Positions 1 to 64,000 of a DNA stretch of 64,000 nt are shown piece by piece. Under the pieces are notes generated by a model that saw nothing but the letters and a program-made list of their open reading frames with translations, had not been told where the DNA came from and searched no databases. Each line of letters starts with the position of its first letter. The first letter of the stretch is position 1. Made by a program: the position numbers and the translations under genes. The DNA is from Candidatus Obscuribacteraceae bacterium (GTDB lineage: Bacteria > Cyanobacteriota > Vampirovibrionia > Obscuribacterales > Obscuribacteraceae). The stretch lies in contig JBGAHS010000008.1 of assembly GCA_044226015.1 (NCBI GenBank), positions 192,001-256,000 on the forward strand. The letters run 5' to 3'.

Positions 1-1
1 A

Positions 2-3000
2 GTTGTGGGCGGTGACATCACAAATACTGGCGGAACGGGTTCAGTAGTGGTCGACTCTGCCACAGGCTCAGTAACAACAGCCAGAGTAGAAAGCCATGGC
101 GCGATCACACTGGGCAACACAAGCGGCGGCACTGGTGTCACCATCAACGGAGCAATCCTGAACACGGGCGGCTCTGGAAACATTCAACTTCTAGCCAACT
201 CAGGAGATATCTCCGGCTTACACACTCTAACGTCAGTCGGTGACCTCACCATTTCAAATATTAACGGCTCAATCGGTAGCACAACTGCAATCGGTAACTT
301 GTTTGGCGGTGGAGCTGGCAAGACCATCACGGTCAACGCAGGAAGCACAGGCAGAGTTGGCAGCATCACCAACGACAGCGCAAGCGGCAATGGTGGCACA
401 ATCACAGTCACCACAACTGCTGCCTTCCAATCGACCGGCGCTGTGAGCGCGCAGAGCACGGCCGGCAGTGCATTCAGCGGCGGTATCATCAGCATCAAGA
501 GCAGCTCAGGTACAGTTGAGGTCGACGGTTCCGTCAACAGCAACACAACCGGCACGGGCACTGCAGGTAGCATCAGCATCGATGCAGGAACAGGCACACT
601 CGAAATAAACAAAGGAAGCGCTGGCGCCAATGTCATTCAGGGAACGCTCAGCTCCGACAAGGGTAATGTCATTGTTCAGTCGAACAGCATTCTCTTGAGA
701 GGTGCTAGCCCAGCAATCACCGGACGCAACATCGGACTTAATGCACGCACCGGTGATATCCAGGCAGCAGTGGCTGGTCAGGGCGGTTTGAGCGCTACCA
801 ACAACATAGCGATGACTGCGGTGACAGGCATCGGTACTGTCGGCGGCAACCCAATAACCATCAGCTCTAGTGGCAGCACTCTGAGCTCAAAGACAAGCAG
901 CTCAGGTTCTACCTATATATCTGTAACTAGCGGCAACCTTACTGTCGGCAACGTTTCTGTCGGACCTGTTAACCCCAACACGGGCGTGCAGGCTCCTGGT
1001 TCTATTCAGATTGATGTACCGGGCAACCTCGCAATTCTCGATGGCTCGCCAATCAATACGACTGGTACAAGCCAGACCATCGACATTCACGCCAACAGCT
1101 TCACTGGCTCTGGCACAACAACAACCTTGATTGATGCTGGCAACACGGGCTCTGTCCTCATCGCTCCAACAACGAACGGACAAGCTATCGCACTGGGTGG
1201 CAGCGGCTACCTGAGCGGCACCATGCTATCCAAAATCAAGGCTCTCAACCTTCAGGTTGGTAACCTCGGCACTTACACCGGAAGCGTTACGCTCGCAGGA
1301 CTCATCAACAATGGCACGGCGGCTGCGGGTTCGACAGCTGGTTCTTACAACCTGTCGATTCTCAGCAATGGCACCATCGACACATCTGCGTTCACCATCA
1401 CTACCAATACAAGCAATCTGACGATCGATTCCGAAGAATCTACCAGCGGAACAGCAACCAAGGTTGGTGCCCTCATCGGCACTGGCGGAAATATCTCTGT
1501 CACTGGCAACAAGGGCGTCACACTTGCAGGCGTGATCAACAATGCTGGCACAGGCACCATCAGCGTACTTGCTAAGCAGGGCACGCTCGATGTTCAGAAC
1601 AACACAATCAGCACAACCGGCACGGGCACAGTCACCATCAACAACTTGAATGGTGCAATATCCAACGTCGGTTCTGTTTCAGGTGCCGGAGTGATCAATA
1701 TAGGTAATGCTAGCGGCACAACATCGATAAGCATAACCACCGGCACTATCGACAACACAGCTTCATCCACGAACTCCGCAGTCAACATTCTCAGCAGCGG
1801 AGCAATCAGCGCAGCGGGACGTAGCGTCAATTCTGACGGCGTCATCACACTGAGCGGCAACGGTGGAGTCACTATCGGTGGATTGAACAACTCAGGCTCT
1901 GGAGTTGCAAGTGCCATTCATGTCAACGATGGCACCGAAGGCGGTGCGGTATCAATCGGCGCAGTAAGCAGCGTCGGTTCAATCGCCATCGGCAACAACA
2001 GCAACACAGCTGGTGTCACCCTCACAAACGGGGCAATCGACAACAGCACAGCAAGCACACCGCAGTCGATTAGCATTCGCTCTAACACTGTTGGCATTTC
2101 TGGCAACGGACACAATGTCATTTCAACGGGAACCATCACTCTCAGCTCTAACTCAGGACCGGTCGTCATCGGTGCGCTCAATAACAGCGGCGTTGGCGCA
2201 AGTGGCGATATCTTCGTCAACTCCGGCAGTGAAACTGGTGCAATCACCGTTGATGCTATCAACAGTAGGGGAGACATCAATGTCGGCAACAGCACAGGCA
2301 CCGCTGGTGTAACCCTGACAGGTGTCATCAACAACTCTTCAGCAGCAAGCGCGAAGAATGTGACCATACTCGCTAACAACAGCGGTATCTCCGGTGCTGG
2401 TCAGACCGTCACCTCTATCGGCAACATCACTTTGAGAGCGCCAGGTGGAGTAAATATCGGAGCACTGAATAACTCTGGAGCATCGACTGCAGCTACCATC
2501 AATGTAAATGATGGAACACAGTCTGGCACAATCGCCGTAGCAGGAGCACTCAGCAGAGGCACAATCACGATCGGCAACAGCACTGGAACAAGCGGGGTCA
2601 CTATCAGCGGTGCTATCAGCAACGCGACGGCAGCAAGTGCACAGAGCGTTACTGTACACTCTGCATCTGGCGGCATCAGTGGTGCTGGACAAAGTATCAG
2701 TTCCATCGGCAGCATCGTCCTCGACGGAGTTGGCGGCGTAAACATCGGAGACCTGACCAACTCAAGCAGTACCACTGCAGCAGCAATTCAAGTCAACAAT
2801 GGAACTCAGAGTGGAGCGGTTGCAGTAGGCAACGTGAACAGCGTTGGCGCCATCAGTATTGGTAATAACACCGCCACAGCAGGAGTAACGCTGAACGGAA
2901 ACATCAGCAACGTAACAGCCTCTACACCGCAAAGTGTCAGCATTCTTTCTGACTCAGTGGGCATCAGCGGCGCTGGCAAGACGGTAAGCTCACTCGGCGG

Positions 3001-6000
3001 CATCACATTGAGTTCTGACACTGGCGCTGTCAGCATCGGCGCACTGACCAACAATGGTGTGGGTGCAGCGGGCGACGTTAACGTCAACTCTGCGGCTGAA
3101 ACCGGGGCTGTCAGCGTCGGAGCCATCAATAGCAAGGGCGCAGTCAACGTTGGAAACACCGCTTCTGCTTCCGTAACTCTAAATGGTCTCATCGACAACA
3201 GTTCCGCTGCCAGTGCGAAGGATGTAAGCGTCCTTGCCAGCGGAGCCATCTCTGGTGGAAGCAACACAATCACATCTGTCGGCAACATCACACTGCGAGG
3301 CAATGGTGGAGTCAGCATCGGAGCTTTGAATAACTCCGGTGCATCCAGCGCTGCATCAGTGCTGGTCAACGATGGTACAGAAGCTGGAAGCGTCAGTGTC
3401 GGCAGCATTAGCAGCAAGGGCGATATCACTGTCGGTAATTCGACAGGAAGCACCGGAGTCACTCTTGGTGGTGACATCAATAACTCAAGCGCTTCGTCAC
3501 CACAAGCAGTCACTATCCTCTCATCCTCCGGCGGTATCAACGGTACTGGCAGAGCAATCGACTCGCTAGGTGCTATCACACTGCGTGCTGCCGGCGGTGT
3601 CACAATCGGCACTCTGACCAACAGCGGCACAGGAGCTGCTGGCGACGTGAGTGTGAACGACCAGACCCAATCGGGTGTGGTGAGCGTAGGTGCGATTAGC
3701 AGCAAGGGTGCAGTCAAACTGGGCAACACCAGCAGCACTTCTGTGACACTCGGTGGAAACATCGATAACAGCAGCGCTGCAGCAGCTAAAGACGTGACGA
3801 TTCTGGCAGCAGGAGCCTTGAACGGTTCAGTCAGAACAATCACATCTCTCGGTAACATCACATTGAGAGCAGACGGTGGAGTGACCATCGGCGACCTCGA
3901 TAACCACACAGGTTCTGGCTCTGTATCCGTCAACGACACAAACCAGAATGGAGCACTCGTAGTCGGAGCAGTAACTAGCACCGGCAACATCACGCTGGGC
4001 AACCTCACTAACACCTCTGGTGTTGCGCTGAACGGCGACCTCGACAACCATACAAATGCAAGCTCCGATATCCTCGTATACACTGCAACTGGCGACATTA
4101 GCAACACAGTGGTCCGCTCAATCAACGCTGGTCATGCATTCGATATCGAAGCAAGCAATGGCTCAATCGGTAATACAGCACCACTCGGCAACCTCACCGC
4201 AGGTGGTGCAGCCTCCAAGATCACCGCTAAGGGAGTTATCGGCGCCGGTGATGTGACCAACCACGGTGGCTCTATCAGCATAGTCAATTCAGACAACACT
4301 GCATCGGGCAGCACGACTGTAGGAACCGTTGACACATCAGGTGCAGCTGGCGGCACTATCTCCATCACTGGAGGCAACGACGTTTCAGCAGTAGCGCTAA
4401 ACAGCAGCGCAACTAGCACCACTGCTGGTTCGATTACTGTAGATGTATCGGCAAGCACCAACAGCAAAATCTCCGTACTCGGAGCCATCAATGCTAGCGG
4501 AGCAACTAACGGCAATTTCGTTCATTTGTATGCTGACAATGGAAGTTCAGTCTCTTCATCAATAAGAGTAAACAATGGCATCAACACCTCCGGAAGCGGC
4601 CTCGCAGGGGATGTTGAAGTCAAAGTTGGCAGCGTCGGAACTCTGATAGTCAACGCAGACAACGGAGCAACTGGAAACAACACTATAGGCTCTATCACCG
4701 CGACAGGGGCTTCCGGTGGTTCAGTTCTCCTCGAAAACAAGGCAGGTTCTGTCGCCTTCGGACGAACTGGCAATGCTGTTAACTCATTCGGCACCATTAC
4801 TGTTAACGCTGCCAACATAGTCGGCAGTGCAGTGGGCTCTGGTAAGTTGAACTCAACAACTGGAGTCAACCTCAATGTGTTCTCTGGCAGTGGCAACATT
4901 GGTGATGCTAGCACTCAAGTTCAGGTCAACGCACCATCAATCAAGATTGGTCAGACCGGTGATGTTTCTGGAGCAGTCAACCCAACAAAAATTGGCATCA
5001 ACAGCCTCTCATCTGGGGCACTGACAGTCAGCAACCTCACCAACGCTGGCACTGGTCTCACCGCAAGCGGTGACATCTATATTTCGAACAATGGTGGCTT
5101 CAACATCAATAAGGATATCAGCAGCAGCGGCTCTGGCACGATAACTCTCGCGGCGTTGAGCGCTGGTAACATTCTCAGCGTTGGTGGCGGAACCATCGTT
5201 TCAACAGCTGGCTCAGCAGTGCTCAGCACAGCTGATGGCAGCATCGGCTCTAACTCACCGGTGTACAACCCAGTACTGACCAACGTTGCGCAGTTGCAAG
5301 CTAATGCTACAAATGGCAGCGTGTACGTAAGCGATGCTGATGCTCTTACAATAAATGCCAGTTCCGGTGCGAGCTCGGGCGCCTTCGACGTTAGACTGTC
5401 AGGCTCGGGCGACCTCACGGTAGCAGCGCCAGTATCCGCACAATCGGTCAACCTGGCTAGCAACCAGGGCTCTGGTACAGCTGCAGGCAACATCGTCGTG
5501 AACAGTGGCGTCACGGCTACGAATGGTTCACTCACGCTCTCGGCTGGTGCTGGCGGCGGAGCAGGAGCTGTAGGTTCAATCAATCTCAACTCTGCACTCA
5601 GCGCGACAGGCGGCAACGTAAATGTCAGTTCGTCAGTAAACGGAGGCGACATCAACGTTGGAGCGCAGGTAAGCGCCACATCAGGTGACATCAACCTCGA
5701 CGCACAGGGCAGCGCTAGCAAGATTGCCATCACGGCATCAGGCTTGAACCCTGCCCTGAAGACCACAAGCAGCGGAAATGTCATCCTCAGCTCAGGAACC
5801 GGCGGTCTGACCAGCTCTGGCAACGCCATCATCATAAGCTCTGTTGGCGACATCGACGCTAGCGCACTGGGCGGTGACGTGAACAGCAGCGGCACCGGCA
5901 ATGGTGGCGCGGTGGACTTCAGCGCGAGCAATGGTTTCATCAACCTCGGCAGCAACAATATCGTCAGCTCAGGCACCACATCAGGCACTGGTGGCACCGT

Positions 6001-9000
6001 CACCTTGCACGCCAAAGATGCAGTGACAGCAGGCAACATCACAGCGAAGGGAGTGGGCACATCGCAAGCTGGCGGAGTAGTCGACATCACCTCAAGCAGT
6101 GTACTGGCGCCAATTGTGGTCGGCAATATCGACAACACTGGCACCGCAAACGGCAGCTCTGTCACCGTCAATGCAGCACAGAATATTGTGACCGTGGGCT
6201 CAGTTAAGAGCAATGGCGCAATCACCATCGGAAATTCAAGCGGAGCAACCGGAATAATATTGAACGGTGACATCAGCAACTCTGGTGGCACTGGCTCTGT
6301 CCAATTGCTCACAAACACCGGTGATATCTCTAACGCCACATCGAGAAATATCAGCGCTGCTGGTGCTCTCACCATCAATGCTGGTGGCAACATCGGTAAC
6401 ACCGTAGCGCTGGGAGCACTCAGCGCAGGCGGCGGCGCGAATGCCCTCACTGTCGATGGCAATGGCGTCATCGCAGTGGGTTCAGTGAGCAATAACGCTG
6501 GCGCTGTAAGCATCACGAACCACGCAGTCGCAGCTGGCACATTAAGCACCGGTGCCATCACAACTGACGCAATCGGCTCGGGCACGGGTGGCAAGGTCTC
6601 ACTCTCGGTTGTAGGTGACCTCACAGTCAACGGCAACCTCACGGCTAAGGGACTCGGCAGCTCTAACAGCGGCGGCGTCATCGAACTGACTGGCAGCAAT
6701 ATTCGCGTAGACGGCTCTGTCGACAACACAAGCACAGGCAGCGGTACAGCTGGCACCACGACTATCAACACAGCTGCTGCGCTCACAATTCATGGCAGCG
6801 CAGGAGCCAACACAATCAGCGGCACCATCGATTCTGATGGCAACGTAGTAGTTCTGGCTAACGGAGTGACCCTGGCAGGGGCAGGAGATGCAGTCAGCGC
6901 TCTCGGTATCGGCATCAATGCAGGCACCGGCGCCATCAGCGCAAGCCTGGCAGGCGGTGGTGGATTGAATGCTTCCACAATCGCCTTGAATGCAACAACC
7001 GGAATCGGCAGCATCACAGGCAACAAACCAATCATCCTCTCAGCCACTGGCACCGTCAACGTCGGCTCCAAAGCAACAGGAGCAGCAGCTGACACCTATC
7101 TGAGTATCACCAACGGTAGCTTGGTGATCGGCAATGAAACCGTTGCAACAGGCACGGCTTCAGTCAGCGCAAATGGAGTCAGTTCGGGTGGCAACACCAA
7201 GATCGACACCACATCAGGCGACCTACACATCAGTACAGCAATCAGCGGTACAAATGTCGACCTCAGCACAACGGGAGTGGGCAACCACATTATTATGGAT
7301 GTCGGCGCTGGTCAGATTCACGCGACCAACGGTGACGTCAAACTCACAACCAATGGCGGCGGCATCTCATCGCAAGGTGGCAGCCTCGACGTACTCGCAA
7401 CCGGTGGCAATGCAATCATAGCTCTCAGCCAGGGTGCAAATATCGGCACACTGGACCTCAGCGGCCAGAGCGGTGCGACAGTAACAATCAAGGGTCAAGC
7501 AGTTGACCTCAAGGGCGCTGGTAGCGCTAACGCCGACATCACCACGGCAAACGGAGCCGTGAGCCTGACCTCCGACAGCGGCTCTATCAGCAACGTAGGA
7601 AGCATCACTACAGGTGGTGCTAAGGTCGACCTCAAAGCAACTGGCGGCAACATCGCAGCGGGCGCTATCGACACAAGTGCTGCAGCTGGTGGCAAACTCA
7701 CTGCCTCGGCTACAGGTTCCATAACAATCGCTGGTTCAATCAAGACTGACGGAACAGCAGGCGCTGGCGGTGGAGTAGACCTCAGCAGCGGCACAAGCAC
7801 CACAGTCAGTGGTTCAATTTCTGCCAAAGGCAATGCCGCTTCCGGCGGCACTGTCAGTCTCTCCTCAGACGGACTACAAGTGGATGGCAGCATCAACAAT
7901 ACTGGAACTGGCACGGCTGGCATTTCGCTAACTAACGTCCAGTCAACTACATTTAATGGAATCGCTGGCATCAACGTCATTGCTGGAACCATCAACTCAT
8001 CCGGCAATGTCGAAATCCAGAGCGCAGGTGTTTTACTCGCGGGCGCAGGCAGCGCAATCAGCGCCAAGGGTATCGGCATCAACTCGAGCGCAGGAATCTC
8101 AGCGACTGCGGCTGGCAATGGCGGACTGGATGCTGCGACAGTGGCTCTGACAGCCGCTGCTGCCATCGGCTCTGCGGCAATTCCAATCAGCCTCAGCTCT
8201 ACCGGAACGACATTGTTCGGCAGCTCAACAAGCAGCGCTGCCACAAGCGTTCAAACCACAGCAGGCGACCTCACAGTTGGCAGCGCAACAGTCGGAGCAA
8301 TCTCTGCTAACGGCATCAGCGCCCCTGGCGATGTCACAATTAAGGTGGCTGCAACCAAGAATCTGTCAATTGCTACCGGCTCGCCAGTTACATCAAGTGG
8401 CGTAGGCAAGCAAATCAACATCAGTGCTGACTCATTAACAGGATGGGGAACGGGCGTTCTCGTTAACGCACAAGCAAGCGGCTCTGTCAGCTTCGTAACG
8501 ACATCCAACAGCGCAATGGAAGTTGCTGGTACTTACATATCGGCTACACAACTTGGTCAAATAAGAGCCAAGGATGTGCAGTTCGGCAACAACGGCAGCT
8601 ACACCGGTGACATCACACTGGGCGGCACGGTCAACAACGGCAACGCAGCTGCCGGCGATGCGGCAGGTGGCTCATACAACCTGTCCCTACTAACTGGTGG
8701 CAAGTTCGATGCCAGCGGCAACACGATCAATACAAAGGTCAACAATCTCAGCATTGATGCGGAAAGCAGCTCAGCAACGGCAGTTAAGACAGGAGCCATC
8801 GTGGCTACTGGTGGCAACGTTCAAATCACCGGCAACAATGGAGTGACTCTCGGCGGTGCAATTTCCAACTCAGGAACCGGTCTCATCGACATCGTTTCGA
8901 AGACTGGAACTCTTGACGGAGGCGACGCCACAATCAGCTCAACTGGAACTGGCACAATCAGTGTCAACAACATCGCTGGCAATATCAATAATCTCGGAGC

Positions 9001-12000
9001 AGTAAGTGGCTTCAATTCCATCACCATCGGCAACAGCTCTGGCGGCACAGGAATAGTAATGCACGGAAACATCAGCAATGCTGGTGGCACCGGTAACGTA
9101 CAAATTCTCAATGCAACGGGAATCATCAACGGCGGTTCATTCGATGTCAGCTCTGCTGGCGACTTGACCATCACCAACAGCGGTGCAGGTGCGATTAGCT
9201 TCACGGGTGGAACGCTGAAGTCCACAGGCGGAAATATCGCAGTAACTCAGACTGGCGCAGGCGCCTTGCAAGTAGCAGCCGTAGACAATACATCTAATGG
9301 CTCAATCACATTGAATGCAGTATTGGGCAGCACCACTGCAGGAACAGTCACAGCCGACGGTGGATTGGTGACGATCGGCAACGGAACAACCGGCACCGGT
9401 GTGGTACTGAATGGCGACATCGATAACACCAAGACTGGTGGCGGTGGCAGTGGCGTGAGTGTCCTCTCAGGACTCGGCGGTATATCAGGTGGCACACACA
9501 GCATAACATCTGATGGCATCGTGAACGTGACTGGCGCTGGGGCTGTTAGCATCGGAGCTATAGATAACACAACGGGTACGAGCACGGTCACTGTAGACTC
9601 CACCGGCAGCACGGTTGCTGTCGGAGCCGTCAGCAGCAAGAATTCGATCAGCATCGGCAGCTTCGGTTCTACTGGGGTTACACTCAGTGGGTTGATTGCA
9701 AACGATGGCACTGGAGCAAGCGGGTCAGTCACCATCCACACTCTGAGCGGCGGCATCAGCGGCACGCAAAATGTTCAATCTAAAGGTGCAATTGACATTG
9801 TTGCTATAAACGGTGATGTCTCGATGGGTTCGGTCAACAACGCGTCTGGAACTGGCGTCGTAAACGTTGAAGCGAGCAATGGGATAAGTAATGTTGGAGC
9901 AGTCACAAGCACATCCAAAATCACCATTGGCTCAGTAACAGGCGCCGGTGTGAACCTCAACGGTGCCGTCAGCAACAGCGGCGGAACTGGCGACGTGATC
10001 ATCGAAGCCAACAGCGGAGCCATCAATGGCGGTTCCAACAACGTAACTTCTGCCGGCGACCTCATTCTCAGCAATGGCTCAGCCGGAGGCATCAGCTTCA
10101 CGGGTGGCACGCTGAGCACCAGCGGTGGAATAGTCTCAGTCAAGACACACGGCACTGGCAACAGCAGCGTCAACGCCATCAGCTCTAACGGCGGCGCTAT
10201 CACGGTGGACGCGAATAACGGCGTCACAACAGTGGGATTGAGCGGTGGCGCAGTTAACTCCGGAGCAGGTGCTATCACTCTCGGCAACAGCACCAGCGGA
10301 ACTGGAGTGACACTGGGCGGTGATGTCAGCTCGACAGGCTCAGGCAACATCAGCCTACTGGCCAACAGCGGCAACATCAATGGTGGCTCGAACAATGTCA
10401 CCGCTGGTGGCAGCCTGACAGTCACCCTGGCTACAGGAGCTGGTAACATCAGCTTCACTGGAGGCACGCTCACCGCGAAGGGCGGTTCCCTCGATGTAGC
10501 TCAGAACGGCACAGGCAACGTCGTGCTCAACGACCTCAGCCAACAAGCTCTGGGTCAGAGCGTCAACGTCGACGCTACAGCAGGCACGATCAGCGTAGCC
10601 AACATCACAGCGGCAGGTGGCGTCGTCAACCTCGGCAACATACTCGGTAACACGGGCATCACACTCACAGGCAACATCGACAACACCGCTGGTGGTGCTG
10701 GTGCTGCTGTGAATGTTCAGGCTGGAAACGGAGCTATCTCAGCTTCAACCCGTACGATCACATCCGATGGACAAGTATTCCTCTACGCGAAGAATGCGAT
10801 CTCGGTCGGTGATATCAATAATTCGACAGGCTCTCAATCAGTAACGATCGACTCCACATCCGGAGCCATCAACACTGCAGCAGTCACAAGCAAGGGTCAG
10901 ATCAACATAGGTTCCAACACCTCTGCGTCGGTCACACTTGGCGGTAAGATCGACAACTCGACGAGCCTCGCTGGCATCAGCATCACCGCAAGCGGTGCTA
11001 TCATCGGCGGCTCAAACTCGGTAGCTGGCGGTCCCGGACCACTCGTTATCACAAGCAAGAACACTGGTGGAGTGAGCTTCAGCGGTGGTCAGATCAGCTC
11101 CAATAGCGGTGCAATCACAGTGCAGTCTCTCGGAACTGGCGACACGCAAGTTGCCGGAGTTAATTCGCAGGGCGGAACCGTTATCATCAATGCTGCTAAA
11201 GGAACGACTACAGTTGGATTCGGCAGCAACACAGTTAGCTCTGGAAGCGGCTCAATGACCATCGGCAACAACACCAGCGGTGGTGGCACTGGAGTAGTCG
11301 TAAACGGAGACCTTTCATCAACTGGAACCGGCAACATAGCAATTCTTGCTGACACAGGTTCTATTTCCGGTGCATCGCACAACGTGACAGCAGGCGGTGG
11401 ATTGACCGTCAACATCGCTAATGGTGCAGGAACCATCGACTTCACTAGCGGAATTCTCACGGCGAAGGGCGGATCGCTCATCGTCACGCAGCTAGGTACG
11501 GGCAACATCACGCTAAGCTCTCTCAGCCAACAATCGACTGGCGACATCGTCTTTGTTGATGCATCTGCTGGAACCGTCAGTGTGGGCAATGTGAACGCGT
11601 TCGGCGGTCAGGTTACACTCGGCAACAACGGCACTGGCGCTGGCGTCACACTCAACGGCAACATAGTGAACACCAAGGCAGGCGGTGGCGGCTCTAGCGT
11701 GACCATCTACGCAGGAGCAGGTTCTATCGCCGGAGCAGGCAAGACAATCACCTCAGACGGTCAGGTGCTTCTAGACTCTGCTACAGGCACAACAATTGGT
11801 GATATCAACAACACCACGGGAAGCAGCACTGTCGACCTGGACTCAAACGGCGCAATCAGCACCGGCTCGATTTCTAGCAATGGCGCTATAACAGTAGGAA
11901 GCAATAGCACAACATCCGTAACACTCGGTGGCGATATAAGCAACTTCGGTGGTACAGGCGATGTAAGCGTAACTGCTGTCGGGGCTATCAACGGCGGCGT

Positions 12001-15000
12001 CAACAATGTAACGGCAGCTGACAACCTGACAATTCACAGCATCACTAGTGGTGGCATCACATTCACAGCGGGCACTTTGAGCGCCAACAACGGGGCGGTC
12101 GATGTGGCATCACTGGGCGCTGGCAATACCAGTGTCAATGCAGTCTCCAACAATGGCGGCAGCATCACAGTGGACGCTTCTAACGGACTCACCACTGTAG
12201 GTACGGTATTCAACACAACTGGCAACATCTTCCTCGGCAACAGCACCGGCGGTACAGGTGTCACTCTCAACAGCTCGGTAAGCACTGGTGCAGCTGGAGT
12301 GGTTTCCATCCTTTCTAATGGTGGAAGCATCACCGGCAACAGCCACCCCATCATCTTGGGCTCAGGAACCTTCACTGTTGACCCGACTGGCGGTTCGGTC
12401 GTCGGATTGGGCGCCGTCACAAGCAGTGGAACCATCAATATCGGTTCTGCAACAACCGGCTCTATTAGCATCACCGGCAAGCTCGACAACTCAACTGGAG
12501 TGGGCAAGGACATTAACATCCAGAGCGGCAGTGGCGCCGGCGGTATCAGCACCGTCGCCCTATCGTCCTCCGGCAACATCAATGTCAGAACCATCAACAC
12601 CTCAACTGGTGATGTAACCGTAACAGGCAAGATCAACGCAGTAACAGGCTCAGGCGATGTGACTGTAGATGCGAAATCTGGTCAGGTATCCGTACTCGGT
12701 ATTGTCGCTAAAGGAAATATAGCTCTCGGCAATTCCAGCACCGGTAAGGGTGTCATCCTCAACGATGACATCGATAATCAGGAAACCGGTGCAACGGGCA
12801 CCCTGACGATAAGCGCTGCAAACGGTGGCATATCTGGAGTCCATGACCTGTTCTCAAACAGCACAATCTCAGTCAATGCAGTTGCAGGCGACGTGACCAT
12901 CGGCACAGCCGACAACAGCACAGGAAGCGCTTCAATTACAGTTGCTGCAGCTAACGGTATAACCACAATTTCCGGAGCATCCTCTGATGGTGGATTTGTC
13001 AGTATCGGCGACGGTGCGACTGGCACAGGTGTAGTTCTGAATGGCAACATCGCTAACACGAAGACTGGTGGTGGTGGCGCCGGCGTCCTCGTGCTATCTG
13101 GACTAGGCGGCATCAGCGCATCCGGCAGAAGCATTACATCAGACGGTCAGGTCGACGTGCTCGGCCAAAATGCTGTCAGCATCGGCAACATCGACAACAG
13201 CACCGGTAGCGGCACTGTCAATGTAAACTCCAACATCAACACTACATCAGTAGGAAGCGTCACTTCGCAAGGAGCTATCACACTCGGTAATTCCGTCGGT
13301 GGCACTGGCGTGGTAATGAACGGTGATGTCAAATCAATCACCACCGGTGGTGCAATCTCCATCAACAGCGCTAGCGGAACAATCAATGGCAACAGCTTCA
13401 ACACATTCACACAGAATGGAAGCATCACAATCAACCCTGGTACAGGCAACGTCACAGCTCTGGGCGACGTGCAGACCAAAGCTGGCGTCATTAACATCGG
13501 CACCAGCGATGGCATCAGCAGCACAGCAAGTGGTGTCAGCATCAACGGAACCGTAGACAACTCAACAAGCGTTGGTTCAGCCCTCAATATATTGAGCAAT
13601 ACCGGCGGAGTGAAGACTGGCAACGTTAGTGGTGGAGGAGCAGTTAACCTCAAATCACTCACAAGTGGAGATGTAGACCTCGGCTCTACAATCAGCGCTA
13701 ACGGAGTGCTCAGTATCTCAGCGGCAGGAACTGGCTCAATCAAGAGCGGCGCGGCAAGCGCTCTCTCTGGAATTGGCGTCAAGCTCACGGCTAACACCCT
13801 GGCTCTAGCAAATGGCAGCTCCATCAATGCTGGCGGCTCGACTGTCGTAATCGACCCGAACGCCAACCAGAGTATGGGTGTCAACGTGACAGGGGCAAGC
13901 ACTGAGACCTTCCTGGTTTCCAACGACTTGCTCTCTAATATCAGTAATACAAGCCTGGTCACATTGGGCAACAACAGTACAAGCGGTGGACTGAACTTCT
14001 ACAACAGCCTCACAACAGGCTACAACCTTGCGCTGCGCAATGCAGGCGGCATCACCATGAAGTCGGGCTCAACACTTGCAGTCGGAGCTAACGACCTGAC
14101 CATCGCCGCTGGTGGCGCTGTCAGCCTCGAAACAGTAACGGCAAGCACCGCGAAGATCGACGTTTCCGGAAGCTCAGTGACCTTCAACCAGGCATTCGGC
14201 GGCACAAGCGCTGATGTCAAACTGACCGCTAACAGCGGTTCGCTCAGCGGAGCCGGAACAGTTAGCGCATCCAAACTCGACATGAGCGCAAGCGATGGTT
14301 CTATCACTCTGTCAACAGCAGTTGCTGGCACGATGAAGGCTGTCACCAGCGGAACAAGCGCTGGCAACATCGCTCTGGTCAACACCGGCGCGCTTACTTC
14401 CTTCACAGCAAGCAGTGGCGGCGCAGCCTCAACCGTGTCGCTCACCAACACCGGTGATGTCATTCTTGGTGCCGCTGGGGTCAGTGGACCTGCTGGCGTC
14501 ACATTGAAACTCGGTGGCGCGGCAGGAGTCGCCCTCACCACAACAGGCAGTTCAATCAGCAGCAGCAACGGTGACGTTGCAATCACAACCGATGTTCTCA
14601 ACGGAAGCGGAAGCATCAGCAGCTCTGCAACCGGCAAAGTAAGCATCGAAACTTCAACAGCTGGCAGAGCCATCAATCTGGTTGCTGGCTCTGGCGGATT
14701 GCTTCTCAGCACAGCTCAGCTTGCAGCAATCAGCACGAAGACTTTGGTGGTCGGATCTGACACCGCAACAGGCAGCATCACCCTCGGTGGCGCTCTGGAT
14801 ATCACCGGCAAGTACGACCTCGAGCTGCGTCAAGCTGGAGCTGGCGGTTCAGTAACTACCACGGGTCAAACCCTGACACTTGGCACGCAGAACCTGACTG
14901 TGAATGCCGATACCGTTGACACGGGAGACGTGACTGGCACAGGAAGCAGCACAATCATCATTCTCAGCCTCACCGGGGTGAACGTCCACGGTGCGCTCGC

Positions 15001-18000
15001 TGCCGACAGAATCGGCATCAGAGCATTCAACGGCAGCATAGTCGGAGCCGGCGGCAGCTTGAGCGCAAATCAGATTGCGTTGCGCGCAACAGCCAATGTT
15101 GGTTCACCGCTACAAATCCTCGGCAATAGCACGTTAGGCGCTCAAGGTGGAACTGGAGTCAACCTCGTATCAACAGGCGACATGACGGTCGACGCCGTCA
15201 CGGTAGGACCAGTTTCAGCAAGCGGCATAGTCTCTGGCGGCAACGTTACTGTAGCTCTGGCTTCCAACAAGAACCTTCAATTGAACAGCGCCATCAGCGC
15301 ACCGGGTCAAACCATTCAATTGAATGCAGACAAGCTGAATGGCTGGGCAGCAACCCCGACCCTGATAGACGCAGGCACCAGCGGCGCTGTCGTCATCAGC
15401 ACCGCTAGCACAACCCAGAATATTCAAGTTGGTGGAACTTACATCAGCACGACACAGCTGGGTCAAATCAAAGCTCTAGATCTGCAAATCGGCGAAGTTG
15501 GTGTTTATAACGGCAATATCAGCCTCGGAGCTGACCTCACAACTGGTGCACAACCAGCTGGACAGGCAAGCGGCTCTTACAACTTCGCACTGGTCACTAA
15601 AGCTTCTATCGACACAAGTGGTCACTCCATCACTATAAATGGAAATGACCTCATCTTGAATGCCGACACTTCAGTAACCGCTGGCAAAGTAGTCGGTACT
15701 GGCGGAAACATCAGCATATTCGGCAAGAATGCTGGCATAACCCTCACCGACACTCTCACCACAGCTGGCGCTGGCGACATCAGCCTCAGCGCACAGGGTG
15801 GCACCATTGACGGTGGCATCAAGGCACTAGCGGCTGGCTCTGGAACCGTCTCCGTTGTCAATACAGCCGGCAACATTACGAACCTGGGCAGCATCAGCAG
15901 CGCAGGACTGGTAGGCGTTGATGGCTCGACAGGTGTAGCACTGGCAGGCACCATCGATAACACTGCCAGCACAAGCAACGATATTGTCAGCATCATCAGC
16001 GCAGGCGGAGCAATCAGCGGCGGACAGAACATCAATTCCAACGGCGCGATCAGCGTCACTACCCTAGCTGCTGGCGCTATCACTGTGGGTGCACTGGACA
16101 ACTCCACTGGCAACGGCTCGGTCACTGTCAACTCGGCTGCCGGAAGCATCTCAGTCGGACAGATTAAGAGCACCAATGCAATCACTTTAGGCAATCTAAC
16201 AGGAGCGCAAGGTGTAACTCTGAACGGCACCGTCAGCAACGCAGGCGGAACAGGCGACATCAATATTTCGACCAAGTCGGGCTCAATTGACGGCACATTC
16301 GATGTAAGCGCAGCAGGTTCTTTGTCAATCAGCAGTGCTGGAAATGTCGGTAAGAATGCCGCGCTGGGTAACCTCAGTGCTGGTGGCGGAAGCAACTTCT
16401 TGTCCATTAGCTCAGCCGGTGCAATTGCGGCAGGCAAGCTCACAAACGCTGGCGGATTCATTCAAGCGAACACAAGTAGCACCACTGAAGCTGTGACTTT
16501 GGGCGACATAAGCTCCAAGGCTTCGACCGGCGGCACAGTAATCATCTCCGGTGGCAGCAACATCAGCACTGGAGCGATCGACACCCAGGGTACGAGTGGC
16601 GACGGCGGCGACGTCAACGTCAACAACAGCACAGGACTGACCCTTGTAGGCGGTTCCATCACAGCAGATGGAGCAGCAAGCGGCGGCTCTGGTGGTGCAG
16701 TTGGGCTCTTTGGTAAGGGCGTCACCGTCAACGGTAGCATCAGCAGCAAGGGATTTGGCGGAGCCAATGTCGGCGGCTCAATCAGCATCGACGCACTCAC
16801 AGGCTCAACCCAAGTTGATGGAAGCATCAACAACAGCACCACGGGCACCGGCGGAGTGAATGGCACAATCGCTGTTGTCTCCAACCCCGGTCTGACAGTG
16901 AACGGTTCAACAGCCGGTGCAAACGTCATTAAGGGACAAGTCATCTCTAGCGGAAGCGTCACGCTGCAATCCATAAACGATGTGATACTGGCTGGCGCAG
17001 GTGACGCAGTCGTAGCAAGAGACATCGGCATCGAGAGCAGTGCTGGCGCAATCAAAGCTGCAGCAGCTGGCGAAGGTGGACTCAATGCTTCGACCATTGC
17101 ACTCACCAGCATCACTGGCATAGGCACAAGCACAGCAGCAATCAACATCACTGGTGCAGGACCGACATCAATCGGAAGCAGCACTGGTGCGGCTGACACC
17201 TTCATTGCATCGACCAATGCACTTACTGTAGACAACACGAATGTCCTCGGCATAAGTGCCAATGGCGTAAGCGGCAGCGGTGACGTGACGATCTCGGTAG
17301 GCTCTGGCAACCTGCACGTTAACGCGGGCTCGACCATCGCCTCTGGTACTAGCAACTCCATTACGTTGAATACCAACTCAATCAGCGTTGGAGCAGGTGC
17401 TTCGATTAATGCTGGCGTCCTCGGCACAGTCAACTTGAGACCAACGACCGCGAGCACAGCAATCAACCTGGGTTCCGGAGCTTCTGGACTGATAGTCACA
17501 CAGGGTGTCCTAAACGTCATCACGGCTAAGACACTGAATGTCGGCTCCAGCAGCAGCACGGGAGGCATCAACGCCAACTCTGCTGTCGACATTTCGGGAC
17601 TCTATGACCTCAACCTAACACAAGGTACTGGCGGTGCTATCGATACCAGTGGTGGCGCTATCACCATCGGCAGCCAGGCACTCACAGTTCTCACGCCAGC
17701 AGGCATCACCCTTGGTGCTGTCAGCGGCACAAGCGGCACAGTCGACCTCATCGGCAGCACCGTTGACTTCAAGGGCAATGTCAATCTAAATGCAGTTGGC
17801 AGCAAACTGACAGTTGGCAGTGGCGGTGACGTGACTCAGACAGTTGGAACAACGCTAACTGCCAGACGCATCGACATCAACGTCACCAGTGGCAACATTG
17901 GCGGCGCTGGAAGCATCGCAACTTCTACCGGTGTGCTCAACCTGCTCACCTCACTCTCCGGAAATGCGAAGGTGACAAACTCTGGCGCTGGCAGCGTTAC

Positions 18001-21000
18001 GCTCAACTCAAGCACATTCGGTAGCTTGACCTTCAGCAGCGACGACACAATTGATGTCGGCAGCTCTGGCGTCGCAGGTTCTGCGGTCTCTCTGAGCACC
18101 ACTGCAAACAACGGCAACATCAACGCCCTCAACGGCTCGATTTCGTCGAGTGCTGGCAATCTAGATTTGACAGCCAATGGCTCTGGCGCAGTCACTGTCG
18201 GAACCAACCGCTCAGTACAAGCCGTAGGCGGCGACGTCAACATTAAGTCGGATAGCATCACGCTGCAAGGCAAGGCGCTCATCACTGACACGGCAGCCAT
18301 CATCAGCGGCAACAATGTCAACTTCACTGGCAACACCGCGAACGGCACCTTCACCTCCGGTGCAATGTTGATCAGCAACTCAGGAACCGTAACCGCTAAC
18401 ACCGGCAACATCAACGTGAACAGCGCATCTAATCAGGATATGCAACTCACAGGCGATGGCAATGGTAACTGGAACGCCACAACCTCCAATGCATCGATTA
18501 ACTTCACCGCTTCGGCAAATGGCAGCCTGAAGCTAGGACTCGGCGACCAGACATTCACGGTCGGACCTAATGGCTCGCCTGGTGGCTCAGTCAACTTCAC
18601 AGCCGATGGCTCAGAAACGTCTACAGTGCAAATTCTGCCAGGCGTGACATATCAATTCCCGAACGATTACACACATGTTGTAGTCAACGTCGGTCAGTTC
18701 CTCGGCAACCCATCGCAATTCAACATCCATCCATCTGGTGGCAACCCGAACTCTACATTGACGATCCAGGGCAAATTTAGCGGCACCATCGCTAATAGCA
18801 CTGGACCAATCGATCTCGGCAACATCACAAACTTGAACTTTGCTGGACCAATCGCAATCTTGTCTGCAACAGATATCTTCTCTAGCAGCAGCAGAACAAT
18901 CACCGTCACTTCAACAGTGACCAATAATGGTGGCTCTCTGACAATGATTGCCGGTTACGCGTTCACACCTACAACAGTCGGAACCATCGGACCGACCGGT
19001 CAGGAATACACACTCGATGTTCCAAACTCGAAGGGCGGCAACATTGACCTCTCCAATGTATCTATTGATACAAGAGGACAAAACATCGGTGGCAACGTCA
19101 ACCTGGCAGCCAACGGAAGCATAACGCTGAGCAACATCGACACCCGTGCAACCGGTGCAAATGGACCTGGTGGCAGCATAACTGTCTACGGTAACGGCAT
19201 CACTGCTAACGGCACAATCAACACAGCCGGAACGGGTACTTCATCTAGTGGCACAGTAACCTTGAGTTCAGGCGCGGTAAGTGCAGTAAACGGAACCACA
19301 ATTCAGGACGGTTTCGTGACCAGCGCTGGCGGCTTCACCGCTGCATTCAGCGTACCGAGCACGACTGGATCACTGAGCACCGGAGCCAGCAGCAGCATCA
19401 ATGCTGGCAGCGTCAACCTGAGTGCTGGTTCAACAACACTTGCAGGTTCCATCACTGGAACTGGCGTCAACATCGCTAGCAACACCCTCTCGTCCACTGG
19501 CACTATCAATGCTGGAACAGGTACGGTCCAAATACAGACCGTGACTGCAGGACGCGGCATTAACCTGTTGAGCACAGGAACGGGCACACTCGATCTCTCG
19601 AACGGCACGCTCTCCTCCATTAGCGCTAGCAAGTTGATTATCGGTTCAGCCTCGGCAAGCGGAGCAATCACCTTGGGCGGCGCACTAGACATTAGCTCGA
19701 AATACAACCTCGAGCTGAGACAGGGCGGCGCTGGCGGAACGGTGACAACAACTGGTCAGACGATCAGCCTGGGCAACAAGGCGCTCAGCATCGCTGCCGG
19801 TGGTGCAGTGAACCTCGGAACTTACACTGGCAGCGGCAGCGCTGTTGATATAAGTGGTTCGTCAGTTACATTCAATTCAGCTGCTGGTAACGCGTCAGAC
19901 ACTACATCGGTAGTAGCAACGAATGGCAACATCGGCGGCGCTGGTGCACTGACGTCGAACGACCTCTCGCTTGCTGCAACCAATGGCAGCATCGGTATCG
20001 CTGGCACCCCATTCCTGACAGTGAACAACGGCAAACTGCATGCAGGTTCCGTCGCTAGCAACAGCGGCATCTACATCAACAATACCGGCAACATCACTGG
20101 CTTGACAGCATTCACGCTGGGGGCAGTTGACCTGCGCAGCAGTGGTGGAGCTACGCTTGATGGCACCGTCCACGGTGACACAGGTGTTATATTGAATATG
20201 ACGACCGGCAAACTCGACAATGCTGGCTTCCTCATCTCATCCACAAATACACCAATCGCAATCACAACAGACAGCATCGCACTGAGCGGTACAACATCGA
20301 TTGATGCAGGAACGAGCACGGTGACCATAACACCGACAACTGCAAGCCGTGCCATCAACCTTGGCACTGCAACAGGCGGACTGGACATCAGTGAAGCTGC
20401 ACTCAACTCTATCTCTGCGAAGACCTTGACTATCGGTTCAACTACCACAACCGGCGGCATCACCGTTGGTGGTGCGCTCAACATCACCGGACCGTACGAC
20501 CTTAACCTGATTCAGGGTGGCAGTGGAGCTTACACAGCAAGCAATGCAATCACCATCGCAAGCACAGGCGGTGCATACTCAGTTAGCACCGCTGCTGGAG
20601 CAATCAATTCTGGCAACATCACCAACAATTCCACAACGAATTCGAAGGTGCTTCTGCAAACTGGTACAGCCAACATCAATTTGACTGCGCTGGTTCCAGT
20701 TGCCCACGACATTGAACTCATCGCAGGCGGCATCGGTACGGGTTCAACGACAGGCGCAATTAATGGATTGTCCAATGGCGCAGTCAGCGGCACTTTGACC
20801 ATCACTCCTACCTTGTCGGGCACCGATGCTGGCACAGTAGTACTGAGAGGCAACAATCTCCTCACCGGCGCTGTCGGCCAACCAACAAAGTTCGTACTCA
20901 ATGTCTCAAGCGCTGCTGGCAATGCTGGTAAGGCGGTATTCGAGAGAACAGCCACCACCGCACTCATACCAACATCCGCTAACGTCTCGCTGCAAATCAA

Positions 21001-24000
21001 TAGCACAAGCGGCAACCAGGGCACTGCTGTTCTCAGCAACGGCGGCGACCTGACTTACGCCACCACTGGTTCACCAAGCATCACAACCGGAAGCAGCGGC
21101 AAGGGAGCAGATATAACACTGACAGCAGGTTCAGTTGCAGCAGGCAAACTGGTTGTTAGCGGCAACTTGAGTGCCAACGGTGCTAGTGGCTTCGCTGGCG
21201 GTAAGCTGACTCTCAACTCCAACAGCACCACAGCCTTCACCATCGGCGCCACCAAGGCCACTAACGGCATCACTGGCAGCATGAGCGTGACTGGCACACC
21301 GAACGGCGACATCACCATCACTAACCGTGGCGGCGGCATCACTGAATCAGTTGCAATCACTAATGTTTCCAACTACAAACTGGATACAACCGGTGCAACA
21401 AACGGAACGCTATCGATTTCGAAAGCAATCACAGCTAGCAATTCAGTGACCCTCATCGCTGGTGGCTCTGGCACAATCAACCCGGGCGCTAACGTCATCA
21501 CAGCACCAACGGTAGCTCTGACCAGCGGCACCGGAGCCATAACAGTCAAGACAGCTGCAAGCACAATTTCAGCTAACATGATTGGCACAAGTGGAACGGG
21601 CGCAGTGAGCATCACCAACGCCTCGGGCAATGTGACATTGCTCGATTCAAGCGCTCGCGGAGCCTTCTCGCTCACAAACAGCACCGGAAACATCACAACA
21701 AACGCAATCACTGCTGGTGGCAACGTCACAGTCAAGACGACCAAGACCAACGCTGCTGTTGCTGTCAACGGCAATGTAACCGGTGGAGCTAGCAGCACAG
21801 TTTCACTAACAGCAAATGGAACCGGATCTATAAGTGGAACCGGAACAGTCACCGGTAAGACCGTCACTCTGACAACGGGTACAGGCGCCATCGGAACAGG
21901 TACAGCTCTCGGCACTGCACTGAAGGTCAAGGCAGTTAGCCTCTCAGCTAACACGCAAGGCTCAGTGAACCTCGACAACCTGGGCAACGGTAGTTCCACA
22001 TTCACCATCACAGCCTCAGCATCGAAGAGTTCATTCACGGTGAACTCAGCAACACCGATTGTGATTAATCCAGCGCTGACGAACGTTACCTCAGCCAACA
22101 TCACAACAAGCGGCGTCAACGCTATAACATTGAAGGCCAGCATCGGTAACACAACGACCACTACAGCCATCAATGTAAGCACAGGCTCTGGCAACATCCT
22201 CAGCTCTGGTACGCTAAGCACCACTGCAGCAGGTAACGTAACGCTCGGCACCACTGGAAGCATCGGAAGCAGCACCGCGGCAGTGAAGGTCAACTCGCCA
22301 ACACTCGCAGTGAACGGAGCTAGCCACACACTGCTGAACTTGAACTCAACAAGAACCGCTGGAGTCAACGTAACGACCGACCTGGCTTCAACAGGTATCG
22401 CAACGTTTACCTCATCTGGACCTACAACACTATTGGGCGTAAGCGGAACCAACGTTGTATTGAAGTCGGTTGGAAACACAACCTTGAATGGCGACATCAT
22501 TGCTAGCGGTACACTGAGCTTGACGGAGACAGGCAGCGGCACCACGACCATGGCTGTCGGCAAGAACATCAGCGCTGCTGGTAAAGTGACGATAACGACA
22601 GTGGGAGCAACCACGTTGAACAATGTCACGTCGACTGCAGGCGCAATCGCACTCACAGCCAAGGGAGCCCTGACTACCAACGACATAACGTCAAACTCCA
22701 CAACGTCCGGAGCAGTGACAATCAGTCAAACAGCGGTTGGCGCATCGACCTTCGGTGCAATCACGGGTCAATCAGTAACGGTAAACCTGATTCCAAACTC
22801 GAGCACCGTGAAAAATAACGTCAACTTCAATGGCGCCATCACTGCAAGCAATGGTTTGGTCAAGATTTCTGAAACTGGAACAAGCAATGCTCTGCAATCA
22901 ACAATCTTCGCGGGCGGAGCTGCAATTCAAGCCAGTGGCAACGTGACAGTGACCACGATGGGCGCAGCTAGTCTGTTGGGAGTGAGCTCTGGTGTCGGCG
23001 GAGCCGGTTCCATCACCATCACAACGAAGGGCACGACATCAGTCGGCGCACTCGATGCAAATGGCAGCACCACCACAGGATCCATCACATTGAATCAAAC
23101 CGGTGGCGGAAGCACAACGCTGAACTCTACAGCTAATGCAGATGGCGCAATCAGCATCACTAGCAGCGGAGTAACAAGCGGCGTTGGCATTCAGACAAGC
23201 GGAGCGGTGACCGCCGCAGGCAATGTCACACTGAAAGCCACTGGCAGCAATGCTGGTGTCACACTCGGTGACAACGTCTCATCGGCAAACACCAGCACTG
23301 GAACCGTAGCAATTACAGCAAGCGGTTCAGGCAATCTGACGCAGACAGCAGGCGCAGTCAGCGCTAAGACCATCACATTGACTTCGAGCACCGGTTCCAT
23401 CGGAACAGGCACCGCTCTCGGTACAGCATTCAAGGTCTCGTCACTAGCAAGTGCTTTCACACTGTCTGCTAACACCAAGGGTGCAGCAAACATCAACAAC
23501 ACCTCGGCAGTTCCAATGACGCTGTCGGCTGCAAGCACTGACGCAAACACCTTCACACTGCGTTCCAGCGGCAACCTGACTCTCACCGCACCACTCACAA
23601 ATGCATCAGCGATCGTGATTGACACGACAGCAGCAGGAGTGGGCGTAGGCAACGTCGCAATCAACGGCAGCACACTCGGTGGAAGCTCGAAGACAACGGC
23701 GGTGAGCATCAGCACCAACGATGGTGATGTGAGCGCTAAGGGCACCATCACGACTAACAATGTCTCTGGCTCTGGAGTCACCCTGGCTAGCACCACTGGC
23801 GACTTCGGAACGAAGACAGCGGCAGTGAAGATGAACACACCGAGCCTGCTCTCCGCTAATGTTGGCGGTCTGCTCAACGTGAGCAACACCAACACCGGCA
23901 GCACCACTTACGGAGCGATCACAGCGAAGTCCGTAACCCTGAGCACAGCCAACAACTCCACATTTAACGGAAACATCAGCACAAGTGGTGGAACCGGTGA

Positions 24001-25390
24001 AGTTGTTATCACTCAGACAACTGGACAGATGACTGTCAATGGCAACATAAGCGCAAGCGGAACGAATGCGCTTATCACATTGATGGAGAAAGCTAACAAC
24101 GCAAGCTCTGGCATCACGTTGAACAACTCGACACTGTCCACAAACTACACAACCAAGCCAACTGGTCAGACAACATTCCCAATGCCTGGTCAGATAAGTG
24201 TAGTCATCGGCAGCACCATTCCAACGACACCAGATCCAGGAAGCACACCATCTAATGTCTCCGTAACTGGCAACCATGGAATCTACACCGCATACTTCGG
24301 CAGCAATTCAGCCAACATGAACGTGACCGGAAGCTCCGCAAACAACGTGCTCACCATCGTCGGCGACACAGCGATTGTCTTCTCACCAGGTACAACATCC
24401 AAGATCAACTTGAATGGAACTGGCACCGGAGTCAAGATCACCGCTGACCCACCGGCGGCAGCCCCAATGCTGATGGTGCAAAATGGCGCAGCCCAAGTTT
24501 CAGGCAGCATCCAGAGCCACGTGAACGCAGCAGCGCAAAATGCAGCAGAAGGCTTCCAGATGATTCCGAGCGCTAACTCAATCTTCGCACCAGCGATGAT
24601 GGCTCCTCATTACGAACTGCCAGCAGCTAACGCTCCAAGCGCTGTGATGAATCCATCCAATCCTAAGATGCTTCAGGGTGGTGTAAGTGACTTCGAAGCT
24701 GCGGTCGACACCGCAATGGTCGAAGGAATCGGAGCAGCAATGCCAGCATTCAGCAACGAGAAGATTGGCGAAGTCGATGCAGGCGTCACAAGCGACAAAG
24801 ACCTGGGAATCGCAGCCGACATCTCCAATCTGAACAAGGCTGGACTCACAGCAGAGGGCAGAAAACTCGTTAAGCTGCAAAAAGGCTTCATGGTCTTCGC
24901 TCCATTCACCGACACTACCGTCGAAACACCATTCGGTAAGGTAGAAATTGACGCTAAGTCAGTCGCAATGGTCTGCGCTACACATGGTGGCACCGCAGTA
25001 TTCAACTTCGACGACACGCACCGTGATGCAATCACGATTCACGTCGGCAAGAACAAAGTCTCAGTTGCACCTGGACGCCATGTCACCGTCACCCATAAGG
25101 GAGTGAAGGGCTTCGATCAGGTCAACCCTGTTGAAGCAATCGGATATCGCGGTATCAATTCTGCTGATCTCTCTGGCGGCTTCCGCGTCTACAACGCAGA
25201 GTTCTCTGTTCCATCAGCAGTAGGAGCAATCAAACCGTTGAAGCAGCTGTTCAACTCCAAGAACAACGAAGCTCAGAAACTCACGAGCCACTTGATGAAG
25301 ACGGTTGCAGCAATGCTGCAAGCCAACCGCAGCGGAGAGCGCTATCAGCAAGTAACTCGCCCGAGAATGTCCGCATTCAACAACCAGTAA
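2..25390 (+). CDS. Giant FHA-like beta-helical repeat surface protein A (5'-truncated, >8,460 aa) with conserved C-terminal FecR-like domain
   Basis: Uninterrupted frame from the window edge to TAA at 25388-25390. The GTG at 5 is probably an internal Val, as no signal peptide or RBS is visible. G/S/T/N/A/I/V-rich beta-strand repeats, recurrent 'LSxxxLxxIxAxxLxIG' inserts, strong bias to AAC/AGC/GGC/ATC codons. C-terminus clearly homologous to gene B. Confidence 0.9.
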   Translation, partial: VVGGDITNTGGTGSVVVDSATGSVTTARVESHGAITLGNTSGGTGVTINGAILNTGGSGNIQLLANSGDISGLHTLTSVGDLTISNINGSIGSTTAIGNLFGGGAGKTITVNAGSTGRVGSITNDSASGNGGTITVTTTAAFQSTGAVSAQSTAGSAFSGGIISIKSSSGTVEVDGSVNSNTTGTGTAGSISIDAGTGTLEINKGSAGANVIQGTLSSDKGNVIVQSNSILLRGASPAITGRNIGLNARTGDIQAAVAGQGGLSATNNIAMTAVTGIGTVGGNPITISSSGSTLSSKTSSSGSTYISVTSGNLTVGNVSVGPVNPNTGVQAPGSIQIDVPGNLAILDGSPINTTGTSQTIDIHANSFTGSGTTTTLIDAGNTGSVLIAPTTNGQAIALGGSGYLSGTMLSKIKALNLQVGNLGTYTGSVTLAGLINNGTAAAGSTAGSYNLSILSNGTIDTSAFTITTNTSNLTIDSEESTSGTATKVGALIGTGGNISVTGNKGVTLAGVINNAGTGTISVLAKQGTLDVQNNTISTTGTGTVTINNLNGAISNVGSVSGAGVINIGNASGTTSISITTGTIDNTASSTNSAVNILSSGAISAAGRSVNSDGVITLSGNGGVTIGGLNNSGSGVASAIHVNDGTEGGAVSIGAVSSVGSIAIGNNSNTAGVTLTNGAIDNSTASTPQSISIRSNTVGISGNGHNVISTGTITLSSNSGPVVIGALNNSGVGASGDIFVNSGSETGAITVDAINSRGDINVGNSTGTAGVTLTGVINNSSAASAKNVTILANNSGISGAGQTVTSIGNITLRAPGGVNIGALNNSGASTAATINVNDGTQSGTIAVAGALSRGTITIGNSTGTSGVTISGAISNATAASAQSVTVHSASGGISGAGQSISSIGSIVLDGVGGVNIGDLTNSSSTTAAAIQVNNGTQSGAVAVGNVNSVGAISIGNNTATAGVTLNGNISNVTASTPQSVSILSDSVGISGAGKTVSSLGGITLSSDTGAVSIGALTNNGVGAAGDVNVNSAAETGAVSVGAINSKGAVNVGNTASASVTLNGLIDNSSAASAKDVSVLASGAISGGSNTITSVGNITLRGNGGVSIGALNNSGASSAASVLVNDGTEAGSVSVGSISSKGDITVGNSTGSTGVTLGGDINNSSASSPQAVTILSSSGGINGTGRAIDSLGAITLRAAGGVTIGTLTNSGTGAAGDVSVNDQTQSGVVSVGAISSKGAVKLGNTSSTSVTLGGNIDNSSAAAAKDVTILAAGALNGSVRTITSLGNITLRADGGVTIGDLDNHTGSGSVSVNDTNQNGALVVGAVTSTGNITLGNLTNTSGVALNGDLDNHTNASSDILVYTATGDISNTVVRSINAGHAFDIEASNGSIGNTAPLGNLTAGGAASKITAKGVIGAGDVTNHGGSISIVNSDNTASGSTTVGTVDTSGAAGGTISITGGNDVSAVALNSSATSTTAGSITVDVSASTNSKISVLGAINASGATNGNFVHLYADNGSSVSSSIRVNNGINTSGSGLAGDVEVKVGSVGTLIVNADNGATGNNTIGSITATGASGGSVLLENKAGSVAFGRTGNAVNSFGTITVNAANIVGSAVGSGKLNSTTGVNLNVFSGSGNIGDASTQVQVNAPSIKIGQTGDVSGAVNPTKIGINSLSSGALTVSNLTNAGTGLTASGDIYISNNGGFNINKDISSSGSGTITLAALSAGNILSVGGGTIVSTAGSAVLSTADGSIGSNSPVYNPVLTNVAQLQANATNGSVYVSDADALTINASSGASSGAFDVRLSGSGDLTVAAPVSAQSVNLASNQGSGTAAGNIVVNSGVTATNGSLTLSAGAGGGAGAVGSINLNSALSATGGNVNVSSSVNGGDINVGAQVSATSGDINLDAQGSASKIAITASGLNPALKTTSSGNVILSSGTGGLTSSGNAIIISSVGDIDASALGGDVNSSGTGNGGAVDFSASNGFINLGSNNIVSSGTTSGTGGTVTLHAKDAVTAGNITAKGVGTSQAGGVVDITSSSVLAPIVVGNIDNTGTANGSSVTVNAAQNIVTVGSVKSNGAITIGNSSGATGIILNGDISNSGGTGSVQLLTNTGDISNATSRNISAAGALTINAGGNIGNTVALGALSAGGGANALTVDGNGVIAVGSVSNNAGAVSITNHAVAAGTLSTGAITTDAIGSGTGGKVSLSVVGDLTVNGNLTAKGLGSSNSGGVIELTGSNIRVDGSVDNTSTGSGTAGTTTINTAAALTIHGSAGANTISGTIDSDGNVVVLANGVTLAGAGDAVSALGIGINAGTGAISASLAGGGGLNASTIALNATTGIGSITGNKPIILSATGTVNVGSKATGAAADTYLSITNGSLVIGNETVATGTASVSANGVSSGGNTKIDTTSGDLHISTAISGTNVDLSTTGVGNHIIMDVGAGQIHATNGDVKLTTNGGGISSQGGSLDVLATGGNAIIALSQGANIGTLDLSGQSGATVTIKGQAVDLKGAGSANADITTANGAVSLTSDSGSISNVGSITTGGAKVDLKATGGNIAAGAIDTSAAAGGKLTASATGSITIAGSIKTDGTAGAGGGVDLSSGTSTTVSGSISAKGNAASGGTVSLSSDGLQVDGSINNTGTGTAGISLTNVQSTTFNGIAGINVIAGTINSSGNVEIQSAGVLLAGAGSAISAKGIGINSSAGISATAAGNGGLDAATVALTAAAAIGSAAIPISLSSTGTTLFGSSTSSAATSVQTTAGDLTVGSATVGAISANGISAPGDVTIKVAATKNLSIATGSPVTSSGVGKQINISADSLTGWGTGVLVNAQASGSVSFVTTSNSAMEVAGTYISATQLGQIRAKDVQFGNNGSYTGDITLGGTVNNGNAAAGDAAGGSYNLSLLTGGKFDASGNTINTKVNNLSIDAESSSATAVKTGAIVATGGNVQITGNNGVTLGGAISNSGTGLIDIVSKTGTLDGGDATISSTGTGTISVNNIAGNINNLGAVSGFNSITIGNSSGGTGIVMHGNISNAGGTGNVQILNATGIINGGSFDVSSAGDLTITNSGAGAISFTGGTLKSTGGNIAVTQTGAGALQVAAVDNTSNGSITLNAVLGSTTAGTVTADGGLVTIGNGTTGTGVVLNGDIDNTKTGGGGSGVSVLSGLGGISGGTHSITSDGIVNVTGAGAVSIGAIDNTTGTSTVTVDSTGSTVAVGAVSSKNSISIGSFGSTGVTLSGLIANDGTGASGSVTIHTLSGGISGTQNVQSKGAIDIVAINGDVSMGSVNNASGTGVVNVEASNGISNVGAVTSTSKITIGSVTGAGVNLNGAVSNSGGTGDVIIEANSGAINGGSNNVTSAGDLILSNGSAGGISFTGGTLSTSGGIVSVKTHGTGNSSVNAISSNGGAITVDANNGVTTVGLSGGAVNSGAGAITLGNSTSGTGVTLGGDVSSTGSGNISLLANSGNINGGSNNVTAGGSLTVTLATGAGNISFTGGTLTAKGGSLDVAQNGTGNVVLNDLSQQALGQSVNVDATAGTISVANITAAGGVVNLGNILGNTGITLTGNIDNTAGGAGAAVNVQAGNGAISASTRTITSDGQVFLYAKNAISVGDINNSTGSQSVTIDSTSGAINTAAVTSKGQINIGSNTSASVTLGGKIDNSTSLAGISITASGAIIGGSNSVAGGPGPLVITSKNTGGVSFSGGQISSNSGAITVQSLGTGDTQVAGVNSQGGTVIINAAKGTTTVGFGSNTVSSGSGSMTIGNNTSGGGTGVVVNGDLSSTGTGNIAILADTGSISGASHNVTAGGGLTVNIANGAGTIDFTSGILTAKGGSLIVTQLGTGNITLSSLSQQSTGDIVFVDASAGTVSVGNVNAFGGQVTLGNNGTGAGVTLNGNIVNTKAGGGGSSVTIYAGAGSIAGAGKTITSDGQVLLDSATGTTIGDINNTTGSSTVDLDSNGAISTGSISSNGAITVGSNSTTSVTLGGDISNFGGTGDVSVTAVGAINGGVNNVTAADNLTIHSITSGGITFTAGTLSANNGAVDVASLGAGNTSVNAVSNNGGSITVDASNGLTTVGTVFNTTGNIFLGNSTGGTGVTLNSSVSTGAAGVVSILSNGGSITGNSHPIILGSGTFTVDPTGGSVVGLGAVTSSGTINIGSATTGSISITGKLDNSTGVGKDINIQSGSGAGGISTVALSSSGNINVRTINTSTGDVTVTGKINAVTGSGDVTVDAKSGQVSVLGIVAKGNIALGNSSTGKGVILNDDIDNQETGATGTLTISAANGGISGVHDLFSNSTISVNAVAGDVTIGTADNSTGSASITVAAANGITTISGASSDGGFVSIGDGATGTGVVLNGNIANTKTGGGGAGVLVLSGLGGISASGRSITSDGQVDVLGQNAVSIGNIDNSTGSGTVNVNSNINTTSVGSVTSQGAITLGNSVGGTGVVMNGDVKSITTGGAISINSASGTINGNSFNTFTQNGSITINPGTGNVTALGDVQTKAGVINIGTSDGISSTASGVSINGTVDNSTSVGSALNILSNTGGVKTGNVSGGGAVNLKSLTSGDVDLGSTISANGVLSISAAGTGSIKSGAASALSGIGVKLTANTLALANGSSINAGGSTVVIDPNANQSMGVNVTGASTETFLVSNDLLSNISNTSLVTLGNNSTSGGLNFYNSLTTGYNLALRNAGGITMKSGSTLAVGANDLTIAAGGAVSLETVTASTAKIDVSGSSVTFNQAFGGTSADVKLTANSGSLSGAGTVSASKLDMSASDGSITLSTAVAGTMKAVTSGTSAGNIALVNTGALTSFTASSGGAASTVSLTNTGDVILGAAGVSGPAGVTLKLGGAAGVALTTTGSSISSSNGDVAITTDVLNGSGSISSSATGKVSIETSTAGRAINLVAGSGGLLLSTAQLAAISTKTLVVGSDTATGSITLGGALDITGKYDLELRQAGAGGSVTTTGQTLTLGTQNLTVNADTVDTGDVTGTGSSTIIILSLTGVNVHGALAADRIGIRAFNGSIVGAGGSLSANQIALRATANVGSPLQILGNSTLGAQGGTGVNLVSTGDMTVDAVTVGPVSASGIVSGGNVTVALASNKNLQLNSAISAPGQTIQLNADKLNGWAATPTLIDAGTSGAVVISTASTTQNIQVGGTYISTTQLGQIKALDLQIGEVGVYNGNISLGADLTTGAQPAGQASGSYNFALVTKASIDTSGHSITINGNDLILNADTSVTAGKVVGTGGNISIFGKNAGITLTDTLTTAGAGDISLSAQGGTIDGGIKALAAGSGTVSVVNTAGNITNLGSISSAGLVGVDGSTGVALAGTIDNTASTSNDIVSIISAGGAISGGQNINSNGAISVTTLAAGAITVGALDNSTGNGSVTVNSAAGSISVGQIKSTNAITLGNLTGAQGVTLNGTVSNAGGTGDINISTKSGSIDGTFDVSAAGSLSISSAGNVGKNAALGNLSAGGGSNFLSISSAGAIAAGKLTNAGGFIQANTSSTTEAVTLGDISSKASTGGTVIISGGSNISTGAIDTQGTSGDGGDVNVNNSTGLTLVGGSITADGAASGGSGGAVGLFGKGVTVNGSISSKGFGGANVGGSISIDALTGSTQVDGSINNSTTGTGGVNGTIAVVSNPGLTVNGSTAGANVIKGQVISSGSVTLQSINDVILAGAGDAVVARDIGIESSAGAIKAAAAGEGGLNASTIALTSITGIGTSTAAINITGAGPTSIGSSTGAADTFIASTNALTVDNTNVLGISANGVSGSGDVTISVGSGNLHVNAGSTIASGTSNSITLNTNSISVGAGASINAGVLGTVNLRPTTASTAINLGSGASGLIVTQGVLNVITAKTLNVGSSSSTGGINANSAVDISGLYDLNLTQGTGGAIDTSGGAITIGSQALTVLTPAGITLGAVSGTSGTVDLIGSTVDFKGNVNLNAVGSKLTVGSGGDVTQTVGTTLTARRIDINVTSGNIGGAGSIATSTGVLNLLTSLSGNAKVTNSGAGSVTLNSSTFGSLTFSSDDTIDVGSSGVAGSAVSLSTTANNGNINALNGSISSSAGNLDLTANGSGAVTVGTNRSVQAVGGDVNIKSDSITLQGKALITDTAAIISGNNVNFTGNTANGTFTSGAMLISNSGTVTANTGNINVNSASNQDMQLTGDGNGNWNATTSNASINFTASANGSLKLGLGDQTFTVGPNGSPGGSVNFTADGSETSTVQILPGVTYQFPNDYTHVVVNVGQFLGNPSQFNIHPSGGNPNSTLTIQGKFSGTIANSTGPIDLGNITNLNFAGPIAILSATDIFSSSSRTITVTSTVTNNGGSLTMIAGYAFTPTTVGTIGPTGQEYTLDVPNSKGGNIDLSNVSIDTRGQNIGGNVNLAANGSITLSNIDTRATGANGPGGSITVYGNGITANGTINTAGTGTSSSGTVTLSSGAVSAVNGTTIQDGFVTSAGGFTAAFSVPSTTGSLSTGASSSINAGSVNLSAGSTTLAGSITGTGVNIASNTLSSTGTINAGTGTVQIQTVTAGRGINLLSTGTGTLDLSNGTLSSISASKLIIGSASASGAITLGGALDISSKYNLELRQGGAGGTVTTTGQTISLGNKALSIAAGGAVNLGTYTGSGSAVDISGSSVTFNSAAGNASDTTSVVATNGNIGGAGALTSNDLSLAATNGSIGIAGTPFLTVNNGKLHAGSVASNSGIYINNTGNITGLTAFTLGAVDLRSSGGATLDGTVHGDTGVILNMTTGKLDNAGFLISSTNTPIAITTDSIALSGTTSIDAGTSTVTITPTTASRAINLGTATGGLDISEAALNSISAKTLTIGSTTTTGGITVGGALNITGPYDLNLIQGGSGAYTASNAITIASTGGAYSVSTAAGAINSGNITNNSTTNSKVLLQTGTANINLTALVPVAHDIELIAGGIGTGSTTGAINGLSNGAVSGTLTITPTLSGTDAGTVVLRGNNLLTGAVGQPTKFVLNVSSAAGNAGKAVFERTATTALIPTSANVSLQINSTSGNQGTAVLSNGGDLTYATTGSPSITTGSSGKGADITLTAGSVAAGKLVVSGNLSANGASGFAGGKLTLNSNSTTAFTIGATKATNGITGSMSVTGTPNGDITITNRGGGITESVAITNVSNYKLDTTGATNGTLSISKAITASNSVTLIAGGSGTINPGANVITAPTVALTSGTGAITVKTAASTISANMIGTSGTGAVSITNASGNVTLLDSSARGAFSLTNSTGNITTNAITAGGNVTVKTTKTNAAVAVNGNVTGGASSTVSLTANGTGSISGTGTVTGKTVTLTTGTGAIGTGTALGTALKVKAVSLSANTQGSVNLDNLGNGSSTFTITASASKSSFTVNSATPIVINPALTNVTSANITTSGVNAITLKASIGNTTTTTAINVSTGSGNILSSGTLSTTAAGNVTLGTTGSIGSSTAAVKVNSPTLAVNGASHTLLNLNSTRTAGVNVTTDLASTGIATFTSSGPTTLLGVSGTNVVLKSVGNTTLNGDIIASGTLSLTETGSGTTTMAVGKNISAAGKVTITTVGATTLNNVTSTAGAIALTAKGALTTNDITSNSTTSGAVTISQTAVGASTFGAITGQSVTVNLIPNSSTVKNNVNFNGAITASNGLVKISETGTSNALQSTIFAGGAAIQASGNVTVTTMGAASLLGVSSGVGGAGSITITTKGTTSVGALDANGSTTTGSITLNQTGGGSTTLNSTANADGAISITSSGVTSGVGIQTSGAVTAAGNVTLKATGSNAGVTLGDNVSSANTSTGTVAITASGSGNLTQTAGAVSAKTITLTSSTGSIGTGTALGTAFKVSSLASAFTLSANTKGAANINNTSAVPMTLSAASTDANTFTLRSSGNLTLTAPLTNASAIVIDTTAAGVGVGNVAINGSTLGGSSKTTAVSISTNDGDVSAKGTITTNNVSGSGVTLASTTGDFGTKTAAVKMNTPSLLSANVGGLLNVSNTNTGSTTYGAITAKSVTLSTANNSTFNGNISTSGGTGEVVITQTTGQMTVNGNISASGTNALITLMEKANNASSGITLNNSTLSTNYTTKPTGQTTFPMPGQISVVIGSTIPTTPDPGSTPSNVSVTGNHGIYTAYFGSNSANMNVTGSSANNVLTIVGDTAIVFSPGTTSKINLNGTGTGVKITADPPAAAPMLMVQNGAAQVSGSIQSHVNAAAQNAAEGFQMIPSANSIFAPAMMAPHYELPAANAPSAVMNPSNPKMLQGGVSDFEAAVDTAMVEGIGAAMPAFSNEKIGEVDAGVTSDKDLGIAADISNLNKAGLTAEGRKLVKLQKGFMVFAPFTDTTVETPFGKVEIDAKSVAMVCATHGGTAVFNFDDTHRDAITIHVGKNKVSVAPGRHVTVTHKGVKGFDQVNPVEAIGYRGINSADLSGGFRVYNAEFSVPSAVGAIKPLKQLFNSKNNEAQKLTSHLMKTVAAMLQANRSGERYQQVTRPRMSAFNNQ
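1688..3983 (+). repeat. Eight tandem ~96-aa (~287 bp) coding repeats in gene A
   Basis: Recurring unit 'GxIxxGNxxxxxGVTLxGxIxNSxAxx...GxITLxxxGGVxIGxLxNSG...VNDGTxxGxVxVGAIxSx' read from the translation; eight units between 1688 and 3983. Confidence 0.85.
10020..11990 (+). repeat. ~329-aa (987 bp) tandem duplication in gene A
   Basis: 'LTAKGGSL...LSQQ...VDAxAGT' occurs twice. The GCGAAG (Ala-Lys) marker is at 10475 and 11462, 987 bp apart. Boundaries approximate. Confidence 0.7.
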
Positions 25391-25412
25391 ACACACTGCA
25401 TCGCGAGATCAA

Positions 25413-25445
25413 GAAACCCGCCCGAGCCCAGCTCCGGCGGGTTTC
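25413..25445. terminator. Probable bidirectional intrinsic terminator between convergent genes
   Basis: GAAACCCGCC-C-GAGC-CCA-GCTC-C-GGCGGGTTTC: 10-bp perfect stem extended by 4 bp, starting 23 nt after the gene A stop. The stem ends in TTTC on + and TTTCTT on -. Confidence 0.8.
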
Positions 25446-25512
25446 AAACTTAGAAGACAGTTACTTACCCAGCTTTTGGATCTCATCAATTCCTAGCAGG
25501 GCAGCCGGTCTG

Positions 25513-25839
25513 TTAAAATTCTCTCCACCAGGCGGAGCCATCACTGTGAATCGCGGGAAACTCAATTTGAGTTCTTTCGCCTTCTCCGTCTTCTATAAAC
25601 CAATTCTCGTCAATGTCTTCAGGAATATCAAAAGGCGGGTCATTTTCTCGATTGCATTCAGTGGTCCAAAACTCCCAAATATGCCGGTAAGGATCTGCAG
25701 CAGGTGTCAGCTGAATTAGCCCGCCCATCCACGGAAAATCCGAATCCAAATTAGTTATGGTGCCGACAAGTTCAGAACCTCGGAAAAGCCTCAGCTGCTC
25801 CTTCCCGGTGAATGACGGCATGGGTCTGGAAACTGACAT
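25513..25839 (-). CDS. Small acidic, Trp-rich hypothetical protein (~108 aa)
   Basis: ATG at 25839 is preceded by SD-like GGAAGGGTGAGG. Protein-like sequence LRLFRGSELVGTI...SDFPWMGG...IHSDGSAWWR. Fills the gap between the giant genes and ends just before the terminator. Confidence 0.75.
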   Translation of the reverse strand: MSVSRPMPSFTGKEQLRLFRGSELVGTITNLDSDFPWMGGLIQLTPAADPYRHIWEFWTTECNRENDPPFDIPEDIDENWFIEDGEGERTQIEFPAIHSDGSAWWREF

Positions 25840-25943
25840 AGGAAACCTCACCCTTCCACTCGCAAGAACTTCTCAGGAATAACACCTTTACAAGCATTTC
25901 ATTGTGCCTAATAGCTCTGGCTCGTTGTATAGGCGTCCACCAC

Positions 25944-28900
25944 TTACTCTTGCGGAGCAAAAGCTGCCATACGTGGGCGAAGCACTTGCTGGAAGCGTTC
26001 GCTATCCTTTCTTACCTGAGACATAGCAGCAACCGTCTTGGCGATATGAGCTGAAAGTTTCTGCGCCTCTGTCTGTTTGGAATTGAACAACATACGCAAG
26101 GATTTTATTGAACCGAGCGCCGATGGAATCGAGAACTCCGCATTGAATGCCTTCAAACCATTGCCCAATTCAACAGAACTGATTCCGCGATAACCCACAG
26201 TTTCAATCGGGTTGATTTCGCCAAATTCCTTGACGTTGCTACCCGTTATTGCAAGATGGCGACCAGGGCTCAAAGTGATTGTCTTATGACCTGAGTGAAC
26301 TTTGACAGCATCTCTGTGTTGATCATCTAAACAGAAGACAGCGAGTCCTCTGGCGGAAGTGAACACGATTGCCACAGACTTCGCATCAATGTCGACCCGA
26401 CCGAATTGAGTCTCAATAGTCGTATCCTGGAACGGCGCAAACACGAATGTACCTGACTTGAGCGCAAGCATCTTTCTCTGGTTTGCAGCAGTAGTGACAC
26501 TCTTCAGTTGGCTTCCTGCAGAGCCGAGACCGAGCTCACGCTCGCTTGCAAGAGGAACCACGAAGCTGCCACTTTCGGACATGCTCGCTTCAAACGCTGG
26601 GGCACCAACTATGGTGCTTAAGCTTTCGCCTGCATTTGTGAGTTCTGTCTCTGTGACACCTCCATATAGAGTCTTCGGATTTGAGGGATTCACCAGAGCG
26701 TTGCTGCTTACAGGAATTGGCTCAATCCATTGCTTGCTGACACCTGGCGGAGCAGCGAAGCTAACACTGGAAACACTGGGACTTACAAGAGAAACTGAGG
26801 TCTCAGCAACCTTGCTCGAGCTTGCGTATGTTGGAGCCACGAAAGCTGCTGTCGAGGTCTTTGAGCCAGCAGACAAAGTAGCAACGCTCAAAGTTGGTGC
26901 GCTGAGAACAGCAGGTGGATCTGCAGTAATGTTCAAGCTGCCACCCAGAGTGATGGTTCCCTTGCTGCCAGATTGGAACTGAATAGCAGTATTGCCAATG
27001 ACAGCCAGGTTGTTGTTGGTTCCATTCACTACAAATGTATTGTTTGTGCCCCAATAGACTTTATTGTTCGGTCCAGTTGCACCAGAGAGGTCGACGTTAA
27101 TGACTGGAGCCGAAGCCGGCTGAGTACCAGCAGAAGGTGCTGGTACTGTCGAACCAACCACGATAGTGACCTGTCCGGGAAGTGGGAATGTGCTACCTGT
27201 CTTAGGAGTCGTCACCTCGGTGCTGATGCTACTGTTGGCACCAAGAACGATGCCAGCGCCGGCGGCGTCAGCCTTCTCTTGCAGGGTGACTTTCGCCGCA
27301 GTGCCCTTGGAAATGATGCTTCCATTCAGGGTTAATAAGCCTGCTGTCTGGATGATGGAAACTGCACCAGTACCAGCAGCACTACTCGTGTCAATCGCTC
27401 CATTGAAGGTCGATTTATTGGCGCTTGCAACGCTTATGGAAGAACCACTAATATTGCCATAAGCAGCCCCTGTGGTGGTGTTGCTGTAGCTGTTACTGAG
27501 ATTCACGGCACCACCTGTAGTGGCGGAGACGAGATTGGGAGTATTTAACTTGAGAGCAGCTGTGCTACTTCCCTGAATGGCTCCCGTCGTGCTCGTCAGG
27601 GTAACCTGACCAGAACCAGCCTTGCTGCTGATAGTCGCGGTACCGTTGATATCACCATTCACTGTCGTTATAGAGACTGAATTGGTGTTGACTGCACCCC
27701 CCAAAGTGCCGCCCTTCAATGTCACGGATGCAACTCCAGTTGTGCTAATTGCGATACTCTCAGCGTTGACCAGGGTCGGCGTGACGGTGAGGTTGCTAGC
27801 AGAGCTCATCGTGAATGTATTGCCAGCTCCAGCAGTATTAGCAGTCGATAGTGTAACAGGTGCAGAACCAACGCTATTCAGATTAATCGTTCCCGTCGTA
27901 GCTGCAGAGACAGAGCTAGTGTTAAGGTTCAACGCAGTCGCTAGCAGCGTACCGGTTCCAATAGCACCAGAACCTGAACCTAGAGTGACAGTCTTAGCAC
28001 TTATCGTGCCCGAGCTGTCCGTGATGTTCCCGCTGCCAATGGCTGTAAGTTTGATGGTTCCCGACGTACTACTAGTGGACACGTTGCCATTCAAAGCAAT
28101 TGAAGCATTTCCTTTATTGTTTTGTATCGTCACGGCGGTCACAGCCTGGACAGGTCCTGTCACAGTGGTTGAACTACCTGAGTTAGTCACAGTGACACTT
28201 GTCCCAGCAGCAGTCAGCGCACCCAGAGTGAGGGGAACGCTCGTAGCTGACTGAGTGACAGTTATGACTCCCTTTGTGCCGAGAGATTGCAAGGCACCTG
28301 TCACTGTGGCACCCTTGCTCACGATTGCGAGTGAACCATTACTAGCAGTCACATTGTTGAGAGTTAGAGCACCAGTGCTTGTCACGCTCACCGTAGTAGC
28401 AGCACTAATGTTCATGCCAAACCCAAAGCTTGTGCTTGGTGTTGTTGAACCAGTTTCTGTAATCTTGACGGCGCCCGTGCTCGCGCTGACGGAACCGTTG
28501 AACAGGACTGAGCCTGTCGGCTTCAGGGTCACGGTCACAGAGCTTCCACTTAAGTTACCGAAGCTTGCGGTGCCGCCAGTTGTCTGAGTTATCGAGATAA
28601 CACCGGAAGGAGTGCTAACAGAATTCAGAGCAATATTCCCTGAGCCACTCAGAGTGACTGCACCGTTGGCTACGATATTTCCGGCAACAGTGGTGCTAGC
28701 AGCACCTGTTATGGAGATGGCTCCAAGTTTACTTGCGGTCAAACCGTTCGCTGTAATATTGGAAGCAAACGTGTTGTTTCCAGCTAGCTTGAAGGTCAAG
28801 TTACTACCCTTCACTGCACCGAAGTTAGACGGACCAGCACCTGTGTAAGAGATGCTTCCGCTGGTAACCAGGTTACTCACCTGAGTAGTTCCCTTGTTGG

Positions 28901-31900
28901 AACTACTGATGTTAATTACACCACTAGAGGTGCTAATGCCCAGCGTTCCGGTTGTGAGCTTCACTGGTGAGGATGAACTTCCAATAGAGCCGGTACCAAC
29001 AGAACTGCTCAAGAGAATTGAACCCGAAGACTGGGTACTGAGAGTGCCCTTGCTGACGATGCTTCCACTAGCAGTGCCCAGGTTGATTGAAGCAGTGCTG
29101 CTGGTGTTGCCCAGGGAACCGTTGACGGTCAAAACACCAGTGCCGCCAGCAGTGAGGATCACAGATGTAGCTCCAGTGACCGAAGGAGTGAAGGTCAGAC
29201 CATTAGCTGAGCGCACGGTCAAGCTGCTGCCAGTGGTCTTCGCTGCGGAGATTGTGATTCCCGTAGTACCACTCAGACCAAGGTTATTGATATTGATCAA
29301 GCCGCTTGTGTTGGCGGAGAGGGTTCCTGCGCGTACCGTTATAGCGGAGGAGGTGCTGGTACCAGTGCCGACTTGTCCACCCGTACCAGTCGTGAGAGTC
29401 ACAGTCTTGCCCTGAATCACTCCACTGCCAGTAATAACACCAGTCCCCGTAGCGGTCAGCGTCACAGTGCCGCTAGTCGAGCCAGTGAGATTGCCATTGA
29501 GGATGATGTCACCATTTGTACCAGCCGATTTGAGCGTTATGCTGGAACCAGCAAGAGCACCGTTGGCAGTTATAGAGCCGCCATTGTTGGTGACACTTAA
29601 GGTGCCGCCAACTGCAGAGGCATTCAATGTAAGCGGCGAGACACCCGTTACTTTATTGGTTATCGACACAACAGCTTTGCTGTTGGATGCTGTATTGACT
29701 GAAACAGTATTTGCCACAGTGCTTGCGCTGATAGCACCAGTTCCGCCAACGAAGTCTACAGTAGCAGCGCTTAACAGATTGGATCCCGGAGAGATAGCAC
29801 CTGTTCCACCAGCGATAAGCTTGATGCTCGTCGTTGAACCGGCCGTGCCAATCGCCTTGCCTATGGAAATCGTACCGGCTGCAGCGCCAGTGGTATCGAA
29901 TGTCACGTTGCTAACCGCTGTCAGAGCCTGAGCTGAGCTTGTGATTCCGCCACCCTTGTTTGTTACAGTGATGGATCCGTTTGCGGCACCATTTCCGGCA
30001 ACACTCAAGCTTCCCTTAGTACCATTCTTGGCGCTCGACGAGTTGATGATGAATGCTGTTTTGCTGTTGGAATTGAGTGTGATGTCGCCACCCTTGCTAC
30101 CGACTCCGTTGCCAGCAGAGTTGAGGGCTCCATTGACCAACAAATTGCCCGTGCTGACAGCACCAGCAGTCAGTACATAGCTGGCACCATTACCCTGTCC
30201 ACTCGTCAGAACCAAAGTGGACGCTGGGTCGAATGTCAGGTCGCCACCGTTGCTGATGATGGCTGTACCCTGATTGGAGCCACCAATCATCAACTGAAGT
30301 CCGCTGCTAGGGAAGGCAGTAGTCTCTCCGCGCACGTACCCAGCAGCGCCACCACTGCCACCAGAAATGCCACTAGCATCGAGTACGTAAGTGGTCGGTA
30401 AACCGACGCCACCGATTATTATAGTTCCGCCGTTTCCTGATGCATCGCGACGCGGTGTAATGCCACCGCTCGGCAGTCCGCTTATGCTACCAGTGCCAGC
30501 CAGAATGGTCAGGCTGTGTGCAGAATCACCAAGCGAAGCGGGGGCACCAGTAAGCGTGATGCTGCCATCGGTTTGCAGACTCACCGCACCAGAGTCAAGC
30601 GCCTGGGTGATGAGGTTAGTCGTTATAGCACCCTTGCTCAATGAAACAGAGAAGTCGCCGCCACCATTCAATGTAATTGCGTTAGCAGAGCTGAAGCTAC
30701 CGTTGCCCTGGACGAGAGATACATTATATGTATTGCTCAGAGTCAAGGTACCTGATACAACCACGCCACCAGTCGCAGTATTAGAGCCAAGTACCAGTGT
30801 ACCAGCCGTTATTCCGTTCAACTCTGTATTGCCAAAGTTCAATCCAGTTCCTGCTGTTCCACCGCTTCCAACTAACGTTATGACTTGCGAATTAGTTGCA
30901 GGCGCGATCGTCACGGTGCCGCTGCCAGCGTTGAGAGGATTTGCACCAGAGAGCGTGTACTGGTCAACAGTAATGTTTATCGGGCTGTTGCTCGAACTAA
31001 TCTGGAAGCCAGCATTTGAGAATGTATTGCCAGCACCAACTTTCACAGTGACGCCTGCAGCCGCGCTCAATGCGCTACTCAAAGTTAGATTGCCAGCATT
31101 CGTGATAGAGAAGCTTCCACTTGCACCACTTGCTGTTCCGTTCAATTGAAGTACGCCAGTATTAGTGATGCTGACACTGCTGTTCGCGGCACCGGAAGCG
31201 CTTACTTGGAGTGTTCCAGTGATTGCGGAATTGAGATTGACGCTGCCTCCGTTGGCAGCGAGTGTGACATCACTACCACCGACCACGCCAGCGCCAGAGC
31301 TGCTCAGGTCGCCAGCAAGGCTTGTCAGCGAGACCTGGTTGCTGCCAGTTCCGACAGTACCGCTGACAGCGATAGAGCCTGCACTGACGTTGACTTGTGG
31401 AGCATTAATGCTGCCTAGACTTGCACTTCCTCCAGCACCACCCACGATGCTAATATTGGTATCGCTGCTGCTCAGCGTTTGTCCGACTGTCGAAACAGAA
31501 CCGGTGCTGCCACCAGCAAGTAACGAGAGGTTGTACTTGCCAGAGACATCAAGGTTTGCTCCGAGCGTTATGGTGCTCAGTAAGGTTGCGGAACCGATAG
31601 TCACTGACTTGGCACTGACTGTATTCAAAGTAGCAGCGGAGACATTGAGTCCAACGCCAGTCGAAAGTAGATTGATAGGCAGATTCTGATTGAACGGAGC
31701 AATTGAAACTGTTCCATTAGCGCCCGCATTTATGCTGCCTGTTCCGCTGAAGGCATCAGCGGTCAGCGAAATAGCAGAGTTTGTGCTGCTGAAATTAAAT
31801 GCACCGTAGTCCAGAGTGCTGCCGAGTGAATTCAGATTTACCAGAATTCCACCAGGCGCAGCGATGTTCGAAGCGAGCTTCACGTTGCCAGCATTGGTCA

Positions 31901-34900
31901 GATTGAAAGCACCGCCTACAGCAGCAACAGTGAGAGAACTTAAATCACCATCGTTAGTGATGCTAATGTCAGCACCAGTTCCGCTGGATGAAGCGCTCAT
32001 CACGCCATTCACGTTTGTGACTGCATTCAGCTTGCCATTGCTTGCTGACATAGTTAGGGATGCGGCTGTCACAGTACCGCTCACCGTGAGGTCACCATTC
32101 GTGGATGACAACTTGGTGGTGTCAGTAATAGAGCCGAAGCTAGCACTTATTGCAAGCGAACCGCCAGTGAGCTGTATAGAGCTGCCATTGCTCAGCACTG
32201 ATGAGAACGAAGCAGTCCCGCCTACTGTCGCGGTCAAGGAGTTGCTGCCGACGTTTATAGCGGACGAAGCATTCAGACCACCAGTAGAGCCTTGATTCAG
32301 CTGAAGATTGTAGAGACCAGATACATCTAATACCGCATTGATATTGATGCCACCATTATTAGAGCTAGAACCGACAACCAGTGTGCCAGCCTTTATACTC
32401 TGCAATTCGGCCGTGCTCAAATTCAAGCCAGCACCAGCAATTCCAAGCGTTATTGCTTGACTTGAAGATGCCGCAGAAATCGAAACAGTGCCTGCTCCAG
32501 CATCAATGACTCCCGTACCGAGCACGAGATCATCAGCGCTAATAGAGATTGGGCTTGTTGTACTTACTAGTGAATTAGAACCAATGTTCAAGGTTCCTGT
32601 GCTGGAGATTGTTATCCCTCCAGGTGCAGCTACACCAGAGCTGAGTGTCAAATCTCCGGTGTTGTTGAAGGTGAAGCTTCCACCTACCGTTGTCGTCAGG
32701 CTAGACAGGGCGCTGGCGTTGTTCACAGTGATGTTACCTGTTGCAGATAGCACCATGCTGTTGCTTACATTAGTCAACAAACTGATGTTGCCGCCATTTG
32801 CATTTGCATTCAATGAAGAAGCTGTGATGACACCAGAACTTGAGGCACTTGCGCCACTAATGGTTACCGCAGCCGAGCCGGTAGAGACGGCGCCAACGGA
32901 CACTACTCCAGCCTGGGTTCCAGGCAAGAATGTTCCACCAGTGACCACACCATCTATGACATGCATCGCACCTGGAGAGGTGTTGGACAGCACGGCAGAG
33001 CTTGCTGAATTGAGGACTACAGCACCGCCATTGGTCGCGAGAATTGAGCTGCTGTTGATGTCACCAGTGCTGATTCCGTTGCCGATGATAGTTACTTTTC
33101 CGCCGGTTCCAGTACCACCAGAGGTATCAACATTTCCTATCTTCACAGAGCCGCCGTTTGCAACAGCAAAGAAGGAACCACCACTGTCTGAACCACTGGT
33201 AGTGAAGTTGACGTTCGGAACGTTAATGGAACCACTTCCACTATTTGGAGAGCTCAGCGTATAGTCAATATTATTTGGTCCTATAGTTCCAGATGTTGTT
33301 GGCGTGAAGTTGAAGCCAGCAATCAGGGTGAGGTCGCCGCCAGTGCCGCCAACGTTGGCAAGACTGATTGTCAAATTACCACCGCTGTTAATGATGTCTG
33401 TTGCGGAAAGTATAGCGATCGGTCCAGCAAAGCTTATCTTGGTCAGATTCCCCAAATCAATCGGTCCGGTGCTGTTCGCAATCGTACCAGTGAAAGCACC
33501 TGTGATAGAAAGCGTTGAATTCGGATTTGTAGTCTTGTGAATATCGAACTGCGATGGGTTACCAAAGAACTTACCGAGAGTCAAATTCACATGAGTGTAA
33601 TCATTCGGGAAGTCGTAGGTGGTGCCGTTCGTAATCGTTATAGAAGAATTTGGACCACCAGCGGCGGTGAAATTCACATCGCCACCAGGAGAACTGCCAG
33701 TTCCTACAAAGAATGTTTGATTGCCTGGTCCCAAAATCATACTCGGATGAACACCGGTATTGTCGGTGGCATTAAAGTTCATCTGTTGACCAGCAGCAAT
33801 TTTGAAGCTACCGCTGCCGTTGCCGGTAAGAAGCAAGTCTTGCCCTGGCGCAGTATCCACAGTGATGCCGCCAGTTGTGGCGACAATTGCCCCCGAGTTG
33901 CTGAGAACCATTTGCTGACTGCCAGAGCCATTCACCGTAGTGCCAAGCAATGTCACTGAGCTACCCGATAGAGTACCGCTTGCAAGAACGCTTATCTTAT
34001 CAGCACTCAATGTCACCGCATTTGTTGCAGAAACCGTACCTATATTCAGTGTAGAATTTCCGCTCAACTTAAAGGTGTTTGCAACAAGACCATCTACACG
34101 ATTAGCAGATACAGCGAGGTCGACACTTCCGCCGGTGGAGTTCAGGGTGAGCAGGTCAGCCGTGACTCGACCTGTTCCATTAATGTCACCTGAAGCTGAC
34201 TGCAAAGTAGTTGTATCCGTGGCAGAACCAAAGTCCACCGTGCTTGTGATGCTGTCACCATTGACGATGACCTTCGCAGCACTGCTGCTGATACCACCGA
34301 GGGTGACGGCTCCAGTCGAAGAAATGGTCAAATCCTTCGAGCCAATCGTGAGCGTATGCCCATCAGTATGTAATGCACCACCAGCTTGGAGAGTCAAGTC
34401 GTATCTCGAAGACAGATCATAATCTGAAGCTACTGTCAGCGACGCAGTATTGCTGAGAGAACCGACGATAAGCTTAGATGCAGTAATCGAATTGAGCAGC
34501 CCGGTGCTGAGGTCGAGTCCCCCCGCGCTTCCTGCAAATGTGACAGGTGAAGTGAGCGCACTGAATGTCACCGTGGCTGAGCCGGCATCGATAGGACCGG
34601 TTCCTGTAAAGTGATCGCTAACGATGCTGATATCAGAATTAGTGCTGCTTATCTTAAAACCATTTTCGTTGAAAGTATTTCCAGCGCTCAAAGACAGATC
34701 CAAGCCATTAGCAGCGAACAGCGCGGACGATAATGTCACGCCGCCATCATTCGTCAGGGTCAACTTGCCAGCACTGTTGCCAGAGAAGGCTGTCAGCGTT
34801 CCTACATTATTCACGGTAGCGTCGCCATTGCTACCCAAAGTGATGCTACCGCTGACAGCAGACTTGAAGTTTGCTTTTCCAGCACTGCTCACTTGCAGAT

Positions 34901-37900
34901 CAGCGCTGGTTAAGACGCCGGCAGTCTGTGCGATATCGGCGCTAGTGCTAGTCAACGTGAGTGTTGAACTACCCGCTAGATTGATGTTCTGATTTAGTGT
35001 GATTGAAGTAGCCTTGACGGAGACAGTGTTAGCAGAACCGCTAATCGTCTGCAGTGAAGCTGTGCTGCCCGACTCGATGTTCAGGTTATTAGCACCCATG
35101 GACAAGCTGCTTCCAGAGTTCATGGTCACAGCACCAGCATTGTATAGATTGAGAGCATAGGTCGGACTCAAACTACCGTAGAAGGTCAGGCTTCCTGTGC
35201 TGGTCTTATTACCAATGGTCACGCTCGAAGCATTAGTGATGTTGCTCATCAAATCGTTGCTAACAACGAAGGTCTCAGCGGTCGAACCATTCACCCCAAT
35301 GCTTTGATTTGCATTTGGCTGAATCAACACCGTTGAACCGCCAGCATTGACTGAAGACCCAGTCTTAAGTCCCAGTGAATTAGAGCTGAGTGAAACGCCA
35401 CCGCTGCCAGATTTAAGCGCTACTGCAACAGAGCTGTTGATCGCTCCAGAGGACACGGCATTGATACTGATAGAAGCACCGCTCACGTCACCAGACAGAG
35501 TCACATCACCAGAGCTCAGGGTATTCAGGACCACAGCACCGTTGCTGCTCACGGCACCGACTGCAACACCACCAGTGCTGGAGATAACCGTGACCTTGCC
35601 ATCACCTTGAACAGAGCCGATAGATACGCCAGATGCAGTACTGCTGCTGCCATCACTTGTTCCGATGAGAACAGATCCTGCCGTGGAGACTGCCGCGATT
35701 CCACTAATTGTGCCAGAAGCTATATTGATGAGGATGTCACCGCTGCCAGAGGCAACCTTAGCACCTGTACCGTCAATCTGATTGTTGCTGGCAGTGATAC
35801 TTATCTTGCTCGCAGCAGTCGCGTTGATGTCTCCATTGAGTGAAACACCATTAGTACCGCTAATGGTGATTGCTCCACTGCTCGCATTGATGTCTCCAAC
35901 GCTTACGAGCTTAGCACTCACATCGAGCTTGTTAGGTCCAACGCTGAGAGAAAACGCAGAGGTGTCAACCGTTCCAGCACTCTGAATTGTTAGATTCATT
36001 GAACCATTCTGAGTTCCAGCAGCTGCCAGCCCCGAATTCAACGAGCCACCTAGATTAACGGTGCCCGTGTAGCTGGTCGAATTTCCAACTTGCAGATTTT
36101 GTGCGCGAATTTGGTTCAATTGAGATTGGCTCAGATACGCACCCCCCAGGTCAACTGCAAGGTTATTGGTGCTGGGCGTGAATGTCACGTTGCCTGTATT
36201 GCCGGCATCAATCAATGTCGGCGTTGCTGCCCAGGAATTGAGCGAGTCAGCGTGAATATCAATGTTGCCAGAGCTATTTCTGATTATCGCTGCGTCCAAT
36301 TGCAAGTTATTGGCCACATTGAGTTGAATGTCGCCATCAGAACTGATTCCAGACGCGGTCAAAGAGCCTACACTCACTCCACTACCGACAAGCAGGTCGC
36401 CGGTGCTGGTAAGATTGGTGACAGCGGACGCACCAGTGGCACTGCTTGCAAGCGTCGTCGAAGCAGAGTCCAGAGTTAGCGGAGTCGCAGAAGTACCGAG
36501 AGAGGTGCCGAGCAAAATCACCTCCGGAGCAGCAAGCTTACCTGCACCAGCTGAGCTTGCTGTGATGCTTCCATCGATGGCATCGATACCGATTCCAGAA
36601 GTAGAGCTGACGGCTGTCACGCCGGAGAGTATCACGCCATGCGCACTGACAGTCACATCTCCATTTGAGCTGATGATTCCTTTTATAGAGTTGGCAGCAG
36701 CACTCGATGAATTCAGGTTCAAATTGGAAGCAGCCGAGCTAAGTTTTACAAACGCCGCTCCATTGCCAACGCTGGTGTTATTGATTGCGCCATCAACCTC
36801 AATCGTGCTGCCACTTGAGCCAACAGTGACATTGCCACCAGAAGCGGCTCCAGATGAAGCGTCCAGTCCTCCGTTGACAGTCACAGCGCCCGCAGCCGTC
36901 AAACTGATGTCAGCCCCAGAAACGCTAAGACTGCTTGTAGTGATAGCGCCTGTGAGCACCGATGCAGCGCTTGAGTTGAGACTGACAGCACCACCATCAG
37001 TGGTGACAGCAGCAGCGCTCGCACTGCTACCCTTCAGGTCTACTCCATTCTTAGAATCGATGGATACGGACTGCCCCGTTACAGAGGACAAGTCAATCGC
37101 AGCACCAGACAAATCAATGGTTGTCTTACCGATAGCGCTGATATCGAGACTGCCACCGGCGCTAGAAAGGTTGCCACCAGTTGTCTTAAGAGAGACATCC
37201 GCTAGGGAGTTCAAGGTTCCAGCATTACTGCCCATAGCGATAGAGCCAGCATTCACACCGATGGAATTTGCATCAACAGCTCCATTCAATGTGACATTGC
37301 CATTGCTGATGACATTTGAAGCGGAGAGGCTACCCTTAATGATGGTGCCATTGCCTATCATGACTGGTCCGTTGTTAAGTACCGGAGCCGCAGTCGTGAT
37401 GGAGAGATTTCCTGAGCTGCTGCCGCCAGTGAGCGTCGCAGATCCGACAGCGACACCTGTCTCACCAACAAGGGTGACGGAGCCACCTGCGCCTGCAAGT
37501 CCCTGCCCGACAGCCGTAATATCACCCAGGTTGACACTACCTTTGCTGGCATAAGCCTGCACAGAACCAGCATTGCCACCACCAGCGAAGCCACTGGTGT
37601 TCACATCGACATTAGCTAGATCGACACTACCAGTGCCGGCTGAACCCAAGGTGTAAACGGTGTTGTTGAATTGATAAGGAGCGGCAGCATTCGGACTGAA
37701 GTTGAAACCAGCAACCAACAACAAAGAGCCACCATCCGGATTTAGCGCATCACCAGAGAGGTCAATTGTGTCAGACGCGTTGGTGTCGATGATATCTCCA
37801 GCAGACAGAATAGCCAGACTCTGACCGTTGAACACGAGTCCGCCAACATTCTTCAAATCTAGCGCGCCACCAGTATTGTTAGCAATCGTACCGGCGCCAG

Positions 37901-40900
37901 CAGAATTGAAGATGAGCGGGTTGGCTGTGATAGAACCATTCACTATGAGAGTGCTTGCATTCACAGTGATCGTATTGTTGCCTACAACGCTGTCATTCAA
38001 GGTGACAGTGACAGTGCCCTTGCCCAGGGCAGTATTGAAGTTAGCATCACCATTGAACAACTGTGTTGCAGTCGTTACACCATCACCGAAGGTGATGTCA
38101 CCATTAGAATTAAGGTCGGTTTGACCACCGTTCGTTGCGTCAAACGTTGCATTACCTAGAATGGTCAAGCTCTTTCCGCTAGCACTGTTCACGGCAATCG
38201 CATCTGCTGTATAGACACCGTTGTTGCTGACGAGTGTGTCGTTGACATTCAAGCCGAGATTGTTTGCGGAAAGCTTACCCGAATTATGGATTGTAAGCGC
38301 TGAGACAGTCATCGAGTTGTCACTGCTCACTGTGATGCCAGAACCCACACTCACGTCGGAACCACCCTGAACATTCAGGTCGCCGGCGAAGTTGACTTGA
38401 GACGCAGCAGTGCCGCCAAAGTTCACACTATTAGCAGCACCGACACTTTGTATTGTGTAAGTTCCTGTGCCAACAAAATTAGCCACACCGGGTCCACTCA
38501 CATTTATGCTGATAGAGCTGCTGCTGCCTGGCTGAATGATGACATTCGGGTTGTTGAGGAAAGTTTGCGACCCCACAGGCAGATTGAGTTGAGAACCTAC
38601 AAATTGGATGGCATCTGCCGTTCCCGTTGCGGTTCCTACGTCAAATGTATTGTCTCCAAGAACGGTGATTTTTCCTGTGCCAGCGCTTCCTGCCGAAATG
38701 ATTATCTGATTGCTTGCAGAATTTTGCGTTTCGATGAAGCTTCCGCCACCACCCACGGTGAGATCACCGCTGCTATTTTGAAGAACAATCAATCCTGTCG
38801 ACGATGATGAACTGACAGTTCCGGCAACATCAATATTTGAAGCATCCATCATGACTGCGCCATTTGCGGAGTCAAGAGTGAATGTACTGTCTACATGGAT
38901 GGTTCCAGTAGACGAAGATGTCACATTTACATCCCCGCCAAGTGAAAGTTGATTGGACAGTGTTGATTTGAAAGACACGCCATTGCCGCTTCCAACGCTA
39001 CTTATTGAATAGGTGCCATTACCGACGAAGCTGGCGTTACCAGGTCCTCCGGTAACGACGATGTTGAGGTCGGAAGAGCTACCAGGATGCATAGTTACGT
39101 TAGCATCGCTCGCTATAGTTTGCGTTGTTCCTGCAGGCAGATTGATTTGTGTCGCCAGTATTTCAATTGCGTTTGCAGCCGTATTTGCATTGCCAACATC
39201 AAACGTATTGTCACCTGAGAAAGTCACAGCCGACTTACCTGAGTTAGCGGAAATTACAATCTGGTTGCCCAGAGAGTTAGTGGTGTTGGTGAAGACTCCG
39301 CCACCACCCACAGTGAGGTCTCCAGCAGAGTTGCTCAGAGTAATAAGTCCTGAGGACTTGGTACTTGAAACGAGTCCAGCGTTATCGATAGCAGACGCAT
39401 CAAGCATCATATCTCCAGCCGAACGAGCTTCTGTCTTAGTGTCCAGTGCAACGGTACCAGTGCCGCCGTTTATCTCGGTGTCGCCACCGAACGAGAGTAC
39501 ACCTGAAGCAAAATCAGAGCTCAGATTTACACCGACTCCACTGACAGTGTACTTGCCGGTTCCAACAAAGCTAACGGTTCCACTGGCGGCTGCGACATTG
39601 ACAGTGAGCAAGCCAGGGGAACTGAGTGTTAGGTCTTTGTTTCCAACCATATCTATGGTGGTTCCAGCCTGAAGATTGAGAACCTCGGCTGCACCAACAC
39701 CTATCAAGGCGGAGCCAGCTGCATCGAGCTTACCTGTACCTAAATAGAAAAGACTACCTGAGCTCTGAATGACGAGGTCGTTTGGAGTGCCGGCTCCGCT
39801 GCGCAACACACCGTTGTTGAAAACGATACCATCGTTTTCATTTACAGTCAGGGTCTTATTGCTCACAATTGTCAGACCTTGAATGCTTATGAGATCATTG
39901 GCATTGTTAATAGTAGTGTCCCCACCGAAAGTGATACTACTGTCACTGCTGAATTGAGCAAACGCTATTCCACCTTGCAAATTCTGAACTGTGTATTTTC
40001 CGGTTCCAGCAAAAGTCGCGTTTCCGGTCGCACCACCTGTGCTTATGAACATGTTGCCAGGTGAATTTGTCTCAATGGTGAGGTCCTTGTCACCGACTAA
40101 AGTTTGTACGCTGCCAGTCTCAAACTTGAAGGAAGAGCCGCCGGCGATGCTTATCTTGACAGAACCATTGCCAGCGGAAGCATCAAGATTGCCCACACCT
40201 GCAAGCGACAAAGAACTGCTGCTTGTGATCAGGATATCGTTGGCTACACCGGCGGTGCTGCGAAGCGTTCCGTTGTTTAGTAGCTGTCCACCATTTTCAT
40301 TGATGACCATTACGTCGCTGCTAGCGAGTGTCAAACCATTGTTGTTGATGTCACCGCTGCTAGTAAGATTGAGGCTGCCGCCAAAGCTAATTCCGCTTCC
40401 GCTGTTGTCCTGATTGAAATTCAGTGCATTGGCACCACTGCTGCTGATCTTATAGTTGCCACCGCCAATGAATTGCACAGTACCAGCAGCTCCAGTCACA
40501 TCGACACTCAACGAACCGGGAGTGGACACACCCATGCTGAGGTCGCCGGTCACTGTCTGCATCAAATTAGATGGTAGCGAGAGCGTCGAGTTTCCAGGCA
40601 GAATAATAGAAGTACCAGTGGCAGAACTGAGAGAGCCAGTGCCAGAGAAGGTCAAATCAGAGCTGCTATCGATGAGAATTCCGCCGGACGAGGATGTGAG
40701 AGTCCCGTTGTTGCTCAGTGTTCCACCCTGCATGCTCACGATGACAGAATTAGTGCCACTGACTGAGACAGAAGTTCCGACGGACACGTCGCCGCCTGAT
40801 GCGGTCAGCGACACATCACTGCCGCTGATGTCTTTTCCTATCGTGATGCCTGCACCAATGCCGAGAGCCTGTAAATCGATAGAGCCAGAGCTATTGATCT

Positions 40901-43900
40901 TGCCAGCTGTGCTTATTCCGACAGGACCAGCACCATTCGAAATGAGGGTGAAGCCTCCAGAGCCAGCCGTAGAATCGGCGCCTACCTGAACAGAAGACGC
41001 ATCTTGAATAAATACAGAGCCCGAGCCAGAGACATTCTGGCTTGTGCTCAAGACCGGAGTATCAACCGAGAGGTTTATGCTGCCTTCTGGACTTGTGAGT
41101 GCTATCGAGCTGCTTCCCGTCACCACTCCAGCTCCACTGATGTCACCAGTACCGGTCGAAGTCAGGGTAACGATTGAGCCACTCACTGCAGCACCTATCG
41201 CTATTCCTGCATTGTTGCCAGTGTTGACGAGAGACACAGGACCTGAACTTGTGATGGTGTTGGTCAGATTTATGCCGCCATCTGCGGTATCAGTGAAGAA
41301 GAATCCACCCGACCCAACTGAAATAACCCCATTCCCGGTAAGAGCTACAGAGTTAGTCAATGTCACGCTAGCAGAGCCGGTCTGACTAATTGTGAGGAAA
41401 GGAACTGCAATATTCAGATTAGCAACAGTATCAGTAGCATTAATCGTGAGCTCAGCAGCGCTCACTACACCAGCACTCTGCGTCACGCCACCATCGGTCG
41501 CGCTGAGGGTGACCTTACCACCGCTGCTGTCAATCGCGCCTGAAAGCGCGATGTCGGTTCCAGTCAATGAGACGATGCTTCCAGTGCCGGTCACAGCACC
41601 GCTAGTGATGCTACCTCCAACTGTGACGCTGAGATCGTTAGCATTGAGAGCGATAGTACCATTATTAGTGAATGAGCCCCCGGTCGTGGGGTTATTGAGG
41701 AAGACCAGATCAAAATTGGCGTTCATTGTGTCGCCGGCACCATTCACTTGTATAGCACCAGTAGAGCTAGTGTTACCGATAACAAGCTGGCCAGCAGTTA
41801 TGTTATCTACCAGATTTTGCCCGATGGTCAATGTACCAATAGCAGCGCCATTGACGGCAATGGATTGATTTGCTGTTGGCTGAATATAGACAGACTGAGA
41901 GCCCGCATCAATTGTAGAAGAATTTGCAAATGTCAGATTATTTGCGGTCAGCTGTACGTCACCGTTGCTAGCTGTGATGTCCACCGCCACAGTACTGCCA
42001 ATGTTACCGCTTCCTGTGGCAGTCAGCGTCACTGACTTGCCAGTCACATCGCCGCCAAGAACGATGCCACTGTCGCTTCCTCCGACGCCAGTCAACACTA
42101 CCGCACCAGTAGAGCTTATCGACGCACCCGTCGTGATAGCTCCAGCACCACCAGCAGTCACATTGATGCTCAGCCCGCCACTACCAGCAGTGATAGGACC
42201 TGTCGTACTCAAGGCTTGCGAATCTATTATATTGACAGCGCCGGCTCCGCTCTGGCTTATCGTCAAAGATGGGGTTGTGACGTTCAGATCAACATTACCG
42301 GAGCCTGCAGTCAGGGTAAGCGATGACGTTGCGGTGACATCGAGCCCCGGCGTAGCTTGAGTTATCGTGCCAGTGCCTGTGCTCAAGAGAGTGACTGCAG
42401 CACCACTGATGTCAGCACCTAGAACAATGCCAGAATCAGTCCCACCTGCGCCGCTGAGAGTGAGGTCACCCTTAGTTGTAATCGTATTCGTGATATTGAT
42501 AGCACCAGCACCACCAGCTGTATCAGTGAAGAAGAAACCACCACTTCCAGCGGTCGAAGCTCCATTGCCGATAAGAGCTACTGAATCAGTAATCGTGACA
42601 CTGCCAGTACCGTTGATGTCCTGCGTTACGGTGATGTAAGGTGTAGCAACGTTCAAATTGACATCGCCGTTCGGGCTATTTACGGTGAGATCATTCTTCG
42701 CAGTCACAGTTCCGGTTCCCGAAATGTCACCGGTACCTGTTGAGCTGAGACTCACAGAAGAGCCTGACAAAGCGCCATTAATTGTTATCTGCGCGTTGTT
42801 GCCTGTGTTGGTGATGCTCAAAGGTCCATCAGTAGTGATGGAGTTTGTAAGCGTCGTACCACCGTCAGCAGTGCCTGTATAGTTGAAGCCACCAAGACCA
42901 GCCGTCGAGATTCCATTGCTCAGCAGTTCTTTTGAATTAGTTATCGTTATGCTGCCAGTGCCAGCCAGACTCTGGGTGACAGTGAGGTCGCTCACTGCAA
43001 TGTTGAGCACCACATTATCGTTCGGATTTGCGTTGATAGATAGGCTGTTGGAAGAGAGTGTGCCACCATTCTGAACCAGCGTACCCGTGCCAGGATCGAT
43101 ACTCAGCGAACCTGCATTGATGTTATCGTACAGCGTCACACCATTACCACTGATGCTGACAGAACCGCTAGCATTGGGTTGAACGCCAACTGCACCAAGC
43201 TCGACAGTTCCGCCAACTTTAACAGTGAAATCATTGACACCTTCGTCAATCAAAACGTTCTTCGAACTAAACTTGCCGGAACTTATAAAGGTAATATTGA
43301 ATGCGCCAGGCGCCGTTCCTGCTGCGACGCTGCCATCGTTACCTGCAAGCAATAGACCACCAGCGCCTACTGTAATATCTCCAGCAAACGAGTTATTTCC
43401 AATCTGCACATTCAAAGCCTGGAACTGCGTAAGCTGACTGTTTGTCGTGGTGAGGTACTGAGTACCAGTGTTGTCTATCGTAATGTTCTGCGACAGAGTT
43501 GTCGGAGTAATAATTATGGTGCCACTAGAGCCTGCATCTATAGAAGGAGTGCTGCTGCCAAACACAAGTTTGTCAGCATTGATAGTGATTGTGCTTCCGC
43601 TTCCCGACGTAGATATTGTATTGCCACTGCTCACGGTCAGAGTGGAACCTGCATTGACATCAAGTCTTATGTCACCTGTACTGTTCACTCCAATGATGCT
43701 GCCTGTCGAAGCCGAACTCAAGGCATCGGTCGTCAGACCAGCTGCCGTCGAAAGCAGGTAGACCTCAGAATTCGGACCGGTCACCTGTACGGCAACCTTG
43801 GTATTACCAGCCCCAGTCAGTGAAATCGGAACAGCACCTGTAACGCTACCTACGCCGGTTTTCGCGGAGAGTAAAACAGCCGAGGCGCTGAGACCCCCCT

Positions 43901-46900
43901 CAGTACTGGAGTTAGCGCTGATTGCACCATTCGTGGAGACCAACGAAATCTGTCCAACGGATGCAGAAGCAGAAATAGTAGTGCCAGCAGAAAACAGTTG
44001 AATGTCTCCGCTATTCTGAATCTCAACTGAACCATTTGAGCTAATCAAGCCAGCAATCTTGTTGACTCCACTGCTTCCACCTATCTGCAGCGGAGAAGCA
44101 GATGCGCTAGAAATGAGAATTGAAGGACCGCTTGCTGCACCCTGATTGTTGATAGAGCCATCGACTTGAATGCTAGAACCAGAGCTCTTAAGAGTGACGA
44201 TACCACCAGATGCGCTTACGCTCTTGGCACTTATCGCACCGGCGACAGTGACAGCGCCACTGGCGACAACAGAGATTAACCCAGCGTTGCCACTGCTTGG
44301 TCCACCATCACTGCTAATGGCACCAACACTTATGCTGCCATTGCTAGCACTGAGGTCGATAGCACCGCCGTTGTTAACGCCAATTGCTCCGTTTCCATAA
44401 GAGTTGATAACGCCTGAAATACTCAGCGTACCATCAGCCGCGCTTGCAGTGAAGTCCCCTCCACCACCTACAATTTGAGTTGTGTCTACACCACCCGAAA
44501 CACTGAGAGCACCTGCGGACATCAAAGATAGGTTCGAACCCAAAGTTTGAACCAAGCTTGCCGGCGCAAGCATATTCAATACAATGTCATTTCCAGCTGC
44601 GCCGAATGTTTGAACAGTCACATCACTGCTTACTTGAATATTTACACCACTAAGCAGAGTGACTTTGCCAGCACTTAGATTATCGGTGAGGGTAATTGCA
44701 TCATTGCTAGCACTCACATCAACAAAACCAGAAGTTCCTGTGACCGCTCCCATGACCGCCGCACCAGTGGAGGCTGTGATAGTCAGATTCTTGGAACCGA
44801 TTAACATAGAGCTGCCGGTGCCATCGTAAGACGCACCATTGATGACGAGGTCATACGAACCAGGTCCAGGAACACTGAAGTCTGCTGAGCCAACTTGAGT
44901 AACGGCACCGGTATTCGAATCGCCAATGACGAGCTTGCTAGCCGTGATGTTTGCTAGGGTAGCAGCACTGACACCATATGTAGCGCTTCCACCGTTGATG
45001 CTCACATCGGTGTTGCTGCCGTTCTGAAGAAGGCTGACGACGCCTGTGCCAGCGTTAATCGCACCGCTGCTGTTGCTGTCTAAAGCACCAGACTTGAAGC
45101 TTATGCTGGCATTAGTGCTGCTTACAAAAGCACCATCAGCGATATCGATTATTCCGCTACCATTTGAACTGACATTAACGCCAGTTGCTCCGCTCACATG
45201 TCCCGTTACGAAGATGCCACCATTATTCGAAAGTGAAGATAGGGTGAGAGCAGCACTCGTTTCCAGCCCGGAAGCAATCGATACGTCTGCGGTGTTAGTT
45301 ACAGAAAGAGCATTGTCAAATCTCAAATTACTTGCATTGTCGGAACTAAAATCAAGAGTGTTCGTGGCAGCGTTAGAGTTTATGGTATAAGAAGAAGCAC
45401 CTGTGAAGTCTACATTTCCTGCGGCTCCGCTCAGGTTGATCGCAGTAGCAGCCGCGCCAGACAAGCTGATGGTCAATTTGGCGCCATTTGCAATGATTTG
45501 AGTCGTTCCTGTGGACAGGTCTATACTGTTTGCTTGAAACTCCACAGCATTAGCAGAACTTGTCCCAGTTCCAACATCAAAAGTATTTGAACCGGTCACA
45601 AAAATTTGACCAGCACCAGCACTACCTGACTGCACCAAAATCTTGTTGGCAGCATTGTTTGAACTTGTTTGATAATTGCCATTTCCAGCCAGGGTAAGAC
45701 TGGATGCACCTCCAGTATTCTGGAGAACGACGGCTCCAATTGCAGATGAGGAGATTGTTGAACCATTGTTGAATATGGTGCCAGCATCGAGTGTCATAGA
45801 ACCACTCGCATTTAACGTAACACCTGAGCTAACGGTGATGCTGGAGTTGGTGCCAGCCTGAACTTTCAAGTTGTTGTCGAAGTTAAATTGCGCCGGAGTC
45901 GCCAATCCAGTGAAAGAAAGATTCCCAGTGGCCGTGAGAGTATAGGCGCTTGCGCCTATAAAGTTGCTGGCTCCCGTGCCACCAAGCATTAGCAAGTTGA
46001 GATCACTAGCACCCGACTTGAGCGTAAGCGCCGAATTATTCAAAACTGTTTGCGTTGTACCAACTTTTATATTGATCTGTCCGGCAGTAAACTGAACAGC
46101 ATTGTTTGAAACGTTAGCATTACCAACGTCAAAAGTACTACTTCCATTTAAGCTGAGATTGGCAGCCCCAGTCGCACCAGCAATAACCTGAATAAAGTTA
46201 TTGGCTGAGTCTGTTGAAATCTGGTAGAGTCCATTGCCATCGAGCACAAGGTTGCCACCAAGATTCTGAAGCAATATCAAAGAGTTAGAACCTGTGCTGA
46301 CGAGAGCTTGATTGTTGGCGATTGTGCCAGCGTTAACGCTTATCGATCCGGCAGAGCTCAATGTCAGACCGGCATCGACAGAGACGGTGCCAGTACTGCC
46401 AGCGTCAGCGCTGAGTGCACCTCCAAACAGCAGTGTCGACGATGCTGCATCTGAGGCGAACTCAACAGTGTTTCCACTTCCATTGCTGCTAACCGAATAT
46501 TTGCCCAAGCCAACGAATGATGCGGTTCCGCTCAGTCCAGATACGTTTACCTTTAACGAGCTGGACGAGCCAGGCGAGAAGCTTACGCTTGCATCATTCG
46601 AGACGGTTTGAGTCGAGCCGCTCTGAAGATTGATTGTCGAAGCCTCAAAGGAAATAGCATCAAGAGCAGATGTGGCGTTTCCAACATCTAATGTGTTGTC
46701 CCCTGTTATTGTCAGCGTGCCAGTACCGCTAGGACCGGCGATGAAGGAGATGTTGTTGAGCGCTGCATTTTGTGTATCACGGTATACTCCGTTGCCGCTC
46801 AATGTGAGGTCGCCGGTGCTCTGCACGCTTATGCTGCCAGCAGCAGCACTAGAACTGATCGTGCCAGAGTTGGTCAAGGAAGAAGTGTTGATAAGCAGGC

Positions 46901-49900
46901 TAGAACCTGAAGTCAACTCGACTGAATTGACGCTCACCGAACCACTAGCACCGCTATTGACAGTCAAGCCTCCATTTACCTGAAGCACCGATGGACTGCT
47001 GCTAGCAGAGAAACTTACAGATTCAGCAACACCATTACTCTGAACTGTGACTATGCCACTGCCAGCCAGTGTCGCAGTTCCTGCGGCACCTTGCGCAATA
47101 ACACTGAGGCTTGAGGCAGCACCGGGGGCGAGCGTTGCATTAGCACCATTTGCGAAGGTCTGCGTGGTGCCCGTCGCAAGATTAACACTAGCAGCTTGAA
47201 TGCTTATGGCATCAACAGCTGTTGTTCCTGCGCCAACATCCATAATCAGATTTCCTGCAAACGACAAGGTTCCTGTACCTGACACACCAGAGCTGACGAG
47301 AATCTTGTTGTTGGCAGCATTCTGAGTCAACTTCAAGCTGCCATTGCCCACAAGGGTCAGAGCACCAGTACTGCCACTAACATTTATGGAACCGTTTGAT
47401 TTGCCCGATTGCAAGGTGGAAGCACCAATGTCAAACTGTGAACCGACGTTGACTTGCGCATCACCATTGACAGTGCCAACAGTAACGTCGCTAAGAGTTA
47501 GATTTCCAGTTGAAGCATCCAGCGTGAGATTACCACCTACGCTGAGACTGCCACCAGTTGACGATATCGTGATTGACTGCCCCGATGCCGCAGCAAAGGT
47601 GTAAACTCCATTTCCATTGAATGCAGCGCTGCCATTTACATCAACATTGAGACTTCCAGCCTGCGAGAGTACGTCAACATTTTTGCCACCAGCGATAGAC
47701 TGTGACAAGCCATTACTGAGAATAAGATTTGAGCCTGCATTAATAAGGACCGAACCACTACCACTATTAGCATCAAGTGTGCCAATTCCACTCAAGGTCA
47801 AGCTCGTTGAAGGAGAACTCGTCAGAGTAATTGCATCTGCGATTCCAGCTGTGCTAAAGAGAGTTCCATTATTATTGATAGTGCTATTCGATGCACTGAG
47901 TGTGAGGCTTCCAGAGGAGCCGACACTCACACCATTATTGACGGTGATTGCACTTGAGTTAGAGACGGATACAACTGTATCCCCACCAAATTGTATTGAT
48001 GAACTACCAGCGGCTGTCTTTGAAAAGCTGACGCCGGACCCGGCCGTTCCTTCTGTCACCGTGAAGCTGCCACCAGTAAATTGAGCCGTTCCGGCAGCAC
48101 CAGATACGTTAAACTTCGATGAGCCAGAGCTAGAACCTATACTCACTTGCTTGCCAGAAAGAACAGTCTGATTCATTCCAGACTCAAAGTTCACTGTTCC
48201 GTTGGCGCCGCTCTGTATCTTTATAGACCCGAGCGCACCACTAGCGTTAAGGCTGCCAGTTCCACGCAAGGTCAGATCGCCAGTACTCTGAATGCTGATC
48301 GAATTCGCGTTATTTGCGACGCTGCTGAGCGTTCCACCATTCTGCAATGTACCACCATTTTCGTTGATGGTGAGATTACCGCCACTAGATACGGTGACAC
48401 CAGACCCCGGTCCGTCGATTGTGATGTCACCGCTGCTGCTGATGGTGAGAGCGCCATCGACGGAGAAAGTGCTGCCACTGTTCGCCTGAGTGAAGCTTAT
48501 GCCGCCAGAGCTGCCGTCATCGGTTATCGTCGTTGCGCCAGTACCGACGAACGAAGCTACACCAGCTGGTCCGGATACATTCACTTTCAGTCCACCAGCT
48601 GAGCCTGATGAAATCGCGAGTCCAGCGCCACCTGCAATGGTCTGAACAGTGCCAGATTCTATACTCAAGGTCGAAGCGCCGGCGGGCTTGATGGCAACAG
48701 AACCAGAGCCTGTCGCAGCATCGAGCGTACCAGTTCCAGCAAGAGTCAGCCCTGAACTGCTTTGAATGGTGATAGCGCCAGCAGTACCATTAGTACTCTT
48801 CACAGTGCCGTTATTGGAGAATTTGCCTCCATTCTCATTTATCGTAATGGTTCCAGCAGATTGCAGAGTCAAACCATTTTGAAGAGAAATATCACTCGAA
48901 CTTGTAACCGAGGTGTTCCCGCCAAAATTCAAGGTTGAACCAGAGGATGTACGGGTCAAATTGACACCAGCCCCGCCGCCATCCGAAATAGAGTAGTTTC
49001 CAGAGCCTGTGAACGTCGCGATTCCAGAAACGACATTGAGGTTCAATGTGCCTGCGCTCGATGTAGATATCGAAACATTTCGATTCCCTACAATTGTTTG
49101 ATTCAGACCACTAGCGAGGTTTATGATGCCAGCACCCGGCGCCGTGATTGCTACCGAGCCGCCCGCTGATGCATTCAACGAACCTGACCCTGCCAGTGTC
49201 AAACTGGAATCGGTCTGTATTACGAGGTTGCCCGCAGTACCTGCTGTGCTGACAAGGGTTCCGTTGTTCGTCAAGGTTCCATTGTTGTTGGCATTGACAG
49301 TGAGCGTTCCCGAACTAGATAAGGTAACGCCAGACGTGACATTGACATTGCCACCATTTACGGTGACTGCAGTGTTGCCCCCGAGACTGAGTTGATTGCC
49401 AGAATTGTCCCCAGTGAAATTAATATTGTTTGCGCCAACAGCAAGGAATGTATATAACGTCCCTCCAGTAAAGCTCGCCGTTCCGGCACCTTTGATATTA
49501 ACGTTCAAGTTTGAGTTGTCGGACGGAGTGAAAACAAGATTACCTTGAAGACTCTGGCTTAATCCTGCCTCCAGATTAATAACGCCACCAGCCGTCGCAG
49601 AAAGATTGACATCACCAACGCCACTAGATGCATTGAAGCTGCCATTCCCCTGCAGGGTGAAGCCGCTGCTGCTCTGCAACAGTATGTTCGCTCCAGCACC
49701 AGCGGTACTCGCAATAACACCAGAATTAACTAAAGTGCCACCATCTAAATTGAAGGTGAGCAAACCAGAGCTACTAACAGTTGAGCCCGCTCCAACAGTC
49801 ACAGTACCGGTGCTGGTGATTGAGGATGAAGATCCTAACAAAAGCACACTTGGCTGGTGCGTTGTCGTCAGGGTGACTCCTGCGCCAGATCCGCCATCAT

Positions 49901-52900
49901 CTATATTGATGACTCCGCTGGAAAAGCCGCCGGAACCTGCGCCACCGATAACTAGAACCGTTATAGCGCCTGCGCTGCTCGGCGATATAAGAACTGTCTT
50001 GTCCGCTGTCACGCTCTGATCAGTCCCAAAAAGGAAATTGACTAGACCGCTAGCAGGCACAGCCAAGCGCACTGAGCCCGCTCCAGACGAAACATCGAAA
50101 GTTCCAACCCCGTGAATAGTGAGGTTGCTTGTGCTCTGCACTATCAAATTATTAGCAAGACCGCTATCACTACCAATGGTTCCATTATTGTTTAGTGCAC
50201 CACCATCAACATTGAGCATCAATGAGCCAGTAGCACTCTTCACTGTTACGCCGTTTACATGAATAGAACCGCTGCTGCTTACTGTGCTGTTTCCTCCTAG
50301 AGAAAGCACGTTGCCCGAATTACTCTGAGTAAAGCTGATACCAGCTGCAGCGGTTCCTTCAGTAAGGGAGAAGGTTCCACCAGTGAATCTGGCCGTGCCG
50401 GCTCCGCTTACATTTAAGGACAGAGCCCCGCTCGTCGGTGTGATGCTAACAGACTTGTTACCCGTGATGGTCTGGTTCATTCCAGCTGCAAGATTCAGTG
50501 TGTTTCCAGCGCTTGGCTGCAGCAAAATCGAGCCAGCCGCACCGCTAGACACATCAATGTTTCCGGTACCAGCAAGCGTGAAACCGCTTGTACTGGTGAC
50601 TTGGACATTGTTGCCAGCTCCTGAAGTACTGACTATAGAGCCGTTGTTTGTGAATGTGCCACCATTTACATTAAGAAGAACGTTTGCCGAGCTCTGAATA
50701 GTACCAGAGTTAGTAAGATTAGTTGAGCTGAGAGTTAGATTTCCTGTGCTGCTGACGGATACATTACTTATACCGATCGTTCCGCCAACGGAGTTGATAT
50801 TTGTAACGCCCGGCAAACTCAAAATCGCGTTGCCAGACGTTCTGGAGAAGTTAACGCCTTGAGCTCCGCCAAAATCATTGAATGTATAGGTACCGGTTCC
50901 AGTAAACGTTGCAGTGCCTGAACCACCAGAGACATTCACGTTGAGCGCGCCAGCAGTAGCAGGGGATACTGTCAAATTACGGTTGCCGGTGAGAGCCTGG
51001 CTCAGACCGACCGCCAGGTTGAGCGTGCCGCCGCCTGCAGGTCGCAGAGCAACGCTGCCAGAACCGCTGTTAGCATCGAGTGTGCCTGTGCCAGCCAGAG
51101 TTAAGCTGCCAGTGCTCTGAATGGTGATAGCACCAACGGTGCCACTAGTCGAGCGCAGTGTTCCGTTGTTAGTCAGCGTGCCACCATTCTCATTGACAGT
51201 GAGCGTGCCAGAGCTGGCAAGCACAGCACCAGTGTTCATCGTAATATCGTTGGTGCTGGTTACTGTTGTAGCACCCGGAAGCGTGAGAGTGTTTCCCGCA
51301 GTCGAGGCGCTGAAGGTGATACCACTTCCACTGCTGTCGGAGATCGTGTAAGCGGCTGTGCTGGTCAAGCTTGCATTTCCAGCCCCAGAGACATTGATAT
51401 TGAGAGTTCCAGCACCGTTCTGACTAATGGAAATAGGCTTGTTGCCTGTCACAATCGGAGCATATCCGGCGACGAAATTGAGGGTGCCCCCGCCACCTGG
51501 GCTATACCTGATACTTCCATTAACAGTGTTAGCATCTAGAGTGCCGTTTCCAGAAACAGTTAATGAGCCAGTGCTTTGAATTACTAAGCTGTTTGCGACA
51601 TTCGAAGTGCTTCGCAGAGTACCTAAATTACTTAGAGTGCCACCATTGGCATTTACTGTGAGAATACCTGAACTAGCTACAGTTGAGCCGCTAGCAGTCT
51701 GAATAGTTCCAGCACTGGTGAGTGCCGCAGCCGCTCCAAAACTCAGCACAGAGCCGGAACTAGCAGTGGTCAAACTGACTCCACCGCCAGCTCCACTGTC
51801 CGCCACTGTGTAGCCACTTCCACCAACAAAGGCGGCTGTGCCGGCAGCACCCGAAAGGTTCACCGTAAGAGCGCCGGACGACGATGGAACTATCGAAAGA
51901 TTTCCGGTTATATTCTGAGTAAAGTTGGTCGCTGGCAAGAATAACGTGCTACCACCAGCTGGACTCAGTTGAATCGTATTAGAGGAACCTGCATTAAAGC
52001 TACCAGTTAGACCCTGCACGGTGAGGTTCCCCGTGCTAGCAACTATTATGTTGGTTCCAGAAGCTGTGCTTGCTATAGTTCCAGAGTTTGAGAGCGTGCC
52101 GCCGTTAGCGTTAAGCGTCAATACGCCGGTACTGCTCACTGTCATAGTTGCTGGAACGGTGATAGTACCAGTCGTAGTTACAGCAACGGCACCTCCTAAC
52201 GCTAGGGTGCTATTAGCATTCGCTTGCGCAAAAGTGACGCCCCCACCAGCACCGCTGTCAGCTATAGAATAGGAACCGCCAGTGAACGTGGCTGTTCCTG
52301 CAGCACCAGCTACTCTCACCGTCAGAGCGCCTGCGCTGCTCGGCACCATGGAGACATTACTGGTGCCTGTTATGGTCTGATTCATTCCCGACGCAAACGA
52401 TATGGTGCCACCACCCGTTGCCGTCAAGCGAACCGAGCCTGAACCCGAGCTTACATTTATAGTACCTGCTCCAGTTAGAGTCAGCGCGTTGCCTGAACTC
52501 TGCATCACGACGTTGTTGGCTGTTCCCGAGCTATTTACGACACTGCCATTGTTGTTGATTTGCCCCGTCGGAGACACAGTCATCGTAAGAGTGCCAACAG
52601 TCTCAGACAGAGTGGCACCCACACCCACATTGATCTGCCCAGTGCCAGACACTGTGACTCCAGTGCTACCACCAAGCTGTAGAGTGCCATTGGTGAAACT
52701 CACATTGTTGTTGGCTCCGTTGGCAGCAATTGTATACCCACCACCAGCGAACACGGCAGTGCCCGATGCTGGTACGTTCAGAGTGATGCTTCCAGCTGCT
52801 AGCGGTGCCACAGACACTATCTTGCTAGAGCTTACCGTCTGATTCATGCCATTTAAGAAATTAACAGTGCCACCAGCTGCGGTACCTAGCGCAATATTGA

Positions 52901-55900
52901 CAGCACCAACAGAATTGGAAGCATCGAGCGTTCCGGTGCCAGTCATGGAGAAAGAGCCGGCAGTATTTTGAATTAAAAGTGCACTAGCGCTTGCAGAGGT
53001 CGTAGCGAGAGTTCCGTTGTTGGAGAGTGTGCCGCCAACTTCATTAACAGTTAAAATTCCAGCTGACTGAACTTTGACACCTGAAACAGTAATATCTTTC
53101 GCAGCACCGCCAACGACACCAATGGTTGTCGCACCACCAAAGGACAGGGTGCTTCCCGTATTAGCTTGTTGGAACGCGACACCACCCGAAGTGTTATCCA
53201 AAATCGAATAGGTACCGGTACCGGTGAATGTAGCTGTGCCAGCAACTCCGGACACGTTAACAGTTATTGCGCCACTCGAATTAGGAGTGATGCTGACATT
53301 CTTGTTACCAGTGAGAGTTTGATTCATTCCACTGGCGAAATTGACAGTGCCCCCACCAACTGGACTAAACCGCACTGAACCACCGACTCCCGAAGCGTCG
53401 ATAGCACCCGTTCCACTCACCGTGAAATTACCAGTGCTAGCAAAGGTGACCGAGTTCGCAGCAGCCAATGTGGATCGCAGAGTGCCACTGTTGACTACAG
53501 TTGCGCCGGAATTGGCTTGCAGCGTCAACTGAGCAGCACTTGAAACAGTGCCCGAGTTAGTAGTCGTGCCACCATTCTGCGTGATTACTGTAGCACCAGT
53601 GTTGGTCGAAGAAAGATTCGCACCAATGCTAATGTTGCCAGTCGCCGTGATGTTTGTTGGCCCTGCATGGTTGAGAATACTCGATGCGTTTGCTGCGTTT
53701 AGCGTGACCCCACCCGAAGCATTCTCTGTTATGTTCAAAATCCCAGTGCCAGAGAGAGAAGCTGTACCAGCAGCCCCTGATACATTTACAGTGAGCGAAC
53801 CTGCGCTGTTAGGCTGTATTGTGAGAGTTCTAGCTCCAGTATTCTGAGTCGTTCCACTGGCGAAATTAACAGTGCCGCCTCCAGCCGGAGAAATCAGCAC
53901 GGTGCCAGTACCGGCAGAAGCAGTCAGACTTCCCGTCCCACTAATCGTGAGGTTACTAGTACTCTGAACTGAGACAGCCGTTCCACCAGCAAAGCTACTT
54001 GAAACCGTTCCATTGTTAGTGAATGTTCCACCATTAGTATTGACTGTGATGACACCAGCGCTGTTGACTGTCAGCCCGGTGGCTGTCTGAATCGTACCAG
54101 TACTCGTGATGGCAGTTGTAGAACCGAAGCTAAGTGTAGACCCAGCGCTTGCAGTAGTGAAACTGACACCACCACCTGCACCACTATCGGTGACAGAAAA
54201 GTTGCCGGCACCAGTGAAAGACCCAGTACCAGCAGCCCCAGACATATTGACCGTGATGCTGCCGGCAGTCGATGGGACAATTGACAGGTTGCCGGTAACT
54301 GCCTGAGTGAGGTTGGCAGCTGCTAGGGATAAGGTGCCACCGCCGGCAGGGCTTATGCGCACGGTGTTGCCGGCTCCCGCATTCAAAGCGCCTGTAGTTC
54401 CCTGAACGGTAAGGTTACCAGTACTAGTCACTACGACATTGGTACCAGAAGCAGTGCTGGCGATGGTGCCGGAATTCGAGAGTGTACCACCGTTGACGTT
54501 CAGCGTGAACACGCCCGAACTACGCACAGTCATGTTGGCCGGAGTAGTTATGGTACCAGTCGTGGTAACAGATATTGGCGCCCCGAACGCGAGCGTACTA
54601 TTCACAGTTGCCTGCGCGAACGTGACACCACCACCAGCGCCACTGTCATTTATCGTGTAAGTTCCACCAGATAGAGTCGCAGTCCCAGCGGCTCCTGCTA
54701 CGCGCACGGTCAGTCCGCCAGCACTGCTAGGCAACATAGCTACAGTACTGGTACCAGCTACGGTCTGATTCGTCCCCGAAGGCAGGGTTATGGTGCCACC
54801 ACCGGTAGCTGTCATACGGACAGAACCAGAAAGAGTGTTTACATTTATATTGCCAGTTCCAGCTAATGTAAGATTGTTGCCAGAGCTTTGCATTACAAAG
54901 TTGTTTGCCGTGCCAGAACTATTAGCAATCGTACCGTTGTTGGTTATCTGTCCCGTTTGAGAGATATTAAAGGTTAAAGTACCTGATGTTTCTGAAATCG
55001 TGGCGCCGCTGCCGACAGATATCTGTCCGGTACCGGTTGTAGTAACGGTGGTGCTTCCGCCGAGCTGCAATGTGCCGTTGGTGAAGCCGACGCTATTGTT
55101 GGCGCCGTTCGCCGCGATTGTGTAGGAACCGCCAGTGAACGCAGCAGTTCCAGAAGCCGGAACATTCAAGGTAATGCTACCAGCCGCGACAGGGGCTACA
55201 GATAGCACCTTGTTAGAACTTATGCTCTGGTTTAGTCCATTCAAGAAATTGATGGTGCCGCCGGCGCCTGTACCTAGAGCGACGTTTGTGACTCCTGCAG
55301 AACTGCTCGCGTCTAGCGTTCCAGTTCCTGCAAACGAGAAGGAACCTGCGGTATTCTGAATAAGGATAGAATTCGCACTTGCGGAAGTAGAAACGAGGCT
55401 TCCATTGTTAGTAAAAGTACCGCCAACTTCATTCACCGTCAAAATTCCAGCGGACTGAACTTTAACACCAGAAACAGTGATATCTTTTGCGGCACCGCCA
55501 GCAACACCAATGGTCGTAGCACCACCGAAGGAAATAGAGCTTCCAGCATTTGACTGTTGCAACGTAACCCCACCTGATGTACTATCTGAGATGGAATAGG
55601 TTCCAGTTCCGGTGAACGTCGCAGTCCCAGCCGCTCCCGATACGTTGACAGTTATTGCACCATTAGTGTTCGGAGTGATACTGACATTTTTATTCGCAGT
55701 GATGGTCTGGCTCATTCCGCTAGCAAAGTTTACCGTGCCACCACCAGCAGGGCTTATGAGCACAGAGCCACCGACACCAGAAGCATCTAGCGCACCAGTT
55801 CCACTCACACTGAAGCTGCCAGTGCTTCTCAAAGCCACCGAGTTAGCCGCAGCCTGAGAAGAACGAAGAGTCCCGTTATTAATTATGGAAGCACCAGTAT

Positions 55901-58850
55901 TGGCTTGAATCGTCAGCGTACCAGCGCTCGAAACAGTACCCGAGTTAGTAATTTTTCCACCGGTCTGCGTGATCGTCGTCGCACCAGTGTTGGTTGACGA
56001 AAGATTCGCGCCGATGCTTATGTCGCCAGTAGCAGATATGCTGGTAGGACCAGATCGAGAAAGTACACTTCCAGAATTGCTGGCATTGAGAGTCACCCCA
56101 CCAGTTGTGTTCTCAGTGATGTTGACGGTTCCAGTGCCTGACAAAGAAGCCGTACCAGCAGCACCCGAAACATTGACCGTAAGCGCGCCCGAAGTATTCG
56201 GCTGAATGGTTAGCGTCTTCGTTCCTGTGTTTTGTGTAGTACCACTTGCGAAGTTAACCGTGCCACCACCAACCGGAGAAATCAACACAGCTCCAGTCGC
56301 GGCGGACGCAGTAAGCGAACCTGAACCAGCTATTGTCAGATTGCCAGTACTCTGCAGCGAGACAGCAGTGGCTCCAGCCAAACTACTGGATACCGTCCCA
56401 TTATTAGTGAACGTTCCACCGTTTTCATTTATAGTGATTAAGGCACTGCTCGCTAGAGTGGTAGCTGAGTTGACAGTGATGGGACCGGTGCTAGTCACGG
56501 TCGTTGCACTCGACGTCGTAAGTGTGTTACCGCCGGATAGGGTCACGCCGCTGCCCCCACCGCTGTCCTTCACGAGCACAGCACCGCCAGTGTTCAAGGT
56601 GGTAGCACCGGCCATTTGCACAGTGAGCAATCCGGCGCTGCTCGATGAAATCTCCAGATTCTTGCTATTGCTAATTGACTGATTTGTTCCGCTGGCAAAA
56701 CTCAACGTACTGGCACCAGGAACAGCGAACTTCACAGACCCGAGCGTACTATTGGCATTCATAGTACCGGTTCCAGCAATGGTCATACTGCTTGCACCAA
56801 CCAAACTACTTTGCACAACAATCGAGTTAGCTGCATTCAAATCGCTTTGCAACGTTCCATTGTTGGTAAATGTTGATCCATTTTGGTTTACGGTAACCGC
56901 ACCAGCCGTAGCCAATACGGTAGCGCCGGAATTAATGGTCACAGTCTTAGAACTCGTAATATCCACCTTGTTAGCGGCAGTGATGTTAGCACCGATAGTA
57001 GTGGCACCAGTCCCAGCGGTCAAAGTAACATTTCCGCCGCTTGTCACGGCATTGCTCAAGTTAATGGCACCTGCGTTAGTGGCACCAACAGTGGGAAGAG
57101 CAGAAAGAACTCCGTTGGTTATCGTGGTGGTACCACCAACAAAGCTAGCATTGGGGGCAGCAGCTGCGATGGTCACATTTCCGGTGCCGCTAGTCGAAAT
57201 GACTCCTGTCCCCGAGATCCCCCCAGTACCGGTCAATATCAGAATATTGCCATTTACAGCGCTCACCGTTCCTGCCGCGAGATTTATAGAACCTGTCCCA
57301 TTAGCCAGCAATGTGACATTACCGCCGGCCACCGCGGACAGGTTCAAGCGGTTACCCGCAGTTCCGATACTACCGTTGCCAGCGCCCGTGATCGTCAAGG
57401 TCGCGGTCGTGTTACCAGCGGTGTTGTTAAAAATCACATTGTTAGACGAGCCAGGAGTCGCAGTAAACTGTAGCCCTGCTCCGATAAAGAGATTCGCACC
57501 AGCAAGTGTAGATATAGTGCGGGTGCCATTGTTGGTGACATTGCCAGACGCCACGATGGCGATATCACCAGCGACCCCGGTGAGACTACCGAATATGTTG
57601 ACTGCGCCACCATTGTTGTAGTACGTAGGGTCGCCTGTGAGCACCTGATCGCCGACAGTGAGCAACCCGTCAGTTACAGAAATATGCACTTCGGAGCCGT
57701 AATTACTCAAAGCTCCTCTGATTTCGTCCATGTGTATGTTCATGGATTTGCCCTGGACTTTAATGCCACCGTCAGCCAGGAGTCGACCGTCCATCATCAA
57801 GACATTGGCGCTCTCCAACTCAGAAGGAAGAAGGTTCGAGCGCACGTTCACAGTGCCTGCCTCGAAGAGTCCGGTCTCCGAATTGATGCCACCCAGAGCT
57901 TCGATGACACCAGCCTTGTTGCTTAGAAACAAATCTGTGCTGGCACTGAGAGCATTGAGGTTTATCGAATTTAGCGCCTGAATCAAACCAGAATTCACAA
58001 TTGTTCCGGTTCCAACATTCAAGTTGATGTTCTGAGCTGAGAGCACAGCCTGACTAACACTGCCACTTATGTTACTGAGGGAACCAAGCGTTGCAATATT
58101 CAGCGTGCCAGGCGTCGTAATCATTCCCTGATTGACGAGGTTGCCTGCGATATTCAAGTTCATGCCCGAGGAAGAATATACACCAGGCATCGAATAGCCA
58201 GAAGGCAGGTGGGCACTGAGTAGACCACCAATACCTATGTTGAGACTACCAAGATTGAGAACCGCAGCCATGTTGGCAGAGTTTTGCAAGGTGTACATAG
58301 AACCCAGGATGTTGAGTTCACCGCTAACATTCAATGGTGTCGACGAATTGAAACCGACGGCGTGAAGAGCAACTCCAGCAGGAATAGAAAGGGCTTCGAA
58401 ATTTTGGACATTCTTGGAATTGAGGGTGAAACTCCCACCAACTGCCGCTCCTTGATTGTTCAAAACGAGTGTCTGGTTACCGCGCATCGCTTCGAATACG
58501 GCGACATACTGCGAAGGAGTGACAGCCGCGCCCGGCATCACAGTCATTGTGGTACCACCAGATATGACACCGTTGTGAGCACTGCCACCGACCGTGATGT
58601 TCACCGGCGCAGTGTTTTGCGAGCTAAAACTCGCCGAAGTCCCCGACAAATTGAGATTGTTTCCGGTACCAGAAACCGTCCCGCCACTAGGAACCGAATA
58701 TGGTGTCGCTCCCGGACGAGACTGCGCTAATGTCTTGATGGGTGCTACGTAAGGCCCGATGAGTAGCATCGAAGACATTATCCACACCAACTTGTGCCCA
58801 AGACTGCGCTCTCCAAAAGCGGCAGCCTTAACTAAACGGGTTCTTTTCAT
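25944..58850 (-). CDS. Giant FHA-like beta-helical repeat surface protein B (10,968 aa) with signal peptide and conserved C-terminal FecR-like domain
   Basis: 32.9-kb uninterrupted ORF. ATG at 58850 with AGGT 5 nt upstream. Basic n-region, hydrophobic h-region and TLA|QS cleavage-like site. Several repeat families; C-terminus homologous to gene A. Confidence 0.92.
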   Translation of the reverse strand: MKRTRLVKAAAFGERSLGHKLVWIMSSMLLIGPYVAPIKTLAQSRPGATPYSVPSGGTVSGTGNNLNLSGTSASFSSQNTAPVNITVGGSAHNGVISGGTTMTVMPGAAVTPSQYVAVFEAMRGNQTLVLNNQGAAVGGSFTLNSKNVQNFEALSIPAGVALHAVGFNSSTPLNVSGELNILGSMYTLQNSANMAAVLNLGSLNIGIGGLLSAHLPSGYSMPGVYSSSGMNLNIAGNLVNQGMITTPGTLNIATLGSLSNISGSVSQAVLSAQNINLNVGTGTIVNSGLIQALNSINLNALSASTDLFLSNKAGVIEALGGINSETGLFEAGTVNVRSNLLPSELESANVLMMDGRLLADGGIKVQGKSMNIHMDEIRGALSNYGSEVHISVTDGLLTVGDQVLTGDPTYYNNGGAVNIFGSLTGVAGDIAIVASGNVTNNGTRTISTLAGANLFIGAGLQFTATPGSSNNVIFNNTAGNTTATLTITGAGNGSIGTAGNRLNLSAVAGGNVTLLANGTGSINLAAGTVSAVNGNILILTGTGGISGTGVISTSGTGNVTIAAAAPNASFVGGTTTITNGVLSALPTVGATNAGAINLSNAVTSGGNVTLTAGTGATTIGANITAANKVDITSSKTVTINSGATVLATAGAVTVNQNGSTFTNNGTLQSDLNAANSIVVQSSLVGASSMTIAGTGTMNANSTLGSVKFAVPGASTLSFASGTNQSISNSKNLEISSSSAGLLTVQMAGATTLNTGGAVLVKDSGGGSGVTLSGGNTLTTSSATTVTSTGPITVNSATTLASSALITINENGGTFTNNGTVSSSLAGATAVSLQSTGNLTIAGSGSLTASAATGAVLISPVGGGTVNFASGTTQNTGTKTLTIQPNTSGALTVNVSGAAGTASLSGTGTVNITENTTGGVTLNASNSGSVLSRSGPTSISATGDISIGANLSSTNTGATTITQTGGKITNSGTVSSAGTLTIQANTGASIINNGTLRSSQAAANSVALRSTGSFSVSGTGALDASGVGGSVLISPAGGGTVNFASGMSQTITANKNVSITPNTNGAITVNVSGAAGTATFTGTGTYSISDSTSGGVTLQQSNAGSSISFGGATTIGVAGGAAKDITVSGVKVQSAGILTVNEVGGTFTNNGSLVSTSASANSILIQNTAGSFSFAGTGTLDASSSAGVTNVALGTGAGGTINFLNGLNQSISSNKVLSVAPVAAGSITLNVPASGTAAFTGGSYTIAANGANNSVGFTNGTLQLGGSTTVTTTGTGQISVGSGATISETSGTLTFNISQTGQITNNGTIANSSGTANNFVMQSSGNNLTLAGTGNINVNTLSGSVRMTATGGGTITLPSGTNQTVAGTSTVAMLPSSAGGLTVRVAGAAGTATLSGGTYTINDSGAGGGVTFAQATVNSTLAFGAPISVTTTGTITTPANMTVRSSGVFTLNVNGGTLSNSGTIASTASGTNVVVTSTGNLTVQGTTGALNAGAGNTVRISPAGGGTLSLAAANLTQAVTGNLSIVPSTAGSITVNMSGAAGTGSFTGAGNFSVTDSGAGGGVSFTTASAGSTLSFGSTTAITSTGTIQTATGLTVNSAGVITVNTNGGTFTNNGTVSSSFAGGTAVSVQSTSNLTISGTGSLTASAGTGTVLISPAGGGTVNFASGTTQNTGARTLTIQPNSAGSLTVNVSGAAGTASLSGTGILNITENASGGVTLNAANASSILNHAGPTNITATGNISIGANLSSTNTGATVITQNGGTTTNSGTVSSAAQLTLQANSGATVVNSGTLRSTLAAANSVTFASTGNFTVSGTGAIDASGVGGSVRFSPVGGGTVNFASGMNQTLTGNKNVSITPNSSGAITVNVSGVAGTATFTGTGTYSILDNTSGGVAFQQANTGSTLSFGGATTIGVVGGAAKDITVSGVKVQSAGILTVNEVGGTLSNNGTLATTSASASALLIQNTAGSFSMTGTGTLDASNSVGAVNIALGTAAGGTVNFLNGMNQTVSSSKIVSVAPLAAGSITLNVPASGTAVFAGGGYTIAANGANNNVSFTNGTLQLGGSTGVTVSGTGQINVGVGATLSETVGTLTMTVSPTGQINNNGSVVNSSGTANNVVMQSSGNALTLTGAGTINVSSGSGSVRLTATGGGTISFASGMNQTITGTSNVSMVPSSAGALTVRVAGAAGTATFTGGSYSIADSGAGGGVTFAQANANSTLALGGAVAVTTTGTITVPATMTVSSTGVLTLNANGGTLSNSGTIASTASGTNIIVASTGNLTVQGLTGSFNAGSSNTIQLSPAGGSTLFLPATNFTQNITGNLSIVPSSSGALTVNLSGAAGTAAFVGGSGYTVADSGAGGGVSLTTASSGSVLSFGAAAALTSAGTIQTASGSTVASSGILTVNANGGTLSNLGTLRSTSNVANSLVIQSTGSLTVSGNGTLDANTVNGSIRYSPGGGGTLNFVAGYAPIVTGNKPISISQNGAGTLNINVSGAGNASLTSTAAYTISDSSGSGITFSASTAGNTLTLPGATTVTSTNDITMNTGAVLASSGTLTVNENGGTLTNNGTLRSTSGTVGAITIQSTGSLTLAGTGTLDANSGSGSVALRPAGGGTLNLAVGLSQALTGNRNLTVSPATAGALNVNVSGGSGTATFTGTGTYTFNDFGGAQGVNFSRTSGNAILSLPGVTNINSVGGTIGISNVSVSSTGNLTLSSTNLTNSGTIQSSANVLLNVNGGTFTNNGSIVSTSGAGNNVQVTSTSGFTLAGTGNIDVSSGAAGSILLQPSAGNTLNLAAGMNQTITGNKSVSITPTSGALSLNVSGAGTARFTGGTFSLTEGTAAAGISFTQSNSGNVLSLGGNSTVSSSGSIHVNGVTVKSATGSLMLNVDGGALNNNGTIGSDSGLANNLIVQSTSNLTIHGVGTFDVSSGAGSVRLAVPASGLVNFLFGTDQSVTADKTVLISPSSAGAITVLVIGGAGSGGFSSGVINIDDGGSGAGVTLTTTHQPSVLLLGSSSSITSTGTVTVGAGSTVSSSGLLTFNLDGGTLVNSGVIASTAGAGANILLQSSSGFTLQGNGSFNASSGVGDVNLSATAGGVINLEAGLSQSLQGNLVFTPSDNSNLNVNIKGAGTASFTGGTLYTFLAVGANNINFTGDNSGNQLSLGGNTAVTVNGGNVNVTSGVTLSSSGTLTVNANNNGTLTNNGTLVSTAGTAGNLVIQTDSSLTLAGSGSLNASAGGSVAITAPGAGIINLASGLNQTIVGNRNVSISTSSAGTLNLNVVSGIATFTGSGNYSISDGGGAGVNLTRTSSGSTLNFGGNTSVTSSSDISLQNGLTLQSAGTITINENGGKFSNNGTVKSTNGTAGAITIQSSSGLTLAGTGTLDAATGSGSVAIKPAGASTLSIESGTVQTIAGGAGLAISSGSAGGLKVNVSGPAGVASFVGTGATTITDDGSSGGISFTQANSGSTFSVDGALTISSSGDITIDGPGSGVTVSSGGNLTINENGGTLQNGGTLSSVANNANSISIQSTGDLTLRGTGSLNASGALGSIKIQSGANGTVNFESGMNQTVLSGKQVSIGSSSGSSKFNVSGAAGTAQFTGGSFTVTEGTAGSGVSFSKTAAGSSSIQFGGDTVVSVSNSSAITVNNGVSVGSSGSLTLSASNSTINNNGTLFSTAGIADAITLTSSPSTSLTLSGIGTLDANSGSGSVLINAGSNLILSNGLSQSIAGGKNVDVLSQAGSLNVDVNGSAAFNGNGVYTFAAASGQSITISSTGGSLSVGGNLTLDASTGNLTLSDVTVGTVNGDAQVNVGSQFDIGASTLQSGKSNGSINVSGSTGALTLVGNGSLKLTQNAANNKILVSSGVSGTGTLSFAGNLIMDVGAGTTAVDAISIQAASVNLATGTTQTFANGANATLAPGAASSLSVIAQGAAGTATLAGSGIVTVQSNGVAESVSFSASSSPSVLQVNGGLTVNSGASGSVSVNSVELTSGSSLLINTSSLTNSGTISSSAAAGSISVQSTGDLTLSGNGVYRDTQNAALNNISFIAGPSGTGTLTITGDNTLDVGNATSALDAISFEASTINLQSGSTQTVSNDASVSFSPGSSSSLKVNVSGLSGTASFVGLGKYSVSSNGSGNTVEFASDAASSTLLFGGALSADAGSTGTVSVDAGLTLSSAGSISVNAGTIANNQALVSTGSNSLILLQNLGGNLVLDGNGLYQISTDSANNFIQVIAGATGAANLSLNGSSTFDVGNANVSNNAVQFTAGQINIKVGTTQTVLNNSALTLKSGASDLNLLMLGGTGASNFIGASAYTLTATGNLSFTGLATPAQFNFDNNLKVQAGTNSSITVSSGVTLNASGSMTLDAGTIFNNGSTISSSAIGAVVLQNTGGASSLTLAGNGNYQTSSNNAANKILVQSGSAGAGQIFVTGSNTFDVGTGTSSANAVEFQANSIDLSTGTTQIIANGAKLTISLSGAAATAINLSGAAGNVDFTGASSYTINSNAATNTLDFSSDNASNLRFDNALSVTNTADVSIASGLETSAALTLSSLSNNGGIFVTGHVSGATGVNVSSNGSGIIDIADGAFVSSTNASISFKSGALDSNSSGAINAGTGVVSLLQNGSNTDVSINGGSATYGVSAATLANITASKLVIGDSNTGAVTQVGSADFSVPGPGSYDLVINGASYDGTGSSMLIGSKNLTITASTGAAVMGAVTGTSGFVDVSASNDAITLTDNLSAGKVTLLSGVNIQVSSDVTVQTFGAAGNDIVLNMLAPASLVQTLGSNLSLMSAGALSVSGGVDTTQIVGGGGDFTASAADGTLSISGVINSYGNGAIGVNNGGAIDLSASNGSISVGAISSDGGPSSGNAGLISVVASGAVTVAGAISAKSVSASGGIVTLKSSGSSIQVDGSINNQGAASGPSILISSASASPLQIGGSSGVNKIAGLISSNGSVEIQNSGDIQLFSAGTTISASASVGQISLVSTNGAISANSSTEGGLSASAVLLSAKTGVGSVTGAVPISLTGAGNTKVAVQVTGPNSEVYLLSTAAGLTTDALSSASTGSIIGVNSTGDIRLDVNAGSTLTVSSGNTISTSGSGSTITINADKLVFGSSTPSIDAGSSGTIIITPTTLSQNITIDNTGTQYLTTTNSQLTQFQALNVQIGNNSFAGDITVGAGGLLLAGNDGSVAAGTAPGAFNITFISSGKFSSKNVLIDEGVNDFTVKVGGTVELGAVGVQPNASGSVSISGNGVTLYDNINAGSLSIDPGTGTLVQNGGTLSSNSLSINANPNDNVVLNIAVSDLTVTQSLAGTGSITITNSKELLSNGISTAGLGGFNYTGTADGGTTLTNSITTDGPLSITNTGNNAQITINGALSGSSVSLSSTGTGDISGTGTVTAKNDLTVNSPNGDVNLNVATPYITVTQDINGTGSVTITDSVALIGNGASTAGSGGFFFTDTAGGAGAINITNTITTKGDLTLSGAGGTDSGIVLGADISGAAVTLLSTGTGTITQATPGLDVTATSSLTLTAGSGNVDLNVTTPSLTISQSGAGAVNIIDSQALSTTGPITAGSGGLSINVTAGGAGAITTGASISSTGAVVLTGVGGSDSGIVLGGDVTGKSVTLTATGSGNIGSTVAVDITASNGDVQLTANNLTFANSSTIDAGSQSVYIQPTANQSIAVNGAAIGTLTIGQNLVDNITAGQLVIGNTSSTGAIQVNGAGDTMNANFDLVFLNNPTTGGSFTNNGTIALNANDLSVTVGGSITSGAVTGTGSIVSLTGTDIALSGAIDSSGGKVTLSATDGGVTQSAGVVSAAELTINATDTVANLNIAVPFLTISQTGSASVTLTNSVALTGNGVISVGSGGFFFTDTADGGINLTNTITSSGPVSLVNTGNNAGIAIGAAVSGSIVTLTSTGTGDISGAGVVTGSSSIALTSPEGSINLSVDTPVLSTSQNVSGSGSVFIQDASSVQVGADSTAGSGGFTLISNGAGPVGISTAGKINSSGSIDLQALGIGAGITIGKDISGSDVSLTASGGDVSVGTSVSVSGTNSVIVSMQGGTLSNNGTLTSSSGGILIDSSSDLTFSGTGSLSSATGTSIILPGNSTLSLPSNLMQTVTGDLSMGVSTPGSLSVDVTGAAGTVQFIGGGNYKISSSGANALNFNQDNSGSGISFGGSLNLTSSGDINNNGLTLASSDVMVINENGGQLLNNGTLRSTAGVANDILITSSSSLSLAGVGNLDASAGNGSVKISIAGGSSFKFETGSVQTLVGDKDLTIETNSPGNMFISTGGATGNATFAGTGKYTVQNLQGGIAFAQFSSDSSITFGGDTTINNANDLISIQGLTIVSNKTLTVNENDGIVFNNGVLRSGAGTPNDLVIQSSGSLFYLGTGKLDAAGSALIGVGAAEVLNLQAGTTIDMVGNKDLTLSSPGLLTVNVAAASGTVSFVGTGKYTVSGVGVNLSSDFASGVLSFGGDTEINGGTGTVALDTKTEARSAGDMMLDASAIDNAGLVSSTKSSGLITLSNSAGDLTVGGGGVFTNTTNSLGNQIVISANSGKSAVTFSGDNTFDVGNANTAANAIEILATQINLPAGTTQTIASDANVTMHPGSSSDLNIVVTGGPGNASFVGNGTYSISSVGSGNGVSFKSTLSNQLSLGGDVNVTSSSTGTIHVDSTFTLDSANGAVMMDASNIDVAGTVSSSSSTGLIVLQNSSGDLTVGGGGSFIETQNSASNQIIISAGSAGTGKITVLGDNTFDVGTATGTADAIQFVGSQLNLPVGSQTFLNNPNVIIQPGSSSSISINVSGPGVANFVGTGTYTIQSVGAANSVNFGGTAASQVNFAGDLNVQGGSDVSVGSGITVSSDNSMTVSALTIHNSGKLSANNLGLNVNDTLVSNNGVYTADAIAVNSASGKSLTILGNATFDATNGGQTDLNSNGDITFGDGVTTATQLFNGDANFNTALGKGTVTVTLNDSVVGNNTITVNASTLIVNGSITANPLIFNSAGAGTIANNTGGALDLKNVGGLVFNGQSLAILSAGDIIDTNASDTIDLSGDALNPDGGSLLLVAGFNFSPNAAAPYQFNNTVYTLGSAGTGSVDLANVDVNTSGFAGGGNAGSVQAYASKGSVNLGDITAVGQGLAGAGGSVTLVGETGVAVGSATLTGGSSSGNLSITTAAPVLNNGPVMIGNGTIIKGSLSASNVISNGNVTLNGAVDANSIGVNAGSIAMGSNAGTLNSLADVSLKTTGGNLSSAGGSLDISAIGKTTIDLSGAAIDLSSVTGQSVSIDSKNGVDLKGSSASAAAVTTDGGAVSLNSSAASVLTGAITTSSLSVSGADISLTAAGAVTVNGGLDASSGAASGGNVTVGSSGSTIEVDGAINNTSVGNGAAFVKLSSAASNLNLNSSSAAANSIKGIISSNGDVTVSAHGVILSGVTAVSSTSGIGIDAIDGSITASSAGAGKLAAPEVILLGTSLGTSATPLTLDSASTTLASSATGASAVTNLTSTGDLLVGSGVSVGSLTASGISSDGDIQLNVANNLQLDAAIIRNSSGNIDIHADSLNSWAATPTLIDAGNTGNVTFTPSTNNLAVDLGGAYLSQSQLNQIRAQNLQVGNSTSYTGTVNLGGSLNSGLAAAGTQNGSMNLTIQSAGTVDTSAFSLSVGPNKLDVSAKLVSVGDINASSGAITISGTNGVSLNGDINATAASKISITASNNQIDGTGAKVASGSGDILINIASGTISGIAAVSTAGSVLIGTSDGSSSTASGVSIGSVQGDGKVTVISSTGGVAVGAVSSNGAVVLNTLSSGDVTLSGDVSGASISINAVSSGAINSSVAVALKSGSGGVSLSSNSLGLKTGSSVNAGGSTVLIQPNANQSIGVNGSTAETFVVSNDLMSNITNASSVTIGNKTSTGSLTFYGSLSPTYALNLYNAGAVTMNSGSSLSMGANNLNIESGSTASLQTISGSANTVSVKATSITLNQNINLAGSSTLTLTSTSADIAQTAGVLTSADLQVSSAGKANFKSAVSGSITLGSNGDATVNNVGTLTAFSGNSAGKLTLTNDGGVTLSSALFAANGLDLSLSAGNTFNENGFKISSTNSDISIVSDHFTGTGPIDAGSATVTFSALTSPVTFAGSAGGLDLSTGLLNSITASKLIVGSLSNTASLTVASDYDLSSRYDLTLQAGGALHTDGHTLTIGSKDLTISSTGAVTLGGISSSAAKVIVNGDSITSTVDFGSATDTTTLQSASGDINGTGRVTADLLTLNSTGGSVDLAVSANRVDGLVANTFKLSGNSTLNIGTVSATNAVTLSADKISVLASGTLSGSSVTLLGTTVNGSGSQQMVLSNSGAIVATTGGITVDTAPGQDLLLTGNGSGSFKIAAGQQMNFNATDNTGVHPSMILGPGNQTFFVGTGSSPGGDVNFTAAGGPNSSITITNGTTYDFPNDYTHVNLTLGKFFGNPSQFDIHKTTNPNSTLSITGAFTGTIANSTGPIDLGNLTKISFAGPIAILSATDIINSGGNLTISLANVGGTGGDLTLIAGFNFTPTTSGTIGPNNIDYTLSSPNSGSGSINVPNVNFTTSGSDSGGSFFAVANGGSVKIGNVDTSGGTGTGGKVTIIGNGISTGDINSSSILATNGGAVVLNSASSAVLSNTSPGAMHVIDGVVTGGTFLPGTQAGVVSVGAVSTGSAAVTISGASASSSGVITASSLNANANGGNISLLTNVSNSMVLSATGNITVNNASALSSLTTTVGGSFTFNNTGDLTLSSGVAAPGGITISSTGTLNIGSNSLVSTTSPISISADDLVLGTGVIDAGAGTVSISAASSSQAITLGIAGAGLNLSTAELQSIKAGTLVVGSSSNNGGININAVLDVSGLYNLQLNQGSTGGLNASSAINVGSNSLTATVGGTASFSSVLSNGSSIQLTGGSLAISASFGSITDTTKLSSTNGDLTVSGTVTAASLTMSASNGKLNAVTNVNGVMSASSSGTGADISITNDGDLSSLTVAAVGGAFNLTNAGNVKLASNIAAPGGILVNLNSLGSTLDYGAFNFSSTNSAISLTADAFSGTGSINAGANGTVSIAPFNQNLPINLLSTGVGLNVSAATLNTVSAKSVTIGSATLLSTITLGANLDVSGKYNLSLLAGGSTGSVSTVGQTLSSSDTNISIVGGAGGSASLGSINAPQVNVSAGSIAVSGTVGTGSNQVSLTSLAGDLSSSGAGVVGGSDVTLAANGGSVNLNSAITGTLQVSASGAANSSVSITNTGVLQLNGTASGASGSFSITNAGNLTLSSALSAAAGVTVKVGAGNTFSNAGFQISSSNSPINITVDQYTLSGANPLNAGSGTVTIAPATNSQVITLVGSGGTAGTGLNFGNTELNGITAGTLVLGSNTATGGVVVSGTLTLSNTYNVSLVQGNGSFSSANAITLNGGGDFSVSLSKGAITTNLITQALDSGAVSLQTDGSITLTGAPASLGDSAHSLTILAGTGSISGLPSGGITPRRDASGNGGTIIIGGVGLPTTYVLDASGISGGSGGAAGYVRGETTAFPSSGLQLMIGGSNQGTAIISNGGDLTFDPASTLVLTSGQGNGASYVLTAGAVSTGNLLVNGALNSAGNGVGSKGGDITLNSNSKTAFIINSSSAKNGTKGSLSVAGNGAANGSITVTNKGGGITSSAQALTAVSNVTFDTTGAAAGTISIGKAIGTAGSTTSIKLIAGGTGAISPGSNLLSAATVDFVGGTGAISASTVANTVSVNTASNSKAVVSITNKVTGVSPLTLNASAVGGTLSVTNNGGSITANGALAGSSITLKSAGTNGDIILNGNLTGSTSGTVTLTATGTGVITGSGVIQGKTVTLTTGTGGQVGTGTSTSSAITVRAGTLSANTSGLININNLGLSGTTGITISAAKTTGSSLTVRSANGLTFTPSVTGATSVILTAGGTGVLTVNGSLGNTSSTASINLGTASGSIVSKGTLSTQSSGSILLSSSVGTGSIGSSSSPVKLTTGTLGISTSSGVINISSSNKGTTQVSNLVTSGSISYTGAGPSNFGAVKGSNLTFKLAGNNTFASNITANGLTASKLGAISITGAASTTVAGNIVANGAVTLSGSGNIALNSVSTPSGVISITQTTGGTASFGNLSGSSVTVTLKPTGSVLFNGSVSASTGAVKITETGSTTPSTSFGFGMNISAATTVSVTSTGALTLNNVTASNGSLAIVSKGATVTGALQSLGTKGVITVTQSATSVPLTLGALTAAGTSVTVTNSGSSTTVTGPVQAVTAVTIQNNKGNASIALNGNVSTSSTSGTIKLTAIGSGNITDSSGTISAKTVTLGSGSGAIGTGTLLATALNLNTSSVSAATTGTINLNSVGSAPVTLSTANTAGAGNTFTMSSASNLTVTPTLVNAESIAISTTGVASVTLKGGTLGGAVNTNSVSITTVNGDINGTATISSKAGSGQVTLTSTTGAIQGSSTAALKLNTPNLVSATTGGAVNLSNSYSNTTTGAAYGNISGSSISVASANKSTFNGAIDTSSAAGTGAVSIIQTAGLLTLNGSIISKGTAAKVTLQEKADAAGAGIVLGANSSISTEVTTPKTGSTFPLPGQVTIVVGSTVPAPSAGTQPASAPVINVDLSGATGPNNKVYWGTNNTFVVNGTNNNLAVIGNTAIQFQSGSKGTITLGGSLNITADPPAVLSAPTLSVATLSAGSKTSTAAFVAPTYASSSKVAETSVSLVSPSVSSVSFAAPPGVSKQWIEPIPVSSNALVNPSNPKTLYGGVTETELTNAGESLSTIVGAPAFEASMSESGSFVVPLASERELGLGSAGSQLKSVTTAANQRKMLALKSGTFVFAPFQDTTIETQFGRVDIDAKSVAIVFTSARGLAVFCLDDQHRDAVKVHSGHKTITLSPGRHLAITGSNVKEFGEINPIETVGYRGISSVELGNGLKAFNAEFSIPSALGSIKSLRMLFNSKQTEAQKLSAHIAKTVAAMSQVRKDSERFQQVLRPRMAAFAPQE
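40800..43010 (-). repeat. About five ~115-120-aa coding repeats in gene B ('LNVxTPxLTxxQ...TAGSGGFxFT')
   Basis: Units LNIAVSDLTVTQ..AGLGGFNY, LNVATPYITVTQ..AGSGGFFF, LNVTTPSLTISQ..AGSGGLSI, LNIAVPFLTISQ..VGSGGFFF and LSVDTPVLSTSQ..AGSGGFTL. Boundaries approximate. Confidence 0.7.
45300..56900 (-). repeat. Array of ~24 ~160-aa coding repeats in gene B ('NxNGGTLxNNGTLxS...QSTGxLTxxGxGxLDAS...GGGTxNFASGxxQ...VNVSGAAGTAxF')
   Basis: Counted by eye from the recurring NGGT(L/F)xN(N/S)GT motif. About five more diverged copies lie at ~38300-40750. Confidence 0.75.
51650..56430 (-). repeat. Tandem duplication of a 796-aa (2,388 bp) five-unit block in gene B
   Basis: Three independent markers are each offset by exactly 2,388 bp: FASGTTQNTG (56250/53862), VQSAGILTVNEVGG (55441/53053) and STASGTN (54445/52057). 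Confidence 0.9.
58725..58850 (-). other. Predicted long (~42 aa) Sec signal peptide of gene B
   Basis: MKRTRLVK... basic n-region; LVWIMSSMLLIGPYV h-region; KTLA|QS putative SPase I site. Confidence 0.65.
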
Positions 58851-59776
58851 GGGATACCTAAAAATTTGTCGACCAAATAATTATATGTAAAACATGCGAT
58901 TTTGGCTAGCAAACAGTTAGTTACGCCTTCCCCCAAAAGTTGCTATCTGAAGGTTTTTCCAGCCACTGTAGCCTATTGTCAACACACCCAAAAACTACCC
59001 CTCTAATAACAAAAGAAAAGCGCTGAACGCCCTAAGCATCCTTTAGAACACATCACCGAAGCCGAAATCCCACGTATTGCAAGGTCCCCGGGATTCTAAA
59101 ATATGTAATCCAGCCAACAAACCAGGCGTATTCCGCATAGACAATATCTAACAACAAAAACTGTTCGCAACAACAGCCTTCGGCGCTCTCTAATTCCGGA
59201 TTTGTGCGACTTTCATTCTGCTCGCCCATTCAGATGAGTTGCCCACCAATCTGCTTAAGTCTTTGCCTGAAAGCTCCAGAAGGGTGGTCACCAAACAAAC
59301 TCTTCGGCTAGATTCGATCTGCCAACCTACACACATCTACTTGAAGCAGCATCGCAGCTTACAAAGATGAATCAGGAGCTGTGCAGAAGCTGAGCGCAAA
59401 ATGTACCCATTTTGGTGCAACCTTATGTTGGAATTCCTGTGAAAAAAGTTGGGATTGTCCAGCGCATGGCTCTCGCTTTTCAGGATCAGGTGAAGTTATA
59501 ACTGGTCCGGCAAACGAAAATTTGCCCGAAAGCAATAGCCCCTCCTAGCCCAAAAGGTGGCTTATGTAATTCACGTTCTATTGCAGAAAACCAACTACGC
59601 ATAGAAAGTAATGCACATTGCCACCACAAACCGTGATGAAAATTTAGACAATAGTCCGAAAGCGCATAAGTTTCTTCGGTTTCGTGAAATTAGATTGTAG
59701 GATTGATTTATGAACTACAGCATGCCGAATTTCTCGGGCACGATTAGCGCACCGGCTGTTAATCTCAGGAAGTCGA
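58851..59776. promoter_or_regulatory. 926-bp divergent intergenic/promoter region between gene B and cheB
   Basis: No credible ORF, more AT-rich than the giant genes, and flanked by two divergent start codons. Individual promoter elements could not be assigned. Confidence 0.5.
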
Positions 59777-60334
59777 ATGAAACCAGAAATAATTGTGATT
59801 GGAGCATCGCTTGGAGGACTGATGGCATTGGAAGAGTTGCTCGCAAACCTTGATGCTACAATGAGCGTTCCAATAGCCATCGTGCAACATCGCTGTAAAA
59901 ATGAAGGACAAAATTTACTAGCAGCACTGCTCCAAAAACACACATCGCTGACTGTTGTGGAAGCTAAAGATGATGACGAGCTGCGGGGTGGCACAGTCTT
60001 TATCGCGCCACCTGATTTACACTTAGTGGTTGAACGAGGACACTTCAACCTCTCTGAGGGCCCACCTGTGAATTACGCTCGCCCCAGTGTAGATCGTTTG
60101 TTCGAAAGCGCAGCCTACTCGTATGGCAGGGCTGCGCTTGGCATAGTACTAACGGGCGGCAACACGGATGGAGCAGTCGGCTCGCGTACAATCAAAGAGA
60201 ATGGTGGAACTGTGATTGTGCAAGAATTGGAAGAATGCGAAGACACACACATGCCGAGAGCAGCCCTCGCAGCAACCTCCGTTGATCGCATACTTAGATT
60301 GCGTGAGATTGCTGCACATCTAAACGCGCTATAA
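59777..60334 (+). CDS. cheB: Stand-alone CheB-type methylesterase (no receiver domain)
   Basis: Motifs IVIGASLGG (catalytic Ser), IVQHR (His), RPSVDRLFESAA, GIVLTGGNTDGA (Asp) and MPRAAL. AGGAAG RBS upstream. Confidence 0.93.
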   Translation: MKPEIIVIGASLGGLMALEELLANLDATMSVPIAIVQHRCKNEGQNLLAALLQKHTSLTVVEAKDDDELRGGTVFIAPPDLHLVVERGHFNLSEGPPVNYARPSVDRLFESAAYSYGRAALGIVLTGGNTDGAVGSRTIKENGGTVIVQELEECEDTHMPRAALAATSVDRILRLREIAAHLNAL

Positions 60335-60366
60335 GACAGTTTGTTGGCACGAATGCTCATCGATTG

Positions 60367-60455
60367 GAATGGATCAGTGCTATAGAGTAGATTGGATCAG
60401 AACTATAGAAAGATTGGATCAGAAATATAAGAAGATTGGATCAGAAATATAGAAG
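60367..60455. repeat. Four tandem 22-23-bp direct repeats (consensus GATTGGATCAGAAmTATAGAAr)
   Basis: GAATGGATCAGTGCTATAGAGTA (60367), GATTGGATCAGAACTATAGAAA (60390), GATTGGATCAGAAATATAAGAA (60412), GATTGGATCAGAAATATAGAAG (60434). Confidence 0.9.
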
Positions 60456-60505
60456 CACTGAAATAGAATAACTTGAGGATGAACGCCAAATAAAAATTTG
60501 GTCAA

Positions 60506-60778
60506 TTAAGCATCAGTCTTTTTCATCGCTTTAGTTATTATTTGGCGAAGTCGTTCCCATAACACATTCGCTTCATCGTCCTTCCCTCTCGAACTCAGAA
60601 ACTCAAAGTATTCAACTAATACCTGTCCAAGAAGTGGACTATCTTCACCGGCAATAGACTCCGCTAGACTTATGGACCTTTCAAATAGTTGCGTTGCTTC
60701 CTCGTCGAGCTGCTGCTGTGCAGATTCCTTCGCCCTTTCGACAAGGCTGAAAACCAATTGTTGCTTCGGAAGTTTCAT
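60506..60778 (-). CDS. Small TPR-like helical protein (~90 aa)
   Basis: EEATQLFERSISLAESIAGEDSPLLGQVL...RGKDDEANVLWER resembles kinesin-light-chain-type TPR repeats. Start uncertain (ATG 60778 or TTG 60811). Confidence 0.7.
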   Translation of the reverse strand: MKLPKQQLVFSLVERAKESAQQQLDEEATQLFERSISLAESIAGEDSPLLGQVLVEYFEFLSSRGKDDEANVLWERLRQIITKAMKKTDA

Positions 60779-60906
60779 TTTTTGCGACAAGCTATGCAAA
60801 ATAGCCTGCAAGAGAAGGGGCGAATGTAGCCGAAATACACGGAGAATTACCGCAAGCTATTTTCGCAGATTTGTAAACAGCATTGCAATTTTCACAAGAA
60901 CATTGA

Positions 60907-63099
60907 TTAAGGAAGCTCAGAACCATCCAGATTCACAAATCCTTTCTGACGGGCACGCTTTCCTTTTGCAATCGAGTCAATGATTAGCGCTACATTTTCT
61001 GCAGGACACAAGATACTTTCCCAAGTACACGACTGTGCTCCCAGACATTTCAACATTTCCTTATCCCGCTCCAATTGCAATAAAGCATCGGCTTGCATTA
61101 CGGTAACCAACTCCAGTTCCAAACTTGGAATCACGGGCAACCTCCTGTAGGCAAGCAAAATGCGGGTAGCAAACTCGTATTCCTCCTGGTACAGACCCGC
61201 CTCTTTAAGATCACTCAAAAGGAAACGCATATGATCTCTCTTGCTATGTTGGCTAAGGGATGGAATGCTGAGATCCGCTTTCCGCACGCAGTTCAGAAGC
61301 TGTTCCGTGGCAGCTGTTTTCCGCCTGAGGAAGTCCAACATGCATTGTTCTGACTCAAACCAATCAGCATAGTCTTTATAGGATGTGCGCGAGCGAAGCA
61401 CAGAATCACTTTCTGCAGCAATTTTTTCTCTAGCTAGCGTAAAGCAGTACTCCGCCAGGTCAACCTGACCGTGCCTCCTGGTGAAAAGGCACGCAGATAA
61501 CAAATCATCAGAGTCACTCATACTTTCAACAAGCTCATGAGCAAGTTTTTTGTCCCTCAATTCCATAAAGACACTTAGCATTCGCATGGCTAGGGCGTCA
61601 TTATCGCACGCATGAATTAGCGGCTCCAAAACCTTCACAGCTGCACCATCTTCTTTCAACGCATGCAAACTCTGAGCAGTACAAATCCTGGCATAAACAA
61701 TCTGTGTAGGAGTTATTTCGCGGGTTCGTCTTCTCTCTTCAGGAGAGACAGGATTTGGTATGTCGAGGTTGACCGCTATCGAGCCTTCAGGCAGTTGCTT
61801 ACCAGCAAGTGATTTTGCCTCAGCAATGCAATCTTTGTAGCGCTTTGCCAGAAACAAACAATCACATAGCGAAAGCTTGATGTAAGTCGGGTTATATAAC
61901 GCAGAGAGTTTTTGATTAAGTGCTCGCAATTCAAGAAGTTTGCCAATGGCGAGATCAAGCATTCCAGCTCGTCTTGCGGCTCTATACTCATCAAACATTT
62001 GTTGAACTTTCAACAAATTCGGATTCGTATTTCCCATTACCTTTATTCTGTTTTTTTGAAAGACTGCCAAACCTTGCTCAGAGTTTTTTGCTTCGATTTT
62101 GATTTCACTTTTGGCACGATCTCTCATTGCTTGAAAGCAAATCAGCGAAATTGCACCTAGCAGCAAAAAGCCCAGCCACGTAGCTGCAATCAGTTTATTT
62201 GTAATTAGATTCTTACCACGCCTGCCACTCCGACTGCCAGCTGAGACGAAATTGAAATCAGTAGAGTCTAGATCTGCGACGAACTCATCGACAGATTGAT
62301 ATCGCTGTTCAACAGATTTTGCCATCGCCTTTTGGAAGACAGCATTCAGTTTGCGAGCCGCAGGTTCTCGAGAATCCAAAAGCTCTGGAGCCGGGGTGTT
62401 TATGTGTTGATATAGCATTCCAATGGGATTGTCAGCCTGAAAAGGCAATTTGCCATGCAGCATTTCGTACAAGCACACAGCTAAAGAATAAATATCAGAA
62501 CGTGTATCCACTACTTTTCCTGCTGCCTGCTCGGGGCTCATGTAATTGGCCGTACCAATCAAAGTGCCAGTACCAGTCAAAGTTCTTGCAACCTCGTCTT
62601 TTAGAATTGAACGAGCCAAACCAAGATCGATTAGCTTGACCGTGTCAGACTCAGGCACATCTGTGAGAATAATATTCTCAGGCTTCAAATCTCGATGTAC
62701 GACTCCTTGCCCATGAATGGCGCTTAACCCGTTGCCAATTTGCCGAATCATGCGAACCACCGCCTGTAGTGGCAGGTGTTCTGCATGCTGCAACTTCGCG
62801 CGAAGGCTCGGACCTTCGATAAATTCCATTGTGATATAGCAAAATCCGGACGGGCTAACACCCATATGATAGATACGAACAACATTTAGATGGTCTATTC
62901 GACTGAGAAGATTCGCCTCGCGAATAAATCGCTCTTGTGAGTCGTCGTCTTGCATAAGTTCAGCATGGAGTATTTTCACCGCCACGATGCGATTGAGATC
63001 CAACTGACGAGCGCGAAAAACGGTGCCGTTTCCACCGCTACCAATGAGTTCAAGCAACTCATAGCGCTCATCAAAAATTTCGCCTACTTTAGGAAGCAT
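60907..63099 (-). CDS. Hanks-type (Pkn2-like) Ser/Thr protein kinase with a TM segment and a C-terminal helical/TPR-like domain
   Basis: Kinase motifs IGSGGNGTV, VAVK, HRDLKPEN, DLG (in place of DFG), GTANYMSPEQ and DIYSL. Hydrophobic LIAATWLGFLLLGAISLICF, followed by an ~400-aa helical region. Confidence 0.95.
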   Translation of the reverse strand: MLPKVGEIFDERYELLELIGSGGNGTVFRARQLDLNRIVAVKILHAELMQDDDSQERFIREANLLSRIDHLNVVRIYHMGVSPSGFCYITMEFIEGPSLRAKLQHAEHLPLQAVVRMIRQIGNGLSAIHGQGVVHRDLKPENIILTDVPESDTVKLIDLGLARSILKDEVARTLTGTGTLIGTANYMSPEQAAGKVVDTRSDIYSLAVCLYEMLHGKLPFQADNPIGMLYQHINTPAPELLDSREPAARKLNAVFQKAMAKSVEQRYQSVDEFVADLDSTDFNFVSAGSRSGRRGKNLITNKLIAATWLGFLLLGAISLICFQAMRDRAKSEIKIEAKNSEQGLAVFQKNRIKVMGNTNPNLLKVQQMFDEYRAARRAGMLDLAIGKLLELRALNQKLSALYNPTYIKLSLCDCLFLAKRYKDCIAEAKSLAGKQLPEGSIAVNLDIPNPVSPEERRRTREITPTQIVYARICTAQSLHALKEDGAAVKVLEPLIHACDNDALAMRMLSVFMELRDKKLAHELVESMSDSDDLLSACLFTRRHGQVDLAEYCFTLAREKIAAESDSVLRSRTSYKDYADWFESEQCMLDFLRRKTAATEQLLNCVRKADLSIPSLSQHSKRDHMRFLLSDLKEAGLYQEEYEFATRILLAYRRLPVIPSLELELVTVMQADALLQLERDKEMLKCLGAQSCTWESILCPAENVALIIDSIAKGKRARQKGFVNLDGSELP

Positions 63100-63278
63100 T
63101 TTCTCATACCATAATCAACGCCATATGATGACATACTCAATGAAAATTCTCTGCCACCTCTCTGACAATACTACGCAAACTCTTGACGACGAGCTTTCAA
63201 TCGCGAGAACCCAGGGGCTTCCAGCTGGGGCGACTTACTCTTAATTGCACTATTTCCAAAATACGAAAGAAACAAACG

Positions 63279-63311
63279 TAAAACCCGGCATTCCACGTCT
63301 GCCGGGTTTTA
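63279..63311. terminator. Terminator-like hairpin in a divergent intergenic region
   Basis: TAAAACCCGGCA-ttccacgtc-TGCCGGGTTTTA, a 12-bp perfect stem. On the - strand it runs into TTTTACGTTTGTTTCTTT. Confidence 0.65.
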
Positions 63312-63455
63312 TTCAGCATAAAACTCTTTTCCCACGTGACTGAAAGTCGTGCGACAATTTTGATATGCGCGCTCAAGACTGAGCGAATGTTACTTCTGGT
63401 TTCCGCGGAGTTTGGCCGAGATATCAGCACGTTTACGCCCCACACCGAACAAAAC

Positions 63456-63932
63456 ATGAAAGTCGCCGTATTAGCTGACACGCACATTCCGAAAAGAGCA
63501 AAGAAGCTGCCAGATGCAGCGGAGAGGCTTTTGCATTCCGCAGATTTGATAATTCACGCCGGCGATCTAATCAGCGAAGAATTCCTGGAGCAACTGCGAG
63601 ACATCGCTCCATTGCATGCAGTCTTAGGAAACAACGATAAAAATCTTGATTTGCCCGATAGCCTAGAACTTGAGCTAGAGGAAGTGAAGCTTGCGATCAT
63701 TCATGACTCAGGAAACAAAAAAGGTCGCGGCAAGCGCATGAGAAAGCTGTTTCCCGAAGCACAGATAGTTATTTTCGGACATTCTCATGTTCCAATGAAT
63801 CTGGACGAAGACGGAATACGGCTCTTTAACCCTGGGTCGCCTACCGACAAACGAATGCAGCCCGAAGCAACTATGGGGCTCATCAACTTGAATAAAGGAG
63901 AGTGGGATGCGAAGATCATTCCGCTTTCCTGA
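63456..63932 (+). CDS. Metallophosphoesterase, YfcE/MJ0936 family (158 aa)
   Basis: MKVAVLADTH (DxH), HAGD, GNND, IIH, GHSH and NPGS calcineurin-like motifs. The family-typical N-terminus fixes the start at ATG 63456 rather than GTG 63336. Confidence 0.92.
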   Translation: MKVAVLADTHIPKRAKKLPDAAERLLHSADLIIHAGDLISEEFLEQLRDIAPLHAVLGNNDKNLDLPDSLELELEEVKLAIIHDSGNKKGRGKRMRKLFPEAQIVIFGHSHVPMNLDEDGIRLFNPGSPTDKRMQPEATMGLINLNKGEWDAKIIPLS

Positions 63933-64000
63933 AATAAGAACGGGATGAAATGGACTTGGTGCTGCAATACGCTTTGTTGAGAATTGGGACGGCTTGAAAT

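Follow-up and report, generated by a model that had tools for sequence, protein, structure and literature searches.

The region analysed is a stretch of 64,000 nucleotides of an Obscuribacteraceae genome (the window), most of which is occupied by two giant open reading frames, A and B, that converge tail to tail (Table 1). The initial annotation described them as a pair of paralogous proteins of >8,460 and 10,968 aa; both are real and paralogous, and its count and one of its lengths need correction, as A comprises 14,391 aa and the two genes belong to a family of 50. The start of A lies 17,785 nt ahead of the window (G000:C12 from 174215), so that its signal peptide and N-terminal head are encoded upstream. 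A and B are 47% identical over their first 655 aa and 41% identical over their last ~2,000 aa, their middles giving no alignment at the cut-offs used, and G+S+T+A+N account for 58–70% of each 500-aa block in the rods of both. The hairpin just past the A stop (−25.6 kcal/mol, z −6.5) received no call from the terminator scan and is likely a terminator between the two convergent genes. The 112-aa ORF behind B has no Pfam match and may represent an accessory gene or a small gene inserted here. Pfam matches elsewhere in the window are limited to a stand-alone CheB methylesterase, a Ser/Thr kinase (730 aa) and a YfcE-type phosphoesterase, located upstream of B (window 59777-63932).

Table 1. Features of the two giant genes and the candidate partner gene (window positions unless a contig is given).
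Feature	Position	Strand	Remarks
Giant A, 3' part	2..25390	+	8,462 of 14,391 aa; open frame leaving the window at the 5' side
A C-terminal ~2,000 aa	19391..25387	+	41% identical to B 9011-10967
A Asp-Pro, D14078-P14079	24446..24451	+	ITADPP; end of the A rod
A FecR-fold tail	24788..25387	+	52% identical to the tail of B
Strong hairpin	25413..25445	+	just past the A stop
Small ORF	25513..25851	-	112 aa, behind B
Giant B	25944..58850	-	complete ORF, 10,968 aa
B FecR-fold tail	25947..26546	-	modelled as a beta domain like the PupR juxtamembrane subdomain, then helices
B low-complexity linker	26547..26915	-	~110 residues, predicted disordered (pLDDT <50)
B Asp-Pro, D10644-P10645	26916..26921	-	follows the final cap strand immediately; candidate release site
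B cap	26922..27287	-	conserved terminal beta-strand module of the rod (C-terminal model)
B variable rod	27288..57509	-	~10,000 aa; degenerate modules of ~153 and ~184 aa
B conserved head	57510..58652	-	residues 67-447; modelled as a beta-helix; TPS secretion domains are the closest structural matches
B head Asp-Pro, D407-P408	57627..57632	-	GDPT; invariant columns in a 59-row alignment, turn inside the modelled helix
B Sec signal peptide (likely)	58725..58850	-	residues 1-42, basic then hydrophobic, TLA before QS; by eye
Candidate barrel	G000:C11:696019-697485		two paralogues in the source genome; picked by eye from a strand-score list

The source genome is metagenome-assembled (8.19 Mb, 92% complete), and misassembly had been raised as a concern in the initial annotation. 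Read comparison over 20 kb (window 15001-35000) gave no sign of it: one contig of run X1, possibly the origin of this DNA, spans this stretch, and run X2, which comes from an independent study, covers it with four long pieces that contain substitutions and zero indels. The X2 differences listed inside A (n = 35; 24 further differences exist) comprise 23 synonymous and 12 non-synonymous changes and no stops. At a depth <5, indels confined to single contigs occur over the same stretch in both low-depth runs, X3 and X5. As tested over window 15001-35000, A and B are real genes. The two main runs containing the sequence are labelled bioreactor and activated sludge; no RNA run is among those listed as containing it.

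Iterated profile searches identified 50 proteins in the source genome that share the head (1,470–14,400 codons); together they amount to 202,564 aa, or 7.4% of the genome. A common tail of ~180 aa ends 48 of them and is also carried by 15 ORFs devoid of the head. Within the order, profile searches detected the tail in 98 and the head in 70 of 107 Obscuribacterales genomes; the tail is absent from all 250 other genomes of the phylum searched, and the named loci with the head (24 of 24) are titled Obscuribacterales, Obscuribacter, Melainabacteria or Cyanobacteria bacterium. Among the genomes searched, the family is restricted to Obscuribacterales, where members of up to 14,495 aa occur in other genomes. 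Clusters at 50% identity matched by the tail profile number 2,730; ten were looked up, and the three that carry a name are all "hypothetical protein". No significant match was obtained with Pfam and NCBIfam for the head of B, both tails and ~9,800 aa of the B rod, or with Pfam for the first 5,000 aa of A, and PDB sequence searches with the head, the tail and the candidate barrel returned nothing relevant. No published description of the family was found in a literature search of mainly open-access main texts, in agreement with the proposal of the initial annotation that the family is undescribed. Clustering of the genes that neighbor the family members here and at 24 related loci yielded no constant partner; the candidate barrel adjoins a family gene at one of these 24 loci. 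The source genome also encodes a second set of giants of 4,500–7,800 aa (G000:C12:364608-387932, C9:323696-341383, C11:406378-421578 and C3:280331-294016), which are charged, have no signal peptide and are unrelated to the fibre family.

Judged by eye, the N-termini of both A and B are signal-like, and the signal peptide previously assigned to B likely comprises residues 1-42. The head was modelled (~390 aa, 59-row alignment) as a continuous beta-helix with a pLDDT of 94 and a pTM of 0.92. When this model was compared with 48,161 chains, TPS secretion domains took the first three places, in alignments that begin at their first residues: HMW1 (Z 20.0, rmsd 3.1, 265 aligned), EtpA (Z 19.9, rmsd 3.3, 264 aligned) and HxuA (Z 19.2, rmsd 3.1, 259 aligned). 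The next are an autotransporter passenger (Z 18.2) and a tailspike (Z 17.8), the TPS margin being 1.8–2.2 Z. Foldseek returned no match at E <0.001 for either the head or the tail model. The sequence tests of the TPS family gave a negative outcome: PF05860 has no matches in the source genome (the identical search was positive in 50 of 161 phylum genomes) and matches 0 of 41 head rows, the NPNG motif, a type Vb feature as described in PMC5422565, does not occur in the head consensus, and the first 260 head residues scored a probability <1% against a profile of 30 cyanobacterial TPS domains. An Atlas search with the head gave best scores <0.9, a lead only. As modelled, the head is TPS-like in fold, yet it is no TPS member by the family's sequence tests. 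Its Asp-Pro pair, which a pattern search found in 40 of the 50 members of the source genome, may have a structural role, since it sits in a turn of the modelled helix rather than at a boundary.

The absence of several export and anchoring signals had been noted in the initial annotation and was verified. B and the portion of A inside the window contain neither NPNG nor LPxTG, and inspection by eye of the first 700 residues of A revealed no NPNG. The same parts of A and B contain no canonical RTX nonapeptide, with a single GGxGxD in B. The domain searches that had been proposed gave no TPS or autotransporter profile match for A or B.

We infer that the rod is a beta-helix, the B model extending into it up to residue 520. 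The beta-helical structure previously ascribed to the giants is upheld for the modelled head, the models covering the two ends of B only (~8%). Autocorrelation of the rod gave no clean rung period. Beta-helix rungs comprise 20–26 aa and rise 0.48 nm; with such rungs, the rod would be roughly 200–250 nm long in B and 260–340 nm in A. Past the cap, the second Asp-Pro pair is a candidate release site; Asp-Pro self-cleaving proteins are cut at the D-P bond. In 66 of 89 relatives the pattern [AG]DP[PLIV] is located 40–300 aa ahead of the tail, vs. 0 of 75 in a control window, and the second Asp-Pro is found in only 21 of the 48 tail-bearing members of the source genome. Eight complete tail-less ORFs were collected from relatives: three stop ≤5 residues from the cap end, one of these exactly on the Asp, a fourth stops 33 residues past the cap end, and four give no cap match. 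The ORFs that stop at or near the cap end suggest that the linker, which is mildly acidic, and the tail form a detachable unit. In a glycine-rich subgroup (G000:C8:541062-556619, C9:40408-71392, C7:517169-528235, C6:580640-591502 and C3:89122-99243) the rods contain 26–29% glycine and probably do not form an ordinary beta-helix, and a P-V/I-A-F/Y motif before the tail replaces the second Asp-Pro.

The tail model matched two FecR-type periplasmic domains (Z 8.6, rmsd 3.4, 114 aligned; Z 8.5, rmsd 3.1, 108 aligned), with the third-best structural match at Z 3.5; the tail also gave a weak PF04773 match (E 0.013, one copy) and an Atlas score of 0.91. The similarity is confined to the juxtamembrane subdomain and ends at PupR residue 250, helices taking the place where the STN subdomain would follow. 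The initial annotation found no C-terminal barrel in either giant, and indeed the tail is modelled as a soluble FecR-fold domain; the terminal letters AFNNQ (A) and AFAPQE (B) were confirmed. Two canonical FecR-domain genes of the source genome (G000:C1:1005681-1009640 and C7:691923-695933) are each followed by genes for an ~800-aa membrane protein and a response regulator. Apparent tandem FecR-like C-terminal domains occur in the family members at G000:C12:494476-518889, C10:380440-404661, C6:333698-340066 and C10:194401-199497, and small secreted proteins with two FecR-like domains were also found (L118-L120, L124).

For beta-helical giants of Gram-negative bacteria, the way out of the cell is thought to be a machine of the Omp85 family (TpsB, or BamA with an attached barrel). 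The source genome has a single Omp85, in a bamA-skp-lpxD-like cluster, no TpsB in its 92%-complete sequence (no ShlB match) and no PF03797 match at E 1e-10; it also encodes two secretins and many TolC-family genes. The lack of a TpsB partner, stated earlier for the window, extends to the 107 genomes of the order, which have one Omp85 each where found and in which the weak ShlB matches (12 of 12) fall on the BamA gene. The claim that the giants have no recognizable secretion route stands as regards TpsB and is qualified by the TPS-like fold of the head and by a candidate partner pore elsewhere in the genome.

This candidate was chosen by eye from the list of a rough strand score that ranked Gly-rich proteins first; a search by C-terminal aromatic residue found BamA and missed the barrel, which carries a C-terminal extension. 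It has no Pfam or PDB match, the porin matches among its aligned rows being weak (FomA-like in 5 of 42 rows, best E 0.016; MetA-pathway barrel in 1 of 42). Twelve alternating strands were read by eye from the alignment consensus, and the protein is, from its sequence, probably a 12-stranded outer-membrane barrel.

The barrel is present in 97 of the 107 Obscuribacterales genomes and absent from the 250 other phylum genomes searched. Tail and barrel occur together in 96 genomes and are jointly missing in 8, with the tail alone in two and the barrel alone in one; the nominal p of 1e-9 for this co-occurrence is overstated by kinship, since related genomes are non-independent. The 8 double negatives belong to four genera, in three of which other members have both genes; secretins are found in all 8 and BamA in 5. 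As BamA is missing in 10 of the 107 genomes, only three of which are among the 9 tail-negative genomes, and as all 8 double negatives have secretins, genome incompleteness does not explain the joint absence. All 70 head-bearing genomes have the barrel, and none of the 10 barrel-negative genomes has the head. About 27 genomes combine tail and barrel in the absence of the head, so that an older function of the pair, unconnected with the export of fibres, is possible.

Barrel and family genes are also linked by position in relatives. A family gene lies ≤9.5 kb from 23 of 40 barrel loci vs. 1 of 20 control regions; the loci were chosen for long contigs among the matches listed (150 of ~270), two of them were previously known to lie near tail matches, and the controls are regions at a distance of 100 kb in 11 of these genomes. 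For 11 of 43 barrels the immediate upstream neighbor, in the same orientation, is a tail-bearing gene, and an OmpH/Skp gene occurs in 9 of the 40 loci vs. 0 of the 20 controls. On metagenome contigs a family gene was found in 48 of 79 barrel loci and 23 of 60 barrels follow a tail gene immediately, in the same orientation, in a set biased to relatives of a linked barrel, without its own control and possibly overlapping the organisms already counted. None of the three barrel genes of the source genome is beside a giant gene; by clade, 18 of 21 barrel rows have a family neighbor in one, compared with 7 of 22 in the other, to which two of the source-genome barrels belong.

Other barrel loci differ in their composition. 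One paralogue of the source genome (G000:C8:340215-344167) has a low-complexity C-terminal extension of ~700 aa and is directly behind a Skp-like gene. A locus at G000:C9:602749-608472 (L221, L126) comprises a diverged barrel gene, a gene of 1,103 aa and, 3.5 kb from the barrel gene, the gene of a 313-aa tail-bearing protein. This protein combines a membrane-type N-terminus with a poly-Pro stretch, a TonB- or FecR-like topology that could span the periplasm. A separate TPR gene is present in 5 of the 40 barrel loci (L160, L162, L182, L191, L192), mostly with a Skp gene and often beside the start of a giant gene, an arrangement that recalls a split TPR-plus-barrel translocon.

On balance, this evidence tips toward A and B being members of a 50-gene fibre family that is served by an export and tethering system of two-partner-like type, with a putative new pore, and the export route is probably undescribed. 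The proposal of the initial annotation, an undescribed family of giant surface filaments or adhesins with its own export and anchoring logic, is supported, and no outcome named there as refuting it was obtained. A fuller version, to which we give slightly less than even credence, is a secretion system of Obscuribacterales' own, in which a stand-alone, POTRA-less, 12-stranded barrel would recognize the FecR-fold tail as a C-terminal sorting domain, translocate and hold beta-helical fibres of ≤14,000 residues, 50 of them in one genome, and release them by Asp-Pro cleavage. In the favored two-partner-like reading, the chain would cross the inner membrane by Sec and be kept unfolded by a Skp-type chaperone; the head would then pass first through the barrel and nucleate folding outside, by analogy with TPS domains, for which head-first threading with outside folding is the favored model in the account of PMC5422565. 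The rod would fold outside, reaching roughly 200–340 nm with rungs of the size given above, as the linker remained in the pore and the tail folded on the periplasmic side, docked on the putative barrel and held the fibre. Cleavage at the Asp-Pro after the cap would be a possible means of release, and shedding would be expected of members that have no tail. The pore of a POTRA-less, 12-stranded barrel is narrow, which is a point against the proposed export. Adhesion or formation of the floc matrix is the likely function of the varied rods, as suggested by their size and composition, by the lack of enzyme or toxin domains in the scanned parts and by the bioreactor and activated-sludge labels of the runs.

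Several other readings were weighed. The tail might dock first, with BamA and the barrel together moving the rod out C-terminus first as a hairpin, as in an autotransporter split into two genes; the cap would then be an autochaperone and the Asp-Pro the cleavage site, and the final topology would be the same, reached in the opposite direction and with BamA needed. Such a route would account for the tail, found in nearly the same number of genomes as the barrel (98 and 97 of 107), being its constant partner rather than the head (70), and for the fusion of the tail to unrelated low-complexity N-terminal parts; several barrel genes are also ~20–30 kb from bamA, and twelve strands is the size of autotransporter barrels according to PMC5422565. 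Its difficulty lies in the intact head-bearing proteins that have no tail (2 of 50 here, and also in relatives) and in the lack of profile similarity between the barrel and autotransporter barrels (probability 0.6%, in a small set of 8), and it is considered rather improbable.

Somewhat more doubtful is that barrel and tail constitute an anchoring or cell-surface-signalling pair, the fibres leaving through a different machine, for instance a secretin. The substrates of secretins fold before export, in the periplasm, which makes secretin export implausible for rods of 10,000–14,000 aa, and secretins are present in 105 of the 107 genomes, including all 8 without tail and barrel. FecR-type domains do bind outer-membrane transducers, as reported in PMC7186176, but the tail corresponds to the juxtamembrane subdomain alone, and the same source describes partner binding by PupR as needing the STN subdomain as well. 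One secretin of the source genome carries an STN-like domain, the other is 1.7 kb from a family member, and the small membrane-type, poly-Pro tail protein near a barrel gene would suit a signalling role; against this, the signals of the fibres look cleavable, and a cytoplasmic anti-sigma part is missing.

It is very unlikely that the family represents a highly diverged ordinary TPS system, transported by BamA alone or by an unassembled TpsB, with an incidental link to the barrel: the TPS-like head fold and the 92% completeness of the source genome would allow it, but one Omp85 per genome and ShlB matches on BamA only, across 107 genomes, and the linkage of the barrel (23 of 40 vs. 1 of 20 controls) argue otherwise. 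An assembly artefact or non-coding low-complexity frames, conceivable for a metagenome-assembled genome with a read check of 20 kb, are scarcely credible in view of the indel-free, mostly synonymous differences in an independent study, the conserved domains at both ends and the similarly long members (up to 14,495 aa) in other genomes.

If true, the favored two-partner-like reading would amount to a new route of export and tethering, in which an order without TpsB pairs its giants with a small, unrelated barrel and with a FecR fold put to new use. With 7% of the genome devoted to it, the family may be the main surface investment of these little-studied non-photosynthetic relatives of cyanobacteria. 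Head, tail and barrel provide three new profile families for thousands of proteins now called "hypothetical".

Compared with known systems, the beta part of the tail has the fold of the juxtamembrane (CJM) subdomain of FecR/PupR sigma regulators, whereas it lacks their STN (replaced by helices), anti-sigma domain and membrane helix and ends a secreted giant. The Slam (type XI) translocon consists of a TPR domain and a DUF560 barrel; DUF560 is not among the Pfam matches of the 42 barrel rows. Unlike CdiA, which has a variable toxin after a VENN-type motif and an immunity gene behind, the family has one conserved C-terminal domain in 48 of 50 members. It differs from type I/RTX adhesins in the absence of a canonical nonapeptide from the window parts and in the N-termini, signal-like by eye. 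In LapA-type adhesins a giant surface protein is held by a periplasmic retention module and freed by cleavage, and the periplasmic domain and cleavage proposed here would act similarly; LapA-type proteins leave by type I secretion, carry RTX and Ig-like repeats and are anchored at the N-terminus, in contrast to the Sec signal, beta-helix and proposed C-terminal anchor of this family. Giant genes of uncultured bacteria with links to secretion genes have also been described in Omnitrophota, whose proteins include transmembrane, peptidase and SecA domains and whose loci are type II secretion-like (10.1101/2023.11.21.568195); the main text of that report makes no mention of Obscuribacterales or FecR. 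With type Va autotransporters the family would share a beta-helical passenger, the linker, the likely 12-stranded barrel and possible cleavage at the passenger end, whereas here the barrel is a separate gene without PF03797 or a profile match and the passenger ends in a soluble domain. From type Vb systems the family departs in lacking NPNG, PF05860 and a TpsB/Omp85 partner with POTRA domains, in possessing a FecR-fold tail, and in its scale, with 50 passengers of up to 14,391 aa and three unlinked candidate pores in one genome. It resembles type Vb TpsA proteins (HMW1, HxuA, EtpA) in having a likely signal peptide, a modelled N-terminal beta-helical secretion-domain fold and a long, probably beta-rich rod, and in an outer-membrane partner that is separately encoded, here a candidate barrel.

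Follow-up and report, generated by a model that had tools for sequence, protein, structure and literature searches.

The two giant proteins whose genes converge in the window, a 64,000-nucleotide stretch of a Candidatus Obscuribacteraceae genome (G000), end in the same undescribed domain. We read this tail as a module of predicted FecR fold that likely stays in the periplasm and would tether TpsA-like, likely β-helical surface giants there, with the export signal likely lying in their N-terminal domain and the transporter likely not being TpsB; we put the probability of this reading at about 0.5. The domain is found at the end of 48 giant proteins in this genome, is present throughout one bacterial order, Obscuribacterales, and is restricted to it. 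The features of the locus are as follows.

2..25390, + strand: window part of protein A, the 3′ 8,462 codons of the gene for a 14,391-aa giant (G000:C12:174215-217390)
24437..24859, + strand: low-complexity linker of A, from the ITADPP motif to the domain (start counted by hand)
24860..25387, + strand: C-terminal domain of A (176 aa), predicted FecR/CJM-type β fold and three basic helices
25513..25851, − strand: 112-aa ORF lying between the convergent genes of A and B, without a Pfam match
25944..58850, − strand: protein B, 10,968 aa, whole gene inside the window
25947..26477, − strand: C-terminal domain of B (177 aa), 98/176 identical to that of A
26478..26930, − strand: low-complexity linker of B, from ITADPP to the domain (counted by hand)
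57441..58718, − strand: shared N-terminal domain of B (residues 45–470), predicted TPS-like β-helix with a conserved Asp-Pro at its end
58725..58850, − strand: likely Sec signal peptide of B, with a basic N-region followed by a hydrophobic core and an Ala at ~residue 42, read from the sequence and a heuristic

The open reading frame of protein A is 14,391 aa rather than 8,462 aa long, starting ~17.8 kb upstream of the window, and its N-terminus matches the shared N-terminal profile with an E-value of 8e-144. Its passenger is G/S/T/N-rich and likely β-helical. A and B are closely related paralogues, at 47% across their first 655 aa and 41% across the final ~2,000 aa. The 112-aa ORF between them is probably unrelated to the giants. 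An exact ITADPP pattern is found in nine of the 50 large carriers. Both gene ends also appear, on two contigs carrying 21 differences, in another sample (X2) taken in a different study, which rules out that the locus arose in assembly.

The initial annotation had described the two tails as aligning nearly gap-free, and indeed they form one ungapped block with 98/176 identities, scoring 537, where 1000 shuffles reached 61 at most; the motifs it quoted are present in both. The switch in composition that it noted is also borne out: the G/S/T/N-rich sequence before the domain has a net charge of −243 in A and −172 in B, and the domain itself +10 and +7. The domain is net positive in 92% of the 64 carriers in G000, and its three basic helices hold a K[T/N/M]AA...G-Y motif. 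Each protein has, as claimed, a single Cys that lies inside the domain, but this is not a family feature, since its position differs between the two proteins and domains of the family contain anywhere from 0 to 5. At the position of the FecR autocleavage site both A and B have KS, in keeping with the reported lack of Gly-Thr; among 232 family rows the dipeptide is GT in 33, GS in 49, GA in 50 and KS in 35. The Gly-Thr self-cleavage site of FecR-type regulators is not universal (PMC7186176).

The suspected likeness to FecR was supported by profile and model alike. Profile alignment of the domain to FecR with hhalign gave scores of 41.9 and 37.4, with shuffled or reversed alignments (n=20) at or below 10.7, and the predicted model contains a CJM-type twisted β-solenoid, suggesting a FecR-type fold. 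None of 42 members reached the curated cut-off of Pfam PF04773 (best inner domain copy 18.8 bits, cut-off 24), and searches with the two proteins of the locus (P0001, P0002) and four small carriers returned no NCBIfam family (E 0.01) or Pfam match. The structural match to PupR ends at residue 251; the STN subdomain that follows CJM is absent, and the model has three helices before it ends. FecR/PupR regulators have an anti-sigma domain at the N-terminus and one membrane helix, which the carriers lack: beyond residue 90, a membrane helix is absent from 63 of 64 and present in one, a kinase. Compared with the FecR family (PupR CJM subdomain, PDB 6OVK/6OVM; BDI_1681, 4M0H; PF04773), the new domain thus lies below Pfam detection, has three basic helices instead of STN and neither anti-sigma domain nor membrane helix, and sits at the end of giants, with copy numbers reaching dozens.

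A search beyond the two genes placed the domain at the C-terminus in 62 of 64 G000 carriers and 150/150 best library matches, on short as well as long proteins. Because A and B are close paralogues, the pair is not in itself proof of a constant tail on variable passengers, a pattern that does hold across the family, for diverse proteins with likely signal peptides. Tandem copies occur in six G000 proteins, and stand-alone proteins with 2–3 copies exist. The member with the widest retention is a stand-alone protein of ~320 aa, found where giants are missing, whose gene often adjoins a Ser/Thr kinase or TPR-CHAT gene. In G000 and in 5/7 genomes of the genus, one subfamily forms a fusion with a hybrid histidine kinase. 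The topology of this inner-membrane fusion, as read from its sequence, puts the domain in the periplasm, where it may act as the input of the sensor kinase; the periplasmic retention first suggested for the tail fits this arrangement.

At the other end, all 48 giants share an N-terminal domain, also present in two giants without the tail. A TPS-like fold is predicted for it: the top four matches in a structure search were TPS proteins, ~2 Z units above generic β-helices. It may serve as the outer-membrane export signal. No giant matched PF05860, although in one such search the control genomes gave no match either, and an NPNG-like motif occurs in 3/48. A loose heuristic flagged candidate Sec signal peptides in 53/64 carriers versus 1,671/4,259 other proteins. 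Profile searches detected a single Omp85 in each genome and no TpsB transporter anywhere in the order, and the giants' genes are scattered, without a transporter neighbor. As no partner transporter gene was found, the giants are likely exported by a route other than the standard one.

The tethering reading would work as follows. The giants would cross the inner membrane by Sec, as their signal-peptide-like N-termini suggest, and the TPS-like domain would address them to the outer membrane. With no TpsB found in the order and a single Omp85 per genome, exclusion points to BamA doubling as translocator, or else to an unrecognised pore. As in TPS proteins, the passenger would thread N-terminus first and fold outside. 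The tail, last through Sec, would fold in the periplasm as a stopper or docking point, its conserved helices probably contacting a common partner, and a cut in the linker would free the giant. More tentatively, and with considerable doubt, we propose that Obscuribacterales have a one-partner type Vb system, in which the only BamA, itself essential, has the second task of translocating TPS-like giants, dozens in number and as long as 25,000 aa, and the FecR-derived tail is a periplasmic stop-transfer tether coupling display and release to sensor kinases.

The kinase fusion also suits a mainly signaling role, in which a module from FecR-CHASE2 systems binds a periplasmic partner and reports the giants' state (threaded, cut or shed) to inner-membrane kinases. 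The wide retention of the stand-alone member and its gene neighbors agree with this, as does one of the four canonical FecR genes in G000, which directly precedes a CHASE2 kinase; a Burkholderia biofilm operon likewise pairs a signal-peptide FecR protein with a CHASE2 histidine kinase (PMC5192318). We consider this role unlikely, as the fusion occurs almost solely in one genus, the giants have no consistent kinase or sigma-factor neighbor (G000 gene neighborhoods, by eye), and STN, the signaling interface in PupR, is absent.

Alternatively, as in type IX secretion, the tail could be a sorting signal recognised by an outer-membrane machine specific to this lineage, with folded cargo leaving through, for example, a CpaC-type secretin. 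Its C-terminal position, its order-restricted occurrence on short and long cargo and the secretins in 75/76 genomes speak for this transporter-recognition role, which the initial annotation had raised. It is weakened, to the point of being quite improbable, by the separate TPS-like domain of all 48 giants, by the two tail-less giants, which argue against the tail being necessary for export, and by tails on an inner-membrane kinase and on short proteins of giant-free genomes. Genomes with more giants do not have more secretins, searches of four giant-bearing genomes yielded no PilQ, and the expected co-occurring outer-membrane partner did not emerge among the Omp85, TpsB, POTRA_2 and secretin families. 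We give still less credence to a tail exported with its passenger as a common outside tip that self-associates or binds surfaces, giant to giant or back to the acidic cell surface. Its basic charge, the tandem copies and the exposed C-terminal domain of FhaB (PMC13232309) would fit, but in the kinase fusion the topology of the domain is periplasmic, the solved relatives are periplasmic, and one would expect an adhesin at the tip to change along with its passenger instead of staying constant.

For the tethering reading, the closest known architecture is that of type Vb TPS proteins (HMW1A/B, EtpA/B, HxuA/B, FhaB/C): a signal peptide, likely present in the giants too, a conserved N-terminal domain that the giants' models resemble, a long G/S/T/N-rich passenger and a distinct C-terminal part. 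The giants differ in lacking a detected TpsB or PF05860 match and mostly the NPNG-like motif, and in having ~50 paralogues, scattered genes and one constant FecR-fold tail. T9SS CTD, PEP-CTERM and MYXO-CTERM are constant C-terminal domains on many signal-peptide proteins of one lineage. The new tail shares that pattern, on proteins with likely signal peptides, but has a different fold, no terminal membrane helix (63/64), no NCBIfam or Pfam match and no identified processing enzyme or translocon. Burkholderia FecR-CHASE2 pairs (PMC5192318) likewise link soluble periplasmic FecR-fold proteins to kinases, as the kinase-fused subfamily does, but the new family has diverged far and in most cases has no kinase neighbor. 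In LapA-type retention of T1SS adhesins (10.1101/198937), a folded periplasmic domain is reported to hold a giant adhesin in its pore, much as proposed for the tail. The giants differ from these adhesins in their opposite polarity, in their likely Sec signal peptides and in an RTX-like nonapeptide that occurs once in A and never in B.

The two convergent giants of the window, A (ending at 25390, +) and B (25944..58850, -), close in a shared C-terminal domain with a predicted FecR-type fold, here called the tail (24860-25387 in A, 25947-26477 in B). The two tails had been described as aligning almost without gaps, and they do: 98 of 176 residues are identical in an ungapped alignment scoring 537, whereas none of 1000 shuffles scored above 61. 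The two proteins are close paralogues; B is a whole protein of 10,968 aa, A (14,391 aa) extends beyond the window, and both ends are covered by contigs of a second study. The composition switch reported at the tail was also found, from passengers in which Gly, Ser, Thr, Asn and Ala make up 60–70% of residues and the net charge is strongly negative to a charged, net basic domain. Each protein has a single Cys, in the tail, as the initial annotation stated, but its position differs between A and B and it is not conserved in the family. Directly 3' of A's stop, an inverted repeat (25413-25445) was read by eye; it appears terminator-like and possibly serves both convergent units. Ordinary neighbour genes in the window are:

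59777-60334, +, CheB methylesterase
60907-63099, -, Ser/Thr kinase
63336-63932, +, metallophosphoesterase

A profile made from A and B alone matched 41 domains in the source genome (G000), and four iterations converged near 70. The proposed HMM search thus took the family far beyond two genes, to 64 called genes at E below 1e-8, values that are not independent since the profile was made from the same sequences; 45,558 reversed ORFs searched with both profiles gave no match at E 10. Six carriers hold two copies, and in 62 of the 64 the last copy lies within 45 aa of the C-terminus, the constant terminal position that had been anticipated. Carriers account for 47 of the 77 genes of at least 1,500 aa and sum to 203,968 aa, or 7.5% of the genome. 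A loose signal-peptide rule is satisfied by 53 of 64 carriers vs. 1,671 of the remaining 4,259 proteins. All but one of the 64 carriers lack a later membrane helix. The giant genes are dispersed (8 adjacent pairs among 48), and no common neighbour was seen by eye in this genome. It also encodes a second set of giants without the tail (C12:364671, C9:323696, C11:406378, C3:280331 and C3:294415), which have 3,600–7,750 aa, acidic N-termini and no signal peptide by eye.

With a 42-row tail alignment as query, 70 of 75 further Obscuribacterales genomes matched and none of 175 genomes from the rest of the class did, which bears out the suggested lineage restriction; of 300 genomes sampled across the phylum, one matched weakly (E 2e-4), through a Pfam FecR protein. 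A 50%-identity library returned 2,745 matches (E 0.001), and in each of the best 150, proteins of median length 1,258 aa, the match stops no more than 40 aa short of the C-terminus. Two relatives carry the name 'Candidatus Obscuribacterales bacterium'. A 2,939-aa match on an 11-kb contig is named as a Phycisphaerales MAG, reflecting either misbinning or a true outlier. In another genome (G333:C3:174649-175185), the tail lies at the end of, or inside, a 25,007-aa open reading frame. Pfam and NCBIfam hold no model for the family, and a full-text literature search, with most subscription journals outside its coverage, found no paper on it. The main text of a giant-gene survey (10.1101/2023.11.21.568195) mentions neither the lineage nor FecR; its supplements may list such proteins. 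The tail thus defines a genuine, previously undescribed domain family that spans the order, and its giant carriers pose an export puzzle.

The giants share an N-terminal domain (57441-58718 in B) predicted to resemble that of type Vb two-partner secretion (TPS) passengers, and we searched for the cognate Omp85-family transporter, TpsB. Its profile, PF03865, had no match in G000 and nine weak ones across 61 genomes of the order; five were rejected as 44–57% identical to G000's Omp85, and the other four as overlapping Omp85 (PF01103) matches. The same profile gave three matches each, at E 2e-25 or better, in five of five other phylum genomes. PF01103 matched exactly once in 70 of 76 genomes, twice and partially in one, and not at all in five of 64–91% completeness. 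POTRA_2 matches fell within the single Omp85 ORF or its fragments, except seven in ORFs of 153–373 aa, and phmmer found no paralogue of G000's Omp85. The genes following it, which we take to be skp, lpxD and lpxC, are as expected for BamA. Secretins number 2–3 in most genomes, a count that stays flat as that of giants rises, and a PilQ orthologue was found in one of the five giant-bearing genomes searched for it. In G000 there are gene sets for a type IV pilus and for two Tad systems, along with about 15 genes of the TolC family. By exclusion, we infer BamA as the pore for the giants; CpaC-type secretins, TolC or an unrecognised pore are possible alternative routes. A CpaC-type secretin of 893 aa (C7:127562-130243) lies apart from both Tad clusters in G000, and many relatives carry a tandem pair of this type. 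At locus L119 (1477-8168), a cellulose-synthase-like gene was read by eye together with genes for a predicted beta-barrel and a long TPR protein.

Sixteen carriers lack the giant N-terminal domain: proteins with a signal peptide and one or two tail copies, Pro-rich forms, fragments and one hybrid histidine kinase. The latter and a core stand-alone member are located in G000 as follows:

C6:296935-300378, hybrid histidine kinase with tail domain (L072; orthologues at L148-L152)
C9:607534-608472, core stand-alone tail member (L071; relatives at L139, L140, L142, L144 and L146)

In the kinase and its five genus orthologues, the tail domain comes ahead of both the His box and the protein's single membrane helix and would therefore face the periplasm; judged from this architecture, it is a predicted periplasmic input domain. 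A V-P-T-D motif precedes the domain in core proteins but follows it in the kinase (3 of 6 loci). When five genomes without the giant N-terminal domain were re-searched, four held 1–3 tail matches, all in ORFs of 314–463 aa, so the tail has a wider distribution than the giants, which probably acquired it by recruitment. Five of seven matches retrieved from these genomes are orthologues of one 312-aa G000 protein, in which a signal peptide is followed by a Pro-rich stretch, the V-P-T-D motif and the tail. The core member often adjoins a Ser/Thr kinase, TPR-CHAT or membrane glycosyltransferase-like gene (the last read by eye), a lead towards glycosylation of passengers.

On the simplest reading, the giants would be exported as TPS passengers are, but with no TpsB. 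They would cross the inner membrane by Sec, the N-terminal domain would act as the outer-membrane export signal, the passenger would thread N-terminus first and fold outside, and the tail, as the last domain, would fold in the periplasm. There it may act as a tether, to which we give a probability of about 0.5. A lasting plug in BamA would be harmful, so tethering would have to be brief or at another site. In the current model of FhaB, the C-terminal part is retained, although the preprint concerned (PMC13232309) shows that it can also be exported. A mainly signalling tail, as the kinase might suggest, is considerably less likely than a tether. The tail's C-terminal position is also what a true sorting signal would show, a somewhat less probable explanation given two giants of ~3,050 aa (C10:420504-429701 and C10:433155-442265) that have the N-terminal domain and, past the linker motif, an acidic stretch and then the end; no tail gene was found downstream of them. 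Least probable of these is an exposed tip, which export of the FhaB C-terminal part would parallel and the periplasmic placement of the tail domain in the kinase would not. Under the tether reading, cleavage in the linker would release the protein. Asp-Pro motifs are possible self-cleavage sites: a conserved Gly-Asp-Pro closes the giants' N-terminal domain (pattern present in 41 of 50, invariant in 12 aligned rows), and a second Asp-Pro (ITADPP) opens the linker in one subfamily.

The tail family, which comprises no fewer than 2,745 clusters at the 50% identity level, offers a marker for surface proteins of common, uncultured sludge bacteria and extends the FecR fold past iron signalling. Either BamA translocates soluble beta-helical proteins or an unrecognised pore exists. 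Omp85 translocases include TpsB and chloroplast Toc75, and translocation by BamA would bear on how Omp85 insertases became translocases, in a lineage sister to oxygenic cyanobacteria. The definition of TPS passengers rests on a TpsB partner (PMC5422565), yet genomes of this order hold up to about 50 TPS-like giants each and one Omp85 gene.
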